Shown here in pieces: positions 1 through 64,000 of a stretch of DNA of 64,000 nucleotides (positions within the stretch are counted from its first letter, which is position 1; each line of letters opens with the position of its first letter). The position numbers and the translations under genes are program-made. The stretch lies in assembly GCA_963702475.1 (NCBI GenBank), contig CAVPCT010000005.1, forward strand, positions 992,001-1,056,000, written 5' to 3'. The DNA comes from an uncultured Thermoleophilia bacterium (GTDB lineage: Bacteria > Actinomycetota > Thermoleophilia > UBA2241). The notes under the pieces were generated by a model. The model had not been told where the DNA came from. It worked only from the letters and a program-made list of their open reading frames with translations, and searched no databases.

Positions 1-653
1 TACCGTACTTCCTCCTCGTCGTGGACTACCCGAGCGTTGTCGACCCCGCCGAGAAGGTCGCGCTGCTCGTGAGCAACATCGACAGCATGCGCGTCATGTA
101 TCTGATCACCTACGTGATCTTCGGCATCGTGCTTGGCGTTCTGGCGCTGGCGGTCTACCAGCGCCTCAAGGACGGGGCGCCGATCGTGGCCCAGGTGGCC
201 ACCGTCGTGGGCCTCATCTGGGCGTTCGCGCTTGTCGCGAGCGGGCTGGTCTTCATCGCCGGCATGGAGACGGTCGCAGGACTCACCGGCTCGGACCCGG
301 CCCAGGCGGTAACGGTCTGGCAGGCGGTGGAGCCCGTGGCCCAGGGACTCGGCGGAGCCGGCGGAGAGCTCCTGGGCGGTCTGTGGGTCCTCCTCGTGAG
401 CGTCGCGGCACTGCGCACCAGGGCGCTGCCCCGGTCGCTCGGCTGGCTCGGCGTGGCGATCGGCGCGGCGGGACTGCTCTCGGTCGTGCCCGCGCTCAAC
501 GAGCTGGCCTACGGATTCGGCCTGCTGCAGATCGTGTGGTTCGTGGGGCTGGGCGTCGTCATGCTGCGTGCCACGTCGCGCGTGAGCGAAGCCGACGCGC
601 CGAGCTCAGTCGCACTCCCCGTCCGCCTCGCGCCACAACGCGACGTCTCGTGA
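1..653 (+). CDS. DUF4386-like polytopic membrane protein (5' end outside window)
   Basis: Frame is open from the window edge; several hydrophobic segments; GGGxE(L)LGGLWVLLVS...ALPRSLGWLG pattern typical of this family. Confidence 0.65.
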   Translation, partial: PYFLLVVDYPSVVDPAEKVALLVSNIDSMRVMYLITYVIFGIVLGVLALAVYQRLKDGAPIVAQVATVVGLIWAFALVASGLVFIAGMETVAGLTGSDPAQAVTVWQAVEPVAQGLGGAGGELLGGLWVLLVSVAALRTRALPRSLGWLGVAIGAAGLLSVVPALNELAYGFGLLQIVWFVGLGVVMLRATSRVSEADAPSSVALPVRLAPQRDVS

Positions 654-744
654 CGGCATGCCCGCGCTGCCCCATCCATCGGGTTCGCCGCAGGATCCTC
701 AGGGGACACTCCGGTATCCCCGAGAACAGTAGGAGTCGATCGCC

Positions 745-1212
745 ATGCCCGCCGTCGAGCACTCCGTCAGCGTCGATGTCACCGTCACCGCAGCATACGA
801 CCAGTGGACCCGCTTCGAGAGCTACCCCGTGTGGATGGAGGGGGTCGCGTCGATCGAACAGGTCGGCGACGGCCGCCTGCACTGGGTCGCCAAGGTCCGG
901 CGCGAGTTCGCCTCGTTCGAAGGCGAGACCCGCGAGTGGGATGCTCGGGTCGTCGAGAAGACCCGCGACCGGCGCATCTCGTGGGAGAGCATCGCGGAGG
1001 GGCCCGGTGAGAAGCCCAGCGCCGGAGCAGTGACGTTCGAGCCCATCGGCCGTGCGTCGTGCCGCGTCACCTTCCGCATCGATTGGCAGCCGCAGGAGGC
1101 CGTCGAGACGACGAGCGAGGTGCTCGCCGCCATGGACCGCGTGCTCGCGGCGGACCTCGCCCGCTTCAAGGACTACATGGAGACGCGCGGCGAGCCGAGC
1201 ACCGAGGAGTGA
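745..1212 (+). CDS. SRPBCC / polyketide cyclase-dehydrase family protein
   Basis: AGGAG RBS before ATG; AYDQWTRFESYPVWMEGV...LHWVAK...REWDARVVE...RISWES, C-terminal DLARFK. Confidence 0.9.
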   Translation: MPAVEHSVSVDVTVTAAYDQWTRFESYPVWMEGVASIEQVGDGRLHWVAKVRREFASFEGETREWDARVVEKTRDRRISWESIAEGPGEKPSAGAVTFEPIGRASCRVTFRIDWQPQEAVETTSEVLAAMDRVLAADLARFKDYMETRGEPSTEE

Positions 1213-1304
1213 GCTCCCGCAGACGATCGGCCCGGAGGACGACCGCCCGAGCGCCGCGTCGCGGCGGGCAGGGGCCGGCGAGCCGGCCCCTGCCCGCCGC
1301 CCGG

Positions 1305-1628
1305 TCAAACCTTCGGGTTCGGCGTCTTGACGACGAGGAAGCGCACGCGCCCGCCGCTGTCGTTGCGGATCGCGTGCACGTGGCCGGCCGCGCTGGGCAC
1401 GAGCGTCCCGGTCCCGACCGTCAGCGTCTCACCGGCGACCTCGATGCTCGGCGCGCCCTCGACCACGTAGAAGAAGACGTCCACGGGCGCCTTGTGCGGC
1501 TTCACCACCTCGCCCGGCTCAAGCGTGATCTGCGAGACCATCACGTGCGGGTTCCAGTACAGGTGCCGCACATCCACGCCGTGTGGGTTGTCGGCCACGG
1601 GAGTCTGGTCGGCGGTGATGGTCAGCAT
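1305..1628 (-). CDS. Cupin domain protein (~107 aa)
   Basis: C-terminal part of ORF 1305..2093: LEPGEVVKPHKAPVDVFFYVVEG...GHVHAIRN; GGAGA RBS upstream of ATG at 1628. Confidence 0.85.
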   Translation of the reverse strand: MLTITADQTPVADNPHGVDVRHLYWNPHVMVSQITLEPGEVVKPHKAPVDVFFYVVEGAPSIEVAGETLTVGTGTLVPSAAGHVHAIRNDSGGRVRFLVVKTPNPKV

Positions 1629-1645
1629 GCGGTCTCCGTTCGTGG

Positions 1646-1673
1646 GAGCGGCCCGCCACGAGGCGGGCCGCTC
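1646..1673. other. Perfect 12-bp stem-loop in the cupin leader
   Basis: GAGCGGCCCGCC-ACGA-GGCGGGCCGCTC. Confidence 0.55.
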
Positions 1674-1722
1674 GAAAGCAGGGTCTGACCCCATGAGTAC
1701 CCCGGCCGGGGCAGCGGAACGC

Positions 1723-1736
1723 TTGACAGTCGTCAA
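1723..1736. promoter_or_regulatory. Putative Crp/Fnr-family operator
   Basis: Palindrome TTGAC-AGTC-GTCAA (Fnr consensus TTGAT-N4-ATCAA) about 100 bp upstream of the cupin start. Confidence 0.45.
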
Positions 1737-1804
1737 CCCGTCCCAAGCCCGCCGGCTGCCGGACGGCCCGCGCGGCGCGCGGCGGCGACGCGCACGCGCC
1801 GCGC

Positions 1805-2251
1805 TCACGCCCTCTCGATCACCGCCGTCACGTCGAACTCCACGAGGAACTCGGGACGGGCCAGGATCGCCGGCTGCACGTAGGTGCTGGCCGGCGGCTC
1901 CTTCACCAGGCGCGGCGCGTACTGCTGGTAGTACTCCAGCTCCGCCGCGCGCATCTGCTGGTAGTACTCGAGGTCCTTGAGCAGGATCAGCGTCTTCACG
2001 ATGTTCTCCAGGGAGCTGCCCATCTCCTCGAGCACGGCGCGCACCTTGTCGAGGCAGGCGAAGACCTGGTCGTGCACGCCCACCGTGAGGCACGAGCCGT
2101 CCTCGGTGCTCTGCGGCGTCATCCCCGAGAGGAACGCGAGGTTGCCCACCACGATGCCCGCGGCGTACTTCGGCGTGCCGGGGTGCACGTTGGGGTAGGT
2201 CTGCTCGACACCGCCGATCCTGAAGGGGTAGTACTTCACTTCCTCGCTCAC
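1805..2251 (-). CDS. Rid (RidA/YjgF/UK114) family protein
   Basis: VVGNLAFLSG, SSLENIVKT, PPASTYVQ...LARPEFLVEFDVTAV; GTG start at 2251. Confidence 0.85.
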   Translation of the reverse strand: MSEEVKYYPFRIGGVEQTYPNVHPGTPKYAAGIVVGNLAFLSGMTPQSTEDGSCLTVGVHDQVFACLDKVRAVLEEMGSSLENIVKTLILLKDLEYYQQMRAAELEYYQQYAPRLVKEPPASTYVQPAILARPEFLVEFDVTAVIERA

Positions 2252-2268
2252 TGCCGTCTCCCGTTCGT

Positions 2269-2754
2269 TCAGCCCGCCGCCGGCGAGCGCTTGCCGCCGA
2301 GCGACTCCAGGTGGATGCGCACCACCGCCGTGCCCTTGACGTCGGCGTCGCCGAACTCCCAGTCGTCGCGCCCCGAGTACCTGCGCATGATGGCCCGCAG
2401 GCCGCGCAGTTTGGCGGCCGGGTCCTCGACGATCTCCGCCGTGCCGTAGCCGATCACCGACTCGTACTCCGTGGTCCAGTCGGCGCAGGCGCGCGGGCCG
2501 GTGCGGAGCCCCAGGGAGCGGTCGACCTCGACGCACACCGTCGGATCGGCGCGCAGGCACTCGAGCTTGCGCCCCGCCTTGGCGGCGTGGAACCACAGGT
2601 CGTCGCCCTCGCGGGCGAAGTTGAGCGGCACCACGTAGGGCCTGCCGCCGTCGAGCATGCCGAGGCGCATGACCGTCGCCTCGTCGAGGATACGGTCCAG
2701 CTCCTCGCGGTCGACGATCTCCTTCTCGGACCTGCGCATGCGCCGGACTGCCAT
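2269..2754 (-). CDS. Pyridoxamine 5'-phosphate oxidase-like / NimA-like flavin-binding protein
   Basis: MRRSEKEI...PYVVPLNF...LWFHAAKAGRKL...VCVEVD...YESVIGYG; GGGGAGG RBS. Confidence 0.9.
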   Translation of the reverse strand: MAVRRMRRSEKEIVDREELDRILDEATVMRLGMLDGGRPYVVPLNFAREGDDLWFHAAKAGRKLECLRADPTVCVEVDRSLGLRTGPRACADWTTEYESVIGYGTAEIVEDPAAKLRGLRAIMRRYSGRDDWEFGDADVKGTAVVRIHLESLGGKRSPAAG

Positions 2755-3030
2755 GGGCGTGCCCTCCCCGCTCGAGTGAAGTGTCTGGTGTTCGCGGCAC
2801 CGCGCCGCGACCGCGACCCATCGTACCGCACCGTGCGGGGCGGCCACGGCGCGCCTCGCCATCGGCGGGCCCAGACCGGCCGAGCGGGACGGCGAGCTCG
2901 TCGAAGCGGTGTGGCCCGACCGGCTTCCCGCGGGCCCGGGCACGTGTACCCGGGCACGCGACCTCCCCTCAAGGGGCAGACGGATGTTCCCCCTTGGGAG
3001 TTCCGCCCTACGTGCCGACTACATTCCACG

Positions 3031-5388
3031 ATGGAAACGCGCGTCATCACCGAAGGAGCGTCCGGGCACGAGGACGAGGTCGCCTCGCGGCCACGGCACG
3101 CCCGGTCCTGGCCGACCTTCGCCTTCCTGACCGGGGGCACGGCCGCGCTGGTCGCCGCGGTCACGGTGGCGTCCGGAGCGTACGAGCCGTACGTCGTGCT
3201 CGCCATCGGCGTGGCGACCTTCCTCGCCCTCGTCGTGTCGGTGCTCGTGCGCCGCCCGTCGCGCGTCTGGCCGTGGGTGTGCATCGCCACAGCCTTCATG
3301 CTCTTCATCGCCGGGGGGGTCGCGCGCAGCTCACTGGACACGCTGGGGGACCTCACGGCGAGCCGCTCGATCCTGCCCGACCTGCTGGTCCTGCCCGGCT
3401 ACGCCCTGTTGTGCGCCGGCTTGCTCGGCTTCTGGCGTCGCGGCGCCACAGGCTCCGTGCGCCGCTCGAGCGTGTTCCTCGACGGCGTCATCGCGGCGCT
3501 GGCGCTCGCGGCGATCGACTGGGTGTTCGTCGTGGAGGGCCTTCTGGCCCAGAACGACGTGCCGCTGTCGGTCAAGCTCGTGCTCATCGCCTATCCGTCG
3601 ATGTCGGTCTTCATGCTCGTGGTCACGCTGCGCATCGCCTTGAACCCCGAACGCACCCCGGTGCCCTCCTTCTGGCTGCTGCTCGTCGGCATGGCGCTCC
3701 TGTTCGCCGGCGACGTCGTCTACACGGTCGCCGATCTCGCCGTCGCGCTGGTGCCGGCGCTCGTGCTCGACCTGCCGTACGCCTTCGCGTACCTGTGCGC
3801 GGGCGCCTGTGCGATCCACCCCTCCATGCGCGCGCTCACCGAGCCCGGGACCGCCCAGCGCATGAAGGAGTCCAGAGCACACATCGCCGTCGTGGCGGTG
3901 GCCCTGCTCATCCCCGCGCTCCTCACCCTTTTCGAGAACGGCGAGGCCGCCGCCGACCGCGTCGTGCTCGGGGTCCTGATGCTCCTCATGACCGCGGCGG
4001 CCGTGGTGCGTATCGTGCAGGCGCTCAACACGGCCGAACGCTCGGAGGCGCGACTCGTGTATCAGGCGCACCACGACAGCCTGACGGGGCTTCCCAACCG
4101 CCGGATGATGGAGGAGCACCTCTCGGTGCTGCTCCGGAATGGGCGCGCCGACCACTCCCAGGTCGCGCTGCTGTACCTCGACCTGGACCGCTTCAAGCTC
4201 ATCAACGACACGCTGGGCCACTCGCAGGGCGACAAGCTGCTGGTGGAGGTGTCCGACCGCCTTCGCTCGCACGTGAGACCATCGGACCTGGTCACCCGCA
4301 TCGGCGGCGACGAGTTCATGATCCTGCTCGACCACGTCGTGAGCGTGTCGCAGGCCGTCGACCTCGCCAACCGCCTGCGCGCCAGCCTCACGGCGCCGTT
4401 CGTCGTGAACGACATGACGTTCTACCTCTCCGCGAGCATCGGCCTGGCGTTCGCCTCCGGAGACCACCCGTACGCCACGGCCGAGGCGCTCGTGCGCGAC
4501 GCCGACACGGCCATGTACCAGGCCAAGGACGCCGGCCGCGACGCCGTGGCCGTGTTCGACCAATCCATGCGCACCCGGGTCGAGGAGCGCGTGGAACTGG
4601 AGCGCGACCTGCACTTCGCCATCTCCATGGACCAGCTCCACCTCGTGTACCAGCCCATCGTGCGCCTGCCACAGGGCACGGTGGTGGGCATGGAGGCCCT
4701 GGTGCGGTGGACGCACCCCACACACGGCGTCATCGCCCCCGTGAAGTTCATCCCCCTCGCCGAGGAGTCCGGACTCATCTCCGACATCGGCGACTGGGCG
4801 CTGGACGAGGCGGTCAGCCAGTTCGCCACCTGGCGACGCCACGACCCAGCGCTGTCGGACCTCTACGTGTCCGTGAACCTCTCGGGCGCCCAGCTGCACG
4901 ACGACCACATGGCGGACCGCGTCGCCGACGTGCTGGCCGTGCACGGGCTCGACGGCTCGCGTCTGTGCCTCGAGCTGACCGAGTCGGTCGTGATGGAGGA
5001 CCCCGAGGCGGCCGCGGCGACGCTGTCCGACCTCCGCGGCCTGGGCGTGCAGGTGGCGATCGATGACTTCGGCTCTGAGTACTCCTCGCTGGCCTACCTC
5101 AAACGCTTCCCCGTCTCCACGCTCAAGATCGACAAGTCGTTCGTGGACAGCCTGGCGCGCGAGGACAGCCCGGACGCCACGCTCATCGCCACGATCGTGG
5201 CCATGGCGCAGGCGCTCGGGATCGCCACTGTGGCCGAGGGCGTGGAGACGCGGCTGCAGGCCGACCAGCTCATCAAGCTGGGGTGCGACTCGGCACAAGG
5301 GTTCCTGTACTCGCGCCCGGTCGGCTCCGACCGTCTCATGGAGGTCGTCACCTCGCTGGGGACCCAGCGGCTGCGGCTCGTGCAGTGA
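3031..5388 (+). CDS. Membrane-bound diguanylate cyclase/phosphodiesterase (multi-TM sensor + GGDEF + EAL)
   Basis: About 9-10 TM segments, HDSLTGLPNR, DLDRFKLINDTLGH, RIGGDEF, GMEALVRW, DDFGSEYSSL, AEGVET, QGFLYSRP. Confidence 0.95.
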   Translation: METRVITEGASGHEDEVASRPRHARSWPTFAFLTGGTAALVAAVTVASGAYEPYVVLAIGVATFLALVVSVLVRRPSRVWPWVCIATAFMLFIAGGVARSSLDTLGDLTASRSILPDLLVLPGYALLCAGLLGFWRRGATGSVRRSSVFLDGVIAALALAAIDWVFVVEGLLAQNDVPLSVKLVLIAYPSMSVFMLVVTLRIALNPERTPVPSFWLLLVGMALLFAGDVVYTVADLAVALVPALVLDLPYAFAYLCAGACAIHPSMRALTEPGTAQRMKESRAHIAVVAVALLIPALLTLFENGEAAADRVVLGVLMLLMTAAAVVRIVQALNTAERSEARLVYQAHHDSLTGLPNRRMMEEHLSVLLRNGRADHSQVALLYLDLDRFKLINDTLGHSQGDKLLVEVSDRLRSHVRPSDLVTRIGGDEFMILLDHVVSVSQAVDLANRLRASLTAPFVVNDMTFYLSASIGLAFASGDHPYATAEALVRDADTAMYQAKDAGRDAVAVFDQSMRTRVEERVELERDLHFAISMDQLHLVYQPIVRLPQGTVVGMEALVRWTHPTHGVIAPVKFIPLAEESGLISDIGDWALDEAVSQFATWRRHDPALSDLYVSVNLSGAQLHDDHMADRVADVLAVHGLDGSRLCLELTESVVMEDPEAAAATLSDLRGLGVQVAIDDFGSEYSSLAYLKRFPVSTLKIDKSFVDSLAREDSPDATLIATIVAMAQALGIATVAEGVETRLQADQLIKLGCDSAQGFLYSRPVGSDRLMEVVTSLGTQRLRLVQ

Positions 5389-5407
5389 CGGCGGCGGGAG
5401 GGCGACC

Positions 5408-6199
5408 TCAGCCCGCCGCCGCAGAGCCCCTCGCGACGTCGAGGCCGTCCACCGCTCCGAGATCGATCCTGCGCACGGCCGCCTCGAGACCCTCGCCGCG
5501 CACCAGGATCTCGTGCAGCTCGGGAGCCTCGGCCGCCAGGCGCCGCTCGGCCTCGAGCACGTCGCACCACGCCGCGATGGCGGCGTCGGACCCGAGGTAC
5601 CTGACCGGCGCGAGGCCCTCGTACCCCGCGAAGATCAGGCGCAGCTTCCAGCGCACCAGGCGGAACACCGGCAGGTCGAACACAGCCACGAACCACTCCA
5701 CTCCGCAGTGCAGCGCCGCCAGGGTGAGGCACTGGTAGAGGGCCATGCTGACCAGGCCCTTCGCCGCCTTGCCCCGGTAGCCCTCGGCGATCGCCATGGT
5801 CGCGACGTCCCACGTCCTCGCCACGTCGAGGCCCATGCCGGTGCGGGCGATCGCCGCCTCGGGCGGCTCCCCCCACATCCGCTGGATGTCGTTGAGACTC
5901 TTGAGGCCGTGGGGCGACGGCACGATGACGCGCATCATGCCGGCGGGCACGTGCCGCAGCTGGTCGATGACGCAGAAGTAGAAGCTCGAGGCCTCGTACC
6001 GGCGGAACTCGTCCTCCTGCACCTGCGGCGACTCGTCGTACGCCTCCCAGAACACCTGCGTCTCGAGCGTGCGCGCGAGGCCGGCCCCGAGCTCGTCGGG
6101 GCCGAACACGTAGGCCCCGAACGGCTCGCGCGCGCCGGGCGCCGCCACCTCGGCGGCGAGGGCGCGCATCTCGGCATCGGTGTACAGGCGGAGCGTCAC
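5408..6199 (-). CDS. GNAT-fold protein resembling LuxI/FeeM-type acyl-amide synthases
   Basis: LETQVFWEAY...EFRRYE...FCVID...AGMMRVIVP...TWDVATMAIAEGYRG...WFVAVFD; GTG start at 6199 is in frame. Confidence 0.55.
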   Translation of the reverse strand: MTLRLYTDAEMRALAAEVAAPGAREPFGAYVFGPDELGAGLARTLETQVFWEAYDESPQVQEDEFRRYEASSFYFCVIDQLRHVPAGMMRVIVPSPHGLKSLNDIQRMWGEPPEAAIARTGMGLDVARTWDVATMAIAEGYRGKAAKGLVSMALYQCLTLAALHCGVEWFVAVFDLPVFRLVRWKLRLIFAGYEGLAPVRYLGSDAAIAAWCDVLEAERRLAAEAPELHEILVRGEGLEAAVRRIDLGAVDGLDVARGSAAAG

Positions 6200-6365
6200 G
6201 CTCGGGCCTGGTAAAGGCGGGACCAAAGTGGCACGGCCGCCATAGATTCGCCGCCGCCCGCGCGGCCTCCTGCCGGTGTCGCCTTGTCCCGGCGGGCCTC
6301 GTATCGGTCCCGTACTAGTGCGATACGGCACCCACCTCAAGCGCCGGCTGTCGTACCATGCACTC

Positions 6366-7670
6366 ATGAACGCGCAGCCCGTGCCCGCCTTCCACCTCAT
6401 GGCCAAGCCCACCGGGGCACGCTGCAACCTGCGCTGCGACTACTGCTTCTTCCTGGAGAAGGAGGGTCTGTACCCCGGCAGCGACTTCCGCATGAGCGAC
6501 GAGGTCATGGAGGCCTGCATCGGCCAGACGGCCCACGGCCAGAGGGTGCCGCAGGTCACCCTGGCCTGGCAGGGCGGCGAGCCGACGCTCATGGGGCTCG
6601 ACTTCTTCCGGCGGGCAAGGGACGCGGAGGCGCGCCTCGTGCCCGCCGGCATGACCGTCGAGCGCACCTTGCAGACCAACGGCGTCCTCCTCGACGACGA
6701 GTGGGCCGCCTTCCTCGCCGAGAACCACTACCTCGTCGGCCTCAGCCTCGACGGCCCGCGGGAGGTGCACGATGCCTACCGGCACGACGCCGGCGGCCAC
6801 CCGGTCTTCGACCGCGTCCTGGCCGCCGCCCGCCTCCTCCAGAAGCACGGCGTGGAGTTCAACGTGCTGTGCACCGTGAATGCGGCCAACGCCGGCCGGC
6901 CGCTCGAGGTCTACCGCTTCTTCCGCGACGAGCTCGGCGCGCGCTTCATCCAGCTGATCCCCATCGTCGAGGTCGAGGAGCCGCCGTCGTGGGCGGGCGC
7001 CTGGGGCCACGGCGCTCAGTATCCCGCTCCGACCTCCGGCACGGTCAGCGCGCGCAGCGTGCAGCCGCAGGCCTACGGACAGTTCCTCACGGCCGTGTTC
7101 GACGAGTGGGTGCGCCGCGACGTCGGCGAGGTGTTCGTGCAGTTCTTCGACGGCGTGCTTGCCGCCTACGTGCGCGGCTTCTCCAGCCTGTGCGTGCTGC
7201 AGCCGACCTGCGGGGAAGGGGTCGCCCTCGAGCACACCGGCGACCTCTACTCGTGCGACCACTTCGTCGACCCCCGCTATCTGCTGGGCAACATCCTGGA
7301 GGCGCCGGTCGGCGAGCTGGTGCGCTCCGAGCGACAGCTCGCCTTCGGGCGGGCCAAGCAGGAGACGCTGCCCGCCTTCTGCCGCGCCTGCGCCTACCTG
7401 TTCGCCTGCCACGGCGAGTGCCCCAAGAACCGCCTCCTGGTGACGCCCGACGGCGAGCCCGGGCTGAACTGGCTGTGCGCGGGACTGAAGGAGTTCTTCG
7501 CCCACACCGAGCGGCGTATGCGCCTCATGGCCGCGATCCTGGAGCGCGGCGGCGAGGCGCCGGAGGTCATGGAGATCCTCGCCGAAGAGGCGCGCACGAC
7601 CGGCCGCAACGACCCGTGCCCCTGCGGCAGCGGCAAGAAGTACAAGCGCTGCTGCGGCGCGGGGGCCTGA
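6366..7670 (+). CDS. Anaerobic sulfatase maturase (radical SAM/SPASM) with C-terminal SEC-C motif
   Basis: CNLRCDYC, WQGGEPTL, YSCDHFV, CRACAYLFACHGECPKNR, GRNDPCPCGSGKKYKRCC. Confidence 0.95.
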   Translation: MNAQPVPAFHLMAKPTGARCNLRCDYCFFLEKEGLYPGSDFRMSDEVMEACIGQTAHGQRVPQVTLAWQGGEPTLMGLDFFRRARDAEARLVPAGMTVERTLQTNGVLLDDEWAAFLAENHYLVGLSLDGPREVHDAYRHDAGGHPVFDRVLAAARLLQKHGVEFNVLCTVNAANAGRPLEVYRFFRDELGARFIQLIPIVEVEEPPSWAGAWGHGAQYPAPTSGTVSARSVQPQAYGQFLTAVFDEWVRRDVGEVFVQFFDGVLAAYVRGFSSLCVLQPTCGEGVALEHTGDLYSCDHFVDPRYLLGNILEAPVGELVRSERQLAFGRAKQETLPAFCRACAYLFACHGECPKNRLLVTPDGEPGLNWLCAGLKEFFAHTERRMRLMAAILERGGEAPEVMEILAEEARTTGRNDPCPCGSGKKYKRCCGAGA

Positions 7671-7831
7671 CGCGACCGTCCGGCGCCGCGACCCCCGCGT
7701 CTTCTCAGGCCCGCACGCGATCCGCCAGGTATGCGGCCGACCTGCGGCCTACGCGAGCGGCACGCAGGCGCCGGGCTCCCCGGCGCGCCCCGCGCGGGTC
7801 CGGAGTGGCGCGGCGCCGCCGTGCTCGGCCC

Positions 7832-7907
7832 GTACGCACCGGGGGCCGGGCTGCGCTGCAGCCCGGCCCCCGGTGCGTACCCGCAACGGCCCGCCGCAGG
7901 CGGGCCG
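7832..7907. terminator. Two strong hairpins between convergent genes (probable bidirectional terminator)
   Basis: 23-bp perfect inverted repeat GTACGCACCGGGGGCCGGGCTGC-GCT-GCAGCCCGGCCCCCGGTGCGTAC (7832-7880), then CGGCCCGCC-GCA-GGCGGGCCG. Confidence 0.65.
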
Positions 7908-7917
7908 CACGCGTGTC

Positions 7918-8067
7918 TTACTTGCTCTTGCCGATCTTGAACATCTTCGTGCCGCACTCGGGGCAGACGCCCTGGGTGGCGGGCTTGCCGTTCTTCATCG
8001 TGACGGCCTGTTCATCCTTCATCGTGCGCTTGGTGCGGCACTTGACGCAGTAAGCCTCGGTCGCCAT
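7918..8067 (-). CDS. Small basic zinc-ribbon protein (DUF5679 type, 49 aa)
   Basis: MATEAYCVKCRTKRTMKDEQAVTMKNGKPATQGVCPECGTKMFKIGKSK; AAAGGAG RBS. Confidence 0.9.
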   Translation of the reverse strand: MATEAYCVKCRTKRTMKDEQAVTMKNGKPATQGVCPECGTKMFKIGKSK

Positions 8068-8264
8068 TCCGTCTCCTTTCGGGACCTGGGACAGGTCCCA
8101 TCTTGGCCCCCCAAATGTCCCGGGCAGCATACGCCCTGACATGAGCGCGCGCAACGAGCCTGCGAAGGGGATGTTCAGCTTCAGCCCTCACCCTCAACTG
8201 GAGGTCCAGTGTACGCACGGTCGGCAACCTGTCGCGCGGCGAGTCGGACCGCCCGCGCCGCGCG

Positions 8265-9629
8265 TCACATGCGCGTCGCGGCGGGCCGCAACAGCTCAGC
8301 GACCTGGAAAGCCACGTCGAGCGACTGCCGCGCGTTCAGCCGCGGGTCGCACAGCGTGTCGTAGCGGCAGCCGAGCTCGCTCTCGGCGACTGGCTCCGCG
8401 CCGCCGACGCACTCCGTCACATCGTCGCCGGTGAACTCCAGATGCATGCCGCCGGGCCAGACGCTCTGGGCCCGGCACACGCGGAAGAAGCCCAGAAGCT
8501 CGCGCATGATGTCGTCGACCAGGCGCGTCTTCACGCCGGCCTCCGTGAGCCGCGCGTTGCCGTGCATGGGGTCGCACGCCCAGACCACCGGGTGGCCGGA
8601 CTCCTTGACGGCACGCACCAGCGGCGGCAGCAGCTCCTCGACGCGGTCGGCGCCGAGGCGGGCGATGAGCATGAGCCGGCCCGGCTCGCGCTCGGGGTCG
8701 AGGCGCTCACAGAGCGCCACGAGCTCCTCGGCGGTGCAGGCCGGCCCGAACTTGCAGCCCAGCGGGTTCTGCACGCCGGCGAAGAACTCCACGTGCGCAC
8801 CGTCGAGGGTCCGCGTGCGCTCGCCGATCCACAGCAGGTGAGCCGAGCAGTCGTACCACCGCCCCGTGAGGCTGTCACGCCGCGAGAGGCTCTCCTCGTA
8901 GGGCAGGACGAGGCCCTCGTGGCTGGTCCACAGGTCGACCTCGTGCAGCGTGTGCTCGCGCTGCAGGTCGATGCCGCAGGCGGCCATGAAGCGGAGCGCG
9001 TCCTCGATGCCCAGGGCGATCCTCTCGTACCGCCGGCCCACCGGCGACTGGGCGACGAACTCCTGGTTCCACACGTGGACCTGGGTGAGGTCGGCGAACC
9101 CGCCTTTGGTGAAGGCGCGCAGCAGGTTGAGTCGCGAGGCCGACTGGTTGTAGGCCATGAGCATGCGCTGAGGATCGGCGACGCGCGCCTCGGGGGTCGG
9201 TGCGTCGTCGTTCACCATGTGCCCGCGGAACGAGGGCAGCTCCAGGTCGCCCACGCGCTCGACGGGGCTGGATCGCGGCTTGGCGAACTGCCCGGCCACG
9301 CGCCCGAGCTTGACGACCGGCAGGGCCGCGCCGTAAGTGAGCACGGTCGCCATCTGCAGCATGATCTTGAGGTTGTCGCGGATGCGCGGCGCCGTGAGAT
9401 CGCGGAACGACTCGGCGCAGTCGCCGACGTGGAGCAGGAACGACTGGCCCAGGGCGACGCGAGCGAGCGCGGCCTTGAGCTGCCGAGCCTCTCCCGCGAA
9501 CACCAGCGGGGGCAGCGCCTTGAGCTCGGCCTGCACCGCGGCCAGCGCGGCCTCGTCGGGCCAGTCGGGCTGCTGCGCCGCCTCGAACTCCCGCCACGAG
9601 GCGGGCGTCCACTCCTCACGCCTGTCCAC
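8265..9629 (-). CDS. Class II DAHP (3-deoxy-7-phosphoheptulonate) synthase
   Basis: GDCAESF, GRVAGQFAKPRS, WIGERTR, CDPMHGN, CDPRLN. Confidence 0.96.
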   Translation of the reverse strand: MDRREEWTPASWREFEAAQQPDWPDEAALAAVQAELKALPPLVFAGEARQLKAALARVALGQSFLLHVGDCAESFRDLTAPRIRDNLKIMLQMATVLTYGAALPVVKLGRVAGQFAKPRSSPVERVGDLELPSFRGHMVNDDAPTPEARVADPQRMLMAYNQSASRLNLLRAFTKGGFADLTQVHVWNQEFVAQSPVGRRYERIALGIEDALRFMAACGIDLQREHTLHEVDLWTSHEGLVLPYEESLSRRDSLTGRWYDCSAHLLWIGERTRTLDGAHVEFFAGVQNPLGCKFGPACTAEELVALCERLDPEREPGRLMLIARLGADRVEELLPPLVRAVKESGHPVVWACDPMHGNARLTEAGVKTRLVDDIMRELLGFFRVCRAQSVWPGGMHLEFTGDDVTECVGGAEPVAESELGCRYDTLCDPRLNARQSLDVAFQVAELLRPAATRM

Positions 9630-9727
9630 TGCACACTCCCCGGGCGTCCGCCGCCCTCTGCTCTCCGGACTCTCCGCCGCGTTCGGCGAGCGTCAATGAT
9701 AGCGCGTCCGACGTGCGTCGGCGCGCT

Positions 9728-10606
9728 TCACCGGCGGGCGTGGAGCGCGGCGGCGCGGCGCGCCGTGCTCTCGTCGCCGAGCTCGCGGCAGAAGGCCTCG
9801 AGCTCGGCGCCTGGGCCGCGCCACTCGAGGTCGGCGACGTCCTCCGGCTGCGGGACGTCGTCGCGCAGCGTCGCGAGGCGCCGGTAGAGCAGGGCCTCTT
9901 CGCGGTGCGCCTCAAGGCTCTGCACAAGGCGCGCCGCGCGTCCGGCCGGCAGCCCGAGCTCGCGCGGCTCGTGCGGGATCGCTTCGAGGCGCACGAACCG
10001 CGCGAGCACCGCGGCCGCCGACTTGGCCCCCCAGCCCGGCACGCCGGGCAGCCCGTCGGCCGCGTCCCCGACGAGCGCGAGAAAGTCCGGGATGGAAGCG
10101 GGAGCGACGCCGAACTTGGAGCGCACCCCCTCCTCGTCCAGGAAGAGGTCGCGCCGGCGGTCCCAGCACACCACGCGCCGGCCGTCGACCGCCTGCGCGA
10201 GGTCCTTGTCGGGCGAGCAGATCACGACCTGGCGCACGCCGGGCGCGCCGGCGAAGCGGCGCGCGCCCGTCGCCAGGGCATCGTCGGCCTCGAACTCGAC
10301 CATCGGCCACACGACCAGGCCGAGCGCAGCTGCCGCCAGCTCGGCCAGCGGGAACTGCGCCAGCAGCTCGGCCGGCACACCCTCGCTCGTCTTGTAGCCG
10401 GCGAACAGCTCGTTGCGAAACGACTCGACGACGTGGTCGAACGCCACCGCTACGTGCGTCACCTCCGGCGCCGACAGCAGCAGGACGAGGCTCCGCAGGA
10501 GGCCTACGGTCGCGCCGACCTGGCGCCCCTGGGCGTCGGTGCGGGGCGGCGCCCCGAAGTGCGCGCGAAAAAGCTCGTAGGTGCCGTCGACGAGGTGGGT
10601 CTTCAT
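9728..10606 (-). CDS. Stand-alone 5'-3' exonuclease / flap endonuclease (PolA N-terminal-like)
   Basis: MKTHLVDGTYELFRAHF, FEADDALAT, SPDKDLAQ, ALVGDAADGLPGVPGWGAKSA. Confidence 0.93.
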   Translation of the reverse strand: MKTHLVDGTYELFRAHFGAPPRTDAQGRQVGATVGLLRSLVLLLSAPEVTHVAVAFDHVVESFRNELFAGYKTSEGVPAELLAQFPLAELAAAALGLVVWPMVEFEADDALATGARRFAGAPGVRQVVICSPDKDLAQAVDGRRVVCWDRRRDLFLDEEGVRSKFGVAPASIPDFLALVGDAADGLPGVPGWGAKSAAAVLARFVRLEAIPHEPRELGLPAGRAARLVQSLEAHREEALLYRRLATLRDDVPQPEDVADLEWRGPGAELEAFCRELGDESTARRAAALHARR

Positions 10607-10693
10607 TGCACGCCTTCTACCCCCTCGGGCGGCGCGCCCACCATACCCGCCGGCGGTTCGCCCGCTCCTCGAACGGTGCGATAGACTTGACGC

Positions 10694-11419
10694 ATGCTCG
10701 CCGACCACCTCACCGCGTGGATCCACGACCAGGTATCCGCCTCCGGCGGGGCCGGCGCCGTGTTCGGCCTCTCCGGTGGCATCGACTCGGCGGTCGTGGC
10801 GGCGCTGGCCAGGCGTGCCTTCCCTCACCACACCCTGGGCGTGCTCATGCCCTGTCACAGTGCCTCGCGCGACGCTGAAGACGCCATGCTCGTGGCGCAC
10901 CACTTCGGCGTCCCGACCTCCACCGTGGACCTCGCCGGCGTCTACGACCTGCTCCTGGCCGAGCTCGCCTCCTGCTGCTCGGACATGGGCATGAGCCGCA
11001 TGACCGACGCCAACCTCAAGCCGCGCCTGCGGATGACCACGCTGTACGCGTTCGCCAACCAGTTGGACTATCGGGTGCTGGGCACCGGCAACCGCGCGGA
11101 GCTCACCGTCGGCTACTTCACCAAGTTCGGCGACGGCGGCTGCGACCTGCTGCCGCTCGGCAGCCTCGTCAAGGGCGAGGTACGCGAGCTGGCGCGCGAG
11201 CTCGGCGTGCCGGCCGCGGTCATCGACAAGCCCCCGTCGGCCGGCCTCTGGGCCGACCAGACCGACGAGGGCGAGATGGGTCTCACGTACGAGGAGCTCG
11301 ATGCCTACGTGCTCACGGGCGCGGCGTCGCCTGCCGTCAAGGCCAAGGTCGACGCCATGAACGCCGCCAGCGAGCACAAGCGCGCGCTCCCCCGCATCGC
11401 CCCCAAGCCCGGCGCCTGA
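10694..11419 (+). CDS. nadE: NH3-dependent NAD+ synthetase
   Basis: GLSGGIDSAVV, NLKPRLRM, GYFTKFGDGG, PSAGLWADQTDE; no glutaminase domain. Confidence 0.96.
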   Translation: MLADHLTAWIHDQVSASGGAGAVFGLSGGIDSAVVAALARRAFPHHTLGVLMPCHSASRDAEDAMLVAHHFGVPTSTVDLAGVYDLLLAELASCCSDMGMSRMTDANLKPRLRMTTLYAFANQLDYRVLGTGNRAELTVGYFTKFGDGGCDLLPLGSLVKGEVRELARELGVPAAVIDKPPSAGLWADQTDEGEMGLTYEELDAYVLTGAASPAVKAKVDAMNAASEHKRALPRIAPKPGA

Positions 11420-11566
11420 GGAGGCAGCCGCCCGCAGGCGGCCAGGGTGCGGCGGCACGCGCTGAGGCCTGCACAGGCCATCCGGCGCGCTCGCGAAGCG
11501 GTCCCACAGGCCCTCCCCGCCGCACGTCTGCTACACTGATTCGCCGTCGTTTTGGAGGTAAGGACC

Positions 11567-12819
<1,253 letters not shown>

Positions 12820-12820
<1 letters not shown>

Positions 12821-13839
12821 TGGCCGGCGACGGCTACAGGGTAGCCATCGCCGGCGCGACCGGCGTCGTCGGCGGCACCGTCCGCCGCATCCTCGAGGAG
12901 CGCGACTTCCCGGTCGCCGAACTGCGCCTGCTGGCCAGCGCACGCTCTGCCGGCCGCACGCTGCCGTACAAGGGGGCCGAGGTCCGGGTACAGCGGCTCG
13001 GTCCCGGCTCGTTCGACGGCGTCGACCTCGTGTTCTTCGCCGCCGGCGGCTCCGTGAGCACCGAGTTCGTGCCCCAGGCCGTGGCCGCCGGGGCCACCGT
13101 CATCGACAAGTCCAGCGTGTTCCGCCAGGACCCGATGGTGCCGCTCGTGGTGCCCGAAGTGAACCCCGATGCGCTGGCCGCCAACACCGGCATCATCGCC
13201 ACGCCCAACTGCTCGACCATCCAGATGGTGGTGGCCCTCAAGCCGATCTACGACGCGGCCGGCATCAAGCGCGTCGTCGTGAGCACCTACCAGGCCGTCT
13301 CCGGCAGCGGCCAGGGCGGCATCGCGGCCCTGGACGCGCAGGCGCGGCAGTGGGCCGCCGGCGAGCCGGTCCAGCAGCAGTTCTATCCGCACCAGATCGC
13401 CTTCAACGCGCTGCCGCACATCGACGGTTTCCTGCCCTCCGGCGCTACCAAGGAAGAGCAGAAGATGGTCGATGAGACGGTCAAGATCTTCGCCGACCCG
13501 GACCTGAAGGTGACGGCCACCTGCGTGCGCGTGCCGGTGTTCGGCGCGCACAGCGAGGCCGTCAACGTCGAGACCCGGAGCAAGCTGAGCGCGGCCGAGG
13601 CCAGAGAGCTGCTCGCGGCCGCGCCGGGCGTGGAGGTCGTGGACGACCCGGCCGAGCTCCGCTACCCGCTGCCGCTCGACGCCGAGGGCAGGGACCCGGT
13701 CTACGTCGGCCGCATCCGCGAGGACGTCACCGTGGACAACGGCCTCGACATGTGGGTCGTGGCGGACAACCTGCGCAAGGGCGCGGCGCTCAACGCGGTA
13801 CAGATCGCCGAGGAGCTCGTGCGGCGGGGTCTGCTCTGA
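12820..13839 (+). CDS. asd: Aspartate-semialdehyde dehydrogenase
   Basis: GATGVVG, PNCSTIQM, TCVRVPVFGAHSE, DNLRKGAALNAVQIAE; TGATG coupling with lysC. Confidence 0.97.
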
Positions 13840-13891
13840 GGCCGTGACGGGTAGAACCACGCCGTCATGACCCCCCGACAAGGACTCACCT

Positions 13892-14890
13892 GTGCCTGAT
13901 CCGGACACCACCATCCACGACGTCGTCATCGTCGGCGCCGGTCCCGCCGGCCTGACGGCCGGCATCTACGCCAGCCGCGGCCGCCTCGACACCGTCATCC
14001 TCGAGCGCAACATGGCCGGCGGCCAGATCGCCGTCACCGAGCTCGTCGAGAACTACCCCGGCTTCCCCGAGGGCGTCTCGGGCTTCGACCTCTCCGAGAA
14101 GATGAAGGAGCAGGCCCTCAAGTTCGGCGCCGACCTGCGCGAGATCCAGGCGGTCGGCGGGCTCGAGCGCGACCCGCTGCAGGACGCCTGGGCCGTGCAG
14201 ACCGACCAGGGTCCGGTGCTCGGCCGGGCGGTCATCCTGGCGCCCGGCCGCGAGCCGCGCCGCTCGGGCATCCCCGGCGAGGCCGAGTTCATCGGCCGCG
14301 GCGTGAGCTGGTGCGCCACCTGTGACGGCGCGCTGTATCGCGACCGCGTCGTGGCCGTGGTCGGCGGCGGCGACTCCGCCGTGGAGGAGGGCATGTTCCT
14401 CGCCAAGTTCGCCAGCAAGGTGTACCTGGTGCACCGGCGCCGCGAGCTGCGCGCCGCCGCCATCGCACAGGAGCGCTGCTTCGCCAACGACAAGTTCGAG
14501 TTCGTCTGGGACTCGGTGCCGCACAAGATCGACGGCGCCGAGATGGTCGAGGCGCTCGAGGTGAAGAACGTCAAGACCGGCGAGGTCACCGCGCTGCCGG
14601 TGAACGGCGTGTTCATGTACATCGGGCAACTCCCCAACACCGACTGGCTCAAGGGTGTCGTGGAGCTCGACGAGTCAGGCTACATCGTGGCCGACGAAGA
14701 CATGCGCACCAGCCAGCCGGGGGTGTACGCGGCCGGCGACGCCGTCGTGAGCGAGCTCAAGCAGATCGCCATGGCCACCGGCCAGGGGGCGCTCGCGGCC
14801 GTCCAGGCGGAGAAGTACCTGGACGCGCTCTCGTGCCCCATGCCGAACCCGGGCGCCGCGGCCGGCGACAGCGCCGCCGCGGCCGTCTGA
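13892..14890 (+). CDS. trxB: Thioredoxin-disulfide reductase
   Basis: GAGPAGLTA, CATCDG, GGGDSAVEE, HRR. Confidence 0.96.
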   Translation: MPDPDTTIHDVVIVGAGPAGLTAGIYASRGRLDTVILERNMAGGQIAVTELVENYPGFPEGVSGFDLSEKMKEQALKFGADLREIQAVGGLERDPLQDAWAVQTDQGPVLGRAVILAPGREPRRSGIPGEAEFIGRGVSWCATCDGALYRDRVVAVVGGGDSAVEEGMFLAKFASKVYLVHRRRELRAAAIAQERCFANDKFEFVWDSVPHKIDGAEMVEALEVKNVKTGEVTALPVNGVFMYIGQLPNTDWLKGVVELDESGYIVADEDMRTSQPGVYAAGDAVVSELKQIAMATGQGALAAVQAEKYLDALSCPMPNPGAAAGDSAAAAV

Positions 14891-14915
14891 TCAGTCACGG
14901 AGGAGGAGGAAGACC

Positions 14916-15230
14916 GTGGATGCCGTCTCACAGGACGACTTCGAGGCCAAGGTCATCAAGGCGCCGGGCAAGGTGCTGGTGGATTTCTGGGCCGAGTGGT
15001 GCGGCCCGTGCCGCATGATCGGCCCGGTGCTCGAGGAGATCGCCGGCGACCACCCCCAGGTGGTGTTCCTCAAGCTCAACGTGGACGAGTCGCCCGAGGT
15101 GGCGCAGCAGTTCAACGTGATGAACATCCCCAGCATCCTCGCCTTCGAGGGCGGGGAGCTCAAGCAGCGCATCGTGGGCGCCATGCCCAAGGCCAAGCTC
15201 GTCGAAGAACTGGAGCCGTTCCTGGGCTGA
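14916..15230 (+). CDS. trxA: Thioredoxin
   Basis: WCGPC active site; GGAGGAGG RBS. Confidence 0.97.
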   Translation: MDAVSQDDFEAKVIKAPGKVLVDFWAEWCGPCRMIGPVLEEIAGDHPQVVFLKLNVDESPEVAQQFNVMNIPSILAFEGGELKQRIVGAMPKAKLVEELEPFLG

Positions 15231-15260
15231 GCCCCGGAAGACAGCACGAGCCAGACGCGC

Positions 15261-15287
15261 GACGGGCGGCCCGCTGGGCCGCCCGTC
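15261..15287. terminator. Hairpin after trxA between convergent genes
   Basis: GACGGGCGGCCC-GCT-GGGCCGCCCGTC. Confidence 0.6.
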
Positions 15288-15350
15288 CTCGTTGAGCGGC
15301 CGGCCGGTGTCCCGACCGCGACCGACGAGAGCGGCCGCACCGGCGCTACG

Positions 15351-16757
15351 TCACCAGAGGCCGCCGGCCGCGAGCAGCTCGCCGACCGAGACGGGCTCGA
15401 GACCCTTGGCCCGCAGACCCTTCACGATGGCCGGGATGGCCTTCTGCGTGTTCCACTCCGTGTGCATGCAGATGATGCTGCCCGGCCCGGCGCCGTCCAC
15501 GGCGCGCCGCGCTATCTCCGCCGGCGGCGCGCCGGTCCAGTCGCCGGTGTCCACGTCCCAGTTGACGACGAACGGGTAGCCGGCGCTGCCGGCCGCCTTG
15601 ATCGTCGTCTCGTTGTACGACCCGTACGGCGGCCGGAACAGCGGCGCCGGGATGGCACGGCACGCCTCCCACCACGTGTCGGCGTTGTCCAGCAACTGCG
15701 TGCGCGCCTGCTCGTAGGAGACAGTCTGGAAGTCCGGGTGGTCGTAGGAGTGGTTGCCGAGCTCCATGCCCAGCTCCAGCGCCTCGCGCGCCACCTCGGG
15801 GTACTTGCTCACGCTCTGCCCGGTGCAGAAGAAGGTGCCCTTCACGCCGAGCTTGTCCAGCGCCCGGATGATGTGCCGCCAGGCGTAGCCGGAGCCGCCG
15901 TCGAAGCTGAGAGCGACCTTCTTGCCGGCGTCAGGGACGTCGAGGATCAGCTTCGCGTCGCGGGGCGCCTCGCAGGCGATGTGCACCGTGGAGCTGGTCT
16001 CGTTGCCGGCGGGGTCGGTGGCCGTCACTACGAAGCGGTACGTGCCGGGGAACAGGGCGCCGCCGTCTTCGCTCCTCGCCGCCCAGGAGATGTCCTCGGC
16101 ACCGGCCGCCGGGTGCGGCGAGCCCTGCTCGCCGGTCCGACGGCCGAGCGCGTCAAGAACGGCCCAGGTCACGGTCACGCCCTTCTCGGCCGGGACGCGG
16201 TAGGCCAGCTTGAGCTGTGCCGGGCCGTCGATGCGCTCGGGCTTCGCGGTGATCCAGGTGATGTCCGGCGCCGCGGTGTCGACCACCACCGTCAACTTCA
16301 CCGTCGACCCGCCGTCCGCGGCGCGGACCTCCATGACGTGCTCCCCGTCGCGGCTGTGGTCTTTGGGGGCCTCCACGTAGGCGAGCTTGCCTGTGTGCCA
16401 CTCCCCGCCGTCCACGCGCCACCGCGCCACGGCGGGCTCGCCGCCTTCGGCGGTGAACCGCACCAGCACCTTGCCGTCGTGGCGCTCCTTCTCGGTCGCG
16501 ATGGTGATGCCCGAGACGGTGGCGGTGGTCGTCGCGCCCGGCACGCCGCTGCTGCCCTCGGCCGTAGCGCCGCCGCCCGGCCAGGGCAGGCCGAGGTGGC
16601 CGAACCACGGCACGGCCACGAGGACCCCGATCACGACCGCGGCGACCGCGGCGAGAGCGAGCACGCGGGGCCACACGCTGCGGCGCCTGCGGCGCCTGCG
16701 CGGCGGACGCCCGGCCGGCGCCGGCTGCCCGGCGCGGTAGTAGTGGACCTCGCTCAA
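15351..16757 (-). CDS. Membrane-anchored polysaccharide deacetylase (NodB/CE4) with Ig/FlgD-like domains
   Basis: Arg-rich N-terminus plus TM helix; VALSFDGG, GNHSYDH, FRPPYG, WDVDTGDW, ICMH; TTG start overlaps upstream stop. Confidence 0.88.
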   Translation of the reverse strand: MSEVHYYRAGQPAPAGRPPRRRRRRRSVWPRVLALAAVAAVVIGVLVAVPWFGHLGLPWPGGGATAEGSSGVPGATTTATVSGITIATEKERHDGKVLVRFTAEGGEPAVARWRVDGGEWHTGKLAYVEAPKDHSRDGEHVMEVRAADGGSTVKLTVVVDTAAPDITWITAKPERIDGPAQLKLAYRVPAEKGVTVTWAVLDALGRRTGEQGSPHPAAGAEDISWAARSEDGGALFPGTYRFVVTATDPAGNETSSTVHIACEAPRDAKLILDVPDAGKKVALSFDGGSGYAWRHIIRALDKLGVKGTFFCTGQSVSKYPEVAREALELGMELGNHSYDHPDFQTVSYEQARTQLLDNADTWWEACRAIPAPLFRPPYGSYNETTIKAAGSAGYPFVVNWDVDTGDWTGAPPAEIARRAVDGAGPGSIICMHTEWNTQKAIPAIVKGLRAKGLEPVSVGELLAAGGLW

Positions 16758-17468
16758 GCGGGCTCCAGGCGCACGCCCACCACGTCGTAGCTGAACGACA
16801 CCAGCCTGTCGGAGAACGCGACGTCCATGCGCGCCTGCACATCCACCGGCAGGCTCTTGAAGCGGTCGCGGATGAGAGCCACCTTGGGCGGCGGCACGGC
16901 TGCCGCCTGCAGCCAGTAGTCCAGCTCGAGTGGTGCGGCGGGCGCGGCCCCGCCGCGCGACCCGCAGGCCTGCGGCCGCCGCGAGCTCCTCGATCTCCTC
17001 CGGCCGGTAGTGTCGCCGGTGCGCCGGCTCGCGCAGGCGGGCCAGATCGTTGTAGGCCCTGTCGGTGACTTCATCGACGACGGGGTCGACGATGACGATG
17101 CGCCCGCCGCTGCTCACCACGCGCAGCAGTTCGGCGAGCGCGGCGACGGGCTCCGGCAGGCGGTGGAACGCATTGCGGCAGACCACCAGGCTGAACGAGC
17201 CGTCCTCGTACGGCAGGGCGTAGAGATCGGCCAGCGTGAACGACACGTTGCCCAGTCCCAGCTCCCCCGCCAGACGGCGGCCTTCGTCGAGCATGTCGGG
17301 CAGCTCATCGGCGGCCTCGACGCTGCGCACCTCGGGGGCCACGGCGAAGCCGGCGATGCCGGCCGCGCAGGCGTAGTCGAGCACGGTGTCGTGCGACGTG
17401 GGCCGCGCGAGGTCGACCAACAGGTCCAGCGTCGCGTCACGCATCTGCTCCACGCCGTCTCCCTTCAT
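16754..17468 (-). CDS. Class I SAM-dependent methyltransferase (1-bp frameshift near 16930)
   Basis: VLDYACAAG, LPYEDGSFSLVVCRNAFHRLP; the C-terminus ELDYWLQ...VRLEPA is in the adjacent frame (ORF 16754..17074). Confidence 0.8.
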
Positions 17469-17494
17469 CGCCGCCGCGGGGAGCCGCTCGTACC

Positions 17495-20400
17495 TCAGGC
17501 TGGGGTCCCCGAGAATATGGTACCCGTCACACTGAGGCCGATGACCACATCGTGACCCTCCACGCGCGCCGTCTCGCGGTGCTCGCCGGCAGCTTCGCCG
17601 ACGAGCAGCTCCGTGGCGAGCGTCTCGGCGCGCAGCGCGTCGGCGTGGCGCTCCACGACGCCGGCGAGCCCGTCGGGGACGACCAGCGCGAGCCTGACGG
17701 TATCTTCGATGCGCAGGCCCGCGTTCTTGCGCGCGAGCTGCACTGCGTGCACGAGCTCGCGCGCCACGCCCTCCTCGCGGAGGGCCTCGTCCACGGTGGT
17801 CGCCAGAGCGACCGTGCGGCCACCCTCGGACTCGACCTGGTAGCCCTCCGGCGAGCCGGTCTCGATGAGAAGGTCGTCCTCCACGAGACTGACCTCGCCG
17901 TCACCGGCCGACAGCGTGACGGAGCCGGCGCTCCTGAGCTCGGCGACCAGGGCGGCGGTGTCCGCCTCGCGCAGCACACCCTGCAGCGCGCCGAGCTGCC
18001 TGCCCAGGCGCGGGCCGAGCACCTTGAGGTTCGGCTTCACCGTGTACGCGACGAGCTCGCTCTCGTCACCGGCTAGGCGCAACCTTTTCACGTTGAGCTC
18101 GTCGATGACGACCTCGCGCAGGCGCTCGATCGAGTCGCGCTCGGCCTGCGGCAGCGCGACGACCACCTCGGCCAGCGGCTGACGCGTCTTGACGGCCGCG
18201 GCGTTGCGCGCGGCGCGGCCCATCTCCACGACGCGCCGCGCCGCCGCCATGTCGAACGACACGCCGGCGTCGATGGCCTGCTCGTCCACGACCGGCCAGG
18301 CGCACAGGTGCACGCTCTCCGGCGCCGACGCGTCCGCGCCGCGCACGAGGTTCTGGTACAGCTCCTCGGCCACGAACGGCGTGAACGGCGCCAGGAGCTT
18401 CGTCACGGTGACGAGCGCCTCGTACAGCGTCTGGTAGGCGGCCAGCTTGTCGGCGTCGCTCTCCGACTTCCAGAAGCGACGCCGGCCACGACGCACGTAC
18501 CAGTTGCTGAGGTCGTCGACGAAGCCCTGGATGCGCCGGCAGGTGCCGGTGGCATCGTACGCCTCGAGGCCGTCGGTGACGTCCAGCACCAGACAGTTGA
18601 GCTCGCCGACCAGCCAGCGGTCCATCAGCGGCCGCTCCTCGAGCGGCACCGGCTCCGTCATCGGGTCGAACCCGTCGATGTTCGCGTACACGGTGAAGAA
18701 GCTGTACGTGTTCCAGAGCGTGAGCAGGAACTTGCGCACCACCTCGTCCACCATCTCGGCGCCGAAGCGGCGCGGGCTCCACGGCTGCTGGCTGCTGAAC
18801 ATGAACCAGCGGAAGGCGTCGGCGCCCTGGTGGTCGAGGATGTCGTCGGGCTGGATCACGTTGCCCTTGCTCTTGCTCATCTTCTGGCCCTCGGCGTCGA
18901 GGATGTGCCCCAGGCACAGCACGCGTTTGTACGAGCTGCGGCCCTCGATGAGCGTGGCGACGGCGAGCAGGCTGTAGAACCAGCCGCGGGTCTGGTCGAT
19001 GGCCTCGGCGATGAAGTCGGCCGGAAAGCGCTCGCGGAAGAGCTCCTCGTTCTCGAACGGGTAGTGCCACTGCGCGAACGGCATGGAGCCCGAGTCGAAC
19101 CAGGCGTCGATGACCTCGGCCACGCGGTGCATGCCCTCCCCGCACTCGGGACAGGTGAGGACGACGTCGTCGACGTAAGGCCGGTGCAGCTCGAGGTCGT
19201 CCGGCACCGGCCCGGCCGCCATCTCGCGCAGCTCCGCGATGGACCCGACGCAGTGCAGGTGCCCGTGCTCGCAGCGCCACACGGGCAGCGGCGTACCCCA
19301 GTAGCGGTCGCGGCTCAGGGCCCAGTCGACGTTGCCGGCCAGCCACTCGCCGAAGCGCCCGGTCTTGATGTGCTCGGGGTGCCAGACGACGGCGTCGTTG
19401 GCCTTGAGCAGCTGCTCCTTCATCGCCGTGGTGCGGATGTACCAGGTCTCCTTGGCGTAGTAGAGCAGCGGCGTGTCGCAGCGCCAGCAGAAAGGATAGC
19501 TGTGCTCGTAGGGCTCGACGCCCAGGAGCAGGCCGCGCTGCTTGAGGTCCTCGGTGATGGCCGGGTCGGCGTCCTTGACCCAGACCCCGGCCCACGGCGT
19601 GACCTCGGCGATGAAGCGGCCTTCCAGGTCGACGGCGTTGACCACCGGCAGGTCGTTCTCGAGGCCCACGCGCATGTCCTCCTCGCCGAAGGCGGGAGCT
19701 GTGTGCACGATGCCGGTGCCGTCGGTGGTGGTGACGTAGTCGCCGCCGATGACGAAGTGGGCGCGGCGGTCCGGCGTCATGAAGCCGAACGGCGCCTCGT
19801 AGTCCAGCCCGAGCAGCTCGGCGCCCTTGAGCTCCCTCTCGACGACGGCCTTCTTGCCGAGCACGCCCTCGACCAGGTCGCGAGCAACGATGAAGCGCTC
19901 GCCGCGGCTCTCCACGAGCGCGTACTCAACGTCAGGGTGCACGGCCGCGGCCACGTTGCTGATGAGCGTCCACGGCGTGGTGGTCCAGACGGCGAGCGAG
20001 ACGCCCTTGCCTGGCTCGCCGGTGACCCGCTGAGCCGCCTCCGGCGTCAGCGGGAACCGCACGTAGATGGAGTCCTCGGTGACGTCCTTGTAGCCCTGCG
20101 CGACCTCGTGACTGCTGATGGCCGTGCCGCAGCGCGGGCAGTACGGCACGACCTTGTGACCCTCGTACAGCAGGCCCTTGTCCCAGATCTGCCGCAGCAG
20201 CCACCACACCGTCTCGATGTAGCCGTTGGTGTAGGTGTAGTACGCGTCCTCGAGGTCGACCCAGAAACCGATACGCTCCGTGAAGCGCTCCCATTCCGCC
20301 AGATACGCGGTCACGCTCTCCTTGCAGAGACGGTTGAACTCGGCGACCCCGTACTCCTCGATCTGCTGCTTGCCGTCGATACCCAGGCGGCGCTCCACCT

Positions 20401-20701
20401 CGAGCTCCACCGGCAGGCCGTGCGTGTCCCAGCCGGCCTTGCGCGGCACGCGGTAGCCGCGCATGGTCTTGTAGCGTGGGAAGAGGTCCTTGAAGATGCG
20501 CGACACCACGTGGTGCGAACCCGGCTTGCCGTTGGCCGTGGGCGGGCCCTCGTAGAACACGAACACCGGCGCGTCGGCGCGGCCCTCGAGGCTCTTCTCG
20601 AAGATCTGGTGTTCCTTCCAGAACGCCAGGACACGGGCGTCGAGCGCCGGGAAGTCCACGCGCGGGGAGACGTCCTGGAATCGGGGCTTTCTCTGGCTCA
20701 C
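17495..20701 (-). CDS. ileS: Isoleucine--tRNA ligase (type 2, long form)
   Basis: EGPPTANG, GWDTHGLPVE, WTTTPWTL, DQTRGWFY, KMSKS. Confidence 0.98.
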   Translation of the reverse strand: MSQRKPRFQDVSPRVDFPALDARVLAFWKEHQIFEKSLEGRADAPVFVFYEGPPTANGKPGSHHVVSRIFKDLFPRYKTMRGYRVPRKAGWDTHGLPVELEVERRLGIDGKQQIEEYGVAEFNRLCKESVTAYLAEWERFTERIGFWVDLEDAYYTYTNGYIETVWWLLRQIWDKGLLYEGHKVVPYCPRCGTAISSHEVAQGYKDVTEDSIYVRFPLTPEAAQRVTGEPGKGVSLAVWTTTPWTLISNVAAAVHPDVEYALVESRGERFIVARDLVEGVLGKKAVVERELKGAELLGLDYEAPFGFMTPDRRAHFVIGGDYVTTTDGTGIVHTAPAFGEEDMRVGLENDLPVVNAVDLEGRFIAEVTPWAGVWVKDADPAITEDLKQRGLLLGVEPYEHSYPFCWRCDTPLLYYAKETWYIRTTAMKEQLLKANDAVVWHPEHIKTGRFGEWLAGNVDWALSRDRYWGTPLPVWRCEHGHLHCVGSIAELREMAAGPVPDDLELHRPYVDDVVLTCPECGEGMHRVAEVIDAWFDSGSMPFAQWHYPFENEELFRERFPADFIAEAIDQTRGWFYSLLAVATLIEGRSSYKRVLCLGHILDAEGQKMSKSKGNVIQPDDILDHQGADAFRWFMFSSQQPWSPRRFGAEMVDEVVRKFLLTLWNTYSFFTVYANIDGFDPMTEPVPLEERPLMDRWLVGELNCLVLDVTDGLEAYDATGTCRRIQGFVDDLSNWYVRRGRRRFWKSESDADKLAAYQTLYEALVTVTKLLAPFTPFVAEELYQNLVRGADASAPESVHLCAWPVVDEQAIDAGVSFDMAAARRVVEMGRAARNAAAVKTRQPLAEVVVALPQAERDSIERLREVVIDELNVKRLRLAGDESELVAYTVKPNLKVLGPRLGRQLGALQGVLREADTAALVAELRSAGSVTLSAGDGEVSLVEDDLLIETGSPEGYQVESEGGRTVALATTVDEALREEGVARELVHAVQLARKNAGLRIEDTVRLALVVPDGLAGVVERHADALRAETLATELLVGEAAGEHRETARVEGHDVVIGLSVTGTIFSGTPA

Positions 20702-20786
20702 GGGGCTCGCCTTCTGCTGGTCTCTGGCCGGAACGCCGATTTTACCAGACAGTGCCCGGCGGGCCCGGCGCCCGGAGCACGATCGC

Positions 20787-22472
20787 CTATTCGCGCTCCG
20801 CCGCATCGGAGCACGGCCGGCTTTCGCGCTCCAGCGATGCCATGCGCGCCTCTTCCTTGAGCCGCTTGATGTGACCGCGCCCGAGGCCTTTGACCTCGCA
20901 GCCGAGCTCGATGTAGCGCCTGATCCGGTCGTCGCTCAGGATGCCGAAGCAGTCGATCACGGCGATAGGCTTGCCGGCCCAGGCGACGACCTCATCCGCC
21001 GGCAGCTCGAGATACGGCGCGTGCGGGACCGCGAGGATCAGGGCGTCGATCCCCCGCATCGCCTCCTCCAGATCCTTCAGCACGCACAGATCCGTCAGGT
21101 GGTCCTGATTGCGGAAGAAGCGGGCCAGGGAATGCCCCGGAGCCGGGTAGGTGTCCTGCTTCTCGAACTCGTACCAGTGCTCCACGTACGGGTCGTGCAC
21201 GCGCATCTCCGCCCCCATCTCGGTGAGCTTGCGAACGACGATCTCCGAGCCGCTGTAGCGTGTGTCGCCGACATCCTGGCGATAGCTCGCGCCACACAGC
21301 AGTACGTCGGCGCCGGCGATGTAGCACCCCATGTTGCGCAGCGCGTCGCGCGTCAGGGTGGCGACGTGGAGGCCGCGCGTGTCGTTGATGTCGATCGCCT
21401 CCGTGCTCATGCGGAAGACCTGGTCGCCGTCCTCGAAGCCGAGGATGTGCTCGTAGGCCCAGTAGCCGAGACCGCCGTCCTTGGGCAGGCAGTAGCCGCC
21501 GATCCCCGGCCCGGGGAAGATCATGTTGTCGTGCGTCGGCCGCTTCTTGACCGCCGCGACCACCTTGAGGAGGTCGACGCCGTTGCGCTCCGCGAAGATG
21601 CTCCACTCGTTGAGGAACGCGAGGATGGTGGCGCGGTACGAGTTCTCCACGATCTTCGCGGTCTCGGACTCGATCGGCCGGTCCATGACGGTGAGCTCGT
21701 ACTCCTCCGTGTTGAGTACCCCGCGCAGGAAGCCCTCCACCCGTGCGCGGGCCTCCGCGTCGCAGCCGCTGCACACGCGCCAGAAGTCGCGGATGCTGGC
21801 CACGTACTCGCGGCCCGGCATCACGCGCTCGTAGCTGTGGGCGAGCAGCGGCGTGCCGGCCAGGCCGCGGGCGGCGAAGGCCTTCTTCAGGATCGGCCAC
21901 GCGACGAACTCGGTCGTGCCGGGCGCCACCGTGGTCTCGATCAGTACGAGGCAGTGCTCGGGGATCTTCTCGCCGACCGTCCTGAGCGTGGCCTCCAGGG
22001 CGGCCATGTCGGTCTGGCCGCTGCGCATGTTGCCGAGCTCCTGCTTGACGTAGTCGCACTGCACGTCGACGACCACGCAGTCGGCGAGCTTCAGGCAGTC
22101 GCTGTCGAAGGTCGCCGTGAGCGTCTGCTTCTCCAGCACGCAGCGCGCGATGATGGCGTCTACCTCAGGGTCCTCCGCCTTGATCGGCGAGACGCCCTGG
22201 TTGAGCATCCCGATCTTCCAGTAGCTGCGCGGGCTGGGACGCTGGCAGCCGATGACGAACCGGGCCGGTCTGCCCTCGTCGTCCGTGGAGTCGGCGACGA
22301 TGGCGGCCATCACCGCTCCCACGAAGCCGAGCCCCATGACGACCACGACCTCCTTGCCCTCACGGCGAGCCCGCGCGGCAAGGCCACTCAGGCGGCGGTA
22401 CTCGGCCGCGTAGTCTTCCTTCGCGGGCAGCGGTATCTCCTCACCGCTGGGGCTCACTGAGCACTCGGTCAT
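20787..22472 (-). CDS. Nucleotide-sugar dehydrogenase (UDP-glucose/GDP-mannose dehydrogenase family)
   Basis: GLGFVG, ETTVAPGTT, ERVMPG, KIVENSYR, GPGIGGYCLPKDG. Confidence 0.93.
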   Translation of the reverse strand: MTECSVSPSGEEIPLPAKEDYAAEYRRLSGLAARARREGKEVVVVMGLGFVGAVMAAIVADSTDDEGRPARFVIGCQRPSPRSYWKIGMLNQGVSPIKAEDPEVDAIIARCVLEKQTLTATFDSDCLKLADCVVVDVQCDYVKQELGNMRSGQTDMAALEATLRTVGEKIPEHCLVLIETTVAPGTTEFVAWPILKKAFAARGLAGTPLLAHSYERVMPGREYVASIRDFWRVCSGCDAEARARVEGFLRGVLNTEEYELTVMDRPIESETAKIVENSYRATILAFLNEWSIFAERNGVDLLKVVAAVKKRPTHDNMIFPGPGIGGYCLPKDGGLGYWAYEHILGFEDGDQVFRMSTEAIDINDTRGLHVATLTRDALRNMGCYIAGADVLLCGASYRQDVGDTRYSGSEIVVRKLTEMGAEMRVHDPYVEHWYEFEKQDTYPAPGHSLARFFRNQDHLTDLCVLKDLEEAMRGIDALILAVPHAPYLELPADEVVAWAGKPIAVIDCFGILSDDRIRRYIELGCEVKGLGRGHIKRLKEEARMASLERESRPCSDAAERE

Positions 22473-22687
22473 CGCCTGGCCCCTCTCTTGCGTACCACAG
22501 CTGTTCTGCGGCGGCCCCCGTAGAGCGGCCGCCGCACGTGCCGCCATTATGGGGCAGGAAGAGGCCGAGCTGCTACGCGCGCCGTGCTCACCCGGTGCGC
22601 GTAGCAGCGAACGACGTCGCCACGCCGCCCCCACCCCGCGCCGCAGGCCCGCGCCGGCCGCGCCGGGGCCTCGTGTACACTCCCTGC

Positions 22688-23350
22688 ATGCTCGCGTTCC
22701 TCGACTACGACGGCACCCTGACCACGCATGAGTGCAACGAGATCGCGCTGCAGCGCTTCGCAGGCGACGCCTGGCGGCCCATCGAGGAGGAGCTCAAGGC
22801 CGACCGGCTCAGCCACGCCCACGGCTTCGACCTGCAGATCGGCCTGGTGCAGGCGCCGCGCGCGGAGTTCCTCGGCACGCTCGTGGACGCCGCCGTGCTC
22901 TCGCCCGGCCTCCACGAGTTCCTCGACGAGCTGCAGCGGCGCGGCGGACGAGCCGTCCTCGTGAGCGCCGGCCTGCGCGAGGCCATCGAGGCGGTCTGGC
23001 GCCGCGAAGGCCTGCCGCCCGTCGACCTGTACGCCAGCGAGCTGGTCGGCGAGGGCCCGGACGGCGGACCCCCCTACCACCTCGCGTTCAACCCCGCGCT
23101 GGGCGACTGCCCGCGCTGCGGGCCGGGCCTCTGCAAGGGCGCGCTGCTGCGCGCACTGCGGCGGCCCGGCGAGACCGTGCTGGTGTTCGGCGACGGCGCC
23201 AGCGACGTGTGCCCGGCGCGGGAGGCCGATCTCACGTTCGCGCGCGACCACCTCGCGGAGCGCTGCGCGGCCGAAGGCCTCCCCTGGCGGCCCCTGCCCG
23301 ACTTCAGGCACGTGTGGGACGAGGTCGACGCGTGGCTGACAAGCCGCTGA
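22688..23350 (+). CDS. HAD-IB phosphatase (MtnX-like)
   Basis: FLDYDGTLT, LVSAG, CKG, FGDGASDVCPA. Confidence 0.88.
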   Translation: MLAFLDYDGTLTTHECNEIALQRFAGDAWRPIEEELKADRLSHAHGFDLQIGLVQAPRAEFLGTLVDAAVLSPGLHEFLDELQRRGGRAVLVSAGLREAIEAVWRREGLPPVDLYASELVGEGPDGGPPYHLAFNPALGDCPRCGPGLCKGALLRALRRPGETVLVFGDGASDVCPAREADLTFARDHLAERCAAEGLPWRPLPDFRHVWDEVDAWLTSR

Positions 23351-24717
23351 AGGCGACCGCCGGCCCGCCGCGCCGCGGCGGCGCGGCGTCCCCGGCCGGC
23401 GCGGCCGCAGGCCCCCGCCGGCCGGCCGGCGAGACCGCCCTCATCGTAGCATCCGCCGTGTCCCTGCAGGCGCTCGTCTGGGCGCTGCTGATCGTCGTGT
23501 TCTCGCAGCTGCGCCTCGGCTACGGCTTCCACGACCTCTCGGACACGTTGTGGTACCTGCACTACAAGGACCTCATCGACCAGGGCCAGCGCATCTACCG
23601 CGACTTCGCCTTCGAGTACCCGCCGCTGGCGATACCGCTGCTCCTGCTGCCGCCGAGCTCGAGCGTTGCCGCCTACGAGCTCTGGTTCGGTGCCGAGATG
23701 ATGGTCCTGTGCACCGCGGCGGCGGGGCTCACGGCGGCCGCCGCGGCCCGGTTCTGGACCGGTCTGACGCGCCCGTTCCTGGCCGGCGTCGCCTTCGCCG
23801 TGGCCGTGGCCGCCGGCGGCGCCATCACGGCGAACCGCTACGACGTAGCCGTGGCCCTCACCCTGGCCGCCTGCATGCTGTTACTCGCCCATAGGCGGCC
23901 GGCCGCGGCGGCAGGCGCTCTCGGCGCCGGCGTGGCACTCAAGCTGACGCCGGCCATGCTGCTGCCGCTCGTGCTCATCCTCGCCGAGGGTCGCCGCAGG
24001 ATCGTCTGGGCGCTCGTCGCGTTCGTCGTCCTCGCCGCGGCGCCGTTCCTGCCGTTCCTCGGCGCCCCTCAGCTCTCCACCGTCGTGACCTTCCACGCCG
24101 AGCGGCCGCTGCAGGTGGAGAGCGTGCCCGGCACCGCCTTTCTCATCGCCGGCGCCCTGGGCTCCCCCAGGGTGAGCACCGGCAACTCCTACGGCTCCCA
24201 GTTCCTCTCCGCCCCGGGCAGCACGATCGTCTCGGCCGTCTCGCCCTGGCTGGGCGTACTCGTCGTGGCGGGGATCTACGTGCTGGTCTGGCGCCGCCGG
24301 GCGTTGCTGCGGGCGGCGCCCCAGTACGTCCCGCTCGCCGCCCTGGCCTGCGTCCTTGCCTTCACCGTCTTCAACAAGGTGCTCTCGCCGCAGTTCCTCG
24401 TCTGGACGTTCCCGCTCGTGGCCCTCGTGGTCGTCGGAGAGGGGCGCGGCCAGCGCCTCTGCGGCGTCCTGACCCTGCTGGCGATCGCGCTGACCCAGGT
24501 CGAGTTCCCGGCGCGCTACTGGGCCGTCGTCGACCTGGAGCCCCGCGCGGTGGCGGTCGTCGTGGTCCGCAACCTCGTCCTGGCGGCGGCGACGCTCGCG
24601 GCCGTCGACGCTCTCTGGCGCCTGCCGGCTGAGCCGCCTGAGCCGGAACGCGCGCTATCGCAGGGCGCCCCTCGCGCGGCCGGCGGCGCGGTTTCTGAGG
24701 CGCCGCCGGTCGCGTAA
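23332..24717 (+). CDS. GT-C membrane glycosyltransferase (GT87-like)
   Basis: YRDFAFEYPPLA, RYD, KLTP, RPLQVES, NKVLSPQF; start approximate. Confidence 0.85.
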   Translation: MADKPLKATAGPPRRGGAASPAGAAAGPRRPAGETALIVASAVSLQALVWALLIVVFSQLRLGYGFHDLSDTLWYLHYKDLIDQGQRIYRDFAFEYPPLAIPLLLLPPSSSVAAYELWFGAEMMVLCTAAAGLTAAAAARFWTGLTRPFLAGVAFAVAVAAGGAITANRYDVAVALTLAACMLLLAHRRPAAAAGALGAGVALKLTPAMLLPLVLILAEGRRRIVWALVAFVVLAAAPFLPFLGAPQLSTVVTFHAERPLQVESVPGTAFLIAGALGSPRVSTGNSYGSQFLSAPGSTIVSAVSPWLGVLVVAGIYVLVWRRRALLRAAPQYVPLAALACVLAFTVFNKVLSPQFLVWTFPLVALVVVGEGRGQRLCGVLTLLAIALTQVEFPARYWAVVDLEPRAVAVVVVRNLVLAAATLAAVDALWRLPAEPPEPERALSQGAPRAAGGAVSEAPPVA

Positions 24718-24792
24718 GATTGCTGCGGCCTTCAGGCGCGGCCGGCGGAGCGCCGCCGCGCCCTTCTCATGCCCACCGGGCGCAGAGGACGC

Positions 24793-25278
24793 GTGGACAC
24801 CAGACTCAAGGGCAACCTCATCCAGTTCGTCAAGTTCTGCGTCGTCGGCGGCAGCGGGGTCGTCGTCAACCTCCTTGTGTTCACCGCGGTCCTGCTGGTC
24901 TGGCGGGCCGCGGCCGGGCACCTCGCCACCGCGGCAGAGCTCACGGACTCGGTGCGCGGGTTCATCTTCGAGAAAGACACGACGGGCGTACCCACGGCGG
25001 CGGTGTACGTCGCCAACGCCGCCGGCTTCGTCGTCTCGGTGCTGACCAACTACTACCTGAACCGCCGCTGGACGTTCCGCTCCAGCGCGGCGGTAGGGGT
25101 GGAGCTCGGCAAGTTCTTCGTCGTCAGCATCGTCGCGTACCTGGCCAACCTCGCCGTCTTCTCGGCCCTGCACTCGCTCGCGCACGTGGCCCCCATCCCC
25201 AGCCAGCTCATCGCCATCGCCTGCGTCATGCCGGTCAACTTCGTGTTCAACAAGCTGTGGAGCTTCCGCGCCGCGTGA
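24793..25278 (+). CDS. GtrA family polyprenol-phosphate-sugar flippase
   Basis: QFVKFCVVGGSGVVVN, NYYLNRRWTF, NFVFNKLWSF. Confidence 0.92.
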   Translation: MDTRLKGNLIQFVKFCVVGGSGVVVNLLVFTAVLLVWRAAAGHLATAAELTDSVRGFIFEKDTTGVPTAAVYVANAAGFVVSVLTNYYLNRRWTFRSSAAVGVELGKFFVVSIVAYLANLAVFSALHSLAHVAPIPSQLIAIACVMPVNFVFNKLWSFRAA

Positions 25279-26585
25279 CCGCGCCCGGCGCCCGCAGCCA
25301 GACCCACCATGTGAGCGTGCCGGGCGCGCTCCTGGTGACGCTGGTCCTCACGACGCTCGTGCTGGTCGTGCTCCTCCCGCGGCTCTGGTACCGGCTGCAC
25401 GACGTCTCCGACATCACGGTGTACTTCGACTACGCCCAGCGCATCGCCAGCGGGGAGCGGCCATTCACCCCATCGTTCCCGATCGAGTACCCGCCGCTGG
25501 CGGTGCCGCTGTTCCGCCTCCCGGGGTACACTGCCGACGCCGCTGCCTACACCCACTGGTTCACGATCGACATGGGCGTGATCACGCTGCTCACGGCGGC
25601 GCTCACCGCGTTCGTCGCCTGCCGCCTGTGGCCGCTCGGCGGAAGGGCCTACGTGGCCGCCGTCCTCTTCCCCGTCTCCGTGGCCCTCATCGGCGCCATC
25701 ATCGTCAACCGCTACGACGTAGCCGTGGCGCTGCTCATCGCGGCGTTCCTGCTGTGCATCGTGAACCGCTGGTACGCGGCGGCGGCGTTCGTGCTCGGCC
25801 TCGGCTACGCCCTGAAGTTCACGCCCGCCGCGATGCTGCCGCTGGTGCTGCTCCTGTACGACAGTCCGCGGCGCTGGGTGTGGCCGGTCGTCGCCTTCGC
25901 GGCAGCTGCGGCGGCGCCGTTCGTGCCCTACCTGGTCTCGTCGCCGCGTGGCATCTGGTACGTGTTCCAGTACCACCTGGAGCGCCCCCTGCAGATAGAG
26001 AGCGTGCTGGGAACGCCGATGCTGTTCCTCAAGCTCACCGGACTCATGGAGGCGACCTGGGGCCACAGCCACGGCTCGCACATCCTGGCGGCCCGGGGCG
26101 CCGGCCTGGCCGCCGACCTCTCGGGGCCGCTCACGGTGCTCGCCGTGATCGGCGTGTACCTGCTGCTTTGGCGGCGGCGCGAGCGCCTGCGTGTCTCGCC
26201 GCCCGACGTCGCCGTGGCCGTCCTCGCCCTCATCCTGGCGCTGATGACGTTCGGCAAGGTGCTCTCGCCGCAGTACTTCATCTGGATCCTGCCGGCGTGG
26301 GCCCTGGTGGCCGCCCGCGACAAGTGGATCGCGCTGGCGGGCGGCCTGACCCTGCTGCTCACCGGCATCGAGTTCCCGGCCCTGTACTGGCGCATGCTCG
26401 ACATGCAGCCCGAGTCGGTGGCCGTGCTGGTGGCGCGCAACACGGCCCTCGTCGTGACCTTCGCGCTCGCCTGCGTGCGGCTGTGGGGGCTGCCGGAAGG
26501 GCGGGAGGGCCTGTTGACAATGCTGCCTGGCAGGGCAGGCGCAGGTGCTATCGCGACATCTCGCTCGCCGCTGAGGTCGCCATGA
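25275..26585 (+). CDS. Second GT87-like GT-C glycosyltransferase
   Basis: FPIEYPPLA, NRYD, KFTP, RPLQIES, GKVLSPQY; clear paralogue of 23332-24717. Confidence 0.85.
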   Translation: MTAPGARSQTHHVSVPGALLVTLVLTTLVLVVLLPRLWYRLHDVSDITVYFDYAQRIASGERPFTPSFPIEYPPLAVPLFRLPGYTADAAAYTHWFTIDMGVITLLTAALTAFVACRLWPLGGRAYVAAVLFPVSVALIGAIIVNRYDVAVALLIAAFLLCIVNRWYAAAAFVLGLGYALKFTPAAMLPLVLLLYDSPRRWVWPVVAFAAAAAAPFVPYLVSSPRGIWYVFQYHLERPLQIESVLGTPMLFLKLTGLMEATWGHSHGSHILAARGAGLAADLSGPLTVLAVIGVYLLLWRRRERLRVSPPDVAVAVLALILALMTFGKVLSPQYFIWILPAWALVAARDKWIALAGGLTLLLTGIEFPALYWRMLDMQPESVAVLVARNTALVVTFALACVRLWGLPEGREGLLTMLPGRAGAGAIATSRSPLRSP

Positions 26586-26768
26586 CAACCATGACAAACC
26601 CATGCCTGCGTGCTGTCCGGCATCACCCGCCGAGACGAGTCATGGAACTCGTCGAGGATCGAAGCAGAGCAACCGCCATAGGTGTGCGCCGACGCCGTTG
26701 GCTGGCTGTGCTAGCCGGTCGTCGTTGACGACCGCGCCGATGACTTGACTGCCGACCAGCATGGCGAT

Positions 26769-29700
26769 TCAGACGCCGGTCGGCACCAGCCGTATCCAAG
26801 CCCAGCCGAAGACCGAGTAGCTGCCGCTCAGCAGGTCGGCGTCCTGTGCGTACAGTGAGAAGGTGCCGTCGCTGACGGTCACCGAGCCGAGGCGGTACTC
26901 GGTGTGCTCGGTCGCCCCGCCGCTGCCGCCGACGGTGTCGATGGAGTAGAGCTTCGTCGCACTCGCCGAGTAGCCCCAGTAGTAGCGCATGTTGCGCCCG
27001 GTCCTCTGGGTGTAGAGGTTGGCGTACACGTCGTAGGTGCCGTTGGCGAGGCCTGAGGTGAAGAAGCGCATCGCCGGCAGCGCGTATCTCTCGTATTCGT
27101 TCGCGCCCGCCAAGACCGTCGGGAAGGGGCGCCCGGCGGTGTAGAGGAACTCGGTCCAGCGACCGTCCGACAGGTTGATGGCGGAGGTGCTCGTGGTGGT
27201 CGCCAGCACGGGGCTCTGGTGGGCGTCGTCCCAACAGTTGACGGTGACAGAGACCGGGGGGGCGGCGTCATCGTCGACGATGGTGCCGGTTGCCTGGCCG
27301 TCGGCGATGGTCGCGTTCACAGCGCCGGAGAGGCCGACGGTGAAAGTCTCGTTGGGCTCGACGAGCGTGTCTCCGGTGACCGGGACGCTCACTGTCTGCG
27401 TGATCACGCCGGCGTCGAAGGTGAGGGTGCCCGACCTGGCGGTGTAGTCGCTGCCCGCGACGGCCGTGCCGTTCGCGGTGGCGTAGGCGACGCTGACCGG
27501 CAGGCCGCTGGCCGCCGAGAGGGAGACCGTGAAGACAGCGTTGCTCGTGCCGGTGTTGCCCTCGGTCGCTGTGACGTCGTCGATGGTGAGGCCGGGGACA
27601 GTCTGAGGCGCGGAGGTCGTGAAGGTGGCGTCCGGCGAGTACGCGATGTTCCCGGCAGCGTCTCGACTCGCCACCCGGTAGTGATACTCAGTCGAGGGAG
27701 CCAGGCCGGAGATCACCTGCCGGTGACTGGTTGCCAGGGACTGGTCCAGTGACGTGCTGAGCCCATAGGCACCAGTTGTCCCGTATTCGACTTGCGACGT
27801 GGCTCCCTCGTCCGACGTCCACGAGACCGTCGCGCTAGCGGCGTCGATTTCGCTCACCGTGACGTTCGTGATGATCGGCGGGTCGGCATCGCCGGAAGTA
27901 CCGAGGGACGTCACCACCTCGGTCGAGCCGCTGAAGGCAGGCACATCGACGCGGTTCTCGTCGATGTGATCGCCGGTTGCCGTGAACACCGAGAAGGAGG
28001 TGGGGACGTCGGCGCTACCGATCAAGGTCGTCGTGGCGACACCGGTCTCTGTGTCGAAGGTCGCCCCCGAGATGCTCGACAGGGAGAGCGCCCTCACGTA
28101 GTGACACGCCCCATCCATCGTCATCGATAGAGGGCGATAGTCGGCGATCCCAACGCTGACTCCCTGCATGATGGCACGCCAGTTGCTATCGGATATGCCA
28201 CGTATGTAGTACTCGTGCGTGAAGAGCGTCGCCAGCACGCGGCTGGCGAAGGCACGCTCGAGTTGCCGCACCCCGTGGCCGATCGTGGCGGCCACATCGT
28301 TGTTCGGGGACCATTCGTAGCCGTTCTCGTCGCGGATCTCAGTGACACAGTTGAAGAAGAGACTGCCAAGGTCCGGCCTCCCCGGAACGACCAGAGGGTC
28401 CGCGTAGTACACCGGCACAGTCGAGTTGCTCAGGCCGCCTTCGTAGCGACGATACGGTCCGTTCCGCAGCCATTGAGAGCCGTACCGGGTGCCCGGCGTC
28501 ATGTGGGTCCCCACGAATTCCACGCCCCAGGCCCGAAGCCCGTCGAACACGTTGGTGCCAAACTCATAGTAGTGGGGCACGACGAACCGGGCGATGGGGA
28601 TGTCGTGCGCCTGGTGCCACTGACTGCCCTGAGAGAAGTTGGCCGCGACGACGCTGTCCGAGTAGCTGGTGCCGTTCGCGCGATCGAAGTAGAAGCTCCT
28701 CCCGGTCGAGCCTTCATCGCTGAACGCATGGATCGAGGCGGTAGCCAGACCCGCTTTGGTCAGCCCCGACAGATCGGCGGCATTCGTCTCTGAGACCTGC
28801 TCGAAGAAGAGGCCGACCCACGGTTTGAAGCCGAAGTCGTTTGCCGTGTGGATCCATGCGAAGGGACCCTTGCCATCGTCGGCTCGCATTGTGACGATGG
28901 GTGGGAGCACCTGCATCACGAACGGCTTGCGGGCCGCCCACACCATGCTGCGCCACACAAGGTCGTCGAGGCCGTGGACCGGACCCAGCACCGAGTGGGA
29001 CATCCAGTCGTAGGAGCCCCACTGCACCCCGCGTCCCTGGCCGTAGGTCGTCGTGGCGACGAACGGCTGGTCGCCCGTGACAGCCACCGCCTGGACGGCA
29101 GCGGGCAGGGTGACCCCAGCCAGCCGCATGCTCCCGGTGCTCACCGATCCGCCTGCGTCGTGGAGCGCCGTGATGTAGTGGGTCGTGGTAGGCGGAGCAT
29201 CGACGTGGGGCACGAGTCTGATCCATGCCCATCCGAAGAAGCGATATGAGCCACTGAGCAGATCGGCGTCCTGGGCGTAAAGTGAGAAGTTGCCGTCCGC
29301 GATCGTGACGGACCCCAGGCGGTACTCGGTGAACTGGGCCGTGCCTCCGGTGCCCCCGACGGTATCCACGTAGAACTGCTTCGTCGCGCTCGGAGAGTAG
29401 CCGAAGTAGTAGCGCATGTTGCGCCCGAGTACCTGTGTATACAGATTCGCGTAGACGTCTGTACGTTCCGTTGCTGATCCCGTTCGCGTAGAAGCGCATA
29501 GCCGGCAAACTGTAGGATTCGTACTCATTCGCGGCGGCGAACACAGCCGGATAGTTGCGCGCAGAGCGGTAGAGGAACTCGGTCCATCTGCCGTCGGTGG
29601 CCACCAGATTGCCCACCGATTCCGTCGTGGCCAGCACCGGGTCCTGATGAGCGTCGTCCCAGCAGTCGATCCTGGTCTCAGTGGGTGCACTACCGCCCCC

Positions 29701-30195
29701 GCCACCCGACGAGGAGAACTGCACGCCCGTCCCTGCGGACGAGCCGCCACGCCCGAAGCCGAAGATCGTCTGCAGGACGGGGTAGCGCGGGGAGCCGGCG
29801 TCAGTCCACAGGTCGTTGTCGAAGTTGACCATGCCGGTCCCGCCGGCTACGGCCGCCGAGACAGCGTTCTGCTCCGTCGTATCGAAATACGTCCCAGAGC
29901 GATCGAGTCCCCGGTGACCGATGACTATCAGGCTGTAGTCCCCGACGTCGCCCGGCACCTGCTGGGTGGCAATGTCCACAACTGTGATGGGCACGCCGAA
30001 GTTCTCGAGGTACGGCTGGATGTAGCGGGTGAAGTCCGGATGGCCCTCGCTCGAGGAATTCACCAGGACCAGCGCATCCGTGCGCAGCGGGTTCGCTGCC
30101 AAAACAGGCGTAGCTGTGCCGAGACCCAGCACGACAGTGGACAGCAGAACCCAGCCGACAAACAGGAGCGTTCTGTAGGTGCGACGGCTGCTCAT
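26769..30195 (-). CDS. Large secreted modular protein: signal peptide, CWDDAHQ domain, CE4-like barrel, FN3, Calx-beta, second CWDDAHQ domain (frameshift near 29460)
   Basis: ORFs 28714..30252 (N-terminus MSSRRTYRTLLF...VLA) and 26769..29750 join at NGTY/DVYANLY; FN3 WTSDEGATSQVEYG; Calx-beta TANGTAVAGSDY...DTLVEPNETF. Confidence 0.8.
26782..27252 (-). repeat. Copy A of a 471-bp direct repeat (domain-coding)
   Basis: Matches 49517-49987 with one synonymous mismatch (26799 A vs 49534 G) by manual alignment. Confidence 0.95.
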
Positions 30196-30421
30196 GGCAC
30201 CCCTTCCGCAAGACTGACCCCGTGGTTGACCCGACGCCCTTGCGCCGCGCAATGACGGCCGAACGCACGGTTCGCGATGGTCTTATACCACCCTGGCCGA
30301 ACTGTACGCCATTGGGGCGTCGAGGCCAGCACCACTTCCACCTACCCCGCCCTCGGTTGTCAGGACTGGCTACAGAAGTTGTCGCAAGAGGGAGCGGGCG
30401 GGCGTGAGATACTATCGTGTC

Positions 30422-32143
30422 ATGCCGAGTCACTCACAGCGCCGCCTTCGGCTGTCCACTCTTCTCGCAGTTGTCGGGCTATGCTCGCTCTTGGCGCTGC
30501 CAGCACTCGGCTCTCAGCTGTACTTCCGGCACGACGACGCCTCCTTCGTCCTGCTCTCCGCGCGATTCCACGGATCATGGCTTGCCGTTTTCAGCACTGA
30601 CCCCGATGTCAACACCTGGGGCACGCTTGGCGGTCTGAGCGGCTACTATCGTCCCACAGCCTACCTGCTCGCGCTGGGGCTCATACGGACCTTCAACGCG
30701 AACGCCGCTGTACTGATGGCTCTGGCGGGCGCCGCGATGGCCGGCGCAATCGCGCTCTTCTACGTCGCAGCGAGGGCGGTCGCTGACCCGAGAAGAGCGA
30801 CCATAGCCTTGTACGTGGCTCTGTTCGCAGGCACCACGCTCTTGTACCAATCCTTCCGGCTCGTGGTGCCCTGGGGCTATCTGGAGATCATGGCCGCCCT
30901 GGCATGCATGCTCGCCGGTGCGCAACGACGCAGCACAGCGCTGATCCTGCTCGGCGGCCTGTTCTGGGTGCTCTCCTCATCTCGCCAGTCGGCGCTGCTG
31001 CTGGTTCCACTTGTGGTAGTCACCGCCCTGGCGACCGTTCCTTCACTGACGAAGGCCTGGCCCTCGCCGGCGGCGGCCCTGAGGCGGTTCGCGCTCCTGC
31101 TCGGTCCTTTCGCGCTCGCGATCGCCGTGATGCTGATCGTGGGAGGCCTCAGTCGCGGATCTGGGGGCATGTCAGCGGATCCTGCCTACCTCGCTCAGCG
31201 TTATCGCTTCTACGCGGACACGCTGTTCGGGGGGCCGCGCGCCCTCCTGCTCGTTCCGGTCTTCTACAACGCTCTCCTCCTCCGACGCCGGCCGGTGGGG
31301 AACGGCCGCAGTGTCGCCGCAGGCCTGAGCTTGTCGGTGCTGGCCTTGTCCTGCGCAGCGACCGTGATCGTCGGCCTGGTCAGTGCACTCGGCCCGCTCG
31401 CTCTGCTGGTGGCGGGAGCGCTCGGTGCGCGACGTGACCGCACCCTGCTGGTTGGCGTCGTCTGGTTCTGCGTGGGCTTCTCGATCTACCTCGTGCCCGC
31501 CTACTACCACCAGGCGTACAGCCTCGAAGCGTTCCTGGGTCTTGCACTCACGACAGCCTGCTGCACGCCGCTGCTTGCTCGCGACCTGTGGGCGACCGCT
31601 ACCTCTCTGTGGAGCGCGGGGCGCATGGTCCGCGGTGTCATGCTCACGGGCGCCGTGATCGCGCTGGTGCTGTGCGCCGTAGGCGGACTGGCGACGGGGC
31701 CGCGGGCATTCGCGTCGGCTCGCGCGGCCGTCACTGGACTGGTGGACAACAATCGCACGTTCCAGCAGTCCGTCGCGTACCTCTCGGCGCTTGACACGGG
31801 CGGCGATGCAACGGTCCTGGCTTTCTCAAACAGGCAGCGCGGGCTGTCGAATGCGGACTGGCGCAGCCGTGGCCTGACCTATCGGGCAACAGTCGTGCCG
31901 GTCATGGATCTTCCTGAGATCCAGGATCTTCTCGACGCTCTCAGGGGACCTGGCCTGACGTTCGTCCCATACGGAAGGCCGGGACATGTCAGTGTTCCTG
32001 CGGACCGACCGCTCTACGGCCTGGCGTTCGGCGAGGCCGAGGCCGAGGAGATGGCTCAGTCATGGGCGGCGACGGAGGTCGCTCACATCGCGAACGGAGA
32101 CGCCACCACCACCATCTTCAGGCTTCGGGCACCCAAGCCGTAG
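30422..32143 (+). CDS. Polytopic membrane protein, probable GT-C (ArnT/PMT-like) glycosyltransferase
   Basis: N-terminal TM followed by YFRHDD, YYRP motif, more than 10 hydrophobic segments and a soluble C-terminal domain. Confidence 0.6.
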   Translation: MPSHSQRRLRLSTLLAVVGLCSLLALPALGSQLYFRHDDASFVLLSARFHGSWLAVFSTDPDVNTWGTLGGLSGYYRPTAYLLALGLIRTFNANAAVLMALAGAAMAGAIALFYVAARAVADPRRATIALYVALFAGTTLLYQSFRLVVPWGYLEIMAALACMLAGAQRRSTALILLGGLFWVLSSSRQSALLLVPLVVVTALATVPSLTKAWPSPAAALRRFALLLGPFALAIAVMLIVGGLSRGSGGMSADPAYLAQRYRFYADTLFGGPRALLLVPVFYNALLLRRRPVGNGRSVAAGLSLSVLALSCAATVIVGLVSALGPLALLVAGALGARRDRTLLVGVVWFCVGFSIYLVPAYYHQAYSLEAFLGLALTTACCTPLLARDLWATATSLWSAGRMVRGVMLTGAVIALVLCAVGGLATGPRAFASARAAVTGLVDNNRTFQQSVAYLSALDTGGDATVLAFSNRQRGLSNADWRSRGLTYRATVVPVMDLPEIQDLLDALRGPGLTFVPYGRPGHVSVPADRPLYGLAFGEAEAEEMAQSWAATEVAHIANGDATTTIFRLRAPKP

Positions 32144-32173
32144 GGAAACGTCCAGAGGCGGACTGCACAGCGA

Positions 32174-32542
32174 TCAGCCTCTCGCGACCAAGACAAGGCC
32201 TACGACAACAATGGCGATGCCGGACCATCGCGCCACACTGATCGACTCACCGAGCAGCAATGCACTGAGAATCGCGGTCGCAACGAAGGCCAGACTCATG
32301 AACGGATACGCCGCACTCAGGTCAAGACGAGACACAGCGGCAATCCAGGCGAGCGACGCAGCGAATGCCAGCGCGAGACTCAGGAGCACCAGCGGGTCGA
32401 GCAGTGCGCGGCCGATGAAGCCAACTGCGGCTGTAGCGTCGTCAGGAATACTCCCCCGCCGGCCCATGGCGAACTTGAGGATCATCTGACCGGACACAGT
32501 GCCCACCAGGCACAGAGCGACAAACACCCAGGCACGATTCAT
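32174..32542 (-). CDS. SMR/EamA small membrane protein (ArnE/ArnF-like flippase subunit)
   Basis: GQMILK, LDLSAAYPFMSL, LLGESIS; 4 TM, 122 aa. Confidence 0.85.
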   Translation of the reverse strand: MNRAWVFVALCLVGTVSGQMILKFAMGRRGSIPDDATAAVGFIGRALLDPLVLLSLALAFAASLAWIAAVSRLDLSAAYPFMSLAFVATAILSALLLGESISVARWSGIAIVVVGLVLVARG

Positions 32543-33702
32543 GATGCCTGCCCGACGGCTCGTCGGCATGCGGCAACAACACGCTCCACCTGCTCCTCCC
32601 GAAGTGACGGATATAACGGCAACGAGACCACGGCATCCCCAGCGGCTTCGGCGACGGGCAACATTCCCGGCCTGAAGCCGAACGCTTCGCGATAGTAGGG
32701 ATGCAGGTGGACCGCGCGGAAGTGCACGCCCACGCCCACACCCTGGCTCTGAAGAGCCTGGATGAAGGCATCGCGGCTGACTCCTGCGTCCTGCCCTACT
32801 CGCACGACATAGAGGTGGTACGCAGTCGTCACGTAGTCTCTGCGACTCAACGGCTCCAAGCCCTGAGTGTCTCCCAGAGCCTCGTCGTACATCTCAGTCA
32901 AGGAGCGGCGGCGGCGCCAGAACCCGGCGAGGCTGTCCATCTGGGCGTCAACAAGCGCAGCCTGAAGGTCGAACATGTTGTACTTGAATCCGGGAGCGAC
33001 GACATCCCAGTGCCGATACCCCTCGTCACTGTACCGCTTCCAGGCGTCCCGGCTTATCCCGTGCAACGCAAGAACTGAGACCCGGTCGGCCAGGGCGGCG
33101 TCATTGGTGGTGAGCATCCCGCCCTCGCCGCAGGTGACGTTCTTCGTAGCATAGAAGCTGAACGCCGCCGCAACCCCAAGAGATCCCGTAGGCCGACCCC
33201 GGTACTCCGCCTCGATAGCGTGCGCGGCATCCTCGATGACGACGACTCCTCGGCCTTTCACACAGTCCGCGATCTCGTCCATGTCGCAGGGGTGCCCAGC
33301 GAAGTGGACCGCAATGATGGCGCGGGTGCGGGGCGTGACCACGGCCGCCAACGACTCGGGATCCATGTTGAGCGTGTCCGGCTGCACGTCGCAGAAGACG
33401 GGCGTCGCGCCAGCATGCACGATCACGTTGGCCGTGGAGGCGAAAGTGATCGGCGTCGTGATGACCTCATCGCCTGGACCTACGCCCAACGCCACCAGTG
33501 CGAGGTGCAGCGCCGCTGTGCAGCTGTTGGTCCCCACCCCGTGAGCGCAGCCGCGGAAGGCGGCAAAACGCTTCTCGAGCGCCTTGGTGCGGGCTCCTGT
33601 CGTCAACCAACCGGAGCGAAGCACAGCCAGTACGGCTTCCTCTTCGGCGAGGCCGAGTGACGGGCGGTGGAACATGATGTAGTCGTCAGCGGGGGCAGTC
33701 AT
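32539..33702 (-). CDS. DegT/DnrJ/EryC1/StrS (ArnB/WecE-like) sugar aminotransferase
   Basis: SGWLTTG, EDAAHA, FSFYATKNVTCGEGG, VSLPLYP. Confidence 0.95.
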   Translation of the reverse strand: MTAPADDYIMFHRPSLGLAEEEAVLAVLRSGWLTTGARTKALEKRFAAFRGCAHGVGTNSCTAALHLALVALGVGPGDEVITTPITFASTANVIVHAGATPVFCDVQPDTLNMDPESLAAVVTPRTRAIIAVHFAGHPCDMDEIADCVKGRGVVVIEDAAHAIEAEYRGRPTGSLGVAAAFSFYATKNVTCGEGGMLTTNDAALADRVSVLALHGISRDAWKRYSDEGYRHWDVVAPGFKYNMFDLQAALVDAQMDSLAGFWRRRRSLTEMYDEALGDTQGLEPLSRRDYVTTAYHLYVVRVGQDAGVSRDAFIQALQSQGVGVGVHFRAVHLHPYYREAFGFRPGMLPVAEAAGDAVVSLPLYPSLREEQVERVVAACRRAVGQAS

Positions 33703-33735
33703 CTCCGAGTGCCCTATCCCAGCTCGCCTGGGGCA

Positions 33736-34761
33736 TCAGTGATACTCGATCCTGCCGGACGCCGCGCGCACCGGGACTACCTTCATCCACTCGAGCTTCC
33801 TCCACCACGCCTCATTCTCGACGTACCAGCTGATGGTGCTCTGCAGGCCGCCTTCGAAGCTCACCTGAGGACTCCATCCGAAACGAAGAGTGAAGCGCGA
33901 TGCGTCGGCCACGTGTTTGGCGACCTGACCAGGCCTGTCGCCGATGTGTTCAACGGGACCACACCGCCCGCCGAACGCCTCGCATACGGATTCGGCTATG
34001 CCAAGCACGCTGACGGCGCGACCGGTACCCAGGTTGTACACCTCGCACGGAGCGCTTCGGGCGGGCTCGTGGTCGAGGAGAAGCGCCAGGGCGCGGACAG
34101 TGTCATTGACGTGAAGCCAGTCCCGCATGGCCGTGCCTTCGCCGTGGACAGTCATGGCACGCCCATCGATGGCGCTCGTGATGAAACGAGGCACCACCTT
34201 CTCGAGGTGCTGGTGCGGACCGTAGTTGTTGAAAGGCCTCACGATGACTGCGGGAATGCCGTACGTCGCCTGATAGGAGTACACGAGGCGGTCTGCCCCC
34301 GCCTTCGCGCTCGCATACGGGCTGAGCGGGTTCAGCGGATGATCCTCGTCCATGGGCTCGTGCATCGCTGTTCCGTAGACCTCGGACGTAGAGATATGGA
34401 CGAACACGCGGACGCCGCTTGCCTTGGCGACCGCGTTGGCTACCGTCTGAGTACCAAGCACATCCGTCGTGAAGAACAGCGAGTTGTCATAGATGGAACG
34501 GGCCACGTGAGACTCTGCAGCGAAGTGCACGACTGCGTCGGCCTTCTGCACCAGGTCGTGTACAAGGTCGCCGTTGCACACGTTGCCGTACCAGAATGAG
34601 AACCGCGGATCAGCGCGACACTGCTCGTCGAAGTTCTCGATGTTGCCGGCGTACGTCAACGCATCAAGCACCATGAGCTCGTCGTCTGGCCGCGTGGCCA
34701 TGACGTGTTTCACGAAGGTGCTTCCAATGAAGCCGGCTCCGCCAGTCACGAGAACGCGCAT
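33736..34761 (-). CDS. rfbB: dTDP-glucose 4,6-dehydratase-like SDR
   Basis: TGGAGFIGS, DALTYAGN, HFAAESHV, PYASAK, NNYGPHQHLEK, RDWLHV. Confidence 0.85.
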   Translation of the reverse strand: MRVLVTGGAGFIGSTFVKHVMATRPDDELMVLDALTYAGNIENFDEQCRADPRFSFWYGNVCNGDLVHDLVQKADAVVHFAAESHVARSIYDNSLFFTTDVLGTQTVANAVAKASGVRVFVHISTSEVYGTAMHEPMDEDHPLNPLSPYASAKAGADRLVYSYQATYGIPAVIVRPFNNYGPHQHLEKVVPRFITSAIDGRAMTVHGEGTAMRDWLHVNDTVRALALLLDHEPARSAPCEVYNLGTGRAVSVLGIAESVCEAFGGRCGPVEHIGDRPGQVAKHVADASRFTLRFGWSPQVSFEGGLQSTISWYVENEAWWRKLEWMKVVPVRAASGRIEYH

Positions 34762-34763
34762 AA

Positions 34764-35756
34764 CTACTCCCCCCCTGGGCTCTCAGACCACCAGTGGAGT
34801 GTGACCTGACCACTGGCGCAGAGTCGAAAGCCGAGCTTCATGTACAGGCTGATGGCGGCACCGTTCGCAGCTGCCACCGTCGACGTTGCGTACCGAGCCA
34901 ACGAACAGGCATCGTCGAGCACATCACAATACATCCTATAGCCGTGACCACGGCCTGCTTGATCGGGAGCGACCGCATCGAGCACGAGACTCACGACAGC
35001 TTTCCCGTCATCGCCAGCTTGATCCAGAATCTCGTAGAGGAAGAAGCCGGCGACCCTCCCATCTATCACGAGGACGCGACTGCGGCGCCCAGGGTGTTGT
35101 TCTTGGTGCCAGGTGTCGACCCACCGCTCGTATACCCCGTCGGCCAACTGGCCGGCGAAACGTGCGTCTCGATGGAACCGGTCCGTTCGAAAGGCGTTGC
35201 GCGCGATCAGTCTCATCGCCGGAAGATCGGCAGTGTCGGTCGGACGGGTGACGCTGTGGGACCTTCTCTCCCACGAAGCCATGTCGCGCCACGGATTGAG
35301 GACCACCTCCTGGAAGCCGAACCCTCTGGCTTCGAGGCCACGAATGACGCCGAAGGCATCACAGGAGACTCGCGCCGAGCACATCTTGGCGCCCTGACTC
35401 AGCAGCTCGTCGACGCAACGGTCGGCGAGCAGCCGCAACGCAGACGCGCTGTCTCCGTGCAGGTGTTCGATCCGCCCGACCCCGAAGCCGAAGTGCGCGC
35501 GGTCCCAGTCTGGAAACGTGAGAACGGCGAGACCGGACAGCCTCCCTTGTCTCAGTGCAGCCCAGCTGCGCGCATCCCCTCGAGCCGCGTCGCTGACGAT
35601 GCGGTCCGCCAGGCAGAGTTCTCGGTGGGTGCCGAAGGGCTGATCGACGAGCAGGAGTGGCTTCGCGCACTCGGCGAGGAGCTCACGGACAGCCGCCGGA
35701 GAGATGCCCACAAGCGGGACGATGTCATGCTGCTCACCCGGGTGTTCGCTCACCAT
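34764..35756 (-). CDS. GNAT N-acetyltransferase, WecD (dTDP-4-amino-4,6-dideoxysugar acetyltransferase)-like
   Basis: DWDRAHFGFGVGRI, DRFHRDARF...YERWV, AGRGHG, NGAAISLYMKLGF. Confidence 0.8.
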   Translation of the reverse strand: MVSEHPGEQHDIVPLVGISPAAVRELLAECAKPLLLVDQPFGTHRELCLADRIVSDAARGDARSWAALRQGRLSGLAVLTFPDWDRAHFGFGVGRIEHLHGDSASALRLLADRCVDELLSQGAKMCSARVSCDAFGVIRGLEARGFGFQEVVLNPWRDMASWERRSHSVTRPTDTADLPAMRLIARNAFRTDRFHRDARFAGQLADGVYERWVDTWHQEQHPGRRSRVLVIDGRVAGFFLYEILDQAGDDGKAVVSLVLDAVAPDQAGRGHGYRMYCDVLDDACSLARYATSTVAAANGAAISLYMKLGFRLCASGQVTLHWWSESPGGE

Positions 35757-36736
35757 CGCCCAGAATCTGTTGACTGACGATGAAGTACGGGCGCCCCTGG
35801 ACCTGCAGGTAGATGCGGCCAACATACTCGCCGACGATGCCGATCGCCGCCATCTGTGCGCCCAACAGGAAGAGCAGCACGGCAAGGAATGTGACAAGAC
35901 CGACTGGACCCGAGCCGTAAAGCAATCGCCATCCGGCCATGACTACGCCCGCACCCAAGCCGAGAACCGACAGACCCAGTCCTGTCAGGGACACAGCCTG
36001 GAGCGTCCCGGTGCTGAAGCCTGTGAGAAGGTCGAAGTTCATCTTGATGAGGCGCCAGTAGCTGTACCGCGAACGCCCCGCGACGCGTTCGTGGTGCTCG
36101 ACTGGCACTTCGACGATCTGTACGCCGAGCCACGAAACCAGGGCCGTGATTGCCTTGTTGACTTCGGGGCACGCTTGGACCTGCTCGACGACCGTTCGCT
36201 TGTATGCACGAAGCATGCAGCCGTAGTCATGAAGCTTGACCTTGGTCACCATGGCAATGGCGATGTTGATGAGACGTGACGGCAGCGTTCGCGCCCGGCT
36301 GTCTTTGCGGAGTGTCCGCCAGCCGCTCGCGACATCGCAGTCCGGCCCCAGCCGGGCGACGAGCTTGGGTATCTCCTCGGGCGGGTTCTGCAGATCGGCA
36401 TCCAGCGTGACGACCACGTCCCCGCGCGCCGCCGCGAAGCCTGCCGACACCGCCGGGTGCTGTCCGAAGTTGCGCTGAAGCCGGACACCCACAAGCTGAG
36501 GGTGTGACGCCGCAGCCGCCTGGATCTGCTCCCATGTCCCATCTGTTGAGCCATCGTCGACGATGATCAGCTCGAAGCTGCCCAAAGGCGAGACGGCAGC
36601 GTGAGTACGTCTGACGAGCTCCGCGATGTTGGCTTCCTCGTTGTACGCAGGAATCACTACTGAGATGTCAGGCGCAAGAGCCCCGTTCCCTGACCGCCGG
36701 TCCCCGATGATTCGCGTCCCCTTGTTCTGGCATCAT
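35734..36736 (-). CDS. GT2 polyprenol-phosphate glycosyltransferase, ArnC-like (probable indel near the start)
   Basis: PDISVVIPAYNEE, DDGSTD, RNFGQHPA, DADLQNPPEEIP, DYGCMLRAY, two C-terminal TMs, GEYVGRIY. Confidence 0.9.
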
Positions 36737-37058
36737 CTGATGCCCACAGTTTCCTTTCGCGCGCGGAGAATCCTACCCAGTAGAGCATCAAGCCAGATGG
36801 TGGCATCACTCCGCCGGTCGCCATGCCCCGCACGCAGTCGGTTTCCCCTACCGGTACTCGCCGTCGGTCACATCACTGCTCCGAACGGCCTCGAGTGTGT
36901 CCCAGTCGCCGTCTGTTCGGCGGCCAGCCTTCGCAGGCCCAACCCTGCAGGAGTCCGACTTCACCCCGACTGGCGGGGGTTCGCCACCGCAGGCGCCCCC
37001 CGCCGCCGTCTCCGCGCAACTTCTGGAGCTTGAGGCGGGGTCGTGGTTTACTCCACTC

Positions 37059-37448
37059 ATGCCAGAGCAACTATGGGACATTGTGCGGCCAGACCAGCTC
37101 TGGAGCGTTGTACGTGCAGTCGTCGTTGTCGTCCTTCCGCTCCTGGCAGTTGTGTGCTTCGTCATCGGGATTGTACTTAGAGGGAAGTGCCCAGTATGGC
37201 TGCTCGTGACAGCGGCCATCGTGCCCTTCGGCTACGGTTCGCTGGCTCTCTTCTCACTGTACAAAGACGGCATCGACTGGTGGACCCTGGCCGGCATACT
37301 GATGGCAGTCGCGTTGGGACTTCTCATCTGGGCCATGCCGGCAGCACGCCGAGGGCGGTCATATCGGCGCCTTTCGACTCTGTTGGGATTGATGATGCCG
37401 CTCCCCGTCGTTGCCTACGCGATCTACCTGTGGGTGTCGGTGACGTAG
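37059..37448 (+). CDS. Small hypothetical 4-TM membrane protein
   Basis: Four hydrophobic segments in ORF 36897..37448; ATG at 37059 chosen as likely start. Confidence 0.55.
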   Translation: MPEQLWDIVRPDQLWSVVRAVVVVVLPLLAVVCFVIGIVLRGKCPVWLLVTAAIVPFGYGSLALFSLYKDGIDWWTLAGILMAVALGLLIWAMPAARRGRSYRRLSTLLGLMMPLPVVAYAIYLWVSVT

Positions 37449-37638
37449 ACGTCGACCCTGATGGACCGAACGACCACGCCGGCATGGGGTTCCCGGCGCA
37501 AGCGCCGTGGCGCTCAACCTGATCCACGCCCTCGACCCGATGGCGCTCACCGCCGGTATCGTCATGGGGCGTGACGTACCTCGACCACGGAGTCCGCTGG
37601 CTGCTACGAACCGATCCGGTCGCCATGAGAATCTGGGT

Positions 37639-38631
37639 CTAGACGATTGATTCCACGAGATTGAGCCTGTCCAAGGGAAGCAAAGCAGAGAGGCCGAAGC
37701 CGACGGTGCCAAAGACACCGTCTGCCCGGAGGCCACGATGGACGCCGACCTCGTCACTCTCTGCACCGTCATCTCTTGCACAGCCGACGATCTTCTGCCA
37801 GAGGCCACGGGCCAACGCCCGGCGACGGATCACCGACGCCGAGCTCGTCACGCTCTGCGTCGCGTGAGGCGATCATGGGCATCCCGAGTGACCGGAGGTT
37901 CCTTGCGACGGCGCGCAAGCGGCTCGTGCACCTCTTCCCGGTCATGCCCACGCAAGCGCCTACCATAAGCGCCGCCGCAGGCTCGCGGAGCGCTCGAGTG
38001 GCTCCTGGGCGCACTTCGCCGCCGACAGCCCGGGCTTCAGCGATGACCTCCTGCTCTGCGACTCGACCCGGTGGAGTGCGGCCGCAGCCGCGAGACAGCG
38101 AAGCGCTCGGCACTCGGAGAGGCCGCGGGCTATGGCTACTGCGCCGCCGCACGCGCTGGTGCTGGGGCTTTCGCCTCCATCTCCTGGCCGCTCCCGACGG
38201 GACGCCGCGAGCCTTCACGCTCGCCGATCCGCGGCGCGACGAGCGTGAGGTGGCGCTCGAGCTGCTGGGGCGGGCGGAGCTCGCCGGCGAGGTGCTCGTC
38301 TGCGACAAAGGCTACGCCGGCCGGGACTTCGCCGACGCCGCAGGGGCGCTCGGCGTGCTCGTCGTGCGTCCGGTCGCGCAAGGACGAGCCAGGCCGGGGT
38401 CCTCACCTGGCCCCCATCCGCCAGCGCATCGAGTCGATCTTTCGGACCTGCAAAGACCTGCTCACCCTGGAGCGCCACGGGGCGCGCACCCTGGCCGGCC
38501 TGCATGAGCGCGTCCTGCAGCGGTTCTGCTGCCTGGCGGCCTGCATCAGCCTCAACCACCGCCTGGGCAGGCCGAGCCGGGCGCTGTCGACTACTGCGCC
38601 TGAAGCTGTGGGCGTGGAATCAATCATCTAG
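37639..38631 (+). mobile_element. IS982-family insertion sequence, full length, frameshifted transposase
   Basis: Terminal inverted repeats CTAGACGATTGATTCCACG / CGTGGAATCAATCATCTAG (18/19); MDADLVTL...TDAELVTL, DSTPVECGRSRET, CDKGY, RQRIESIF. Confidence 0.9.
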
Positions 38632-38878
38632 CTAGGCGGCAGCTGGTCGGCGCAGCGGCGGCTCCGGGCCCGCCATCGCTCCGGGTTGTGCCGCGAGCCT
38701 AGCGCTGCCAAGAGCGCCGGCGGTCCGAGCCAGCCCTGCAGCGAGAGACGCCCTTCCGGCGTTCTGTAACGCGACCGGCCACTGTGTCGGGGACTACCTG
38801 AGCGACGGCCGCATGTTGCCAGTGCTGGCGACGCCGACGGCGCACGCTCGTCGACGGGCCATCGATTCGCGCGTACTA

Positions 38879-38905
38879 TCAAGGACGCAGAGAGGATGCC
38901 GAGAT
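38879..38905 (+). promoter_or_regulatory. Putative sigma-28 (FliA/WhiG)-type promoter
   Basis: TCAAG-N14-GCCGAGAT about 65 bp upstream of ATG 38969. Confidence 0.5.
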
Positions 38906-38968
38906 TGACATGTCGTGCAAGCCTTTGCACCCAGCCGCGGGCACTCGGCGCAACCAGAAGGGGTACCA

Positions 38969-39385
38969 ATGAGAAAGCATGTCGTCATCGTCGTCTTGGT
39001 GCTGTGTCTCGTCGCCCTATTCGCAGTCACCGCGCCTCCAAGCAGCGCGCGCGTCTACTACAACTCGCCGGGGTACTGGGCCAACCACGTGAGCGCCTGG
39101 TACACCTGGGACACCGGGTGGACCTTCGGGGGCGTGACCTACACCGACCCTGCCGTTCCAGCCGGGCTGATGCTGACCCCGCCAAAGGGAGACAAGACCT
39201 GGACGGTGTTCAACACGGTCGTGGCCGCGGAGCTCAACGCCCAGCCCAGCACGTGGCCAGACAAGTTCCTCCTCAACCGGTGGCTCATGGCGCATCCGTT
39301 GGGCAGCGACGTCAGGGGAAGCAGCGCTGCATGGCAGGAGATCGAGCCCGTCGTCAACGCGCTCCAGGCTACCTTCACAATGTGA
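38969..39385 (+). CDS. Small secreted protein of unknown function
   Basis: Signal peptide MRKHVVIVVLVLCLVALFAVTAPPSSA; Trp-rich motifs SPGYWANH, GDKT, VAAELN, HPLGSDVRGSSAAW. Confidence 0.75.
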   Translation: MRKHVVIVVLVLCLVALFAVTAPPSSARVYYNSPGYWANHVSAWYTWDTGWTFGGVTYTDPAVPAGLMLTPPKGDKTWTVFNTVVAAELNAQPSTWPDKFLLNRWLMAHPLGSDVRGSSAAWQEIEPVVNALQATFTM

Positions 39386-39606
39386 CGCTTCGTCTCTCCC
39401 GTGCGATACGCGCGTCGGCGACCCGTGGCGGCTGGCACGGGGTCGCCGTCTCTCCTGGGCCCGAACGCTCGATGACCGCGTCCGCCTCGCTCACGCACGA
39501 AGGGCCCCGCTGCCCGTGACGCGTCGGCGGGTTCTCCGGGATCGACCGGCCAACGCCCAGCGCTGACGCGCCCGCCCGCCGACTCTCTGGCGGTCGGCGC
39601 CCGCTC

Positions 39607-39742
39607 TCACTGCACCTTCAGTCTGCCTGCCGCTCACGGCCTGCGGGTTGCCGGCCTGGTCGGTGGCGAGCACGGATCAGGTGTACGTGCCCGCCTGCTG
39701 GGCGCACTCCAACTGGTACGCCAGCGCTGCAGACGCCCACGT
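39607..39742 (-). pseudogene. C-terminal remnant of a secreted-protein gene
   Basis: Translates ...LECAQQAGTYT*SVLATDQAGNPQAV.../RLKVQ*, homologous to the C-terminus of 42696-44277 (WNCTLRRGNYRFFIYATDEAGNAQEKVGVGRLTVR). Confidence 0.65.
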
Positions 39743-40518
39743 TCAGTGTCCTCTCCGTGAGGCCGCCCTAGACGATTGATTCCACTAGATTGAGCCTGTC
39801 CAAGGGAAGCAAAGCAGAGAGGCCGAAGCCGACGGTGCCAAAGACACCGTCTGCCCGGAGGCCACGATGGACGCCGACCTCGTCACTCTCTGCACCGTCA
39901 TCTCTTGCACAGCCGACGATCTTCTGCCAGAGGCCAGGGCCAACGCCCGGCGCCGGATCACCGACGCCGAGCTCGTCACGCTCTGCGTCGCGTGAGGCGA
40001 TCATGGGCATCCCGAGTGACCGGAGGTTCCTTGCGACGGCGCGCAAGCGGCTCGTGCACCTCTTCCCGGTCATGCCCACGCAGAGCGCCTACCATAAGCG
40101 CCGCCGCAGGCTCAGCGCAGCGCTTGAGTGGCTCCGGGCGCACTTCGCCGCCGACAGCCCGGGCTTCAGCGATGACCTCCTGCTCTGCGACTCGACCCCG
40201 GTGGAGTGCGGCCGCAGCCGCGAGACAGCGAAGCGCTCGGCACTCGGAGAGGCCGCGGGCTATGGCTACTGCGCCGCCCGCACGCGCTGGTGCTGGGGCT
40301 TTCGCCTCCATCTCCTGGCCGCTCCCGACGGGACGCCGCGAGCCTTCACGCTCGCCGATCCGCGGCGCGACCGGGGACGGCGTCCCCTACTGCATCTTCC
40401 CGACCGCGAGCAGCCCGACCTGGCAGGTGCAGTCGGCACGCCGGACAAACCAGTCCATCCCCTGACTTGGCCGCGTTCGGATCGAGTGGCCTGCCATTGC
40501 TCATCGAGAGGACACTGA
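39743..40518. mobile_element. Degenerate IR-bounded element (IS remnant or MITE) containing the second IS982 copy
   Basis: Ends TCAGTGTCCTCTCCGTGA / TCATCGAGAGGACACTGA (13 bp perfect, 16/18 overall). Confidence 0.5.
39768..40371 (+). mobile_element. IS982-family copy 2, 3'-truncated
   Basis: Same left IR and nearly identical sequence to 37639-38240; homology ends at CGCGGCGCGAC. Confidence 0.9.
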
Positions 40519-40690
40519 GAGGCACCCGACAGAGCAGACGGCCGGGCGGACTCAACAACCAGCGTCAAGAAGGCTCGCAGTGACGACAGACGCGCCCGAC
40601 TCCTACGGGAACGTCTGTACGCCAATGACACCCTGCTTCGCGGAGCTGCCAAGGCAGGCGTCCTGTCCCGGAATTGCCGGGACAGGACGC

Positions 40691-42239
40691 TTAGACGGTG
40701 CGCACCAGTTCGCTGCGCAGGACCTTGCCGGCGGCGCTGCGCGGCAGGACGTCCCGGAAGTGGACGCCGCGCGGTATCTTGTAGGGGGCGAGGTACTCGC
40801 GGCAGTGGGCGAGGATGAGCTCCCGCGAGACGTCGACGCCCGGCGCGACGACCACGAACGCCTCGACCGCCTCGCCGAGCAGCTCGTCCGGCACGCCGGC
40901 GACACAGACCTCGGCCACGCCCGTCACCTCCGCGATCACGTCCTCGATCTCGCGCGGGCTGACGCGGTTGGCTCCCACCTTGATCATGTTCTTGATGCGG
41001 TCGACCAGGAAGATGAAGCCGTCATCGTCCTTGCGCCCGAGATCGCCCGTGTGCAGGCCGTCGGCCTTGAGCACGAGGGCGGTCTCCGCGGGGTCGTTCC
41101 AGTAGCCCTGCATGATGTTCTCGCCGGCGGCCACCAGCTCGCCGACTTCGCCCGGCGCGCACTCGCGGCCGTGCTCGTCGCGGATGGTCAGCGTGACGCC
41201 GGGGATCGGGATGCCGATGCTGCCGAGCTTCTCGCGCAGGCGTTCCGGCGGCACGTAGCTCAACCGCGCCGAGGCCTCGGTCTGCCCGTACATCACGAAC
41301 AGTCGTACGTGAGGAGGCAACTCGTCGAGGAGACGCCGCGTCAACGCCGCCGTCATGGCGCCGCCGGCCTGCGTGAGGTACCGCAGGTCCGGCCAGCCGC
41401 GACGCAGGAAGTCGGTCTTCGCCGCCAGGATCGCGTAGTTGGACGGTACGCCGGAGAAGCCGGAGACGCGCGACCGCTCGAGAGAGTCCACCACGGTCGA
41501 CGGATACGCGAAGCGGTTGTCGACGACCACGCGCCCACCCACCGCGAAGTGCGTGAGCAGGAGCGAGTTGCCGAAGCTGTAGTGGAACGGCAGCACGCTG
41601 AGGACACTGTCGTCCGCCGTCAGGTGCAGATAGGCCAGGATCTGCCGGGTGTTGGCGGCGAGATTCCGGTGCGTGAGCGTAGCTCCCCGGGGCAGGCCGG
41701 TGGAACCGCTGGTGTAGAGGATCGCGCAGAGGTCGTCGAGGCCGACGTCACTCGCCACGCGCGCCGGACTGGCCGACGCTAAGTCCTCAGCCCGCAGCAC
41801 CTGCACCCCCGCGGGCAACGCCCAGGCGGGGGCCACTCGGTCGATGATGACGAAGCGCAGATCGGGAGCGCCGTGGACGATCTCGGGCAGATCGTGCGAG
41901 ACGCGTCCGGCCATGGTCACCAGCCCGACCGCCCCGCTGTCGGCTCAGCAAAGCCCCATGGGTGCGCGCCATGTTGGCGCCGTTCAAGGCCACACAGCAG
42001 GCGCCGGCCTTCAGGATCCCGAAGAACCCCTCGACGTAGGCGCGGCCGTTGTCCGCGAGCAATCCCAAGCGGTCGCCCCGCGCGACGCCCAGCTCGCGCA
42101 GGCGGGCCGCGAGACGATTGGCGCCCGCCTCGATCTCACCGTAGGTCAGGACGACGTCGCCATGCTCCAACGCGGCGGCGTCGCCGCGTTGATCGGCGCT
42201 CTGCTCGAGCAGCGTGTGGACCAGTGCAAGGTCTTCCAT
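40691..42239 (-). CDS. AMP-forming acyl-CoA/acyl-ACP ligase (frameshift near 41940)
   Basis: LTYGEI..GANRLA, YTSGSTGLPRG, MYGQTEASARL, LHTGDLG, LPRSAAGKV. Confidence 0.9.
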
Positions 42240-42695
42240 GTGCCAGACCATCGTGCGTTGGCGTGAGACAGAATCACCGAGGCTGTGGCCCGGTGCCCGC
42301 TGACAGGCATCGTATCTCCTGCGCCCCAGCGATGGTAGCGGAGAGCAGCGGGCGTAGCCAAGAGAGCGAACGCGTTCCGGTGGACCTCCCGAGCCCGCCC
42401 TGGAAACTGGATCATCGAGGCGGGCATGTCCCGGGAGTCGATCACGCATGCATAAGGCAGCCGACTCGCGGCGACAGCGCCATTCGTCCCACGCACAGTC
42501 TGCGATGCTCGGCTTTGGCCCGGACGTCTGCGTCGCCGTTCCCAGCCGACATCGAGTGGCGTACACTGGCGATACCTGCGGAGCGCGGCTTATGGCGATC
42601 AGCCTCTGGCAGCGAGGGCGGGATCAGGTGAGGACGCGGTGCAGATGGAGCCAGCTTCCAGGCGAACAGGGCAACCTCTCAGCGGGAGGCCGGAA

Positions 42696-44277
42696 ATGCG
42701 TTGTGACAAGGAGAGGAATCGGCGTCGCACCAGGGGCATCGTCGGCGGCCTGGTCCTCGCGGTCAGCGTCCTCGGCTTCGCTGGCGTGCTCGCTCTCCCC
42801 GTGCCGGCGGGGGCGTCCGTCAACACCGGCTCCGCCGGCCACGCCGGTGAAACTCGTCTTCGTCCACCACTCCACCGGCGAGGCCTGGCTGGCGGACGCA
42901 CACGGCGGTCTCGGCATAGCGCTGCGCAATAACAACTACTTCGTCAGCGACACCAACTACGGCTGGGGTCCTGACGCGATCGGCGACACCACCGACATCG
43001 GCCACTGGTGGACCTGGTTCCGGGGCCCATCCTCGCCCACCTACCTCGCTGCCCTTTATGCGGAGAGCGGCCGGCACAGCCGCGGCTACTCCCGGCTCGA
43101 CAAGGACCCCGGCGGCCCCAACGAGATCATCATGTTCAAGAGCTGCTACCCGAACTCGAAGCTGAGCATGCCAGAATCGCCTGTGCCGGCCATAGCCGAC
43201 AATCCGCTCAAGGGCCGGGCCGTCGGCAGCAGCGCCTACACTGTCGCGAACGCCAAAGGCATCTACCTCGACCTCCTGCCCTACTTCGGCGCCCATCCCG
43301 AGAAGCTGTTCGTGGCCGTGGTCGCGCCGCCGGTCGCGTCTCCTGACACGCCCGGCGGCCGGGCGCTGGCCGACTGGCTCGTCGACCACTGGCTGCAGGA
43401 CTCCGGCTACACCGTGGGCAATGTGCTGGTCTTCGACTTCTACAACGTGCTGAGCAGCAAGACCGGCGGTAGCGCGAGTGACGTCGGCCTCGCAACGGGC
43501 AACCATCACCGCGTCTGGAACGGTGCCGTCCAGCACAAGACCGACGAGGGCGCCAACCGCCTCGCCTACCCGAGTGCCACCGGTGGCAGCCATCCCAACG
43601 CCGCAGGCGACCAGAAGGCGACAGCCGAGTTCGTACCGCTGCTCAACGCCGCCTACAACGCCTGGAAGGGTGAGCCGTCCCCGCCGCCCGTCACCACGGC
43701 CACGGGCTACGACGACGCATGGCACCGCAGCGCGGTGACAGTGAGCTTCTCAGCCGTGCCCGCCGTCGGCGGCCTCCCTGTCGCCTACACCGAGTACCGC
43801 CTCGACGGTGACGACTGGAAGCGCGGGAACTCGGTGGTCGTGACGGCCCCGGCCGACCACTCCGGCGACGGGCGGCACACCGTCTCCTATCGCTCCGCCG
43901 ACATCGGCGTGCCGCCCAGCATCGAGGACGCGCGGACCTGCACCGTCAGGATCGACACCACGGGGCCCTCGACGCGGGCGCTCGGCAAGGCCACGGTGAA
44001 GACGGGCACAGCAGTGACCGTGAGGTACCGGGTCGATGACGCTCTTCCCAGCGGCGTCGCACTAAGCCCCACTGCGACCGTGCAGATTGTCGTGCGCTCG
44101 GCTTCCCAGAGAGTCGTCAAGCGCCTGCGCCTCGGCGAGCAGGCGACGAACGTGCCGCTCTCGACAAGGTGGAACTGCACTCTGAGGAGGGGCAACTACC
44201 GTTTCTTCATCTACGCCACGGACGAGGCCGGAAACGCGCAGGAGAAGGTCGGCGTTGGCAGATTGACGGTGCGGTAG
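42696..44277 (+). CDS. Secreted HHSTG-motif SGNH-like protein with Ig-like and C-terminal beta domains (frameshift near 42830)
   Basis: Signal peptide in ORF 42639..42932; catalytic-like KLVFVHHSTG, MFKSCYP, FDFYNVL, GSHPNAAG in ORF 42448..44277. Confidence 0.7.
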
Positions 44278-44324
44278 GACTGACGACCGCGACCACTTCG
44301 TGGTCTACGTAGGTATCGCTCCAT

Positions 44325-44638
44325 GATGGCGAGACGGGCGCGAAAGCGCCCCGCCGTGAAGATGAGGCCGTTGTCACCTCTGATGACCGGCGGGCGGTCC
44401 GGGCGCAGCGTGCCGAAGCGGGCGAGCCGGGCCTCTTCGAGAGCGCGCTCAGCCTCGCGGGCGCGGCCGCGCAGGCTGAACTCCCAGCCGACGATCTCGC
44501 GGTCGTGGCAAGCACGACCGCGGCCTTGCGCTTCGCCGTCCAGCGCTGAACCTCGTCGGGGATGTCGCTCATCACTGCCACCTCCTCCCTACTCATGATG
44601 AGCACGTCGCCCTGGTGGCTTCAAGAATCAGGGGAGCA
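44325..44638 (-). mobile_element. Internally deleted IS3-family remnant
   Basis: End TGCTCCCCTGATTCTTGAAGCCA; OrfA start DEVQRWTAKRKAAVVL joined directly to rve-core fragment DREIVGWEFSLRGRAREAERALEEA...DNGLIFT. Confidence 0.75.
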
Positions 44639-44865
44639 GGATACGACGCACATGATCACGGTGTAGCGCGGAGAGCCTGCCAGAGACGTATCGGGGGCAG
44701 GGACTGATCAAGTCGAAAGGGGCCGCCTGAGAGCAGCCAACCCTGGCCCATCAAGGTCCTGGTCGCCCGGGCCGGGCCACCACAGATCCGCCGGGGGTGT
44801 GTCCTACCCCGTGAAGCTTTGACCTTAGTGCGCCCCCCTGTCACTCGCCATCGTTACGACGGCGG

Positions 44866-46444
44866 TCAAGCATGTGAGTCGTAGCGGTAGTGATCGTAGC
44901 CGTGTCGCCGCATGGCCTTGACTATCAGCACCAGGCCCAGCTTACGGCACGGCATCAGCGAGATCTGGTTCGCCGCTTCCTGGAGCAGCGGTCGCTTCGC
45001 ACGCGTGAGATCGACGAGGAAGACCATCCCGTCCACGCAACGGGCTATCGCCGCGGTGTCACCCACGGCCAGCAGAGCCGGCGCATCGACAATGACCGTA
45101 TCGAACTCCGCCTCAAGCTCGTCGATCACCGCGGCGAAACTCCTCGATGCGATGAGCTCCGCGGGATTCGGTGGCACGGGCCCGCTGGTGAGGATGGTCA
45201 GGGAACCATCACGGTTCGATGACGCGATGGCACCGCCCATCGCAGCGGACCTCGGGCCGACCGTTCGCGACGTCAAAGCGGCCTTGAGTTCTGTCCTGCC
45301 GGTGAGCACTGTGGACACGCCCGTCGAGTTGGGGAGTCTGAGGTGCCTGTGTACCTGCGGCCGTCGCAGGTCGCCATCGACGAGTACGACTCGGTTGCCG
45401 GCTTCAGCCAACGGCAAGGGCAAGGTTGCACACGGTAACGCTCTTGCCTTCATGCTGGAGGGCGCTTGTGATGAAGAGGGATCTTGACCGGCTGGTCGAC
45501 GTTGGCGAACTCCAGGCTTCCGCGCAGCTTCCGGATGGCTTCAGCTGATTGGTTCTGCGACCCATCCAGAACGAAGAGCATCTCGTCCTCCGAGGTGCCT
45601 GCCGGCATCTTCCGAATCTGACCCCACAAGGGCATGCCGAGGAGGGCAACAGCCTCTTCCTGGCTCCGCACACGCGTGTCGAACTGCGCAACGGTCAAGG
45701 CGATCACGATGCCGAGCACCAGGCCAGCCACCAAGCCCATCGCTGCGTTGCGGACCGGGCGCGGCGAAAACGGTGCGTAGGGCGCGGTAGCCGGGGCGAG
45801 GATGGTGAAGTTGCCCGTCGCCGTCGCTTCGAGGATCTGAAGATCCTGGAGGCGCTGCTGGAGAGTGAGATACTCAGGAGTCTGTCTCGACGCCTCGCTG
45901 GTGAACGTCTCCATGCTGCTCCTGACAACCTGCTCCGCCTGGCGCACGCGAGCCTGTTCTCGCGCCTTTCGGTAGGCAGTGAACGCCTTGGCGTACGCGT
46001 TGGCGGCACTTGCCGCCATCTCCGCACTGGGACTGACTGCCCTGATCGACACGGTGCTGATGCTGCTCGGGTCGGTCGAGGAGCTCGACTTGGCGCCGGA
46101 TACTGTTTCCACGCTGAAGCTGGCCACCGTCGCACCCCCCGAGAGAATCGCCTTTGCGTCGCGGACAAGCTCCGGGCTCGCGATCACGTCTGCGACACTG
46201 GCAAGCTCCGTCTGCCTCAGCGAAGTGTCGACGAAACGCGCAGAGAGCGGATCCGCCACGTTCAGCTGATTCTCGTAGAGAAGCTTGGCAGACGCCTCGT
46301 ACAGGGGCGTCTGCATGAAGGAGTACGCAAGAGCGAGTGCTGTCACTGCGGCCGTCACGAAGATGACGATCCATTTCTTCTGCCAGACGGCTCGCGCGTA
46401 GTCGCTCAAGGTCGGCTCTTGCCGCTGTTCGCCAAAGCAGTCAA
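44866..46444 (-). CDS. Wzc-type polysaccharide co-polymerase / tyrosine autokinase (several frameshifts near 45410-45490 and at the start)
   Basis: Wzz-like N-terminus PLYEASAKL, SPRPVRN, Walker A ITSALQHEGKS, DGDLRRP, SGPVPPNPAEL, C-terminal YDHYRYD. Confidence 0.88.
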
Positions 46445-46562
46445 GACACTCCTTCTCGTTCGCTACATCGTTCGCTACATCCTAGGGTGACCCGTCCCGT
46501 TCGGCAACGCGCGGCGGTCACTGCTCATACTCGGCGATCAAGTGGTCCACATATCGGCATCA

Positions 46563-47932
46563 TCACCGGCTTTCGCAAGGTCTCGAATGGAACGCAGAGG
46601 ACCTTGACGACGCTACCGTCACAACGCCCATCCACAGCGAGCGCAGGGTGCGGGCCCCTACAGCGCAGGGGTGCCTGCGGGAATCCGGCGGTCGAGCTCG
46701 ACACCTGATGTGGAGGGCTGGGGCACACCGGACTCTCTCGGCCAGCGCCGCATTCCGCGCAAGGATCAGTGCCACGGCGAGGATCAGCAGAACCACGTTG
46801 TTGGTGTTCAGCAGATTCGTGTTGAACAGACAGAACAGGAGATAGAAGGCCAGATACCCCAACATGACCGCACTCATAGGATCATGTCGCCGGTTCCGCC
46901 ACCCTATGCGTGCGGTAGCCGCCATGATGCCGGCAACCAGGGCGAATCCCACGATCCCCTGTTGCCCTAGCAGCTGCATGACCCAGTTGTGGGGCTCGAA
47001 GAAGTAGCGCACATCGACGAGATAGAGCGCCCACTCCACTGATAGTCACCCAGCGGGTTCGCCACGAAGTAGTCCCATGCGAGTCTCGGGCGGTCGACCC
47101 TGTCATAGGCGCTGCCGTCGGCGGTCGGATTCAGCATCGTGCGAAGCGAGTAGATGACGCTGTCTCGAGCCATCGGAGACAAGGTGAACAGCAGCAGGGT
47201 GGCGGACGCGGCGACCAGCACGATGATAGCCGTTCGCCTCCCCAGCCGACCGGAGTTCACGAGCAACGCGGGCACGGTGAAGAGCAGAGCGACGTATGCG
47301 GAGCGATGATTCGTGAGTGCCATCCCGAGCAGGCCCACCAAGGCCATGACATACGAAACTATCGTGGGACGCCGAAGGAAGAGCGACGTGAGAATCAGGA
47401 ACCCGAACAGCAAGGTGGCGCCGCCCCAGAGCTCTCGCAGGCGGAAGGTCTCCCCTTCGTTCCATCCAGTGATCCCGACGGTCGCGTACTTGTAGAACGC
47501 GAAGAGGGCCAGACAGACAGCCGCCACATTGACCCAAGTCACGATCCGCTGAGGGGACACATACTTCAGTCCGACCAGGTACACGAACGGGATGAGCACC
47601 AACACGACCCGGTTGGACAGCTGGCGCGCAACAGCGATGGGATCCAGTCCGTGGAAGATCACGGCAATCGGGAGGACCACCGCGATCTGGTAGGCGAAAT
47701 AGCCAAGCACCAGTGCAATCACCGTACGATTCGCCGAGGGAATTGGCTGCCCCTGCCGCAGGGTCGCTTCCCGCAGCAGCAGAACGACGGCTACCAGCAA
47801 GAGAAGGTCGGAGAGGTAGACGTTGATGGGGCCGATGCTGAATCCCATGATCGCACCCTCTGCGTTGACGGCGGTCGAGACGGCCGTGTACGCAACGAGC
47901 ACGAGAAGCACTATGCGAATCAGCATGGCCAC
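46563..47932 (-). CDS. O-antigen ligase/Wzy-type polymerase (frameshift near 47030; 3' end uncertain)
   Basis: Multi-TM; TNHRSAYV, DR..LAW...NPLG, PHNWVMQLLGQQGIVG. Confidence 0.8.
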
Positions 47933-48151
47933 GCTGAGATTGTAGCGGTTCCGAACAGCGGTTGGGGGTCGGCCTCCCGGGCGCGAGCGGCAGGCTGAGG
48001 CGTGAGCCAGCCACCGCTCGCGCGTCGTGCACGCTGGTCGCAACCGCCGTCGCTGGCCCTCACCGAGCCGTGTCTGGCAAGGGACGGAGCACGACGAACA
48101 GGGGCGGAGGTACCTCTCTCCGTCGCGAGTGACGCCTGGGGCTGCGCCTCG

Positions 48152-50901
48152 TTACGGGCGTATCACCGTGTTCGGGGTCACGATGTTGCCGGTTGCCCCA
48201 CCCCATCCGTTGTAGACACGCGGCGCTGCACCGAGGTACAGGGTGTTGCCGGTGAAGTTGTTGCCCGTCGAATCACTGCCGTTGAACTCCATGACGCCGT
48301 TGCCCGGCCAGTAGGCGGGAGAAGTCACCGTGGAAGTTGAAGGTGTTGCCGGTGATGGTGTTGTTGGCCTGGCAGAGGACGACGATGCCGCGTCCGGGGG
48401 AGATGCCGTTCTCCGAGGTGTCGAAGTCGAAGGTGTTGCCGGTGATGATGTAGCGCGCGTCGGTCCCCCAGCCGAAGTCGCTGTCGTGGACGGCCGCCTC
48501 AGTGCAGGCATGGAAATGGTTGTTGCGGATGATGACGTTTTTCGGCTGCTCCAGCTCGATGCCGTAGCCCCAGCGGGTGCTGCCGAGGTTCTGGCCTGCG
48601 CCGTGGAAGAGGCAGCCCTCGACGAGCACGCCGTCGCCCTGACCGGAGTAGCCGTAGCAGGCGAAGTCGAGCGTTTGGAGGTTGCTCGTCTCGAACTCGC
48701 AGCCGTGGAAGTGGACGTCCTTCCAGTGGGATGCTCGGATGCTCGTTCGTGGTCCAGACCTCGACCATCATGCGCTGCGCCCCGCTGGCGACGCCGTTGC
48801 TGACGCCGAAGTGGCAGCCGATGAAGTCGACCCCTTCGACGACGCCGCCCTGCGCATACACGGAGACGGTGTTCTCGTCGATGGCGTTGCCGGGATAGCT
48901 CGTACCGAGAGTCCGCTCGAACTCGCAGTCGGTGAAGGTGAGGTTGTAGACGTTGGAGCCTGACGAGCTGTAGCCACGCCCGATCATGACGGTAGGAGCA
49001 TCACGCTGCACCGTTGGATTGCCTCCGCCTCGGAAGTGACAACGGGTGAAGGAGGAGCCGCTGGAGTTGTCGGCGTTCGTGACCGCGCACAGACCCGCCG
49101 TCGCAGGGCCGATCTTCAGGTCGGTGAACTGGCAGTCGCTTTGGAAGTCGATGTGTCCCTGGAGCCAAGTCCCCGTCATCGACTCACCGACGAGCTTGGT
49201 GCCGTCGGGCACGGCCAGCGCCGAGGCGAGCTTGTAGGTACCCGCCGGAAAGTAGACGGCCGCTCCACGAGCAGCGGCGATAGCACTCTGGATATGAGGC
49301 ACGTCATCGGTAACGCCGTCGGCATGCGCACCGTAGTCCATGACATTGAACGTGCTGCCTACGGGCGCCGGCGTGGGCGTCACGCTCGGCGTGGGCGTCA
49401 CGCTCGGCGTGGGCGTCACGCTCGGCGTGGGCGTCACGCTCGGCGTGGGCGTCACGCTCGGCGTGGGCGTCACGCTCGGCGTGGGCGTCACGCTCGGCGT
49501 GGCGGTCGGTGTCACGGGCACCAGCCGTATCCAGGCCCAGCCGAAGACCGAGTAGCTGCCGCTCAGCAGGTCGGCGTCCTGTGCGTACAGTGAGAAGGTG
49601 CCGTCGCTGACGGTCACCGAGCCGAGGCGGTACTCGGTGTGCTCGGTCGCCCCGCCGCTGCCGCCGACGGTGTCGATGGAGTAGAGCTTCGTCGCACTCG
49701 CCGAGTAGCCCCAGTAGTAGCGCATGTTGCGCCCGGTCCTCTGGGTGTAGAGGTTGGCGTACACGTCGTAGGTGCCGTTGGCGAGGCCTGAGGTGAAGAA
49801 GCGCATCGCCGGCAGCGCGTATCTCTCGTATTCGTTCGCGCCCGCCAAGACCGTCGGGAAGGGGCGCCCGGCGGTGTAGAGGAACTCGGTCCAGCGACCG
49901 TCCGACAGGTTGATGGCGGAGGTGCTCGTGGTGGTCGCCAGCACGGGGCTCTGGTGGGCGTCGTCCCAACAGTTGACGGTGACAGAGGAGCCAGGTACCG
50001 CGGCGGTGGGCGTCGGGGTCGGGGTCGCTGCCGGGACGGGCGCAGGGGGCACCGTAGGCGTCGGCGAGGGGGTCCGCGTCGGCGTTGCTGACGGGGTGGG
50101 CGTCGCAGTCGGCGTCGGGGTCGGCGTTGCTGACGGGGTGGGCGTCGGGGTGGGCGTTGCTGGCGGGGTGGGCGTCGGTGCCGGAGCGGACGCCACCTCC
50201 CCGTTCACGGTGATCTCGTTGGCGGTGGCCCATGCCCAGGAGGGGGTCACGCCGAGGACCCGGATCCGCACGTAGCGCGCGCTGGCGATGAAGGCATCGG
50301 AGGTGGCCCCGCTGATCCTGTTGCCGCTGCGATCGACCACGGTGGTGAAGCTGTCGCCGTCGAGACTCGTCTCGATGCGGTAGCGGTATGTGCGCAACGC
50401 GCCGAACCAGGCCGTCCGGACGCCGTACACAGTCGTCGGGCCGCCGAGATCCACCTTCCACCATTGCGGATAGCCACTAGAACTTGCGGACCAGCGGGTG
50501 CTGGCCGAGCCGTCGTTGGCGAAGGACGCCGGAGAACCCGGCTCGGTGGTGCTCGCTGAGGCCGGCCGACCGATCGACACGGGCGCTCCGGGGATGTCGG
50601 TCTCGCCGTCCACCGTCGCCGTTCGGGCCGCGTCGACCCGCGTCAGGGCGACCGAGTGCTGCTGCCGCTTGACGACCCGATAGCATGGCACCCCGTCGAC
50701 CTTCACGTACTCCTCGTGGTGTCCGACCACGAGGGTGCGGCCGTAGCCCCTGACCACGTCGTAGGAGCGGGCGTGCTTGATGACCTTGTAGCGAAGGACC
50801 TTCGTGTGCGGAGCGGCGGACGACGCGGACGACGCGCAGACACCGGCGGCAAGGGACGTGAGCACGAGCAGTGCGACTGCGATGGCGAGTCTCCTGGACA
50901 T
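48152..50901 (-). CDS. Secreted modular protein: basic N-domain, F5/8 type C (discoidin), PT linker, CWDDAHQ domain, TPTPSV linker, pectin-lyase-like beta-helix (frameshifts near 48730 and 48310)
   Basis: ANDGSASTRWSA...WWKVDLG...ARYVRI; FNVMDYGAHADGVTDD...VYFPAGTY; C-terminal parts in ORFs 48273..48629 and 48152..48511 match the paralogue at 53147-54583. Confidence 0.82.
49370..49502. repeat. Perfect 18-bp tandem repeat x7 (encodes a TPTPSV linker)
   Basis: GGCGTGGGCGTCACGCTC seven times plus a partial unit. Confidence 0.97.
49517..49987 (-). repeat. Copy B of the 471-bp direct repeat
   Basis: See 26782-27252; offset 22,735 bp, same orientation. Confidence 0.95.
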
Positions 50902-51040
50902 CGTGACCCCTCCGAGAGGATGAACACCGGGGTCTCGTCGGTGCCTGCGGGGGCTTCATCTCGGCGATCGTGTCGCACCGACGCGACTCACTGGAGTTCT
51001 GTTGGTCGTAACCGCGAGCAGTCGACACTGCTCGCAGGTG

Positions 51041-51068
51041 GCATCGGCGGAGCGAGGGGTTTCTTGAG
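51041..51068 (-). promoter_or_regulatory. Putative sigma-28 (FliA/WhiG)-type promoter
   Basis: Minus strand CTCAAG-N14-GCCGATGC about 140 bp upstream of ATG 50901. Confidence 0.6.
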
Positions 51069-51171
51069 CGCCTAGACGAGTATTTGTCGTCAATGTGGGC
51101 AACATGCCTCTCTATTGAGGACCAGCAGCGGCCGAGCGTGACCCTCTCCAACAGACATGACATCAAGGGGA

Positions 51172-51520
51172 CGAGAGAGCCCCCGAAGGATCCGCAGCAT
51201 GGCAAGCAGGGGCATGGACGACGCGACGGCGGCCATTCCGAGTACGAAGCCGGGTCGTCGACCTCTGCCGCGGCAGCGACAAGTCGATGGCAGAGGTCAG
51301 CCGCGACCTCGACCTGACCGAGTCCCATGTGCGTCGCTGAGTGGCCCAGGCGAAGCTCGACGCAGGACGCCCGGAGAGCCTCACGACGGACGCGCGGGAG
51401 GAGCTGACCCGTTTGCACGATGAGGACGGGGTCCTGTGCGAGGAGCGCGACACCCTCTGGGGTGCGACGACTCTTCTGGCGAGGGAGAGCCGCTCGACGC
51501 CAAGATACGCGAGCTGGCGA
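51172..51520 (+). mobile_element. Decayed IS3-family OrfA fragment
   Basis: SDKSMAEVSRDLDLTESHVRR*VAQAKLDAG...LTTDAREELTRL...LCEERDTL, with stop and indels. Confidence 0.75.
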
Positions 51521-51688
51521 TGGAGAACCGTTCTTCGTTCAGGGCGATCGAGCGCTTAGCCGCACCGAGCGCGAGGCGGTGATCGACAAGTCGCATTCTC
51601 TTCCGCCATGACAGCCGGTTCCGCAGCAAGGCCGCTGGGGTGGTCAGCCGCCAGGTGCAGACGGTCGACGGCCTGTCACAGAAGAGGT

Positions 51689-52890
51689 CTACTCCCCATC
51701 GCGGTCGACTGCCGGCCGGCGGTCGCCCCTCGGCGAGTCCTGCACAGGTGAATCCGGCGCAAGACGATGTCCGGCCCAACGGCGCAGCGCCGCCCGCGCT
51801 GGGAGCTCAACGAGTCTGTAGCCGAGAACGGCGCCGATTGCGACGGCCGCAAGCCAGACTGCCGCTACCGCCACCTTGGTTCCCACCCCCGCGGCGACGA
51901 ATGCGGCCGGGTCGAGAACCTTCACCATGAACAAGATGACGACGCCGTGAGTGACGTAGAGCGAGTACGACAGCGCGCCACCGACGAGCATGGCACGCGT
52001 AGAGAGGACGCGACACAGGCTACCGCGCGAATAGGCGGCGCCCAGCGTGAGCGCCGCAAACAGCGGGGCGGCCCAGAATGTGGCAACGCCGGCGAGCGAG
52101 AAGGGAAACACCATCGAGGGAAGTGGCCCAGCGCCAGAAGGCAGAGCCCGGTGAGGATCAGGAGCGCGCTCGTTGCCACCACCCGTGAGGACCAGCGCCA
52201 GTGCGGCACAGCCCAGAAGAAGCGGTACAGGAGGCAGCCGGCGGTGAAGTCGCAGATCACCCGCACGATTCGAGGGAGGTCGCCGAGAGGGGCGATCGAC
52301 AGGGCCAGCAGCATGACAGCCATGACGAGTGCGGCCAAGACCAGCGCTGTAGCCGGCCTGCGCACTCTGCCGACCGCCAGCGCGAAGAGCGGGAAGGCAA
52401 GGTACATGCCGCAGAGAGCACTGATCGCCCAGGTGGGTATGATGACCGACGGGACGCCGAGCCAGGCTTGGATGAGCAGGAAGTTCGCCACAATGACGAG
52501 GGGTTGGAGAAGGCCCCTCTGCCAGGGCCCGCCCGGCTCGGCGATGAAGATGGTCGCCGCGTAGAGCGCAAGCAGGCACGAGAAGTAGAGCGGGTAGATG
52601 CGAGAGAAGCGGTTCCAGAGAAAGAGTCGGTATGACGGCTCGAGTGGGGCGTGAGAACCGGCTGGCGTATCCGTAGCACAGGATGAATCCGCTGAGGATG
52701 ATGAAGAAGTCAACGCCGAGATAGCCCGAAGCGGTCACGGTCTCGACGAGAGAGTGCCAACGAGACGGTGGAACGAGGACCAGGAGCACGGAATCCAGGT
52801 GATACAGCGCAACCCATATGGCTGCGATCCCCGGAGGCCATTCAGCGGCAGAATGACGTCCGGACGCTTCGGGAGAAGAGGGTCCGCCAT
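51689..52890 (-). CDS. Acyltransferase family 3 (OafA-like) membrane O-acyltransferase (multiple frameshifts)
   Basis: LNGLRG..AAIWVALYH, GYLGVDFFIILSGFIL, RFSRIYPLY, GALSYSLYVTH, YRLVELP. Confidence 0.85.
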
Positions 52891-53146
52891 GTGCTCATCC
52901 TAACGTTGTTCCATGCCGCGTAATTGACAAGATCGATCCACCTCAGCTCCAGCAGCACGACAGGAGACGAGCCCCTGGCCCAACGAGCCAACGACGTGGG
53001 CGATTCTGATAGTCTTGCTCGCGGTGACTCTAGGGCATCCGAAGCGGCCGTCTTCGCCGGGAGGGGCGGCACACCCGCAGCGCCCTCGCGGGTCAGAGCA
53101 GCGGCGAAAGGATTGGCCTTGTCAGGCACCAGCCAAGGAGGTCGCC

Positions 53147-54583
53147 GTGTTTAGGATGAGCAGCGTCGCGGTCCTGCTGCTTGCAGCCGTGCTGGCCGCA
53201 TTGAGCCTCCCGGCGACCCCCGCGTACTCCGCTACAACCGCCTCCAAAGCCCTGCGGTTCGAAGTCGTGAAGCGCACGACGACGCATGTCATCGTCGAGC
53301 GCGGCTCTGTCCGACTCACGGTTGGATCCAGCAGCAGTTACGTTTCGGTGCATGGAGTGAGGCGCTACCGTGTGATCGAGCGCGCCAGGACCCACCATAT
53401 GCTCATGCCGGTCGTCAACGTCGTCGCTTACGGCGCAAGGCGTGACGGCAGAACCGACGACACGGCGGCGATAGCGAGGGCCATGCGCGCCGCCGCAAGT
53501 GCAGCGAAGGGCGTCTACCTGCCCGCGGGAACGTACCGCGTGAGCTCGATCACGATGCCGTCTGGACTCGCTGTCTTCGGCGCGGGCATGGACCGGGCTT
53601 GGCTCAGGGGCCATCTCGCCTTCGGCAGCAATCAGCTCATCAGCGACCTCAGGATCGGCGACGCCGGCAAGTCGGCGGTCCACAACAGGGCGGGTGCTGC
53701 TTGGAGCGTCTTCGAGCGTGTCCACTTCCGCGGCGGCGGCGGCGCTGGCTGGCACGGGCCGGTGATGTTGCTGGGCGGGAGCAAGTCCTGCTCCAACATC
53801 ACCTTCAGGCGTTGTGAGGTAGAACGCAACGTCGGCATCGAGGACTCCTCCTTCAGCAACGGCTACAACGACATCTCGGTCTACGAGTCCAGAGGCGGCC
53901 ACGTCTCCGACATCACGTTCGATGGCTGCCACATCGGCGTCACGAACGGTGTCGCCACCGGCTCGCCACGCATGGGGCTGGAGTGCTGGACGGCCCCCGG
54001 CTCCGGCATCGGCTGGCGCAACATCACCGTGCGCGGCTGCGTCTTCGAGGCGACCGCCATCCACCAACTCGACTTCGCCTGCTACGGCCACTCCGGTCAG
54101 GCCACCGGCGTCATGGTCGAGGACTGCACCTTCAAGGGCGGAGGCCTCGACATGAAGAGCACCCTCTGGGGCTACAGCATCTGTCTGGAGTGGCCGTTCG
54201 ATGTGGTCATTCGCAACAACCACTTCCAGCGCTGCTCTGAGGCGGCCATCTACAATGCCAACTTCGGCCAGTCGTACGACACCCGCTGGATCATCACCGG
54301 CAACACCTTCGATTTCGACACGGCCGAATACGGCATCACCGCCCGTCGCGGCATCGTGGTCATCTCCAGCGCGAACAACATCATCACCGGCAACACCTTC
54401 ACCTGGCATGGCTCGTTCTCCGGCTGGCCCACCAATGGGTGCGTGGAGTTCGCAGGCGCCGACGCGACCGGCAACACTGTCTCCGGGAACATCTTTAACA
54501 TCAGCCAGACACAGGAGCTCTCCAACGAGTGGGACGGGGCGATCGGCAACACTGTCTCCGGGAACACGGTGATACGCCAGTAG
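53147..54583 (+). CDS. Secreted pectin-lyase-like right-handed beta-helix protein
   Basis: AAGGAGG RBS, signal peptide, VNVVAYGARRDGRTDDTAAI...VYLPAGTY, repeated I(T/S)GNTF coils; intact. Confidence 0.88.
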   Translation: MFRMSSVAVLLLAAVLAALSLPATPAYSATTASKALRFEVVKRTTTHVIVERGSVRLTVGSSSSYVSVHGVRRYRVIERARTHHMLMPVVNVVAYGARRDGRTDDTAAIARAMRAAASAAKGVYLPAGTYRVSSITMPSGLAVFGAGMDRAWLRGHLAFGSNQLISDLRIGDAGKSAVHNRAGAAWSVFERVHFRGGGGAGWHGPVMLLGGSKSCSNITFRRCEVERNVGIEDSSFSNGYNDISVYESRGGHVSDITFDGCHIGVTNGVATGSPRMGLECWTAPGSGIGWRNITVRGCVFEATAIHQLDFACYGHSGQATGVMVEDCTFKGGGLDMKSTLWGYSICLEWPFDVVIRNNHFQRCSEAAIYNANFGQSYDTRWIITGNTFDFDTAEYGITARRGIVVISSANNIITGNTFTWHGSFSGWPTNGCVEFAGADATGNTVSGNIFNISQTQELSNEWDGAIGNTVSGNTVIRQ

Positions 54584-54764
54584 CGACACACGACCTCGGG
54601 CGTCATGGTCGACGAGGGATACGATCGCCCAGCGGGCTGAGGCAGCACGCAACCCCACGCCGGAATCACCAGGACGTCCTGAATCCTCGACGGGCGCTGA
54701 CCTATCGCCGCCGAGTGTGCCCGATGTGCCGGTCTTCAGCCTCGACTTGCGATAGGCTTGCACC

Positions 54765-55760
54765 ATGAGCAAGAAGGTGCTCGTTACCGGCTGCGCCGGG
54801 TTCATCGGCTCGCATCTGACGGACAGGCTTCTGGCCGACGGATATGGCGTGGTCGGGATCGACTCCTTCGAGGACTACTACCCACGGGCCGACAAAGAGA
54901 TGAATCTCGAAAGCGCGATGTTGAGCCCCGCTTTCACCCTGTACGATGCGAACATCCTGGACCTGACGGCAGACGCCGGAAGTGCCGAGCAGGACCTCAC
55001 CAGAGACCGCAGTCTCACGTCCCTCCTCGCCGACTGTGATTGCGTCTACCATCTCGCCGCTCAGGCCGGCGTGCGTTCTAGCTGGGGCAGCTCGTTCGAG
55101 GTGTACGCGCGCAACAACGTCTTGGCGACGCAACAGCTCCTCGAGGCATGCGTGGCCTCAGGTGTGCACAAGGTCATCTATGCGTCTTCATCGTCCGTCT
55201 ACGGTGATCAGGAGGAGCTGCCGCTGCGGGAAGACATGCTCCCCAGGCCACGCTCGCCCTACGGCGTCACCAAGCTGGCCGGCGAGCACCTCTGCGGCCT
55301 CTACCACGCCAACTACCAGCTCGACACGGTGTCTCTGCGCTTCTTCACCGTCTACGGCCCGCGACAACGGCCCGACATGGCCTTCAACAAGTTCATTCGA
55401 ACACTGCTGGAAGACCGTGACATCGTGGTCTACGGCGACGGAAGACAGACCCGCGACTTCACCTACGTGGACGACATCGTCGAAGGGCTGATGCTCGCCC
55501 AGGCGGCCGCGGCAGGCGCAATCATGAACATCGGCGGCGGGAACCGAGTGAGCCTCCGTGAGGCAATCGCGACGCTCGGCGATGTGATGGGAGTCAAGCC
55601 CCGTCTTCTGCTGCGGCCCGTTGAGGCCGGAGACGTTCGAGACACATGGGCCGATGTGAGCAGAGCAACGGCCTCGATCGGCTACCGGCCCACGACGAAG
55701 CTCGCGGCGGGACTGAAGCAGGAGTACGCGTGGATGGCGGCACGGAGCGCCGCGAGCTGA
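54765..55760 (+). CDS. NAD-dependent epimerase (UDP-glucuronate 4-epimerase-like)
   Basis: TGCAGFIGS, HLAAQAGVR, YASSSSVYG, YGVTK, RFFTVYGPRQRPDMA. Confidence 0.92.
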   Translation: MSKKVLVTGCAGFIGSHLTDRLLADGYGVVGIDSFEDYYPRADKEMNLESAMLSPAFTLYDANILDLTADAGSAEQDLTRDRSLTSLLADCDCVYHLAAQAGVRSSWGSSFEVYARNNVLATQQLLEACVASGVHKVIYASSSSVYGDQEELPLREDMLPRPRSPYGVTKLAGEHLCGLYHANYQLDTVSLRFFTVYGPRQRPDMAFNKFIRTLLEDRDIVVYGDGRQTRDFTYVDDIVEGLMLAQAAAAGAIMNIGGGNRVSLREAIATLGDVMGVKPRLLLRPVEAGDVRDTWADVSRATASIGYRPTTKLAAGLKQEYAWMAARSAAS

Positions 55761-55767
55761 CAGCCAG

Positions 55768-57308
55768 CTATGCGGCTGCTTCGCGACGACTCAGGCCGTC
55801 GATTCTTCTGATCACCCACGCGACGATCCCAGGATTCTCTCGACGATAGCCTGCCTGGTCGAGGCGACCCCGGATCTCGCGCCAGAGTGCACCGTGGCGC
55901 GCCCTCGCGATCGCAACGAGCAGAAGAAGCGCTCCCAAAGCGACCTGGACCGTGAGGATGATCGGCGCCGGCCAGCCGATCTCGGTGAGACCCACGTTGA
56001 TCCCGAAGAGAGCTGCCCCTGTGATGACGCCGGCAGCACACCCTATCGGAATAGGCGCTCCAGAGGTCGGCCAGACCGAAGGCTGAACATGCGCCTCATC
56101 ACCAAGAGGTAGGCGACGTGGTTGATGAGCTCAGAAAGGGCGAACGCTGCAGCGATCCCGACGACGCCGTACCGCGTAAGCAGGGCCAGGAGCGCCACGA
56201 ACCAGCACAAGGCGACAGGCCACGATCACGATCTTCACGTTCAAGGTCGCCGTGGCTTCGCACATGATGGCGCCGACGTGAGTGAGCACCGTGAAGGGGA
56301 CGGCCAGCGACAGAACGGCGAGCACTGGGATCGCGTCGGTCCATTGGTCACCGAGCAGCGTGATGACTATCTGGCGCGCGGCGCCGGCCATGCCCCAGGC
56401 GAGTCGGCATCCCGATCGCCGCGACGATCGTGATGGTGACGATGTAGACCGACCCGAGTCTGCCGCGGTCGTGTTGAAGGCGGCTGTATCCGGGCAGCAG
56501 GACACGCGTCACGCTGACCAGAAGGGTGTTTAGTGGGGCGTTGGCCAGATTGGTCGCGCGTGTGTACACGCCGGTCGCTGCTGCTCCCAGAGAGTGGCCC
56601 GACCACACGGTATCGAGCGTGCTCGCGATTGCCTGGCCGAAGGCGATCAACGAGACCCGCCCGCCGAACGAGTAGATGGTCTTGAACGAGTGCCAGTCCA
56701 GACCGAGGCCGATCTCATGGCGACAAAGGAGCGTGAAGGCCGCCGCGGCAAGCGCACCGGCGCAGAGCGAGGCGACGACCAGGCTCCACGCTCCGAAACC
56801 CAGCAGGGCCATGGTCACGCCGACGAGAGCGTAGCCAAAGACGTACGAGCCGATCTGTGTGAGTGCGACAGTGCGAAACGCAAAGCGGCGTTGGAGCAGT
56901 CCTTCCGTGGTCGTCCTCAGACCGCCGATCACGAAAGCTCAGGGACATGACGCGGGTGACGGCCACCACCCCGGGTGTATCGGGGAAGAGGATGCCGGCG
57001 AGTGGCGCCAGGACCACAAAGAGGGCGCAGAAGGCCGCACCCATGAGCAGCGAAGACGTGAACGCGGTGTGGATGTCACGGGCGCTGAGATCCGACTTCT
57101 GAACGATGGCCTGGCCGGCGCCCATCACGGCGAATTGCTGCCCGTACCACAGGAGGACGTTGGCCATCGCCACAAGGCCAAAGGCGCTGGGCGAGAGCAG
57201 CCGGGCGAGCAGGGCCGTCACGCCGATCTGCAGCACCACAGATCACCAAAGTGGAGGCGTAGCTCCACTTCATGCCGTGGATGTGGAAGAGGTCAGGCTC
57301 TCGGACAT
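55768..57308 (-). CDS. Wzx (WzxC-like) flippase (multiple frameshifts)
   Basis: AMKWSY, LARLLSPSAFGLVAMA, LLQRRFAFR, GFGAWSLV, LGAAATGVY, LLGDQWTDAIPVL spread over several frames. Confidence 0.85.
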
Positions 57309-57309
57309 C

Positions 57310-57546
57310 GAGTCCTCGGCCCGGCGGGCGGCCTCAATGCGGCGATGGCCGCAGGAGAGGTCGCCCCGCTCGGACTCGACGACCTGTCCGAGGCTCTCGC
57401 GCGGGGGCAGAGCGAATGTCGCGAAGGGGCGAAGATCGCCACGTCGTGGCCATTCGAAGTGGGCACTTCTCCAGGGCAAGGACATGGACACAGTCGCCAC
57501 CCCGCGGGTAGCAGAAGGAGTTGACGAGGAGAACCCGCGCAGACAT
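57310..57546 (-). pseudogene. Truncated GT4 glycosyltransferase (first ~40 codons only)
   Basis: MSARVLLVNSFCYPRGGDCVHVLALEK../..GHDVAIFA; ATG coupled to the upstream stop (TGATG); remainder missing. Confidence 0.65.
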
Positions 57547-58622
57547 CAGAAGGCAGCGACTTCGCGATACACGTCCAGGAGATCAGCCAGCATCCGCTCG
57601 GTACTGAACTGCTCCATCAGGCGTCGCCTGCCGGCTACACCCATGCGATGGGCGACTTCGGGATTCTCAGCGAGTCCCCGCAGACGCTCGACGAGAAGAC
57701 CGCTGCTGCCGGCGTCGATCAAGTAGCCCGTTTCGCCGTCGAGGACGAGCTCGGGGTTTCCTCCCCCCCGTGTGCAGATGACGGGCAAGCCGCAAGCCAT
57801 GTACTCCATGAGAGCGTTCGAACAGCCCTCGCGGTGCTCTCGCTCGTCGGTCATGAGCACTCCGATGTCCGCTTCCCGGATCGCGGGCAGGGCTTCGGGA
57901 CCAGGATCGATGAACGTGGTCACGCCGCGCTCGGTCAGGTCGCGCGCCTCAGAGAGCAGCCGCTGCCTGTCGGGTCCATATCCGACGAGCACGAACCGCC
58001 AGCGCTGTCGGTCATTGGCGTCCAGGTTCCTTGCGGCACGGATCACGGTCGAGAAGTCCTTCTGCGGGGTCATGCGACCTGTCATGACCACCACGGTCGC
58101 AGAGTCGTGTCGCTCGGGCTTCGCCTCACAGAGTGCCAGTCGCTCCGGATCGAAGCCGTTGTACACGACTCGTCCCTTGGCCGCAGGGACGCCATAGGCA
58201 AGAAGCCCCGCCATGCTGTTCGCGATGACGCGCTGTGACAGGGTCATGCACAGCCGTCGCATCCCGGGGCGATGCGGCTCGACGAAGCCGGCGCGAATGG
58301 TACCGTCGATCACAGGGATCCTCAGCACGGCGCACAACGGCAGAGCCGCAGATGAGGCCATCCAATCCCACGAGTGCACGACGTCCGGGCGCCAGTCCCA
58401 CAGAAGGCGCCACAGGTCCCAGGCCGGGCGCACGTCCATGCGAGCCGCACGCGGCCTGATGTACACGCGATGCCCCTGAGCCGCGATCACGTCGGCGAAT
58501 GGCCCTCCGGCCATGGTCCACACGCGACGTTCCCATTCAGCCGGCAGGTACTTCGTCGTCAGCGCAAGCTGACGCTCTGCCCCTCCGATGCCCAGGTCCT
58601 CCTTCAGGAACAACACCTTCAC
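57546..58622 (-). CDS. GT4 glycosyltransferase
   Basis: GGAERQL, VVYNG, GRMTPQKD, EGCSNALMEYMACGLPVI, GGNPELV. Confidence 0.95.
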   Translation of the reverse strand: MKVLFLKEDLGIGGAERQLALTTKYLPAEWERRVWTMAGGPFADVIAAQGHRVYIRPRAARMDVRPAWDLWRLLWDWRPDVVHSWDWMASSAALPLCAVLRIPVIDGTIRAGFVEPHRPGMRRLCMTLSQRVIANSMAGLLAYGVPAAKGRVVYNGFDPERLALCEAKPERHDSATVVVMTGRMTPQKDFSTVIRAARNLDANDRQRWRFVLVGYGPDRQRLLSEARDLTERGVTTFIDPGPEALPAIREADIGVLMTDEREHREGCSNALMEYMACGLPVICTRGGGNPELVLDGETGYLIDAGSSGLLVERLRGLAENPEVAHRMGVAGRRRLMEQFSTERMLADLLDVYREVAAF

Positions 58623-58751
58623 CTGGGCCTCGCCTCGTCAGGTTCGAGAGCCGCTTGAGAGGCGTGGCGCCCCCGGCCCCAACGCCGGCGCGGCGGTACT
58701 CTCTTCGGCGAATCATTGTCCGTGGAGGCGGCTTCCATCCTGCGGCGGAGT

Positions 58752-60251
58752 CTATACCAGGCGGCGCGCGGGCCCGATGGCCGCTCGCAGCACGTCGCGA
58801 GGCGCCAGCCCCGGCTTGTCGCTCTTGATGAACCGGCAGCACATGACCACTTCGGGCAGCGAGAGACGAATCGGAGTCGGCGGGAAGTCGTCGGAGTGCC
58901 AAACGCGCGGATCTGACAAGGCCGAGGCGTAGGAGACCTCGGAGATCGTGTAGCGATACTTACCCGAGGCCGCGGGTTCGATCCGGTCGCAGTACTCGAA
59001 GTCCACACGACATCCGTCTCCCATGACTGCCCGCACTCCGTCGACGATCTGGCGCTCCGCATCGCCGGGTTGATCCGAACAGCGGACGATACGGACGAGG
59101 ATGCTGCGTAGTCCTTCTGAATGAACTGGAAACGCGATACCCAATCACGAAAGAAGAGGAGATGCGTGAAGTAGCCCCCGTTGATCACGTTCCGTCCCGC
59201 AATCTGAAGGCGTCAACAGTCCTGCCCGTGACTCGCTGCAGCACGCGGGCAGCTTCTCCCTGCCATCCGGTTCCCGCAGGAGCAAGAGCGCCCCGATCGC
59301 CGATGCGGTAGCGGAGAAGGGGCATCGCGTAGTTCGTCAGGAGCGTCACGACCAATTCGCCTTCTATCCCGTCCGGCACGGGATTACCCGCATCGTCGAG
59401 GACCTCGATGTGCACGCCCCAAGGAGCTACCCACAGGCCGTCGCACTGAGGGATCTCACAGGCCATGTCGCCGACCTCGCGCGACCCGTACCGATTGAAC
59501 ACACGACAGCCGAAGACACGCTCGATCGTCTCTCGCATGAAGGGGTAGAGCGTGCCTGCCGACGTCATCACGGCGCGCTGAGGACGGACGGAGATGCCTT
59601 CACGTTCGGCGAAGGCAGCGACTTCGTACGCCGCCTGGGCATAGGACAAGAGAAGGTGAGGTGGTCGCCTGTTGAGCATCTCGATCAGATCGACCATGAC
59701 CTCTCTCGTCATCCTGAACGCGTTGACGGTCGTCGTGTTGGAGATCTGGGAGCGGATCCAGGCTCCCGCGCCTTGGCCGTTCTGAAGGATCTCTCGCTCG
59801 TCGCCCCAGAGGCGGATCTCGGGTTGCCCGAAGTCGCGACCGGCGAGGTGAGAGACAGGAGAGTAATGGCTCCCATGCGCGCCTCATAGGCGGAATCCTG
59901 AACCAGGCGCACAGGCATGCCCGTCGACCCGCCCGAGGTATTGAAGTACCAGTTCCGGGACTCAATGTCGGCGGATCGGAGACGGGAGAAGTCGCGTCGA
60001 ATGATTTCCTTCGTGAGCAGCGGCATCTGTCCGAGTGTCTCGAATGGGTCCGCCAGTGGACCACTTGGAATGAGATCCGCGTAGTACGGGACGTTGGCGC
60101 GCGCATGCTCCAGAAGGCGCCGCAGCTCGGAGACGGTCGTATCCACAGGGATTCCTTCTTCGAACTGCCGAAGATACTCGTCATAGAACGGGTACATCGA
60201 GTCGCCCCTGAGCGCACGCCAGACACGGTGAATGGACTGCCTAGGGTTCAT
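58752..60251 (-). CDS. Phenylacetate-CoA ligase-like (CapK-like) adenylate-forming enzyme (several frameshifts)
   Basis: VPYY, PLLTKE, TSGGSTG, YGSREVG, AMPLLRYRIGD, VTGR, ASGKYRY. Confidence 0.85.
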
Positions 60252-60425
60252 GCTCTCCCACAACCCCTCGCCTGCCAGTCGTTCTTGGGCCAGCATTCTG
60301 CAGGCGGAGAGCGTAGCACAGCGAGGACGATGGGCGTCGTCACCCTCTCAACGGCACGCCGGGCTCGCCGCTGGGCGAGGCGATGATCCACGGCGGGCCG
60401 CGGCTGGAGCAAGACCCCTTCTCCG

Positions 60426-61746
60426 CTATGCGGGAGGGATCTCGTCCTTCTTCAGACTGATTCCGCGGGTGGCTGAGGGCGAGTCGGATCTGCCGACGTC
60501 CGCCATGAAGGCGGCGAGTCGCCGGCACTGCGACACGACTTCGAACTCCCGTCGCGCCGTCTCGCGGCCTCGCGCTCCGACCTCGCGTGCCGCCGACGGG
60601 TCGGCGAACATCTCGGCCAGCCGGGCGGCGAAGGCTGGCGTGTCGTCCGGAGGGACGAGGTAGCCGTCCACGCCATCGCGCAAGTACAGCGGGATGTCGC
60701 CCGTCGCCGTGACCACGACCGGCTTCGCAGTCGCCAGGTACTCCCCGAGCTTCGTCGGAAACCCAGCCGTCGAGAAGAGCCCACTGGCTCTGGGCAGCGC
60801 GAAGGCAGTGGGCTTCTCCCAGGAGACCCGGCAACTCGGCCCGCTCGACTCTGCCCGTGAACTCCACTCGCTCGCCCAAGCCCATATCCGCGGCACGGGC
60901 CCGGAACCTGTCCAATGCGCGCGAATCGCTGCTCCCACCGATGATCCTCAGGCTCCACTGCGGGAATCGTGCCGCGACCTCGCCAAAGGCGTCGAGCAGG
61001 CAGTCGACTTCTCCCGGGTGGTCGAGGTGCCCGACGTAACAGAGGAGGTCCCGCCGAGATGCGTCGTCCGCCGGCGACAGGTCGAACTCGTCCAGGTCGA
61101 CGAGGATCGGGATACGGATGACCCGCGCTCCCCGGCGAACGCGTGCGAGGAAGTACTCCTCAAGACAGGTCGAGATCACGATGACCCCATCCACGAGCCG
61201 GAAGACGGTCTTCGCGTAGACCTGCGCCCATAGCCTCGTCAGGGTGGTGTCCGGCGCATACACGAAAGGATACTCGCTCTTCTCGAGCACACACGCCGAA
61301 CCCGCGAGCCTGCACACCGCGACTGTCATGATGATCCAAAGCGAAGGGGTCCCGCCGAACAGGATCACGTTCGCAGGGCGCTGGCCGAGCGTGCCTCGCA
61401 CCAGTCGCGCGAACCGAAGCGCCGAACGTACGTCACGCAGACGGCGGCGCGTGAACGTGGCTGCCCGATATGGACTGCCGCTCGAGTAGGTGAAAGGAAT
61501 ACCCCGATACAGGCCGTCGGCCTGACGGTTCTTCGCACCTTCGGCGCTGCGCTCGCTCCATCGCAGGCACACGACTCCGACCTCCCATCCGGCGGCGCGC
61601 AGCCCCTTGGCGTACGCATGGATGCGCGCCGCCGCGCCCGCCCCATTGGGGAAGCCGAATGCGCCGGCGATAAGGAGTCTCCGGCGGTCTCTCCGTTCGA
61701 CCGACCTGCTGTGTGATGCTCGACGCTGCACGGCGTCATGATACAT
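60426..61746 (-). CDS. GT4 glycosyltransferase (frameshift near 60810)
   Basis: FPNGAGAAARI, IPILVD, AGFPTKLGEYLATAKPVVVTATGDIP. Confidence 0.88.
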
Positions 61747-62071
61747 GCGCACCGTAGGTGAGTCCCGTGACGGGCTTACCGCACGAGGATGTCCCCAGGG
61801 TCACTGTCGGTGTCCGGTCCTGCCGTCGGAGGACGGCGAGGGGTCCCGGGGCAGTGGACTCAGGGAGAGCGCGGTCGGCCAGGCCGAGGCGGTCGTTGGT
61901 CCGCGAGCCGTCGGAGCGACTGGCCGCCGTGCAGCTGTGCATCTCCGACGCCCACGTGGGTCTGAACCGCGTCTCTACATGCTCGGCTGTCCCTGTCCAA
62001 CGGCTGCAGCGTCCTCGTCGTGAGAACGAATGTGGCGAATGGCCGCGCTCGAGGCCGGCACGTCGTTGAAT

Positions 62072-62655
62072 CTAGTCGCTGGTCTCGTGCCGGTCGTTCT
62101 GGCGGAACCGCTTGGGAACCGACCCCCGTAGAGGCGTACGCATCAGATAGGCTTTGGGGTCGCGGCGGTACTCCTCTTCATCGAAATCGGGGGTCGCCGC
62201 GAGCGACCACTCCGCGTACTGCTGAACGGTCATCACGGGCTCGGCTGGGTTGCCGGCGGCAAGGACACCCGGGGGAATGCTCCGTGTGACGACCGAGCCT
62301 GCAGCAATCACACAGTCCGGTCCTATGGTCACCCCCGGGAGGATGATGACTCCCCACCCGATGACGCAGTTGTCTCGAATGTCGATTCGGCCGAACTTGT
62401 GCACTTTCCCGTACCGCTCCGGATCGAGAGTCTGGAATACCTGGATGCCGCCGTCATGGGTGATCATCGCAACGCGGGCGGCGAAGCTCACATTGCGCCC
62501 GATGCTGATCAGAAAGGGTTCGGAGCCGAAACTCCGGGAGGCCTGAGAAGCGCAGTCGTCGCCGATGACGGCCCCGGCTCGGCGAGCGCGCCGGATGCCC
62601 AGGCGAAGACGCCATTCGCGCAGCTGAGCCGTGCTTGAACGAAGACGTTGGGCAT
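62072..62655 (-). CDS. Hexapeptide-repeat (LbH) O-acyltransferase
   Basis: FGSEPFLISIGRNV, ITHDGG, IDIRDNCVIG...ILPGVTIG...AGSVVT...GNPA; start approximate (probable indels). Confidence 0.85.
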
Positions 62656-62977
62656 GCGATCCCCGTGCCTGACGAAGGACCGCGTGCTGTGCGCGTGACC
62701 CGGCGATCTGCGCAGAACTCATGACCAGCATCATTCCAGCGTGCCACACCGTGTATCCTCGCCGACGTGCGAACCACATCGACGATGCCGCCTCGAAGAT
62801 GGTCAGGGGTTGGGAAACGCTCCAGTCCATTGACTCACAGGATACAGCGCCGGCACGACTCGTCGACCGCCGCGCGACTGGCACATCGCTGGAATCCGAC
62901 TATGCTCCTCAAGGTAGACTGTCCGCATTGTCGAGACATGCGGAGAACCATCGACACGGAAGGCGCGAAGGACCACT

Positions 62978-63244
62978 TTGGAGACATACGAAGCTGTTGC
63001 AGCCAAGATCCGCGACTACCTCTCGCGGAACTTCCTGTTCAGCGACCACGGGTTCGAGTACGACGATGATGCGTCGTTCCTGGAACTGGGCATCATCGAC
63101 TCCTTCGGCTTCATGGAGCTACTCCAGTGGGTACAGGAGGGGTTCAGCATCTCCGTGGCCGATGATGAACTCGTTCCCGACAACTTCGATTCGATCCGCA
63201 AGCTGAGCTCGTTCATCCTCGGCAAGAAGAGCGGCGGCGCCTGA
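62978..63244 (+). CDS. Acyl carrier protein
   Basis: SFLELGIIDSFG phosphopantetheine Ser motif, DDELVPDNFDSI; acidic, 88 aa. Confidence 0.93.
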   Translation: METYEAVAAKIRDYLSRNFLFSDHGFEYDDDASFLELGIIDSFGFMELLQWVQEGFSISVADDELVPDNFDSIRKLSSFILGKKSGGA

Positions 63245-63349
63245 GAGGCCACCGATGCTTGTTCGCCGGTACCGCCGCGCGTCTTTCGCGGAGTCGCGCT
63301 GACGCGACAACGATGTCCTCGGCAGGGTCACAAGCCCGGTCTAGTGGCC

Positions 63350-64000
63350 ATGAGAGTCCGGCAGGAGCTCCTTCTCATTCTCGGCTTGGCAGTCGGGCTT
63401 GTGTCTCGACTGGCCGGATGACTCTCGGGGACGACGGTCAAGCCAATCAGGAGGTGGTGCCTCGATGAAGATCGTGTTTCTTCACCACAGCACCGGAGAA
63501 GTGGTGTGGGTTGGCACTACGTCCAAGGTGAACTCCAAGGTCTTCGGCAAGAGCGCCGTGAAGAGCTGGATGAACACCTACAACAAGAAGAACAACACGA
63601 GCTACGAGATCGAGGAGATGTTCTTCCCGACGACGAAGCAGGGCTACCCTTGGGCCAACTACCCGTATGACTACTACAACATCTGGGTGAAGCATGCCGG
63701 CGACGCACCCTACCGGGGCGAGCCTACGCTCGAGATGCTGACGAAGCAGCACGACGTCATCGTGTGGAAGCACTGCTACCCGGTCGGGCACATCCTCCCA
63801 GACACCGGGACCCCCAACGTCGACTCTGAGGAGAAGCGTCTCGAGAACTACAAGCTGCAGTACGCGGAGCTCCGGGACAAGATGCTCTCCTTCCCTGACA
63901 CGAAGTTCATCGTCTGGACCGGCGCCGCGTTGACCGAAGCGACGACCTCGCCGGAAGAGGCGCAGCGCACCCGGGAGTTCTTCGACTGGGTCAAGACGGA
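63350..64000 (+). CDS. Second HHSTG-motif SGNH-like protein, probable lipoprotein (runs off window; 1-bp insertion at 63421)
   Basis: From ATG 63465: MKIVFLHHSTG...YPWANYPYDYYNIW...WKHCYP...LENYKLQY...KFIVWT. Removing A63421 joins MRVRQELLLILGLAVGLVSRLAGC in frame. Confidence 0.75.

Follow-up and report, generated by a model that had tools for sequence, protein, structure and literature searches.

A candidate acyl carrier protein-dependent glycan-tailoring gene set in a Thermoleophilia polysaccharide locus

Introduction

The Dlt pathway (DltX/A/B/C/D) and the MBOAT-SGNH pairs (PatAB, AlgI-type) are close described counterparts of the locus analyzed here, with which they share an adenylating enzyme, a carrier, and an exported SGNH-fold protein. 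PEP-CTERM/XrtA EPS systems share the polysaccharide setting, and their ligase and amidotransferase models (TIGR03098 and TIGR03108) are top or near-top NCBIfam matches of genes in this locus. Ramos-Vega et al. (2009) reportedly described a pSymB operon of Sinorhizobium meliloti with the order asnB - SMb20651 (acyl carrier protein, ACP) - SMb20650 (ligase) - nadE-like. As described in PMC7232532, the ACP is acylated by this ligase, which does not substitute for FadD. The four-gene module is widespread and has been left unexplained since its S. meliloti description; no publication describing it emerged from our literature search, which covered few subscription journals.

Here, we analyzed a 64,000-nucleotide stretch from an uncultured Thermoleophilia bacterium (hereafter, the window), together with locus L001 (C5:1054001-1074000 of the source genome), which overlaps the window end and extends past it. 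A sequence-only reading of the window had proposed that an AMP-forming ligase, an ACP, a CapK-like enzyme, an AT3 acyltransferase, an LbH acyltransferase, and two exported HHSTG proteins (HH1 and HH2) form a single Dlt-like relay. We document the gene set of the locus, its co-inheritance, and its enzyme folds and motifs; the likely role of this kit is to decorate a polysaccharide of the cell surface with an unusual acyl substituent.

Comparison with described systems

Using the S. meliloti operon sequence from record CP140937.1, we found that the same four genes are present and that all best matches in the source genome fall in this locus (identities: ACP 41%, ligase 38%, AsnB 49-55%, NadE 37-55%). 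The S. meliloti ligase scored 256 bits against the locus ligase and 152 bits against the next match. All four genes of the SMb20649-52-type module are therefore best-hit orthologous, as one-way best matches in the source genome; they are not contiguous there, whereas they are in the relative G001.

The ligase pockets differ. In the rhizobial enzyme the pocket is VinN-like, with AFDYG, TECKR, and a short loop, whereas the window ligase reads FHYSFG and TEASARL. The S. meliloti ligase has both VinN-type features (the amino-binding Asp and a one-residue-short loop with K/R), and the window ligase has neither: its loop is of full length, and Ser takes the place of the Asp. The corresponding loop of VinN carries K330/R331 (PMC11253843). 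The setting also differs: here, HH2, LbH, and the module share a polysaccharide island, unlike the copies in S. meliloti, M. ciceri, and Rhizobium ACO-34A, where the core has no polysaccharide neighbours and no HH2 or LbH was found within 12 kb of it.

Compared to Dlt, the locus has no linked MBOAT that we could find, a ligase without the amino-binding Asp, and two amidotransferase-type enzymes in its core. No DltA model was among the best 25 NCBIfam matches, and DltC models scored 21 and 17.5 bits on the ACP (cut-offs 68 and 52). The PEP-CTERM/XrtA models remained below cut-off on the frameshifted pieces (TIGR03098: 319 vs 592; TIGR03108: 380 vs 817); in addition, the host here is a Thermoleophilia-related actinobacterium and a NadE-like partner is present.

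Structure of the locus

Every gene named in the earlier reading was found, but its layout needed correction in strands and spacing. The ligase (40691..42239, minus strand; PF00501+PF13193) and the ACP (62978..63244, plus strand; LGIIDSF, PF00550 above cut-off) are separated by 20.7 kb and directed away from each other. Wzz, Wzc-like, Wzy_C-like, Wzx, and GT4 genes are interspersed between the ligase, HH1, AT3, CapK-like, LbH, ACP, and HH2 genes. ACP and HH2 lie on the plus strand, and the Wzx/GT/CapK/LbH block runs divergently from them; past base 64000 the ACP-HH2 unit continues as ACP - HH2 - AsnB - NadE-like - GNAT-like, followed by a gene without an assigned family (L001 6390-7545, plus strand). 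The asparagine-synthetase-like gene that the earlier reading suggested seeking beyond 64 kb is thus located just outside the window.

In three genus relatives the ligase (89-94% identical) sits 3' of NadE, in contrast to its 20.7 kb distance from the ACP here. Just left of the window ligase, an IS982-family transposase gene is present twice in nearly the same sequence, once in truncated form (37639..40371, plus strand; NF033520 matches under cut-off); the two copies form direct repeats about 2129 nt apart and are consistent with a rearrangement.

Frame changes occur in each of the ligase (a single one near 41900), AsnB, NadE-like, CapK, GT4, AT3, HH1, and HH2 genes. Because their positions differ from those in relatives, we interpret them as long-read indel error; true pseudogenes are not favoured, given that breaks affect most genes and vary between relatives. 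The locus genes are real even though most are frameshifted.

Core enzymes and likely cargo

The module ligase belongs to a subtype that we call ARL (PFHYSFG; MYGQTEASARLS). Its best NCBIfam model is TIGR03098, with 319 + 41 bits over two frameshifted pieces (319 for the C-terminal piece; cut-off 592). Its pocket has Ser/Cys in place of the amino-binding Asp and keeps an Arg in the loop. Cargo that is neither acetyl nor alpha-aminoacyl fits this pocket, in line with the non-acetyl group of the earlier reading. The top NCBIfam match of the ACP, below cut-off, is AmcB; AmcH/AmcB provide a precedent for a stand-alone enzyme that loads a dicarboxylate onto an ACP (PMC10698177). One PPTase is encoded away from the locus, at C3:469240.

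AsnB (L001 2250-4240, plus strand; TIGR01536, 447 bits, above cut-off) is an amidotransferase with an N-terminal Cys and SGGLDS. The adjacent NadE-like gene (L001 4237-5234, plus strand) is of the PRK00876 type, with NF002048 the best model for both pieces. It is an extra copy beside the housekeeping NAD synthetase NadE, which lies outside the module (10694..11416, plus strand; TIGR00552, 245 bits, above cut-off) and is a weaker match of the S. meliloti module NadE than is the NadE-like gene. Since this separate housekeeping copy exists, a housekeeping role for the NadE-like enzyme is unlikely. Many genomes probably carry a wrong "NAD synthase" annotation for the module enzyme. The portion of PMC3376133 consulted contains no discussion of the NadE-like clade. 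Next in the unit is a GNAT_C/NAT_N-like gene (L001 5378-6399, plus strand; Atlas features 0.97, low recognition), found only in the source genome and G028, whose identity is a lead only.

Two HHSTG proteins with a predicted SGNH fold

HH2 (63350..64000 plus 217 bases beyond the window, plus strand; HHSTG...NYPYDY...KHCYP...D/NxHP) belongs to no named family and matched no Pfam or NCBIfam model; 4034 homologues were collected. Close homologues are lipoproteins with LxAGC; in the window, the export signals of HH2 and HH1 are each one frameshift out of register. The predicted HH2 model (pLDDT 93.9) had a best structural match with Z 14.5, rmsd 3.0, and 173 aligned residues, and almost all of the structural matches listed were SGNH/GDSL proteins; Foldseek gave E 8e-5. 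A PDB sequence search with the HH2 profile gave one weak, partial match. HH1 is a distant paralogue (profile comparison: 98.9%, E 2e-17), and its predicted model also has the fold (Z 11.5, rmsd 2.9, 162 aligned). The SGNH-like character proposed for the HHSTG proteins is thus borne out for both; on these models, they represent an unnamed SGNH-fold family, new here.

HH2 has the fold (Z 12-14.5), the N-terminal Ser, and the C-terminal His of SGNH/GDSL carbohydrate esterases and O-acetyltransferase domains such as BT3161, CE3, Ape1, OatA-C, and PatB, but identity is at most 16%, HHSTG replaces GDS, and KHCxP apparently replaces GxND. The placement of the oxyanion residues (block II Gly and block III Asn) is tentative, with KHCxP/KSCxPN of HH2 and HH1 occurring where GxND would be expected. 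In HH2, Ser9 (block I) and His215 (block V) are each conserved in 119/120 aligned sequences, and the His-2 position is Asp in 87/120 and Asn in 32/120.

Co-occurrence of HH2, ligase type, and core genes

To sample the core without reference to HH2, 23 loci (L101-L123) were selected by the NadE-like gene alone. The module ligase was present in 22, and most of the 23 had ACP and AsnB within 9.5 kb, in agreement with the earlier claim that ligase and ACP belong together. Among 301 Bacteroidales genomes, 19 encode NadE-like and 14 full-length HH2, all among those 19; in the host's own class, NadE-like was found in 4/4 HH2 genomes compared to 15/251 overall. The NadE-like gene was not found in 24/80 HH2 genomes; most of these belong to a branch of their own that lacks the N-terminal insert. 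The order ACP-HH2-AsnB-NadE is conserved in G001, G028, and G064/G732; in G001, as in G022, the ligase comes immediately after NadE.

HH2 is present in 17 of 21 genomes with an ARL ligase, compared to one of 16 with a short-loop, VinN-like ligase. Judged by these pocket motifs, HH2 is a marker of the ARL subtype lacking the amino-binding Asp; exceptions are HH2 with a short-loop ligase (L006, G371) and an ARL ligase without HH2 (G617, G577). The anticipated co-occurrence of HHSTG proteins with ACP and ligase therefore holds for the HH2 subfamily and fails for HH1, near which a module-type ligase occurs in only 1/79 loci. These counts are not independent, owing to relatedness among the genomes and to the way in which LbH and MBOAT track clades of a quick tree (omitting L048, L053, and L068); Fisher values, which take no account of relatedness, were not treated as probabilities.

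Polysaccharide genes adjoin 13 of the 23 NadE-selected loci (119/161 candidate ORFs scanned); the other 10, like the rhizobial copies, lack such neighbours, which weighs against the cassette reading preferred below. In another reading, the product of the core would be a small metabolite or a lipid head group (an acyl-amide) with no connection to the Wzx/Wzy polymer, and the genes would simply happen to insert in polysaccharide islands. Stand-alone copies in rhizobia and several Thermoleophilia, patchy presence (4/61 genomes), and the IS elements and lower GC of the region are in its favour; nevertheless, we consider it improbable, as the stand-alone copies have the short-loop ligase type, 13 of 23 loci sampled without bias adjoin polysaccharide genes, and an exported SGNH partner suits a polymer better.

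Candidate transferases

The LbH acyltransferase (62072..~62674, minus strand; Hexapep, THDG subfamily), divergent from the ACP, is the best candidate transferase. Among LbH enzymes, LpxA and LpxD take acyl-ACP as donor. The top NCBIfam matches of the window protein are acetyl-CoA sugar acetyltransferases. By a motif/score rule, the same LbH subfamily occurs in 18/80 HH2 loci and MBOAT in 16/80, with both in 0/80; the source genome has LbH.

As the sequence-only reading stated, no MBOAT lies in the window, and extending the search past 64 kb revealed no linked one; the four PF03062 matches of this genome are on C1, C2, and C4. No MBOAT was found in the fetched loci of G001, G028, G022, and G064. 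This is difficult to reconcile with a Dlt/AlgI-like relay in which AT3, or else an MBOAT encoded elsewhere, would carry the ACP cargo across the membrane and HH2 would place it on the polymer as the outer transferase. Such a relay is compatible with HH2, an exported lipoprotein of SGNH fold whose Ser, His, and Asp/Asn are conserved, and with the Tyr-motif MBOATs of some Bacteroidales HH2 versions: most HH2-linked MBOATs end in an FxYxxF-like motif (for its role, see PMC12148441), and L069, L076, and L078 have NadE-ligase-MBOAT-HH2-ACP-AsnB on a single strand with no other SGNH gene between. However, many linked MBOATs adjoin their own ~310-aa partner, to which the HH2 profile showed no similarity, HH2 is kept in loci with LbH and without MBOAT, and AT3 is not conserved. 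The other MBOATs of the source genome have their own SGNH/DUF459 partners, one also with its own ACP and ligase in a separate ACP-ligase-MBOAT (Dlt-like) locus on another contig. We therefore regard the relay as unlikely.

The LbH resemblance to known acetyltransferases, the predominance of acetyl esterases among the structural neighbours of HH2, and the frequent distance of the HH2-LbH pair from the core would instead suit co-inherited but chemically separate parts: LbH as an ordinary acetyl-CoA acetyltransferase, HH2 as an ordinary acetyl esterase acting on the same glycan, AsnB and NadE amidating uronic acids, and a minor ACP. We doubt this, as it explains neither why ACP and ligase nearly always accompany NadE-like nor why HH2 tracks the ligase pocket type.

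Proposed pathway and significance

Our preferred reading, to which we give somewhat less than an even chance, is a mobile glycan-tailoring cassette with a ligase, ACP, AsnB, and NadE-like core and HH2 and LbH accessories, in which an amidated ACP cargo decorates the polymer. Cargo and acceptor are proposed from motifs. The ligase would adenylate a small amino-free acid with a second anionic group, possibly a dicarboxylate or keto/hydroxy-dicarboxylate, and load it onto the ACP. Glutamine-dependent AsnB would amidate the free carboxylate of the cargo, and the NadE-like enzyme would use ATP to form another amide, either on this cargo or on uronic acid. From the ACP, LbH or the GNAT-like protein could then pass the group to a cytoplasmic sugar, linked to a nucleotide or a lipid and not yet flipped, with an FxYxxF-type MBOAT replacing LbH in some Bacteroidales. 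HH2 may then work outside the membrane, as an esterase or transacylase of the decorated polymer. It is possible, though less likely than not, that the ARL-ligase/HH2 version is an undescribed glycan decoration of Bacteroidota, Ignavibacteria, and Thermoleophilia, with an amide-capped dicarboxyl-ACP made via two amidotransferases, delivery by either of two interchangeable routes (cytoplasmic LbH or a Tyr-shuttle MBOAT), and HH2 as a dedicated lipoprotein installing or removing the group at the surface.

The locus divides the module into two ligase chemistries, links one of these to an SGNH family (>4000 sequences) that has no name, and points to alternative transferases. With its ligase, ACP, AsnB, NadE-like, LbH, and HH2, it also provides a compact, soluble system in which to look for a surface-glycan substituent, possibly a new one, of environmental bacteria that have received little study. 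Should the cargo be acetyl-like or the parts independent, the locus would be an ordinary mosaic EPS island.

Genes outside the module

The single seven-gene relay did not hold up: AT3, CapK-like, and HH1 are not conserved partners, and there is no linked membrane transferase. In the cassette reading, these three would act independently. HH1 (42696..44277, plus strand), a secreted modular protein, is absent from four module-bearing relatives and, considering also its rare proximity to module-type ligases, is probably not part of the module. The window copy has Gly at the catalytic-Asp position, which is Asp in 128/136 aligned sequences. AT3 (~51692..52890, minus strand; PF01757, several frameshifts) had no tblastn match in any fetched locus except the window and was rejected as the membrane step because this conservation is absent. 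The frameshifted CapK/PaaK/VpsH-like adenylating enzyme (~58930..60251, minus strand; NF045666 and PaaK models, below cut-off) was found in 3/80 HH2 loci. By description, its closest tested analogue is Vibrio cholerae VpsH, likewise a PaaK-like enzyme in an EPS locus, which attaches glycine to uronic acid on genetic evidence (PMC13463779). Given its rarity and this analogy, we set it aside as a second ACP loader; CapK-like is likely a separate, ACP-independent, uronamide-forming step.

A four-gene module spans the end of the window

All of the genes listed in the sequence-only reading were found in the window, and interspersed among them are genes for Wzz, Wzc-like, Wzy_C-like, Wzx and GT4 proteins; the nearest named relatives are Thermoleophilia MAGs, and GC content is 0.71 over the first 28 kb and drops to 0.65 thereafter. 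Most genes show frame changes, which we infer to be long-read errors because they are scattered through the region and do not match those of relatives. The AMP ligase (40691-42239, minus strand) lies 20.7 kb from the ACP, with two IS982 copies to its left. The window also holds an Arn-like block (32177-36657, minus strand: GT2, GNAT-containing gene, dehydratase, DegT aminotransferase, EamA) and two inverted paralogous genes for secreted pectate-lyase-like beta-helix proteins (48121-50901 and 53015-54614; 75% alike over 404 nt), one with F5/8C domains and PT repeats.

On the plus strand 3′ of the ACP and the exported HHSTG protein HH2 (from 63350) are an AsnB-type amidotransferase (TIGR01536 score above the cut-off), the asparagine-synthetase-like kind of gene suggested as a target past 64 kb, a PRK00876-type NadE-like enzyme (the housekeeping NadE is at window 10694-11416), a GNAT_C-like gene, an unknown gene, genes for sugar epimerases, and WecB; further on, the minus strand carries a priming glycosyltransferase gene. 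The conserved gene directly 3′ of the GNAT-like gene (6390-7545 of L001, the locus overlapping the window end) carries the motif HILFCMVDHFEPG, is 90% identical to its copy in G028, a relative, and has no match in Pfam or NCBIfam.

The ligase, ACP, AsnB and NadE-like genes form a module whose best matches in the host genome (G000), searched with the S. meliloti pSymB set, all lie at the window locus. Passages of PMC7232532 report that SMb20650, which does not substitute for FadD, is cotranscribed with SMb20651 and acylates it in E. coli. The NadE-like query matched 116 plasmid records, for the most part rhizobial, and ACP, ligase and NadE occur together in four annotated regions (AsnB annotated in three, profile-detected in the fourth). 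The order ACP-HH2-AsnB-NadE is kept in relatives, where the ligase is directly 3′ of NadE (G001, G022) or 5 kb further on (G028); the window ligase is therefore a displaced module member. The four-gene module itself is already known, although our literature search found no account of its function; the new parts are the HH2 family and the ligase subtype. Among 23 loci chosen by NadE-like alone (excluding L124, which lacks the other module genes), 13 have polysaccharide genes nearby, and that the core makes a non-glycan product is distinctly improbable. In L106, L107, L114 and L117, all Bacteroidales loci, the gene directly 3′ of the module ligase encodes a divergent Bac_transf protein.

HH2 is linked to the module at the genome level

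The expected co-occurrence of HHSTG proteins with ACP and ligase genes held for HH2 across genomes and broke down for HH1 (42696-44277, plus strand), which was not found in four module-bearing relatives. AsnB or NadE-like was present within 26 of 80 HH2 loci; the whole-genome count for these loci (genomes searched for 55 of the 80) gave NadE-like in 51, ACP and AsnB in five more and nothing in 24, and most NadE-like-negative HH2 fall in one tree branch that lacks the N-terminal insert. An evenly drawn sample of 301 Bacteroidales genomes, with one of the HH2 carriers as its centre genome, contained 19 with NadE-like and 14 with full-length HH2, all 14 inside the 19; weaker HH matches alone occurred in six, five of them outside the NadE-like set. 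Since HH2 was within 9.5 kb of NadE-like in only 6/19 fetched Bacteroidales loci (L106-L124), the link is genome-level. Within the host's own class, HH2 occurred in four of 251 genomes, all among the 15 NadE-like carriers, and it was not found in five proteobacterial module genomes. All of these co-occurrence counts are inflated by relatedness of the genomes. That ordinary parts are acting independently at the locus is unlikely.

A module-type ligase was near HH1 in one of 79 metagenome loci (31 of them at least 8 kb long). The sole HH1-module link observed is an archaeal-looking metagenome contig (L190, 2708-8846) on which two HH1 genes flank an ACP, an ARL-type ligase and another kind of SGGxDS PP-loop protein.

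The HHSTG domain of both proteins has no match in Pfam or NCBIfam, and SGNH/GDSL folds match the predicted models of each. The two subfamilies are homologous. HH1 is a domain within larger secreted proteins (median 569 aa), and close full-length homologues of HH2 (4034 homologues in total) are lipoproteins, a lipobox pattern being matched in 42 of 120 sequences; 80 of the 120 are long enough to include the signal. A further secreted family, the third without a name (IDHxHTD...HTSHGSQ/RRSHGSQ), is often arrayed beside HH2 (L024, L037, L070, L074, L088:16556-17731) and gave no score against the HH1 or HH2 profile. Two Ignavibacteria loci (L050, L057) array up to about eight secreted HHSTG-clustering proteins around HH2. 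HH2 adjoins NadE-like in a Thermoplasmatota archaeon (L082), and window-like HH2 cassettes occur in Methylococcaceae and Eubacteriales MAGs (L005, L006), which suggests wide transfer or misbinning.

Two ligase types and their cargo

The VinN signature described in PMC11253843 is retained in the S. meliloti ligase, with its Asp (within AFDYG) and shortened loop (TECKR), and suggests beta-linked aspartate. Ligases of the window and most Bacteroidales replace that Asp with Ser or Cys, and their loop is full-length with a conserved Arg (TEA[ST]ARL). HH2 is present in 17 of 21 genomes with such an ARL ligase versus 1 of the 16 that have only short-loop ligases, L006 being a further exception. We infer an amino-free, dicarboxylate-like cargo for the ARL ligase; loading of 2-oxoglutarate on AmcB by AmcH (PMC10698177) is a dicarboxylate-on-ACP precedent by analogy.

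Transfer step

The most likely reading, held tentatively, is that the ligase would load the ACP, AsnB and NadE-like would make amides, LbH or GNAT would transfer the group in the cytoplasm and HH2 would edit the polymer outside. LbH (62072-62674, minus strand) is divergent from the ACP, as in L003, L004 and L048, and its subfamily occurs in 18 of 80 HH2 loci; MBOAT occurs in 16, mostly with FxYxxF-like C-terminal motifs (see the relevant part of PMC12148441), and the two are together in none.

A relay on the Dlt model, in which HH2 would be the outer transferase, is doubtful; it fits G000 less closely than the MBOAT-bearing Bacteroidales loci. Of the proposed Dlt analogy, the activator and carrier stand, common to both systems, whereas the window system lies outside the Dlt family. 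The suggested search past 64 kb for an MBOAT gave four matches in G000 and none on the window's contig (C5); that for a PPTase gave one in the genome. Two other proposed relay parts fell away: AT3 was found in no fetched locus besides the window, and CapK-like in three of 80 HH2 loci. The nearest studied analogue of the latter, VpsH, joins glycine to uronic acid on a lipid-linked intermediate, a step for which the available portion of PMC13463779 mentions no carrier protein.

One of the four MBOATs has its own locus (C2:208301-214000; L094 10301-15864) in the Dlt-like order ACP, AMP ligase, SGNH-looking gene, MBOAT and second SGNH-looking gene, the two flanking genes being judged SGNH-like by eye. 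Its ligase has an unusual pocket (PPYFTSG, TEVSGRL), its MBOAT lacks the C-terminal FxYxxF motif, and LPG-synthase-TM and PMT genes are nearby. Two tandem, PatAB-like MBOAT + DUF459/SGNH units lie at C1:183900-191800 (L095), with MBOAT C-termini FLYFQF and FLYFKF.
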